From an uncultured virus (IMG/VR IMGVR_UViG_3300020147_000003) (Duplodnaviria > Heunggongvirae > Uroviricota > Caudoviricetes), in IMG/VR virus record IMGVR_UViG_3300020147_000003: 20,000 nucleotides of DNA; one strand, written 5' to 3'. The notes under the pieces were generated by a model, which searched no databases, was not told the DNA's origin, and was given only the letters and a program-made list of their open reading frames with translations. The translations under genes and the position numbers were made by a program. Position 1 is the first letter of the stretch. Every line of letters starts with the position of its first letter. This document shows positions 1 through 20,000 of this stretch, piece by piece.

Positions 1-140
1 CAGGGAGGGAATTCAACTCCCCAGAAGAGGCAAAGGAAGCCATTAAGAATTGCACCCAAGTTGTTTTTAAGGACGGCACCGGTATGGTAAGACCCAAAGA
101 CGGATTACAATTTACCATCTTTGAGTTTTTCTCCTTTTAG
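1..140 (+). CDS. 3' end of a convergent hypothetical protein (partial)
   Basis: Frame 3 is open from the window edge (GREFNSPEEAKEAIKNCTQVVFKDGTGMVRPKDGLQFTIFEFFSF) to TAG at 138-140 and overlaps the stop of the minus-strand gene at 137-139. Confidence 0.55.
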   Translation, partial: GREFNSPEEAKEAIKNCTQVVFKDGTGMVRPKDGLQFTIFEFFSF

Positions 141-472
141 CCATTTTTCTTTTTCAGCATTTCAATGGCGCCTAAAAATTCCCTGACCGATAGGTTTCTG
201 GGCTGGAAAATGCCGTGCGTCTGGAGTGCAAGACAAGTTTCGTCGAAGCCCTTTTTCATTTTCACCTCGACGCCTTCCGGCCCATCAAAACGCTCGGGTT
301 GGTGAAGGTTAAAAAGGTATTCATCAATTTTTTCAATTTCCTTTTGCTTATTACTCCCTGTGATAATTCCATCGAGGGTTAAAATCAATCGCTGCTTCAG
401 GCGCTCGGCTGTTTCGGTTTGGGCGGATGATCTGGCGTACTGAGGATAGAACGCTTCAATCTCAAAATCCAT
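137..472 (-). CDS. C-terminal (-1 frame) part of probable tail assembly chaperone
   Basis: Its ATG lies in the -1 frame at the end of an A10 run (T TTA AAA AAA AAA TGG) inside the upstream ORF. The fused reading ...DLKKKMDFEIEAFYP... resembles Bacteroidota phage proteins I recall. Confidence 0.6.
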   Translation of the reverse strand: MDFEIEAFYPQYARSSAQTETAERLKQRLILTLDGIITGSNKQKEIEKIDEYLFNLHQPERFDGPEGVEVKMKKGFDETCLALQTHGIFQPRNLSVREFLGAIEMLKKKNG

Positions 473-852
473 TTTTTTTTTAAATCGGACACCTTAGAAG
501 AAAGGAAAGATAGGGGAGTTTGACTTGTGGCAAGCATAGCGGCAACTTGCTCCGCGCTGAGGTGAGAAACATCACGGCCGTCGATTGTCCGGACCGTAGC
601 TGCGTAGGCAACAGGAATAAGGCTTGCCCGGTTTTTTACAAGGGAAATGTTCTGGATAGAATTAATAAGGCAGGTTGCAGCCTTTTCAGGTTCCTTGGCT
701 TCGATATACTTGTAGGCGGTTATCAAAAGGCTTTCCAACCCGTCAATTCCCCCTCCAGCTCCGGCCTCAATCATTAAAGCAAGTTGAAAGTCATGGTATC
801 TGTGGGCTGGAATATCTTCAATGCCGGTAAAATGTTCAGTGTGTCTTTTCAT
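397..852 (-). CDS. N-terminal part of probable tail assembly chaperone (phage protein)
   Basis: 151 aa helical protein that overlaps the next ORF by 76 nt through a slippery run. The tail after KKK (WILRLKRSILSTPDHPPKPKQPSA) looks out-of-frame. Confidence 0.6.
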   Translation of the reverse strand: MKRHTEHFTGIEDIPAHRYHDFQLALMIEAGAGGGIDGLESLLITAYKYIEAKEPEKAATCLINSIQNISLVKNRASLIPVAYAATVRTIDGRDVSHLSAEQVAAMLATSQTPLSFLSSKVSDLKKKWILRLKRSILSTPDHPPKPKQPSA

Positions 853-859
853 CCCGTCT

Positions 860-1417
860 TTAATTTGCTTGCCTGTTTAATAACCTTTCAAAAATTCGAA
901 CCCTCTGTCCCTTGTATTCCATTTCTCCAACCTCCACCCTTGCCGCAGTTGGCATCTCCGAACCCTCTGGCCAGATCTCGAAAAGTTGACCTCCAATTTT
1001 GAAGGTCTTTATTGGCTTCAGTTCTTTTTTCATAAAAACTTTGTGAAGTGAATATTCACCCAGGGGTCTGTAAAACCCCTGGGACATTTCTTGTTCATCG
1101 GTATAAGCGCTATCTGGGTAATTGTATTCCTCTAGTGCCACCCCGCATTTTTTACTGTAACATGAAACCAAAGTCCAGTTTTGACATACTTGCCGTGGCG
1201 GGACCGTTTCTCCCAGCGTGGTCGACGGCCATGCCTTAACTTTATCTCCTTCGAGGAAATAAACCGTTACGTCTCCTTGAACGGCCATTAAATCGTTGAG
1301 GCCCTCGTTTTCCAGTTCTTGCCGCTGGTCAAGGGTGAAAATTCCAGGCAATATTTCGGTTTGCCCGAAAAGAAAAGAAGGCAACAGGGCTATGACGAAA
1401 AGCAGCTTTTTCATCAT
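860..1417 (-). CDS. Exported hypothetical protein (Sec signal peptide)
   Basis: N-terminus MMKKLLFVIALLPSFLFG|Q; 4-nt overlap with the upstream gene's stop; three clustered Cys. Confidence 0.8.
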   Translation of the reverse strand: MMKKLLFVIALLPSFLFGQTEILPGIFTLDQRQELENEGLNDLMAVQGDVTVYFLEGDKVKAWPSTTLGETVPPRQVCQNWTLVSCYSKKCGVALEEYNYPDSAYTDEQEMSQGFYRPLGEYSLHKVFMKKELKPIKTFKIGGQLFEIWPEGSEMPTAARVEVGEMEYKGQRVRIFERLLNRQAN

Positions 1418-2088
1418 AGCAGCTTTTTAAACCGGGCCTGGTTGTAGGTGCCGTGACTTGCGAGTCCGTACACTATGCCGCCTATCAGCGCCCGGCGTAA
1501 AATGGTTTTGGCTTTCGGCTTTTCTCCGATCGTCAGGCAGAGGGTTCCAGTTACCAATCCGAAATTTTTAACCGCCCCGGATAGGTGCCAGGCGTCGGTT
1601 GTCCATACCAAAACAGTCTTACTTCCGGGATAGGCTTCCCGTAAGTCCCCGGCGTCGTAGTCTCGATACTTGCGCTTCCATTGCTCCTTGCCCCAAAACC
1701 CTTCCGAATTATCACCAAAACCCCCTTCCGCATGAATAGCCTGATTGTAACCGTTCGCCATGCCAGCCATTCCGAGCAGAGCGTAGCCGGTCAGTTCTTT
1801 GAGTAGGTTGTTTTTGGGTGGTTCGTAACTAAGGCCGTGTGGTAAATAAATTACCGTACCGGGTGCGGAAACGATATATCGGTTATTAAAACCTAATATC
1901 GAGGTAGAACCAATTGGAAATGAGTCAAGCGGGATTGACCAAGATGGAGGGCTTACAGTGATAAAACCGGTATTAGGGAAACTGTCGCAATCTACCGCCG
2001 TGACAATGCCTCCATTTGTATAAATTCCGGGGTCCTGACTTTTGGTTAAGCCCGGCAAAAAGAGAAGAAAAAAGAGTAAGAATTTCAT
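1414..2088 (-). CDS. Signal-peptide membrane protein, 224 aa (start revised to 2088)
   Basis: ATG at 2088 gives MKFLLFFLLFLPGLTKS|Q and removes the overlap with the upstream gene. The C-terminal half has hydrophobic helices and an FW..WKRKY..G...TDAWH motif I recall from uncharacterised Bacteroidota phage membrane proteins. Confidence 0.78.
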   Translation of the reverse strand: MKFLLFFLLFLPGLTKSQDPGIYTNGGIVTAVDCDSFPNTGFITVSPPSWSIPLDSFPIGSTSILGFNNRYIVSAPGTVIYLPHGLSYEPPKNNLLKELTGYALLGMAGMANGYNQAIHAEGGFGDNSEGFWGKEQWKRKYRDYDAGDLREAYPGSKTVLVWTTDAWHLSGAVKNFGLVTGTLCLTIGEKPKAKTILRRALIGGIVYGLASHGTYNQARFKKLL

Positions 2089-2129
2089 GTGATTTGTGTT
2101 TAGCCGGGTGCCGAATAGTGTGTTATGGG

Positions 2130-2741
2130 TTATTGCTTTTTGATTAGCAAATACTTCGTTCCGTTCCTTGCAGATACCCACTTTCCAGACGGTCTTAACT
2201 TAAAAGTTAAGTTGAACGCAAAGAAGTTTCGCAATACAATCGCCCCGTTCGGTTTAGGCTGAATTGTACCCGTTTTCGGCGTCCCGATGGCGTCAAGTTG
2301 CGATACCACCCCATTTGCGAAAGTCACCACGTAGCTTTTTCTATCGCCAACTTCCGGGCTTTCGATAAGCTGATAGGTGCCATTGATTGCTTGTTGGATT
2401 TGCTGAACCAACACAGTGTCGAGCGGTTGCCCTGCGAGCTGTTGGTAAAGCGTGGCGTAGGAAGTACGCAGGGCTTTGGCGTTGTCCAATTGCTCCTGCG
2501 CTTTCTCAATATTGGCGTCGGTCTGCAAAGCCAGTTGAAGCAGGGTTTGCTTCATCCTTTCTTTGTTCACCCCATCATCAAGAACTAATTGGGTAGCAGT
2601 CAAAACTCCATCCGAAAAAGTCTTTTGCTCCAGGTTGTAAGAACTGTCGGCCGGGACCAGGACGAGGGTGACCGTGGTTGTTTGTTGTGCATTTGCAAAG
2701 GCCATGAAAAGGCCCAAAATCAGTGTCAGAAGGATTTTCAT
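2130..2741 (-). CDS. Exported hypothetical protein, possible fibre-associated chaperone
   Basis: MKILLTLILGLFMAFANA|Q signal peptide, central coiled coil, beta-rich ends; directly follows the large fibre gene. The function is inferred from position only. Confidence 0.8.
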   Translation of the reverse strand: MKILLTLILGLFMAFANAQQTTTVTLVLVPADSSYNLEQKTFSDGVLTATQLVLDDGVNKERMKQTLLQLALQTDANIEKAQEQLDNAKALRTSYATLYQQLAGQPLDTVLVQQIQQAINGTYQLIESPEVGDRKSYVVTFANGVVSQLDAIGTPKTGTIQPKPNGAIVLRNFFAFNLTFKLRPSGKWVSARNGTKYLLIKKQ

Positions 2742-2753
2742 AAGTATTTTAAA

Positions 2754-5700
2754 TTATTTAATTACTGCCCAGAAATAGCCTGCTCCGTTCTGGATGCACC
2801 GAACACGGCCGCTGTTTCCTGTGCTGTTTTGAAAAGCAATAGTATGTGCAGCGGCGCTGTTGTTATAGAAGCCATTCGACCCGGACACAGTCGTAACGGT
2901 CCAGGTGTCCGAAGCGGGTGTCCCGTTTACCCGTACAAATTCGACTATGATTCCCTTATATTCCGCTTTTGGGTTCGGGATGGTCGTGGTGAAACTTCCG
3001 CCTGAAAGATTTCCCAGGATGAAATTGTGCCTTGCCGGCAGGCTTAATATCGTATCTGCCGCCGTTTGGTTTGCCAACTGCTCAAACAGCTTTACCTCCT
3101 TTGCCAGGTCGCCGGCATCCAAGCCGACCAGCGTCATGGTTGCGGAATCCGGAACAACTGCATTTATCTTCAAGCCGGCACCCGCTGTAACGGTGCCTAT
3201 CTCCGTTACTTCCGCGCCGTCCGTTGAGTTTACAACAAAATGCGACCCGCCACCTTGGATGGTTACAGAAAAAGCTGATGAATTATTGTCGGCAATATTG
3301 AAGGCATGCGCCTGGCTTGCATTCACTTGATAAGCGGTATTTCCCGAGTTGTGGACCAGGCGCATGATTCCCGCATCGGTCAAAAGCCATTCTGCCACGA
3401 ACGTTGCCCCGGTCGTATTAAGCAACCTGAAACTTGCCGTTCCGCTTTGCCCCGCCGTGGAGCCGGAGCCCCTCGAAAGGATATTTCCGTCGCTCCGGGT
3501 TTGGCCATTCACGGCCAAGCGTACACCTGTGACAGCAGCCATTCCGATACCCACCAACTGCGAACTGTTAATGTCTATCCCCGTTGCGCCGCCGGTGTTC
3601 AGCCGAATATTGCTGCTTCCGACCAGGTACATGCCGGTATTATTGTCAGAATTAAAGGAATAGGACGGGTTTGAAGCCGTCCCGCTTTGCGCAAGGGTTT
3701 GGCCTATATTCGATACCCTGAACTTCTCTGCCGCTGCAGCTCCCGCCGCTTTTAGCTTAACCACAAAATCCGCATCCTCGCTTGCATTTGTGGCATCCGT
3801 CCAAACTACGTCGAGCATACCGGCACTTTCCAAGTTTCCGGCAGCATCTTCTACCTTAAAATCGTAGCCAACGCCGAAGCCGGCGGCTGCTGTGCTGGAG
3901 GTGGAATGTTCGATGTTGAAGGGGTAGGTGACGGTGGTAGTTCCGGCATCGTTGGTTTTGCTGGAAAGCGTTGTTCCGTCGAAAATCAAATCGGCGTCCC
4001 CGCCAAGCGTGTTTGTACCAGTGCCATAACCAACTTGGTTTGCGGCGATGGAGCCGCCGATGGTGCCTGTAAGCGTTGTCCACGTCGGCGGAGAACCGGC
4101 CCCGGCGCTGGTGAGAACCTGGCCGGAAGTGCCTGCCTGGTTATTCGGCAGCAAGGCCGATGAAAACCGAAGAGTGCCGGTGATTTCCGTTCCGGTAGTG
4201 AGCCATCGTTGTGCTTCCAATCCCCCGGCGCTCATAGCGACGATATTGGTGCCGGGACGCCAAAGACCTCCGTCCGTGTCGGACGTGAAGGTAAGAGCGG
4301 GTGCGCCTGCCGTGCCGTCGCCCAGCTTCAATAGCCCGGTGAGCGTGGCGTTGGGAACGGAGAGAATGGAACTGGAGTAGTTGAAATTGGCGTCGTGATT
4401 AGTTCCATTCGTTCCGGCATAATCAATTGCCCCCACACTCAAAGCTGATATAGTGGAAGCAACTGTATTAAAGGCAGTTGACTCCGTACCTAATCCCCAA
4501 CCCACCTGGAAATCTTCAAATTCTTGTACAGTGGCACTCCCACCGCTTTTGTCAAATTGGAGGTCGAAAAACCAAACGCCTGAGCCAGTCCATGATGTTG
4601 AAATGTCTCCAATCCATATTTTGCCTCTTGTTCCGTCATCACCAAACCGGAACACCATGCGGGTATCGTTGGGTCGGCCTGAATGCCAGGTAATGCCTGT
4701 ATTTGCCCATGCTCTTGTTGCATAATTATATTGGCCGTGAATGGTAAAACCTCTCTTAGTTGCAATTGAAGTGAAATTAATTTCTCCGCTTAATTGAAAA
4801 TTGTAAGTACCTGTAAGATTGGCAGTTGCAGGAGGGAGGGTAATTTCCATAGCTCCTGTGAAACTTCCCAAGTAGTCTCCAAAAATCATGGGTAAGTATT
4901 CGCGATAATTTAAAAGGTTGCCGCTTGAAATTCCCCTTATACGACTATATTGAACAGGATTGCTATATGTTAGATTCACCGTGCCAAAAGCGCTGGTTTC
5001 TCTTGTTACTGTCCAGCCGGATGAAATTTCATTGAGACCGATGCTACCTGTAACAGCTCTATACACCACATTCTCTACACTGACCGATGTGCCCGACGTT
5101 GACCACACGGTTGCAAGTTCACCAATCCAGACCTTCAGTTGTCCACCTTCATGCCCCAGTCTGATGCTCATATTTTGGAAAGCGCTCGTTGGGGAAGTAT
5201 AATAGACGTTGCTATGGCCTGTCCACTGAATACTACCTCCTCCCAGAACATAACCATTGACATGAATAACCGAAGACCTGGAGCCAGAATTAAGCTTGAC
5301 GTCGAATTGTATATTGGCGACGCTCATTGAAGCCAATGCTGGAATTGATATTTCAATCGAGCCGGTATTAGAGCCATTTGCAACATAACCAACACCCCCA
5401 CCGGGGTTGATTATTTTTCCTACCGCTGACTCAACTCTTCCAGCGACGAGCGCTGTAGTGCCTCCGATTGTAACGTAGGTTCCGTCGTCGGTAATTTGCG
5501 AATTTCCAAGCGTAGAAGTCCCCGTCCATTTCGTCATGGTGTTCGAGGTGCCAGTCCCCGTCGGATAACTCGGCGAGAAATACTCCAGCGCCGTTGCCCC
5601 CGCATTTACCCGCAGCAGTTGCAGGGCGGTGCCGAGGGCCGTCAGCCCCGTGCCGCCGTTGGCGATGGGCAGCGTACCACTCACGTGCGTCGTCAGCCCG

Positions 5701-6752
5701 ATTTTTCCCCATGCCGGGGCAGTGCCCACTCCGCCAGAAATGAGGGCGTTGCCGGTGGCTACGCCTGCAAGTTTCGCCAGGGAGTTGGTGCCATCCGCAT
5801 AGAGCAAATCTCCAACCGTATAAGAGGAAAACCCGGTGCCGCCATTAATTACCGGAATGGCCCCGGTAAGGCCCAAAATACCCCCGGAAAGTGTAAAGTT
5901 TGAGCCAATACTGATTTCCTCCACCGTCCCGCTGCCGGCTGTATACCGGCCCAAAATCCGGTTATTCGTGACGTTCTGAATACGGTTGTAAGTAACGGAC
6001 TGGGGAGCTATCTCCGTGGTGCCAACGGCATTTGGAACGAGTTGGAGGTTATTGTATGTGCCAGACACATCACCGCCAAACGACGTCAACACTTGCAAAA
6101 TGCTGGTGATATTCACCCCATCGAGCAGGTCGGCGTCCAAGCCGGAGCCGGACCCGTCATTTCCAGCGTGCCAGGGGGTGAAAGCAAGGTCCAAAAGGGT
6201 AATGCTTGCATCGTCAATTTCGGTGCTTCCTACTGCATCCGGATCAATATCCCAAACTGCTCCGGAACTCGAAACTGTAATATCCCCTTTGTCACCATCG
6301 GAGGTTGTCAGGTTTGAAATCACGTTGTCCAGCCGTTGCCGGAACCGGGCATCGATAAGTTGTTGCAGATCGTCCCGAAGGTTGCAGATGTAAAGGGGGA
6401 AAAAGAAGTTGTCAGTTGGCCGAAGGATAGCCGCTTCGCTACCCGTTGGAACGATACCGGAATCGTTGGGATCGTCGGCGGTAAAGGTGGCAACCCCCAA
6501 GGAAACTGAGGGCGTGGAGGTAACCACAAGGATTACTAAGTCGTTATTTTCAATCAAATAAAGGCTGTCACCCGGCGCGATTTCATTCGCCGTCCAACGG
6601 CTTAAACAGTCGTTCAACCTCACTGAAACCGTATAGGGGTCACCGCCCGTCAGGGTTTCAATATCAACCCTGGAGGCGAAATTTATCCCTGGGGTTTGGC
6701 TGAAACCAGCAACCCCAAAAAGCAAAATGGAAAAGGCAATTAGGTAGCGCAT
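2754..6752 (-). CDS. Large tail-fibre-like / adhesin protein with signal peptide (1332 aa)
   Basis: G/T/S-rich, with fibre motifs DGDKGDITV, GSGLDADLLDG, PVINGGTG/PIANGGTG, GTAGAPALTFTSDTDGG and GTASNPSYSFNSDNNTG; N-terminal MRYLIAFSILLFGVAGFS|Q. Confidence 0.8.
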   Translation of the reverse strand: MRYLIAFSILLFGVAGFSQTPGINFASRVDIETLTGGDPYTVSVRLNDCLSRWTANEIAPGDSLYLIENNDLVILVVTSTPSVSLGVATFTADDPNDSGIVPTGSEAAILRPTDNFFFPLYICNLRDDLQQLIDARFRQRLDNVISNLTTSDGDKGDITVSSSGAVWDIDPDAVGSTEIDDASITLLDLAFTPWHAGNDGSGSGLDADLLDGVNITSILQVLTSFGGDVSGTYNNLQLVPNAVGTTEIAPQSVTYNRIQNVTNNRILGRYTAGSGTVEEISIGSNFTLSGGILGLTGAIPVINGGTGFSSYTVGDLLYADGTNSLAKLAGVATGNALISGGVGTAPAWGKIGLTTHVSGTLPIANGGTGLTALGTALQLLRVNAGATALEYFSPSYPTGTGTSNTMTKWTGTSTLGNSQITDDGTYVTIGGTTALVAGRVESAVGKIINPGGGVGYVANGSNTGSIEISIPALASMSVANIQFDVKLNSGSRSSVIHVNGYVLGGGSIQWTGHSNVYYTSPTSAFQNMSIRLGHEGGQLKVWIGELATVWSTSGTSVSVENVVYRAVTGSIGLNEISSGWTVTRETSAFGTVNLTYSNPVQYSRIRGISSGNLLNYREYLPMIFGDYLGSFTGAMEITLPPATANLTGTYNFQLSGEINFTSIATKRGFTIHGQYNYATRAWANTGITWHSGRPNDTRMVFRFGDDGTRGKIWIGDISTSWTGSGVWFFDLQFDKSGGSATVQEFEDFQVGWGLGTESTAFNTVASTISALSVGAIDYAGTNGTNHDANFNYSSSILSVPNATLTGLLKLGDGTAGAPALTFTSDTDGGLWRPGTNIVAMSAGGLEAQRWLTTGTEITGTLRFSSALLPNNQAGTSGQVLTSAGAGSPPTWTTLTGTIGGSIAANQVGYGTGTNTLGGDADLIFDGTTLSSKTNDAGTTTVTYPFNIEHSTSSTAAAGFGVGYDFKVEDAAGNLESAGMLDVVWTDATNASEDADFVVKLKAAGAAAAEKFRVSNIGQTLAQSGTASNPSYSFNSDNNTGMYLVGSSNIRLNTGGATGIDINSSQLVGIGMAAVTGVRLAVNGQTRSDGNILSRGSGSTAGQSGTASFRLLNTTGATFVAEWLLTDAGIMRLVHNSGNTAYQVNASQAHAFNIADNNSSAFSVTIQGGGSHFVVNSTDGAEVTEIGTVTAGAGLKINAVVPDSATMTLVGLDAGDLAKEVKLFEQLANQTAADTILSLPARHNFILGNLSGGSFTTTIPNPKAEYKGIIVEFVRVNGTPASDTWTVTTVSGSNGFYNNSAAAHTIAFQNSTGNSGRVRCIQNGAGYFWAVIK
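4460..5370 (-). repeat. Tandemly duplicated ~130-aa domain within the fibre gene
   Basis: TGSIEISIP...IRLGHEGGQLKVWIGE...GW...TSAFGTV (about 5370-4977) matches TGAMEITLP...FRFGDDGTRGKIWIGD...GW...STAFNTV (about 4865-4460). Boundaries are approximate. Confidence 0.8.
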
Positions 6753-6757
6753 GGTTA

Positions 6758-7864
6758 TTATCGGTTAGTCCATTGGAATTTGTGCAGGTGCTTGTTTCCG
6801 GACGGCACGTTGGTCATCCGGACCTTTATCACCCCGGAACCGGAAGAGGAAAAGCCATATGGCTGCATTCCTGGGGTATTGTCGTGGTCGTATTGGCAGG
6901 AAGCCGAAGGGCTACCGGCTGAAACATTGGCATTGTAGATAAGTCGCTGGGCATGTGGGATGGCCTCGAAGTCGTTGGTTCCTGCTCCGTTCAAAATGAA
7001 GTCGATGGTGCAGGAAGCACCGTGAGAATTGTTATAGGTATCGATAACTTCCAAAAGCTGAATAACCCCGCCCGAAACGTTTACCGTGATTGTGGCTGTT
7101 CCGGTTCCCTCCCCCGCTCGAGCTACTGTGACTGTTGGGGTGCCGGATATGGTTTTGTAAATTACCCTGGTAACGTTGTTGGCGTCAGTCCCGGAAACAT
7201 CGTTCACCGCCGTAATGGTGGCGGTTGAAACAGTGGTGTTCGTTACCCCGGTAATTCGCCCGTCTTCGTCTACTGTAATAACAGGAATTTGGGTTGCGGA
7301 CCCATACGAGCCAGGGGAAACGGCAGTAGAGGCAAGTTCAGTTGCACCGACACTTCCGGAAGCAATTTGTAGGTTGGAAAATGTACCGGAAATATCGCCC
7401 CCGGCGCTGGTCGCTGAAGTTACTGGGGTAAAGGCCAGGTCAGCGGCGGCAATGGTCCCATCCAGAATTTTCCCTGTTGTAATCGCATTAGGGTCTATGG
7501 TCCAGGTGGCCCCGGTTCCTGAAACGGTGATGTCGCCTTTGTCCCCGTCAGTTACACCCCCGGCTGTTGCGTCAACGTAGGTTTTAATTGCTTTCTGGGA
7601 CACCAGCTTCCGGTCTGAAGGAGTAGCGAACGTGGCGTCTGTCGAAAAGGCGTCGATACCTATAAGCCGATCCACCGGGAGCGTATCTTCAGCCGGAAAA
7701 AAATGGGAGGCCATCCAGTCCCGGTAATCGGTTTGGGTAGGCTTATCGCCCGTTTCAAACCTTCCATGCAGGTAGGACCGAGTTCTGACAGTTTGAGATT
7801 GGAGAGAATAAAGGAAGGATAAAAGGAATACGCCCGAAAGTAGAGCAGGCAAAAACTTTTTCAT
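6758..7864 (-). CDS. Short tail-fibre-like protein with signal peptide, 368 aa (start revised to 7864)
   Basis: ATG at 7864 gives MKKFLPALLSGVFLLSFLYSLQS|Q and lies downstream of a promoter and leader motifs. It has an FETGDKPTQ N-terminal motif and shares the DGDKGDITV...DLAFTP...GGDxSGT module with the 1332-aa protein. Confidence 0.8.
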   Translation of the reverse strand: MKKFLPALLSGVFLLSFLYSLQSQTVRTRSYLHGRFETGDKPTQTDYRDWMASHFFPAEDTLPVDRLIGIDAFSTDATFATPSDRKLVSQKAIKTYVDATAGGVTDGDKGDITVSGTGATWTIDPNAITTGKILDGTIAAADLAFTPVTSATSAGGDISGTFSNLQIASGSVGATELASTAVSPGSYGSATQIPVITVDEDGRITGVTNTTVSTATITAVNDVSGTDANNVTRVIYKTISGTPTVTVARAGEGTGTATITVNVSGGVIQLLEVIDTYNNSHGASCTIDFILNGAGTNDFEAIPHAQRLIYNANVSAGSPSASCQYDHDNTPGMQPYGFSSSGSGVIKVRMTNVPSGNKHLHKFQWTNR

Positions 7865-7867
7865 TGT

Positions 7868-7881
7868 TGTACCGTGTTTTT
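7868..7881 (-). promoter_or_regulatory. Leader motif B (AAAAACACGGTACA), copy 1
   Basis: Exact core shared with copies at 9166-9182, 15135-15151 and 18126-18142; all lie within 5 nt of an ATG. Confidence 0.8.
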
Positions 7882-7890
7882 CCCCGCTTT

Positions 7891-7904
7891 GCCTGCTCCT
7901 AAGC
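7891..7904 (-). promoter_or_regulatory. Leader motif A (GCTTAGGAGCAGGC)
   Basis: Near-identical to 18156-18169 (-) and 18338-18349 (+); 26 nt before the ATG at 7864. Confidence 0.8.
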
Positions 7905-7922
7905 GTCTGCGGATTGATAGAA

Positions 7923-7930
7923 CAAATATA
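7923..7930 (-). promoter_or_regulatory. Bacteroidota sigmaA -7 element (TATATTTG)
   Basis: Matches TAnnTTTG; sits between a terminator and the leader of the exported-protein cluster. Confidence 0.7.
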
Positions 7931-7943
7931 AAGACATTCTATT

Positions 7944-7968
7944 AAAAAAGCGGGGTTTAATGCCCCGC
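7944..7968 (-). terminator. Intrinsic terminator after holin
   Basis: GCGGGG-CATTAAA-CCCCGC followed by TTTTTT on the minus strand. Confidence 0.8.
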
Positions 7969-8029
7969 CCGTTCCGCCCAGCAATGGCCGGCTCCACGCA
8001 GCCGGGGTCTAAGGGCGGAATGTTTCCTG

Positions 8030-8473
8030 TTATTTCTTCAGATTTAGAATACGCTCGAAAATGTGCTTAATGTCTTTCCAGATTGGGGTCCCCGTAACCT
8101 GCTCCACGTTTTCAATGTTGCTTTTAAATTCAGTCCTTGCAATTAGCAAGGTGACTAGGTAGGTGACGTAAGGGATGCCGAATACCTTTTCCATTCCCTC
8201 TGCTGCCAGAATAGCGATAAAATACAGGGTGATTTTTTCAACAGACCGGCGAAAACCCCTCGATGTTATGGTTTCACCGCGCTCTTTTGCGGCCATTACC
8301 CCGGTAATGAAATCGGCAACCACCAACGCCATTACCAGCCCCAGGAACGGAACCAACGGCGACAGCTTCGCTGCCAGCCAACTGGCCAGCACCAACAGCA
8401 GGCCCAGTATTTCCTCATGTGTAGAAAATTTGTTCATGGAGACGTTTTTAAGGTAATTCAAAGTTGTTTTCAT
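8030..8473 (-). CDS. Phage holin (Phage_holin_4_1-like)
   Basis: Several TM segments and the characteristic D-F-I-T-G...I-T-S-R-G-F-R-R...K...E-F-K-S-N-I-E-N pattern. Confidence 0.88.
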   Translation of the reverse strand: MKTTLNYLKNVSMNKFSTHEEILGLLLVLASWLAAKLSPLVPFLGLVMALVVADFITGVMAAKERGETITSRGFRRSVEKITLYFIAILAAEGMEKVFGIPYVTYLVTLLIARTEFKSNIENVEQVTGTPIWKDIKHIFERILNLKK

Positions 8474-8519
8474 TGTCCGATCTTTTTTCGCCTTTTTTCA
8501 TTGGGCCAAGGTGCTTGAT

Positions 8520-8552
8520 TGGCAGGGGCTACCTCTCAAGCAACCCCTGCCA
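8520..8552 (-). other. GC-rich intergenic hairpin upstream of holin
   Basis: TGGCAGGGG/CCCCTGCCA perfect 9-bp stem, extendable to about 15 bp with G-U pairs; no U tract. Confidence 0.7.
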
Positions 8553-8569
8553 GTGTCGAATTTTAGGTA

Positions 8570-9166
8570 TTAAACCTTTTTCGCTTCGAGGTTAATTCCA
8601 AACAACTTTAGGAAGGCCGTCAGGCCCATTCCGCTAACTACGACGCCGAACATTCCGGCTAGATAAAGGAGCGCCTCCATGACTGTCCAACTTCCTTCAC
8701 CTTTAAATAATACGATGCCTGTACCGGTGACCAAGAGGCTGGAAAACAACAAAAGGTACCGGGTGCGAATGGTATTAAAGGCATTTTGAATTTTGCCTAC
8801 TGTTCCGGGCGGCACGTTTTTAAATAAGGACAGTAGCCTGGTTAAAATCGCCACTATGGTACCTCCAGCGGTAAACAGGGCAGCGATTTTCGCTATCCAC
8901 CACTCAACTCCCTCTTTTGTGTTTGGTAACGGTGCCCCTCGGAATTGCGCCCCGAAATCCTGGCCCAGGGCTTTGCCGCGCAAGGCCAGCGCCTTTCCTT
9001 CTTCCCCGCAGGTGTTTACCCACCGGGTAACATCTTCCAGGTATGCGCCCAAAAGGCTGTCGTTTACGATAGCCGTGCCGCTGTGTTGAATGTTTTCCGG
9101 AACCTGGGCCACGGGGGAAAACTGAAGCGTGATCAGAAAAGTGAGAAGCAAAAAATACTTTTTCAT
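8570..9166 (-). CDS. Multi-pass membrane protein with signal peptide
   Basis: MKKYFLLLTFLITLQFSPVA|Q followed by about three hydrophobic helices; motif B abuts the ATG. Confidence 0.8.
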   Translation of the reverse strand: MKKYFLLLTFLITLQFSPVAQVPENIQHSGTAIVNDSLLGAYLEDVTRWVNTCGEEGKALALRGKALGQDFGAQFRGAPLPNTKEGVEWWIAKIAALFTAGGTIVAILTRLLSLFKNVPPGTVGKIQNAFNTIRTRYLLLFSSLLVTGTGIVLFKGEGSWTVMEALLYLAGMFGVVVSGMGLTAFLKLFGINLEAKKV

Positions 9167-9182
9167 GTACCGTGTTTTTTAG
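9166..9182 (-). promoter_or_regulatory. Leader motif B, copy 2 (CTAAAAAACACGGTAC-ATG)
   Basis: 17/17 identity with 15135-15151. Confidence 0.8.
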
Positions 9183-9232
9183 AAAGTGTATCGGCTTTTC
9201 AGAAGGCAAAGCCCACCGCCAAACCATTATTT

Positions 9233-9808
9233 TTATGGGCAATTGTCAGTAAAATGGACAGTGCCGTCAATGCGAAATCCACCATAGGGTTTCATAAGAA
9301 ATTGCCGGTCAATTTCCTTGTGCGAGTAACGGGGAAAAATCGTTTCTCCGGAGTAATGGAATTCAAGGTCCTCGCCGAAAGTTGCCATGCCACCCCCGGA
9401 TTTCAGTTCGTTTAGCACGTCCTGAATTACATTCCAAATTGTCCGGCCTTTCCAGTCTGCCGGGTACACCTTTCGGAAGTCGAACCAAACCACAAGGCCC
9501 GCTTTGAATTGAAGGCTGGCCAGATCGTTCCGCCAATTGGAAACAGTCACCGGTTCTTTGGTATCCCAGAAGGAATATCCACCCAGGGAAGCCAGGTGCC
9601 TATCTGGAAGCAGGCTCAGGTAATCGCCGCTACCTTGCCCGGCTGTGAACACTGCCGGGTAATTCAGTTGCCCCTCCCCTACAAGCCGTTGTGCCTGCCC
9701 ATAGGCTTTTGTCAGCCATGGCAAACCCGCCAAACGCTCATTCAGCGCGGCAATCGCCTTGTCGACCAAGGTCGCTTCAGCGAGGGGATATGGAACTGGG
9801 TTTGTCAA
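9233..9808 (-). CDS. Probable tail completion/terminator protein
   Basis: 191 aa, positioned after the neck genes; LPWL..AYG, VWFD and QFLM.PY.GFR motifs recalled from Bacteroides siphophage structural proteins. Confidence 0.6.
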   Translation of the reverse strand: MTNPVPYPLAEATLVDKAIAALNERLAGLPWLTKAYGQAQRLVGEGQLNYPAVFTAGQGSGDYLSLLPDRHLASLGGYSFWDTKEPVTVSNWRNDLASLQFKAGLVVWFDFRKVYPADWKGRTIWNVIQDVLNELKSGGGMATFGEDLEFHYSGETIFPRYSHKEIDRQFLMKPYGGFRIDGTVHFTDNCP

Positions 9809-10179
9809 TTCTGCAATTCGTTTAAAATTGTTTCAAAAACATATTGCTGAAATCGGCACATTAACTCGTTACAGGGTTCAGCGCCAACATATTCAGCGGA
9901 TTGCTGAACAACGTGAAGGCTTTCGTGGGCAATTACGGCCAATTCGTGAGCGGTCATTTTTTTCTTTGGGGCAAAACCCAAGTAAACCGCTATTCGGTTT
10001 CTGCCGAAGTGGGCAACCAACCCATTGCAAGGCTTTTCGAAAAGACCGTCAAATTCTTTTTGGTACTCTGGCTCTAACCGGGACTGAACTTCTCTTTTGA
10101 AGGTTTCAGGCAAACCGAAGTGAACAAGTACATCAGCGCTGAGTATAGGCAGGGTGAAAATCAGGGTTTTTGTTTTCAC
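9805..10179 (-). CDS. Small putative zincin metallopeptidase-like protein
   Basis: VIAHESLHVV (HExxH) with a downstream Glu (CNEL); overlapping start/stop with both neighbours. Confidence 0.6.
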   Translation of the reverse strand: MKTKTLIFTLPILSADVLVHFGLPETFKREVQSRLEPEYQKEFDGLFEKPCNGLVAHFGRNRIAVYLGFAPKKKMTAHELAVIAHESLHVVQQSAEYVGAEPCNELMCRFQQYVFETILNELQN

Positions 10180-10433
10180 TATTCTCCCAGACTTTTCAAC
10201 TCAATCATTGCGCCCTCCAGTTCTTTTTGAAGCTGGTCTACCCTTCGATTCCTTGCCTCGCTAATGGTTTGTGCAACGATTTTAAGGACCTCGTTTTGTT
10301 GCTTGTAATTATAGTTAATCAAAAGGTGTTCGGCAAAACTTACCGCATCTTTACAATGTGGTTGAAGTACCGGGTCCGGTTTTTCTTCTCTAATGGATGG
10401 TTCATAATTGAAATTTCCGTTAAACTCACTCAT
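10179..10433 (-). CDS. Hypothetical protein, 84 aa, C-terminal coiled coil
   Basis: AT-rich leader, ATG start, stop overlapping the next start by 1 nt. Confidence 0.7.
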   Translation of the reverse strand: MSEFNGNFNYEPSIREEKPDPVLQPHCKDAVSFAEHLLINYNYKQQNEVLKIVAQTISEARNRRVDQLQKELEGAMIELKSLGE

Positions 10434-10468
10434 TTTCGGTTAATTTTTAAGTGTGAAAAATGTGTCCT

Positions 10469-10515
10469 AAAAAACCACCGAAGCCGTGTGAAATTCACTG
10501 AACGGCCCCGGTAGC
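10469..10515 (-). terminator. Intrinsic terminator after neck gene
   Basis: Minus strand GCTACCGGGGCCGT...ACGGCTTCGGTGGT (14-bp stem with G-U pairs) followed by a T run. Confidence 0.78.
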
Positions 10516-10522
10516 ATCGGTT

Positions 10523-10966
10523 TTAATTCAATAGTTTGTGTCGAACCCTTTCAGGTAGTTCAGCCCGTAACAGACCGTCAATTAGTTCTTGCTTCGAGCC
10601 ATCCGTTAAGCCGAATATTTCGGGCCCGTATTTATCTTCCAGCTTTGCGGCCTTTGGGTCGCTGTTTCCCACGGAGAATTGACCAGCTTGGCCGCCGCTT
10701 AGGAACATGGCCCGGTGAAAAGCGCCGGTGTCCTTCAGCGTTACCCGGTCGTGTGGTTGGCCCTTGGCCTTTTTTATTGCAACCGTATTTACGGAATATG
10801 CCGGAGTTATTTTTTCTCCTTCGCTGTCAATGCCGGCTTCCAATTGCGCTGTCTGAAGGTCTTCCACCATGGCAGCGTTTTCTTCAATCAGCTCGCCCAC
10901 CATTTCAGGCAAATCTTGCTTCAGGCTTTCCAGCCTTTTAATGATATGGTCAATTCCCTCTATCAT
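10523..10966 (-). CDS. Neck/virion morphogenesis protein (HK97 gp10-like)
   Basis: 147 aa with QL..G.D..G..I.P.YS..T..IKK.KGQP.DRVTLKDTG.F motif; positioned after the connector gene. Confidence 0.75.
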   Translation of the reverse strand: MIEGIDHIIKRLESLKQDLPEMVGELIEENAAMVEDLQTAQLEAGIDSEGEKITPAYSVNTVAIKKAKGQPHDRVTLKDTGAFHRAMFLSGGQAGQFSVGNSDPKAAKLEDKYGPEIFGLTDGSKQELIDGLLRAELPERVRHKLLN

Positions 10967-12264
10967 CCCGTTGCACCGTATTCAACCCCCCTTGCTTCAG
11001 CACAGGGAAGGCAGAGTTCATCAATGCCGGTTGTATCGAACTTTACCGCCGCTATCGCTTTTTCGTATGCTGCTGCCAGGCCTGTTTTATACGACCCGGA
11101 AATACCATGGGGATTGCCGTCGATCTCGTACAGGATTTCTTCTCTTTTCAGGTTATTCTTGTTCCTGTTTACCCTCGCATTGGGGTTATAGGCCATCTCC
11201 CGGAGCAGGGATTTTGCCAGGAAAAGACTAAAGGCCAGGGCGAATTTCTTCTTCTGTTCCACCACGAATTCGGTATAGTCGCAACTAACTTCGATGGCCA
11301 CATTTAGGCCGTTCGTTTTTGCGATGTACCCGATTTGGGAAGTCAGGAAAACATCACTTCCGCCAACAATAAGCGTATTTTCGATTTCATCAGCTCCTAC
11401 TCCATCGGCTTCCATCACCGGGGCGGTAAACGGATGGGCGCGGAAGTATTTGCCCCCCGGAAGTTGCCAACCAGAGCTCCATGCGGTGCGCTCGTTGGCG
11501 TCGTTATAGGCATGGCCAGCAAGTTCGTTTTGGGAGTAACAGAGGTAGTAAGCGCCCTTGCCCTCCAATTCCCACTCCACATCGAACCACTGCACGTCGC
11601 CGCCTTGGGTATAATTCAGATTTTCAGTTTTTATAGGGTTTTTGTTTCCGCTTTTATACAGGTAAAGGGTAAGGGATTGGGACTCGCTAAGGTGAAGCGA
11701 AATCTTCCGGATGGTAGCCAGAGCGCCACGGCTTCTTATTATCCGAAGCTCAATGCCCGACATATGGTCACCCGGCTTTTCGACCGTATCGCTGTTCGAC
11801 CCCGTAGATGTGTATAGCTCCTCCCTTTCTACGAGCGAGCGGATGGAACCGGCCTCGAATTTCCTTCCGGACCAATCATTAAATAATTGAGCAATTGCCC
11901 CTTTTGTCTTATTCGTCAGCCAATCGGTGAACGCCTCATTCGAATTCCATTCTTTCCAGTACTCCGAATTTGGTGGGGATTGCCCCGTGTGTGCTTTGAC
12001 GCAGTAATAGTTTTTACTGTCCTTCAATACAATGTTCCCTATGACATAGGCTTTCGCATTATCCCAGGCAGGGTAAACGAAAAGGGAAAAATCCGGGGCT
12101 ATGCTTTCCAGGTTGCTGAAAGTTAGAAGCGGGTGAACGTCGTTCATGAAAATCCCGCTGTCGGAGGTCGTCAGGCCCGTGATTTGCACCCCAGCTGGAT
12201 CTGGGTTCTGTCTCCACCCTACTAGCGGAAGGAAAGCAGTTTCGACTGTTGCAATTTTAAACAC
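10963..12264 (-). CDS. Probable head-tail connector/adaptor with CBM5/12-like insert
   Basis: GTG start, 433 aa, downstream of the capsid gene; VGW.Q, HPLLT, NPNARVNRN and terminal CLPC motifs recalled from Bacteroides phage homologues. Confidence 0.62.
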   Translation of the reverse strand: MFKIATVETAFLPLVGWRQNPDPAGVQITGLTTSDSGIFMNDVHPLLTFSNLESIAPDFSLFVYPAWDNAKAYVIGNIVLKDSKNYYCVKAHTGQSPPNSEYWKEWNSNEAFTDWLTNKTKGAIAQLFNDWSGRKFEAGSIRSLVEREELYTSTGSNSDTVEKPGDHMSGIELRIIRSRGALATIRKISLHLSESQSLTLYLYKSGNKNPIKTENLNYTQGGDVQWFDVEWELEGKGAYYLCYSQNELAGHAYNDANERTAWSSGWQLPGGKYFRAHPFTAPVMEADGVGADEIENTLIVGGSDVFLTSQIGYIAKTNGLNVAIEVSCDYTEFVVEQKKKFALAFSLFLAKSLLREMAYNPNARVNRNKNNLKREEILYEIDGNPHGISGSYKTGLAAAYEKAIAAVKFDTTGIDELCLPCAEARGVEYGATG

Positions 12265-12280
12265 GGAGGAAATTATTAAC

Positions 12281-12324
12281 AGTGAAAGAAGCGGACAAGG
12301 AGAAATTCCAAATTGTCCGCTTCT
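12281..12324 (-). terminator. Probable terminator/stabilising hairpin after capsid + lipoprotein genes
   Basis: Perfect 12-bp stem AGAAGCGGACAA/TTGTCCGCTTCT (12287-12298 / 12313-12324) ending in TTCTTTC. Confidence 0.68.
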
Positions 12325-12362
12325 CCGAAATTATTGACACACTTTTTTCTGACCGAAATTCC

Positions 12363-12884
12363 TTACGGATTATCCTCGGTAAGGAATGCGACCGTACGTA
12401 AAGCTGTGCTTTGCGTGGACGTTGGAGTAATAGTTCGCAATCGAAGTCGACCTCGTAGGATCGTACCGGAAAGCCGGGCTTTGGTAGACACCCCGTCAAT
12501 CGCGCCGGTGGTAACGTTGTACCAGTCGTTCCCCGAAAATTCCAGGCTGTTCTGAAGGAAATAAGTCGCCCCGGTCGAACCTGAAAGGCTGTCGGCGAAA
12601 AGGTCAACATGGTAGTTCATCGGCCCGAAAAAGGTTCCTATGTCATAATCGGAGGTGTCCTTGCTGGAACTGGCAGACAACGTATCGGTTTGCTTTTCAA
12701 CAAACTGGCGTACTACGTTAAGGGCATATTCAGAAGGCACTCCTTCCGTGGGAACATCGGCGGGAACTTCGACCTGGGCGGGGGCACCTGCAGCAGATCC
12801 GGTTTTTTCAGCCCCATTGAAGCAAGCCAAAAAACAAGAGGCTGCAATAAGCCCAAAAATGATAAGGAAAAGATATTTTTTCAT
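12363..12884 (-). CDS. Putative lipoprotein
   Basis: MKKYLFLIIFGLIAASC lipobox-like signal (alternative site FLAC), A/P-rich linker, beta-rich C-terminal domain. Confidence 0.72.
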   Translation of the reverse strand: MKKYLFLIIFGLIAASCFLACFNGAEKTGSAAGAPAQVEVPADVPTEGVPSEYALNVVRQFVEKQTDTLSASSSKDTSDYDIGTFFGPMNYHVDLFADSLSGSTGATYFLQNSLEFSGNDWYNVTTGAIDGVSTKARLSGTILRGRLRLRTITPTSTQSTALRTVAFLTEDNP

Positions 12885-12909
12885 CGCTAGATAATTGTGG
12901 TTAAGATTG

Positions 12910-12941
12910 AAGCACAGCTAAATTTTACTTCAGCTGTGCTT
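12910..12941 (-). other. Hairpin directly after major capsid stop
   Basis: AAGCACAGCT/AGCTGTGCTT perfect 10-bp stem with no strong U tract; likely stabilises the mRNA 3' end. Confidence 0.7.
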
Positions 12942-12949
12942 ACCAATCA

Positions 12950-14026
12950 TTAGGCTTTGGAAATATCGAACTTGATAATCGGCGTCGGAATAGTAGCAGG
13001 ATTGCTATTGTAGGTCGTGATAAAGCACACGTCGAAAGCGAAGTCGTAGACCTGGACGACGTCCCTGGTCATGTCGGCAGCATCGGCACCGCCGATATCC
13101 GTTGCGGCGTTCACCGCGCCTTCGTAGTAGTACGTACCAACTTCGATGTCCAGAAGCGGCAGGCGGACCGTACCCCATTGGTGGCCATCGGCGGTTTTGC
13201 TTCCGTACAGCGCCGGGCGCTCTACCCTGGTCATCATGCCAAGGCAGCCATCTGCGATGGCGAACCCGGTAGCGTCCTTACCCACGGCGTTGTTAATGCC
13301 GCTGGTGAAGTGGAAGAATTTACCGGCAAAAGGCAGGGTTTTGTCCTCCTGATTGAACTGGCCGAAACCTTCCATCCGGCGCATGATGCCGTCATAGTAG
13401 TTGTTTGCTACGATGTCCAGTGTGTTGATGGGCGAACCAACCTGGTTACCGTACATCCGCATCGAACGGAGCATTCCGGGAAGGTCGTGCAAAATGTAGC
13501 TGTCCTTCAGGTTTCCAATGCCGGTTTCGGACACCACGTTGCTCGCAAAGGTGTGGCCACCGGGTATTTGCGGGATAACCTGCGTTTTCGATGCATCCAT
13601 TTTGGCAATGGCCAAAGTTTCAAGGCTGTCGGAAAATCCTTCCAGCATGGAAAGGAACTTCCGCTCGAAATCCCGGAGCAACCCGATATAGTTGTTGTGA
13701 TACAGGTTCGGGTAGATGTGGAAACCGTAGGCCAGGGTGGTGAACGTGTAGGTAGCGAAGGTCGAAGTATTCTCGTCGATCGGAATCGTCAGCGGCCGGG
13801 TAGAACGGATGGTTACCCCCTTGCGGTTAATAACCGGCGTTTTCACCGTTTTGCCCATCGAGGCAAAAATTGTGTTTTTCAAATCGTCGGTGACGATGCT
13901 GCCGGGCGCCATGGTTTGGCGCTTAAAGGCATCGTAAGCTCCGAGATTGTTAATCCGGTTCTCGAACTTGTCGAGGTTCGGGTTCATGTCGATTACGTCC
14001 TGAACCCGGGACAGTATTAAAGACAT
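12950..14026 (-). CDS. Major capsid protein
   Basis: 358 aa, follows the scaffold, biased codon usage; LDKFE, TPVI, ENTS, DGH.WG...LPLL...VGTY, ADMTR and YNS.P motifs match Bacteroides siphophage capsids as I recall them. Confidence 0.88.
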   Translation of the reverse strand: MSLILSRVQDVIDMNPNLDKFENRINNLGAYDAFKRQTMAPGSIVTDDLKNTIFASMGKTVKTPVINRKGVTIRSTRPLTIPIDENTSTFATYTFTTLAYGFHIYPNLYHNNYIGLLRDFERKFLSMLEGFSDSLETLAIAKMDASKTQVIPQIPGGHTFASNVVSETGIGNLKDSYILHDLPGMLRSMRMYGNQVGSPINTLDIVANNYYDGIMRRMEGFGQFNQEDKTLPFAGKFFHFTSGINNAVGKDATGFAIADGCLGMMTRVERPALYGSKTADGHQWGTVRLPLLDIEVGTYYYEGAVNAATDIGGADAADMTRDVVQVYDFAFDVCFITTYNSNPATIPTPIIKFDISKA

Positions 14027-14104
14027 AGCAGAGAAATTTTTGAGTTAAAAAATCTTGTTGCTGAATTGCTCCGAGAATTTTCTGCTCCTCAAAAATTCTC
14101 ACTC
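14027..14104 (-). promoter_or_regulatory. Structured capsid leader containing motif A core (AGGAGCAG)
   Basis: GAGAATTTT-TGAGGAGCAG-AAAATTCTC hairpin (14073-14100) with alternative pairing to 14027-14044 next to the ATG. Confidence 0.72.
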
Positions 14105-14137
14105 GTAGTTTGGTTTGGCTTTTTCGGGGTTGTTCTT

Positions 14138-15130
14138 TTACTGTGGTGGAAGCTCGGAAACCTTATGTTCCTTCCGTAGCTCTTGAAACTTGTTATTAAA
14201 CTCCGGATGGCTGGTTGAAATCTGCTGACTCTTCAGATAGTCAAGAATCGCTTCGTCTGCTTGCACCCTAGTTTTTGCTGCCCTTACTCCGTCCAGACTG
14301 ACGCCCGTTCCGCCTCCCCCTCCGGCGCTTCCGCCATTGGTTCCGGCCCCGCCTTGCTTCCTTCCTTCGTCAATCAGGTCAACTTTTTTCAACCTGGTCA
14401 ACAAAAGTTCGGCGGGAGAGTATGGGTTTTGGAAGTTGGCAGGGTTTAATGCAATTTCGCCTGTCTCCTTGTGGCGGAATTGAATGGTTTCCTTACCATC
14501 GCTACCCTTAACCAATTCCGGAACGTATTCCTGCAGGATGGCGGCTTTCGAAGAGTTCACCAGTTCTGTAGCTGCGGCTTCAGGATAAACGGAGCGGAAT
14601 TTTACCCCCTGAAGGGCCTGGGCAAAAGCAAAGTCAGTTTTCATTTTCACGAATTCCTGGTCTTTTGCTTTCAAGGCGTCCTCTTGCGCCTTGGATAATT
14701 CCCCGACCTTTCCCTGGAGTTTCTTGTTCTGGGCTTCCATGTCCCTAACCAACTGCTCGGTGGTTTCCAACTTCTTTTTTAATACCGCGTCTGCGGTACC
14801 TTCGGCAATCTGCTTTTTCAGGTTTTCGACTTCCTCTTTTGCTCTTTTGAGGTCATCGCTATTGCCAGCTTTTTCAGCAGTGGTTTTGTACTCTTCGAGG
14901 ACCGACTTCATAAATTCATAAGTCTTTACCTTTTCCGGTCTCTCCTTGCCGGTAATGGATTTTATGTCCTCGTCGAAGCGACGGTAGATTTCACCCGTTT
15001 GGGTATCAATCTCCTTTTTGACGTCCACTTTTAACTGGTTATTACCCAGTTCGATGACAGCGTTCACCACTTCATCGGTGAGAGAGGCCAACACAGGATT
15101 GGCCTTGATAATTTCGGCTGTGAAAGGCAT
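14138..15130 (-). CDS. Capsid scaffolding protein
   Basis: K/E-rich coiled coil, Gly-rich linker and short C-terminal helical domain; immediately upstream of the capsid gene. Confidence 0.8.
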   Translation of the reverse strand: MPFTAEIIKANPVLASLTDEVVNAVIELGNNQLKVDVKKEIDTQTGEIYRRFDEDIKSITGKERPEKVKTYEFMKSVLEEYKTTAEKAGNSDDLKRAKEEVENLKKQIAEGTADAVLKKKLETTEQLVRDMEAQNKKLQGKVGELSKAQEDALKAKDQEFVKMKTDFAFAQALQGVKFRSVYPEAAATELVNSSKAAILQEYVPELVKGSDGKETIQFRHKETGEIALNPANFQNPYSPAELLLTRLKKVDLIDEGRKQGGAGTNGGSAGGGGGTGVSLDGVRAAKTRVQADEAILDYLKSQQISTSHPEFNNKFQELRKEHKVSELPPQ

Positions 15131-15134
15131 GTTG

Positions 15135-15151
15135 TGTACCGTGTTTTTTAG
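15135..15151 (-). promoter_or_regulatory. Leader motif B, copy 3
   Basis: CTAAAAAACACGGTACA, ending 4 nt before the scaffold ATG. Confidence 0.8.
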
Positions 15152-15178
15152 TGAAAAAAGTGTTTCTGTTTTTTCCCG

Positions 15179-15619
15179 TTAAATCAGTTTCCGGTCTTTC
15201 AGAATGGAAAGGTATTGCTGGTTAATCTTAGGCTCCGTACACCCATTCGGAAGGTGCAACACCTTCACAACGTAGAGGCCCAGATGCTCCAGTACCGTTT
15301 TTTCATCCTCCGGATCCAAGCGGCGCGCTTGGCCTTCCCAGTCAACCCGGTTGGTGACGTGCTTCCGGGGTTTGTGAATTACTTCCCCCGTATCGGCATG
15401 GAACCCAGGTTCCCAGACGATGACAGCAACCGTATCCTTGCCGTATTCCTCGCCGGCAGCCGCCGGCGTAACTTCATCCGTAACAGGCGGAATTGCATCG
15501 GCTGTGTCAGTACCGATACCATTATCCGGCGCTTGCTGGTCAATTAACCCCAACCCCGGCGCTTGCTGGTTCTCCCCTTCGTTCAGGGGGTTCTGCTCGT
15601 TGGATTTTTTCTTCGACAT
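15179..15619 (-). CDS. Conserved phage head-region hypothetical protein
   Basis: Acidic disordered N-terminus plus compact C-terminal domain; between portal and scaffold; overlaps the portal end by 80 nt. Confidence 0.75.
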   Translation of the reverse strand: MSKKKSNEQNPLNEGENQQAPGLGLIDQQAPDNGIGTDTADAIPPVTDEVTPAAAGEEYGKDTVAVIVWEPGFHADTGEVIHKPRKHVTNRVDWEGQARRLDPEDEKTVLEHLGLYVVKVLHLPNGCTEPKINQQYLSILKDRKLI

Positions 15620-17336
15620 ATTGAATTAAAATTTCGGTGACTATTTCTATCCGCTTATTGAAGTCAAGGGCTTGCGAGGCAAATGTGGTTAAGTCGCCGT
15701 GTTCACGCTCGAACCTTGCAATAAGTGTAGAGAAATTGAATTTCAAATAAATCAGCTCCGGAGGCGCTGTTCCGAGGTTCTTTACCTCGTCGGCTGTCTT
15801 GTGCCGGAAGGGGTCTAGGTGTAAAAGGATTTTTTCACGCTGCTGCATTATAGGGTCGAACCTGTAACGTGCTGCCAAATAATCCTCCCAAAGCCTGTCC
15901 AAGACCGAGGCGTTGGCCCCCGCCTTCCTTCTATCCTCGTACTGTGTCAAAAGGTCGTCGGCGCGGAGGATATGAAATTCTGTTCCCAGGTTTATCGTCG
16001 CACCCATGAACACCCGTTGGCCGTACCTTAATCTTGCCATTGTTTCTTCCGTCCACTTCTGGAGGGATTCAAAATTTGGCTTTAAATTGATAAGGGCTTG
16101 GGTTTTGGCATCTACTATTGCCCCTACCTGTTTTTCGTTCACCGCTTGGTCGTTCACCGCCTCATTTTCAGCGCCGGTCACATCGATGAATATGGCTTTC
16201 CTAAGCCTGTCCACCTCCTGGGAATTGTATTCCAGGCTGACATTTTCAGCCGGAACCACCCCTACCGGATCGCCAAGGTCCTTTTCATCCTGTTTGGGCA
16301 TTGGTTTTCCGACAAAACTTCCCGCTCCGAGTAGCTTAGATTTCGAGCATACCGGACACCGGTGCAATGCCCCGGTTCTCCCATCGACCTGGTACTGCCC
16401 ACTTCCATCCCGGAGAAATCCGACATGGCATTGTAAGTAAATGCCCCTGTCCCGGTCCTCCTGAACGAACGTACATTTAGGCGCATAGCCCCAGTAGATT
16501 GGATATTGCGCCGTCAGCTCGTTCACCCGTTTAGAAATCAGGTAAGCTAAAAGCCAGTCTAATTCCCCGAGGTGTTTGCTCAACGGGCTTTCCTTTAAAT
16601 CAGTCGTGGCGTTGCTGACCGGGTCCGTCCACATCCAGCGGACAGGCGTATACCCAAGGTCGTGAGGGATTTCGGTTTCTACGCCCACTATTTCGGTGCT
16701 TCCTTTTCCCTTCAGTTTGAAAATCCTGTAATGGGTTTGGTCGAACCAAGCCATACGGTCCTCCCCAAGGGGGAATGCAATCCATCGGAAGGCCTCACCA
16801 TCCCATTCGTAGTCGTGAACGGCTTCGATATTGAGAAGGTAAGGGTATGGCTCTGGAAGGTCGCCTTCTTGCTCCTGGGGCAAATCAACCACGACAAGGG
16901 AATTCACCCTGCCCTCTACCAACGTGTCAAAGACCTTTCGGCGAAAGAAACCGGGTAGCTTTTTCATCTCCCGGTAAACTTGCCAATCTTGCGCCGCTTC
17001 CGGCGCATTGAAATCGTACTGCTGCACGGGATTTCGGCCGTCAAAAACCTTCTCCAGAGCAGCGAAAATCTTTTCCGTAAAAGCTACCGTTGGAAGCGGA
17101 AAACGAAAAAGGACACAGAACAGGTTAAATTTTTCGGGCTTGCTTAAAACCCCTTCCCACCAGTTCAGGAATTCCGTTACCGCAACCCCAGCCGCTAGAG
17201 CATCGCCTTGTGCAAGATTTAGGGTACCGTGCAGGCGAAGCCGCGCCTCATGCCTTGCCGCCCTTGCGAGCCGGTCCCGATTTTTCTTGCTCTTCAGCAG
17301 TTCCCTGATTTCCAGGGTTGTCAGCGGTTGCGGCAT
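15540..17336 (-). CDS. Portal protein
   Basis: 598 aa upstream of scaffold and capsid; FRFPLPT, VFDGRNP, HDLGYTP, YPIY and AVNEKQV motifs recalled from Bacteroidota phage portals; Cys-rich insert. Confidence 0.85.
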   Translation of the reverse strand: MPQPLTTLEIRELLKSKKNRDRLARAARHEARLRLHGTLNLAQGDALAAGVAVTEFLNWWEGVLSKPEKFNLFCVLFRFPLPTVAFTEKIFAALEKVFDGRNPVQQYDFNAPEAAQDWQVYREMKKLPGFFRRKVFDTLVEGRVNSLVVVDLPQEQEGDLPEPYPYLLNIEAVHDYEWDGEAFRWIAFPLGEDRMAWFDQTHYRIFKLKGKGSTEIVGVETEIPHDLGYTPVRWMWTDPVSNATTDLKESPLSKHLGELDWLLAYLISKRVNELTAQYPIYWGYAPKCTFVQEDRDRGIYLQCHVGFLRDGSGQYQVDGRTGALHRCPVCSKSKLLGAGSFVGKPMPKQDEKDLGDPVGVVPAENVSLEYNSQEVDRLRKAIFIDVTGAENEAVNDQAVNEKQVGAIVDAKTQALINLKPNFESLQKWTEETMARLRYGQRVFMGATINLGTEFHILRADDLLTQYEDRRKAGANASVLDRLWEDYLAARYRFDPIMQQREKILLHLDPFRHKTADEVKNLGTAPPELIYLKFNFSTLIARFEREHGDLTTFASQALDFNKRIEIVTEILIQYVEEKIQRAEPPERRGEPASAGVGVN

Positions 17337-17478
17337 TTTCTGTGGTTTTCTGTTCGTCCTCCGCCAACCGCCAGCCGTTTTCGTGCTTATTCGTCGGATG
17401 GTTTAAAATCGCCTTGGCGTGTTCCTCATCCACCCAAATCGGGTCGTTGGTCGGACAAACGAGTTTTACTTTTTTCAT
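17248..17478 (-). CDS. Small phage protein (76 aa)
   Basis: Fills the gap between tail tube and portal; HA..IL...GW.L motif; its disordered tail overlaps the portal start by 89 nt. Confidence 0.7.
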   Translation of the reverse strand: MKKVKLVCPTNDPIWVDEEHAKAILNHPTNKHENGWRLAEDEQKTTENAATADNPGNQGTAEEQEKSGPARKGGKA

Positions 17479-17489
17479 GTCAAAGGCTA

Positions 17490-18125
17490 TTAATTAGCCA
17501 AGCCGGTTAAGGCATTAAAGTCCGAGGGTGTTACCTCGTACAATACATTGTCCCAACCGTCTGGCAAGTAGAATTCAAGGGTGTTGAAGCCACGGGTATT
17601 TATGGCATCACCTTGGCGACCGCTTACCTTCAGCTCTTTGATATCGATTCCCCTTGCCTTCGTGGGAGAGGAATTGGCATCGGCTGACATAATAATCCGC
17701 CCGAACCCGTTGATAAGGTGAACTGTCAAATCCTCACCGTAGAGCTTACGGAGTTCCTCGATTGTTTTCGAAACCCGTGCGGTTACCTTACAGGTAAACT
17801 TGCCGGGACCGAAACCAACGAATTTGGGAATACCCCCAGCGGTTTCACCGGGTCCGCCTTCTTCGTAGACTTGCCCCGGTTCGAAAACCGGGTTGTCAAT
17901 TTCGAAGGGCGTAACAATTGCTTTCGTGCCGTTGACGGCAGTAAGCAAGGGAGTCCAACTAGCGATAAGATTTGGATTTGCTGAAGCGATGGTCAACTCG
18001 TTTAGAGTTGTGCCGGAGGAGTATTTGCGCTGGAAGATTAACTTCCGAACCTCACCGATCTGTAAACAGCCGTTGGAAATGGCGGTAAGAGAGGCAGCTG
18101 ACGACCCGCAGAAATTTGTGAGCAT
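17490..18125 (-). CDS. Major tail (tube) protein
   Basis: 211 aa, beta-rich; G.V.K..FQR, SW..LL.A..GTK..V.P, T.GGI and DFNALT motifs recalled from Bacteroides siphophage tail tube proteins. Confidence 0.72.
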   Translation of the reverse strand: MLTNFCGSSAASLTAISNGCLQIGEVRKLIFQRKYSSGTTLNELTIASANPNLIASWTPLLTAVNGTKAIVTPFEIDNPVFEPGQVYEEGGPGETAGGIPKFVGFGPGKFTCKVTARVSKTIEELRKLYGEDLTVHLINGFGRIIMSADANSSPTKARGIDIKELKVSGRQGDAINTRGFNTLEFYLPDGWDNVLYEVTPSDFNALTGLAN

Positions 18126-18142
18126 TGTACCGTGCTTTTTAG
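18126..18142 (-). promoter_or_regulatory. Leader motif B, copy 4 (CTAAAAAGCACGGTACA-ATG)
   Basis: One mismatch to copies 2 and 3; abuts the ATG. Confidence 0.8.
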
Positions 18143-18155
18143 TATTCTAGCCTCG

Positions 18156-18169
18156 GCCTGCTCTTAAGC
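18156..18169 (-). promoter_or_regulatory. Leader motif A (GCTTAAGAGCAGGC)
   Basis: 13/14 identity with 7891-7904; 30 nt before the ATG. Confidence 0.8.
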
Positions 18170-18201
18170 ACTTGGCTTTTAATTCAAAAAGAGAAGCAGT
18201 G

Positions 18202-18234
18202 CAAATGTATTGTATTTTGTATTTAAAAAACAAA
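18202..18234 (-). promoter_or_regulatory. Bacteroidota sigmaA promoter, leftward
   Basis: TTTG (18234-18231), N21, TACATTTG (18209-18202); matches the -33/-7 consensus. Confidence 0.8.
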
Positions 18235-18307
18235 TTTTAATATCAAAAATTTTTGACCCAAGGAGAGTTCCCGGTTACGCCGGGAAGCATTTTATTACTA
18301 AAACCTA

Positions 18308-18315
18308 TATTTTTG
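18308..18315 (+). promoter_or_regulatory. Bacteroidota sigmaA -7 element, rightward (TATTTTTG)
   Basis: TAnnTTTG ending 65 nt before the tape measure ATG; no clear -33 element. Confidence 0.65.
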
Positions 18316-18337
18316 CCACATTATTCCCCGCCTTACA

Positions 18338-18349
18338 CTTAGGAGCAGG
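18338..18349 (+). promoter_or_regulatory. Leader motif A (CTTAGGAGCAGG)
   Basis: 12/12 identity to the copy at 7892-7903 on the opposite strand; about 30 nt before the ATG. Confidence 0.8.
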
Positions 18350-18380
18350 TGAACGGCGCTCAACCATTCAACCACCTGCC

Positions 18381-20000
18381 ATGGCAAATACGCTGAAGAC
18401 TTCCGAGCTTTTTACCGACGACATTATCGACAAGCTCATCGCCAAATTTCATGAACTAGGAAACGAGATTGAAAAGGACTTGGGGAAAATAAAAACCGAG
18501 GCCGCTGGGATGAAGAAATCAATTGAAGGGGTGAACACCACTACCGCAGCCGGCAGGGAAGAGGTGAATAGATACTCGCAAGTTGTTGCACAGCTTAACC
18601 AGGCGCAAAGCCGGTATCTGGAAGTTCAAAGCCAACAGAAACAAAAAATCGAGGAATTGAAGGTCGCTACTAGGACCTTGAACGAGTTGAAGAAAAATGA
18701 GGCAAGGTTTACCCTTTCAGCCGAAGGTTCCTATAACCGCCTATCGGCACAGTACAACATTATCAAACTTTCCCTGAACGCTATGTCCAAAGAGCAAAGG
18801 GAAAACACGAAAGAGGGCCGGGAGTTGGTAAAAACTGCAAAGCAAATCTTTGAAGAAATGAAGCGTTTGCAGGCTGAGACGGGGAAAACGGCTTTGAATG
18901 TAGGCAATTACAGCGATGCTATCGATAAAGCGGTAATGAACCTGGGAGAAATGAAGCAAGAGCTTTTGGCGCTTCGAAACATCTCCTTCGAGGGAAAAAC
19001 CCAGCAGGAAATCGACCAAATAAACCGCAGGATCGGGGAATTGACAGACAGCATGGCCGATTTACGGGCGGAACAAACAGCTTATGGGACCGAAACCGGG
19101 GCGCTCGTTGCCGGTTCGTTCAAGTTTTTTGCCGCTGGCATTGAAGGTATTGTGGCCAGTACCAAGCTGCTTGGAATTCAAAGCCCGGTATTGGATAAAT
19201 TGCAGAATAGCGTAGTCGAACTGATTGCCGTGTCGCAGGCGCTTGGCGCAATAGAGGACGTGTTGCAGAAAAAGACCTTGCAGGCTACTGCTGCCAGAAT
19301 AAAATCCATAGCGATTAATGCAAAGGACACCGTTTCGAAGTGGGCAAACGGCGTTGCCACTACCGCCGCCGCCCGAGCCGAAGATGCAAGGACCGTTGCC
19401 CTAGCCAGGGGAAGTGTAGTCACCCGTGGCGCTGCCGCGGTGCAATGGCTTTGGAATGCTGCCTTGGCTGCAAATCCCATCGGGCTGGTTATCACCGGTG
19501 TTGCCGCTTTGGTTGCTGGAATTGTATTGCTTACAAGGGTGATGCGTGACAATACTGACGAAATCGAAAGGCAATCCCAGGCTTACGGCAAACTGGTAGA
19601 AGCAAGGAAATTGGATGAGGCCCTTACCAAACAAAAAATTGCGCTTGCAAGGGAACAGGGCCAGGCGGATACTGAAATAACCCGGCTGGAGCTGGAAGCG
19701 GCAAGGAAACGCAGGGAGGCATTATTCAGGGAGCATCAGGATTTTTTGAAAATCCTTTATTCAAAGAAAAAAGCCTCCGACGACGAAAAGCAACGAAATG
19801 AGGATTACTTCAGAGAAAGAAAGGAAGTAGCCGCAGAAATCCAAATCCTCGAAACTAGGCTTACCAGACAGGAAAAAGAAGCGGCAGAGGAACGAGCTAA
19901 AACAGCGGAGCAGGAGGCGGAACGGGCTAGAGCCGAACGTGAAAGGCTTCAAAAGCAAAAGGAAGCACAGATAAAAGAAATCCAGGATGCCCAACTGAAG
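18381..20000 (+). CDS. Tail tape measure protein (partial, runs off window; not in ORF track)
   Basis: 540 codons from ATG (MANTLKTSELF...) in one frame; GSYNRLSAQY...LQAETGKTALNVGNY and QWLWNAALAANPIGLVI motifs; coiled-coil, Ala-rich. Confidence 0.9.
   Translation, partial: MANTLKTSELFTDDIIDKLIAKFHELGNEIEKDLGKIKTEAAGMKKSIEGVNTTTAAGREEVNRYSQVVAQLNQAQSRYLEVQSQQKQKIEELKVATRTLNELKKNEARFTLSAEGSYNRLSAQYNIIKLSLNAMSKEQRENTKEGRELVKTAKQIFEEMKRLQAETGKTALNVGNYSDAIDKAVMNLGEMKQELLALRNISFEGKTQQEIDQINRRIGELTDSMADLRAEQTAYGTETGALVAGSFKFFAAGIEGIVASTKLLGIQSPVLDKLQNSVVELIAVSQALGAIEDVLQKKTLQATAARIKSIAINAKDTVSKWANGVATTAAARAEDARTVALARGSVVTRGAAAVQWLWNAALAANPIGLVITGVAALVAGIVLLTRVMRDNTDEIERQSQAYGKLVEARKLDEALTKQKIALAREQGQADTEITRLELEAARKRREALFREHQDFLKILYSKKKASDDEKQRNEDYFRERKEVAAEIQILETRLTRQEKEAAEERAKTAEQEAERARAERERLQKQKEAQIKEIQDAQLK

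Follow-up and report, generated by a model that had tools for sequence, protein, structure and literature searches.

A lineage-specific leader hairpin between the predicted promoter and the first start codon of structural-gene operons in an uncultured soil phage

The DNA that was analysed is a window of 20,000 nt from an uncultured soil phage, the host of which is probably a member of the Bacteroidota; the other ~45 kb of the phage lie outside this window. Three operons are relevant here: a fibre operon on the minus strand that opens with a 368-aa gene (ATG 7864), a head/tail/holin operon of 10 kb that runs on the same strand from 18125 to 8030 and opens with a 211-aa gene (ATG 18125), and a tape-measure operon on the plus strand (ATG 18381). 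The 211-aa gene (17490-18125) had been labelled 'tail tube'; its PHROG match (PHROG 8193) is annotated as a major head protein, and among its homologues in deposited phage records the annotations vary between tail, head and structural protein. Compared to the other structural genes, that for the tape measure shows an odd degree of divergence. The head/tail/holin operon is ended just upstream of the fibre promoter by an intrinsic terminator, composed of a GC-rich hairpin and T6 (7948-7970, minus strand).

The promoter box TAnnTTTG is depleted in the window (3 against 8.8 +/- 3.2 expected), and each of its three occurrences on the two strands precedes a copy of a 12-nt sequence, CTTARGAGCAGG, which we refer to as motif A. 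These -7 boxes are TATATTTG for the fibre operon (7923-7930, minus), TACATTTG for the head/tail operon (18202-18209, minus, with TTTG 21 nt upstream) and TATTTTTG for the tape-measure operon (18308-18315, plus). On basis of a distance of 4-5 nt from the -7 box, taken from the available part of Baez 2019 (PMC6847099), transcription is predicted to start around 7918, 18197 and 18320, respectively. A search with the 12-mer returned three exact matches, where 200 shuffles gave 0.00 on average, and these lie where the original prediction had put them: 7892-7903 (-), 18157-18168 (-) and 18338-18349 (+). The spacing to the ATG reported earlier was also recovered, with the motif ending 27, 31 and 31 nt before ATG 7864, 18125 and 18381. 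The boxes end 19, 33 and 22 nt upstream of the respective copies. All three copies are in the sense orientation relative to the downstream genes, and the distance between box and motif is more variable (19-33 nt) than that between motif and ATG (27-31 nt).

Motif A forms the top of a predicted two-tier stem-loop of ~30 nt, made up of an outer stem of 4 bp, an internal loop of 4 x 3-4 nt, an inner stem (G/A)CUU/AGG(C/U) and a hexaloop A(G/A)GAGC. Copy 1 spans 7884-7912 (minus), with the outer stem at 7912-7909/7887-7884, the inner stem at 7904-7901/7894-7891 and the loop AGGAGC at 7900-7895; its base is located 19 nt before the ATG. In copy 2 (18149-18177, minus) the outer stem is AGCC/GGCU, the inner stem GCUU/AGGC and the loop AAGAGC, and in copy 3 (18329-18358, plus) these are CGCC/GGCG, ACUU/AGGU and AGGAGC, the bases being 23 and 22 nt before the ATG. 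Scored with a covariance model (R1), the three copies obtained 47, 44.1 and 40 bits, respectively. The base of the hairpin, 19-23 nt upstream of the first AUG, falls close to the 5' limit of the stretch that the ribosome must occupy. Initiation in Bacteroidota is described in PMC6847099 as relying not on a Shine-Dalgarno sequence but on the absence of structure between -20 and +20.

Although their flanking sequences are not alike, all three copies keep the closing helix of 4 bp and a G-C/G-C/A-U pair. In the alignment, which comprises three independent sequences and for which the structure was picked after viewing them, all 24 pair cells were paired and four of the eight pairs had changed on both sides. 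Controls in which the structure was slid by 1-3 columns showed 23-50% pairing with zero or one pair changed on both sides, and the observed values were reached in 10 of 500 shuffle runs. A closing helix of this kind is found at 10% of random window positions, and the per-copy probabilities upon flank shuffling were 0.12, 0.05 and 0.035. Folding of the 5'-UTR only (RNAfold) recovered the two-tier hairpin for copies 1 and 2, and the folding energies of the whole leaders are ordinary (z between -1.9 and +0.8). Given the U-G pair that is present in the inner stem of all copies, the fold is strand-specific.

Assembly graphs show at least three further leader copies outside the window. The repeat from 18322 to ~18360, which holds copy 3, is present around three times in the phage genome (the 34-nt unitig 18327-18360 has a depth of 55 against 18.5), and the identity of the other copies with the window copy begins at 18322, which is ~+2/+3 of the predicted transcript, so that the promoter is excluded. 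The outside copies have different promoter DNA upstream, in one case with another TAnnTTTG box. For two of them, read from loose ends of the graph, the motif lies 31 and 29 nt before an ATG and CCTGC is found 1 and 3 nt before it. What copies 1 and 2 have in common with the long repeat is limited to the core of 12-14 nt (100% and 92% identical); their flanks have diverged, an indication that selection acts on the core. No relative was close enough for a conservation test and no orthologous leaders were found; a search of Rfam with the motif A leader returned no match.

The motif had been proposed to be paired with a complement near each start codon. All the listed stretches exist, whereas pairing above chance, judged from the energy of the duplex between motif and target, with 1000 dinucleotide shuffles per target as the reference, was obtained for the fibre gene only. 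There, a perfect 11-nt complement of 7888-7898 covers codons 4-7 (7843-7853, minus), with a duplex energy of -22.9 kcal/mol compared to -11.8 +/- 2.2 (none of the shuffles as good), and according to folding motif A can form an alternative helix of 11-13 bp with codons 4-8. For the 211-aa gene, 507 shuffles were as good, even though the proposed partner inside the gene (18086-18095, minus) is paired in the minimum-energy fold, and for the tape-measure leader 115, where CACCTGC (18373-18379, plus), ending 1 nt before the ATG, complements GCAGGTG (18345-18351) and is at chance level on its own. A general lock by motif and anti-motif is thus not borne out, nor is occlusion of the start region, as the modelled unpaired probability from -18 to +12 is already 0.55-0.76. 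When the hairpin was enforced or the motif blocked, this value changed from 0.76 to 0.67 or 0.58, from 0.67 to 0.50 or 0.62, and from 0.55 to 0.68 or 0.66, and the models for the three leaders thus showed no consistent opening upon sequestering or blocking of the motif. The capsid leader does contain the partial core AGGAGCAG (14082-14089, minus), enclosed in the loop of an extended, imperfect hairpin, the end of which is 4 nt upstream of ATG 14026. It has no canonical -7 box, model R1 gave no match at 14082-14089, and in place of the proposed pairing the minimum-energy fold joins GAGAAUUUUUGAG to CUCAAAAAUUUCUC in a long imperfect helix.

The leader hairpin is a lineage-specific and probably transcribed element that, in every operon of structural genes observed in the window, is sited between the predicted promoter and the first start codon. 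The suggestion that it works as RNA is upheld in so far as it lies downstream of host-type promoters, oriented with transcription, with the pairing kept and the identity starting at ~+2/+3; the general start-codon lock is the part that is not supported. As the most likely reading we tentatively propose, at somewhat less than even probability, that the hairpin is an operator for a trans-acting factor in the leaders of these operons. Transcripts made from the sigma-A (TAnnTTTG) promoters would carry the hairpin in their 5' leader. The factor that reads it there, probably an RNA-binding protein encoded by the phage, would set the translation of the first cistron or the fate of the mRNA; the output of the whole operon may then follow the first cistron via coupling or polarity. 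In the fibre leader, binding could select between two mutually exclusive folds, the hairpin and the helix with codons 4-8. The likeness to phage Mu Com/mom, in which a protein-binding leader hairpin beside an alternative start-region structure activates translation, resides in these two folds. In contrast to mom, the models do not show start-codon occlusion, the alternative helix is significant in one of three leaders, and several operons rather than a single gene would be involved. Control of the first cistron alone is a weak means of governing operons of 10 kb. Among the mechanisms considered, control at the level of translation has a slight edge over both antitermination and a DNA operator.

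Processive antitermination would follow the example of lambda nut (the boxB hairpin and N) and HK022 put. Like motif A, these are short leader hairpins close to the promoter, with a loop of specific sequence, that head each long phage operon; their effect is exerted in cis, on the complex that transcribes them. The hairpin, as RNA or non-template DNA, would then load a NusG-, N- or Q-type factor of phage or host on the polymerase, allowing read-through of internal terminators in the long late operons. A hairpin is indeed present in each promoter-proximal leader, and the operon from 18125 to 8030 holds an internal terminator (~10440-10490, minus; a hairpin of -28 kcal/mol followed by U6, z -4.1) and two strong intergenic hairpins (12885-12949, z -6.4, and 8474-8569, z -3.9), with no TAnnTTTG box downstream of these before 7930. 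Still, we consider this explanation unlikely. Antitermination would require neither the pairing with fibre codons 4-8 nor a start codon at a nearly fixed distance (27-31 nt), and nut sites need no such spacing. Directly after the strong terminator at 7948-7970 come a new promoter and motif copy, which suggests that terminators are obeyed, and partial read-through after capsid and tail genes commonly sets protein ratios. The hexaloop on a two-tier stem differs from nut and put in sequence and loop, the host is probably one of the Bacteroidota, no boxA-like partner was identified and no N-like gene is visible in the window. As to the ops-like loading site that had been considered, the leaders show no match to the E. 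coli ops consensus, and they have none in Rfam.

Stoperators are asymmetric 13-bp DNA sites that are bound by repressor, follow the direction of transcription and are scattered over structural operons. Motif A resembles them in asymmetry and orientation, and it could likewise act as a roadblock if a phage repressor or activator recognised it in double-stranded DNA at +16 to +30. Its position just downstream of every promoter fits such an operator, and so does the distribution of the core 8-mer GGAGCAGG, which is in excess across the window, genes included (7 against 0.55 expected), as would be the pattern for dispersed DNA sites. Within coding sequence there are 5 against 0.81 expected (3 of 2000 codon shuffles as high), an enrichment that is unexplained by a pure leader-RNA model. 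The stoperators of Cluster A mycobacteriophages are mentioned in the accessible part of PMC3203893, where the Cluster K authors judged the ESAS inverted repeats to be DNA sites. As described there, the ESAS arms give no support for pairing at the RNA level, in contrast to the flanks of motif A. The covariation of these flanks, together with a repeat that begins at the predicted 5' end of the transcript and not in the promoter, favours RNA over a DNA-acting site, and the U-G pair with its strand-specific fold and the steadier distance to the ATG than to the promoter point the same way. Finally, a distance of 34 bp between the motif and its inverted 11-bp counterpart within the fibre gene would be awkward for a dimeric DNA binder. 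A DNA operator is rather improbable.

A passive module without a trans-acting factor, which insulates or stabilises the 5' region of the mRNA, marks the upstream edge of an open A/C-rich landing zone for the ribosome and is copied between operons as an expression cassette, appears distinctly doubtful. The A/C-rich stretch between hairpin and AUG is open according to prediction, and distant Bacteroides-phage-like contigs (L040, L045, L048, L057, L060 and L066) reuse cassettes of promoter plus leader at several genes. However, such a module has no need for an invariant 12-nt loop and inner stem amid diverged surroundings, and, judged by the rules for E. coli, classical protection of the 5' end would require a hairpin closer to it than the 7-21 nt predicted here. 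The cassettes, and the intergenic repeats of halovirus HF2 that carry promoters (the available part of PMC8707807), are similar as repeated intergenic units with promoter and leader of several phage genes; as far as these sources extend, they conserve the promoter and have an unstructured leader, whereas in this phage the conservation is confined to the leader hairpin and the promoters vary. That the repeats are recombination or inversion sites or duplication remnants, with a 12-mer devoid of regulatory role, is very unlikely: the three copies, identical over at least 34 nt, some of them mutually inverted, which break the k=31 graph, and the divergent tape-measure gene would fit, but the core was kept while the flanks of copies 1 and 2 diverged, the order promoter-motif-ATG is kept in every copy seen, and no joint was reported in the graph at these repeats, the single reported one (7881 to 9166) being at copies of a second motif.

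This second motif, motif B (AAAAARCACGGTACA), adjoins four start codons, all on the minus strand. It is located 3 nt before ATG 7864 (7868-7881, AAAAACACGGTACA), overlaps ATG 9166 of a 198-aa gene (9166-9180), lies 4 nt before ATG 15130 of a 330-aa virion protein (15135-15149) and abuts ATG 18125 (18126-18140); the second and third copies have no motif A upstream. At -1 to 4 nt from four ATGs it resembles SAS, a phage-lineage-specific asymmetric motif of ~13 nt that occurs in one orientation a few nt from many start codons (accessible part of PMC3203893). The sequences are unrelated, and as far as described there, SAS has a Shine-Dalgarno core and is linked to non-structural genes, while motif B has no such core and is linked to structural genes. 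In the sources at hand, the function of SAS and ESAS was still unverified in 2025. Around half of the SAS genes in the accessible text have a second element just upstream, and of the four sites with motif B, two are likewise preceded by motif A.

The 12-mer CTTARGAGCAGG (motif A) occurs in three exact copies, at 7892-7903 (-), 18157-18168 (-) and 18338-18349 (+), against a mean of 0.00 in 200 shuffles. These are found in the leaders of the fibre gene (ATG 7864, -; copy 1), the gene of a 211-aa protein (ATG 18125, -; copy 2) and the tape-measure gene (ATG 18381, +; copy 3). When two mismatches were allowed, 5 matches were obtained versus 2.29 expected, the additions being at chance level. The TAnnTTTG -7 box is depleted in the window, with exactly three occurrences on both strands (8.8 +/- 3.2 expected). 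All three fit the refined form TAHHTTTG and agree with the Bacteroidota sigma-A promoter, the start sites being predicted. Promoters of this type may also have a TTTG near -33; in the case of the box at 18209, a TTTG precedes it by 21 nt. The distance from box end to motif A is 19, 33 and 22 nt (copies 1, 2 and 3) and that from the motif end to the first ATG 27, 31 and 31 nt, the motif thus being held more tightly to the AUG than to the promoter. In F. johnsoniae transcription is reported to start 4-5 nt past the -7 box (PMC6847099). Applied to the boxes in the window, this rule would place the transcript starts around 7918, 18197 and 18320, yielding predicted leaders of 54, 72 and 61 nt, with the first base of motif A at approximately +16, +30 and +19. 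Two minus-strand operons meet upstream of the fibre gene, where a terminator (7948-7970) closes the first and the promoter at 7930 opens the second. The sequence description in the original prediction is thus correct, including the coordinates and the claim that each motif copy lies downstream of a host-type TAnnTTTG box (3 of 3). A perfect palindrome, TTCCCGG-N5-CCGGGAA (18268-18286), lies between the two divergent promoters with its centre ~43 bp upstream of the predicted tape-measure start, and may be the site for a dimeric DNA regulator.

Further copies were recovered by placing assembly unitigs from three runs on the window. A 34-nt unitig (18327-18360) had a depth of 55 compared to 18.5 for the phage, and therefore represents around three identical copies. 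Another unitig, of 27.4 kb, follows the minus strand and continues past window position 1. It contains a 22-nt copy (equivalent to 18336-18357) ~0.77 kb beyond the left end of the window and, where it ends, a 35-nt copy (18322-18356); both have the orientation of the minus-strand genes. Loose ends revealed two more leaders, which match as far as 18357 or 18360 and have an ATG 31 and 29 nt past the motif, the start codons of these outside copies being assigned by analogy only. In a third loose end the upstream sequence is a different one and includes a separate TACTTTTG box, 4 nt before 18322. From these data we infer at least six copies of motif A in the genome. The pattern of divergence among unitigs and loose ends implies that the identity among copies starts around position +2 of the predicted transcript and does not extend into the promoter. 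No other argument for taking the conserved unit to be a transcribed leader is as strong. Both loose-end leaders carry CCTGC 1 or 3 nt before the presumed ATG; the retention of this element beside the ATG in two other copies of the long repeat is suggestive, although common descent alone may explain it.

Alignment of the three copies in the window pointed to a two-tier hairpin topped by motif A. The flanks outside the invariant core differ in sequence and keep the same pairing register in all three copies, with outer stems CCGC/GCGG, AGCC/GGCU and CGCC/GGCG, and an inner stem closed by G-C, G-C and A-U, respectively. All copies contain a U-G pair in the inner stem, CUU/AGG, and the loop is A(G/A)GAGC. 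In this alignment of only three sequences, from which the structure was picked after inspection, 24 of 24 cells were paired and 4 of 8 pairs had changed on both sides, whereas controls slid by 1-3 columns gave 23-50% pairing and 0-1 two-sided changes; 10 of 500 shuffle-control runs reached the values of the real alignment. A closing helix of the same kind was found at 10% of random window positions, and the flank-shuffle P values per copy were 0.12, 0.05 and 0.035. RNAfold, given the 5'-UTRs only, independently recovered the two-tier hairpin for copies 1 and 2. A covariance model built on the hairpin (R1) found just the three known copies in the window, and the Rfam search that the original prediction had proposed matched no family at E values up to 1 on either strand of the whole window.

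We favour a transcribed, cis-acting leader stem-loop, the invariant loop and inner stem of which are read by something sequence-specific. That it is an RNA operator for post-transcriptional control we propose tentatively, as a reading that falls a little short of probable. A link to translation would be indicated by the closer spacing to the AUG than to the promoter, by the pairing of motif A with codons 4-8 in the fibre gene, and by the hairpin base, which lies 19, 23 and 22 nt before the AUG and hence would fall at the 5' boundary of the region (-20 to +20) reported to have to be open for initiation in Bacteroidota (PMC6847099).

The form of control initially envisaged was a lock, in which motif A pairs with a complementary stretch (anti-motif) near every start codon until it is bound and released. 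We calculated duplex energies between the motif with its flanks and the region from 8 nt past the motif to position +60 of the ORF, using 1000 dinucleotide shuffles of the target as a control. For the fibre leader the value was -22.9 kcal/mol versus -11.8 +/- 2.2, and none of the 1000 shuffles was as good; for the 211-aa gene (-14.1 versus -14.3) and the tape-measure gene (-14.1 versus -11.6), 507 and 115 shuffles were. The anti-motif thus holds for the fibre gene, where motif A pairs with codons 4-8 and two mutually exclusive folds are available (hairpin, -8.9 kcal/mol; long-range, around -20 to -24), and not for the other two. The anti-motif pairing claimed for the capsid leader gives way to a different long helix in the minimum-energy fold; this leader has no -7 box, and R1 gave no match at the site. 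In models that ran from the predicted 5' end of each leader to +45, the default unpaired probability of the start region (-18 to +12) was 0.76, 0.67 and 0.55 (fibre, 211-aa and tape-measure gene, respectively). With the hairpin enforced or the motif blocked, the modelled values became 0.67/0.58, 0.50/0.62 and 0.68/0.66, and no consistent lock or release of the start region was seen in the three leaders. On these models, a general motif/anti-motif lock is not supported.

An alternative is that the hairpin is an antitermination signal. It stands at the head of every operon, and the 10-kb operon contains an internal U6 terminator (~10440-10490, -) and two more strong hairpins, none of them followed by a promoter box; partial read-through would account equally well for this arrangement. 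We consider this alternative unlikely. The intra-operon structures, all on the minus strand, comprise very stable intergenic hairpins after the capsid gene (12885-12949, z -6.4), after a tail gene with a U6 stretch (10434-10522, z -4.1) and before the holin gene (8474-8569, z -3.9), and a long imperfect hairpin ending 4 nt before the capsid ATG (14027-14110). These are likely attenuators or processing/stability elements that set protein ratios. The leaders resemble those of the Lambda N/nut system in having one promoter-proximal hairpin with a conserved loop per operon, but sequence and architecture differ. The Lambda system further comprises a boxA element, the arginine-rich RNA-binding protein N of the phage, and downstream terminators to be overridden. 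A loading site of the RfaH/ops type, also suggested originally, does not fit: the E. coli ops consensus, GGCGGTAGnnTG, was absent from the sense strand of the three leaders at up to two mismatches. On the antisense strand one 2-mismatch match was found in the tape-measure leader (18365-18376). An exact sense match at 1988-1999 (-), inside a 255-aa ORF, is probably due to chance.

A DNA operator, to which we assign a similarly low probability, would be in line with an asymmetric site that is oriented with transcription, and with the distribution of the core 8-mer GGAGCAGG. This 8-mer was found 7 times in the window versus 0.55 expected, and 5 times in genes versus 0.81 expected from codon-order shuffles (3 of 2000 shuffles were as high). 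The in-gene copies, at 2779-2786, 6981-6988 and 8098-8105 (-) and at 11202-11209 and 19907-19914 (+), are in the sense direction in 4 of 5 cases, and none of these ORF-internal copies showed a leader-like hairpin fold. Their enrichment could come from scattered DNA sites, from a Chi-like signal or from composition. That the repeated leader is a passive cassette seems quite improbable to us, and that its copies are remnants of recombination hardly credible.

Bacteroidota translate without Shine-Dalgarno pairing, and their ribosomes normally hide the anti-Shine-Dalgarno. One very improbable reading is that the motif is a phage-specific ribosome-recruitment tag, the hairpin loop (AGGAGC) resembling a Shine-Dalgarno sequence and lying where the ribosome landing zone begins on its upstream side. 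Such a tag would act only after the phage alters the ribosome (e.g. bS21-dependent anti-SD masking) or supplies an adaptor protein, and could create a private translation channel common to all structural operons, with a second motif at the start codons (motif B, AAAAARCACGGTACA) as the other part of the code.

Motif B was found on the minus strand at 7868-7881, preceding ATG 7864, at 9166-9180 (at ATG 9166), at 15135-15149 (preceding ATG 15130) and at 18126-18140 (preceding ATG 18125), with a spacing to the four start codons of -1 to 4 nt. The sequence CACGGTACAA gave 6 matches at up to one mismatch versus 0.96 expected, a number reached in none of 200 shuffles; four of the six adjoin an ATG, all four in the sense direction, and the 14-mer gave 3 matches versus 0.00 expected. 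There was no antisense copy of motif B in the window, and motif A is located upstream at two of the four sites. At least one more copy is indicated by a unitig from another part of the phage that agrees with 7860-7881 and differs beyond it. Good start sites in Bacteroidota are A-rich at -11 to -15, as is motif B, but this does not account for its CACGGTAC core. The motif may pair with helix 45 of the 16S rRNA. A bipartite alternative-sigma promoter composed of motifs A and B was rejected, as the two leaders with both motifs do not space them alike (a difference of 7 nt).

In being asymmetric, in one orientation and a few nt from several start codons, motif B is like the start-associated sequences (SAS) of Cluster K mycobacteriophages, the function of which is reported to be still unknown (PMC3203893, PMC12699233). 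The SAS sequence GGGATAGGAGCCC has the potential for Shine-Dalgarno pairing, which motif B lacks, and by sequence motif B is an analogue and not a member. The default sequestration of the start codon or ribosome-binding region, with which an activator hairpin competes in switches like Mu Com/mom, is not apparent in our models (0.55-0.76 unpaired; one of three anti-motifs above chance). The leader element is of a familiar kind (nut, Com targets, SAS), yet judged by its sequence outside those families.

To our knowledge, almost nothing is known about how late genes are timed or tuned in Bacteroidota phages, and no description of a comparable leader element in such phages was found in the open-access library searched. 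A compact hairpin that is repeated on ordinary host promoters would offer a simple handle for finding the regulator; here it is described from one uncultured soil phage genome and three independent copies. The hairpin would also allow translational control to be tested against antitermination, and could become a portable expression part for Bacteroidota.

Relatives of the phage proved distant. A megablast of the window against phage records gave no matches, whereas a tblastn search of the same collection with the 211-aa protein recovered 66 records, all below 60% identity (best 39%). With the 211-aa protein or the portal as query, IMG/VR returned no relatives, and a search of GTDB genomes gave none either; a portal alignment recovered 115 from IMG/VR, of which 80 were kept (at most 42% identical), and 8 loci of at most 41% identity came from JGI metagenome contigs. 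Closer homologues of the portal, with 65, 57 and 55% identity, were available as protein sequences only. TTARGAGCAGG and CACGGTACA were absent from all 80 kept relatives (portal at most 42% identical), and R1 found nothing significant in the loci of 88 relatives (1.46 Mb; portal at most 42% identical). Its best match (L069) lies inside a 991-aa ORF, and an apparent motif in L012, from a k-mer search of the relatives for analogous leader repeats that was too noisy in AT-rich genomes, is likewise located inside ORFs. Six Bacteroides-phage-like loci (L040, L045, L048, L057, L060 and L066; 38-40% GC) carry a ~95-nt promoter-plus-leader cassette before 2-3 genes each, consisting of an upstream region, TATATTTG, an A-rich leader and the ATG (e.g. 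L048 at 3449, 16829 and 17435). In contrast to the motif A leaders, these have no structure, and their conservation includes the promoter. A pattern scan of IMG/VR for motif A with motif B yielded no matches, and that for motif A with the -7 box 98 single matches, which were treated as chance because none of the fetched loci had a second motif A. One locus of the pattern-scan set (L119, minus strand), the only such case, combines a match to motif A with the core of motif B, 729 nt apart at 5012 and 5741, which may be coincidental.

The source DNA was present in three soil-metagenome DNA runs, with no sequence variants across them, and none of the listed sequencing runs containing the stretch was recorded as RNA. 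The nearest deposited phages have Bacteroidota hosts (Croceibacter, Flavobacterium, Bacteroides and Parabacteroides), with at most 39% identity for the 211-aa protein. PHROG matches identify the window as the module of a tailed phage for structure and lysis, and only proteins of these types were found in it (PHROG, Pfam; 20 kb of the 65,754-bp parent contig). The portal (15540-17336, -; E 8e-142) lies in a minus-strand array that extends from 18125 to 137 and also encodes virion/head proteins, tail proteins, a holin (also by Pfam) and a tail-fibre-like protein of 1332 aa. The tape-measure gene (18381-20000, +) is divergent from these other structural genes (137-18125), which is unusual for a siphovirus-type module. 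Finally, the overlapping ORFs 137-472 and 397-852 (-) match successive halves of phrog_8914 (profile positions 9-136 and 139-246) and could on this basis represent one virion-protein gene that is split or has undergone a frameshift.
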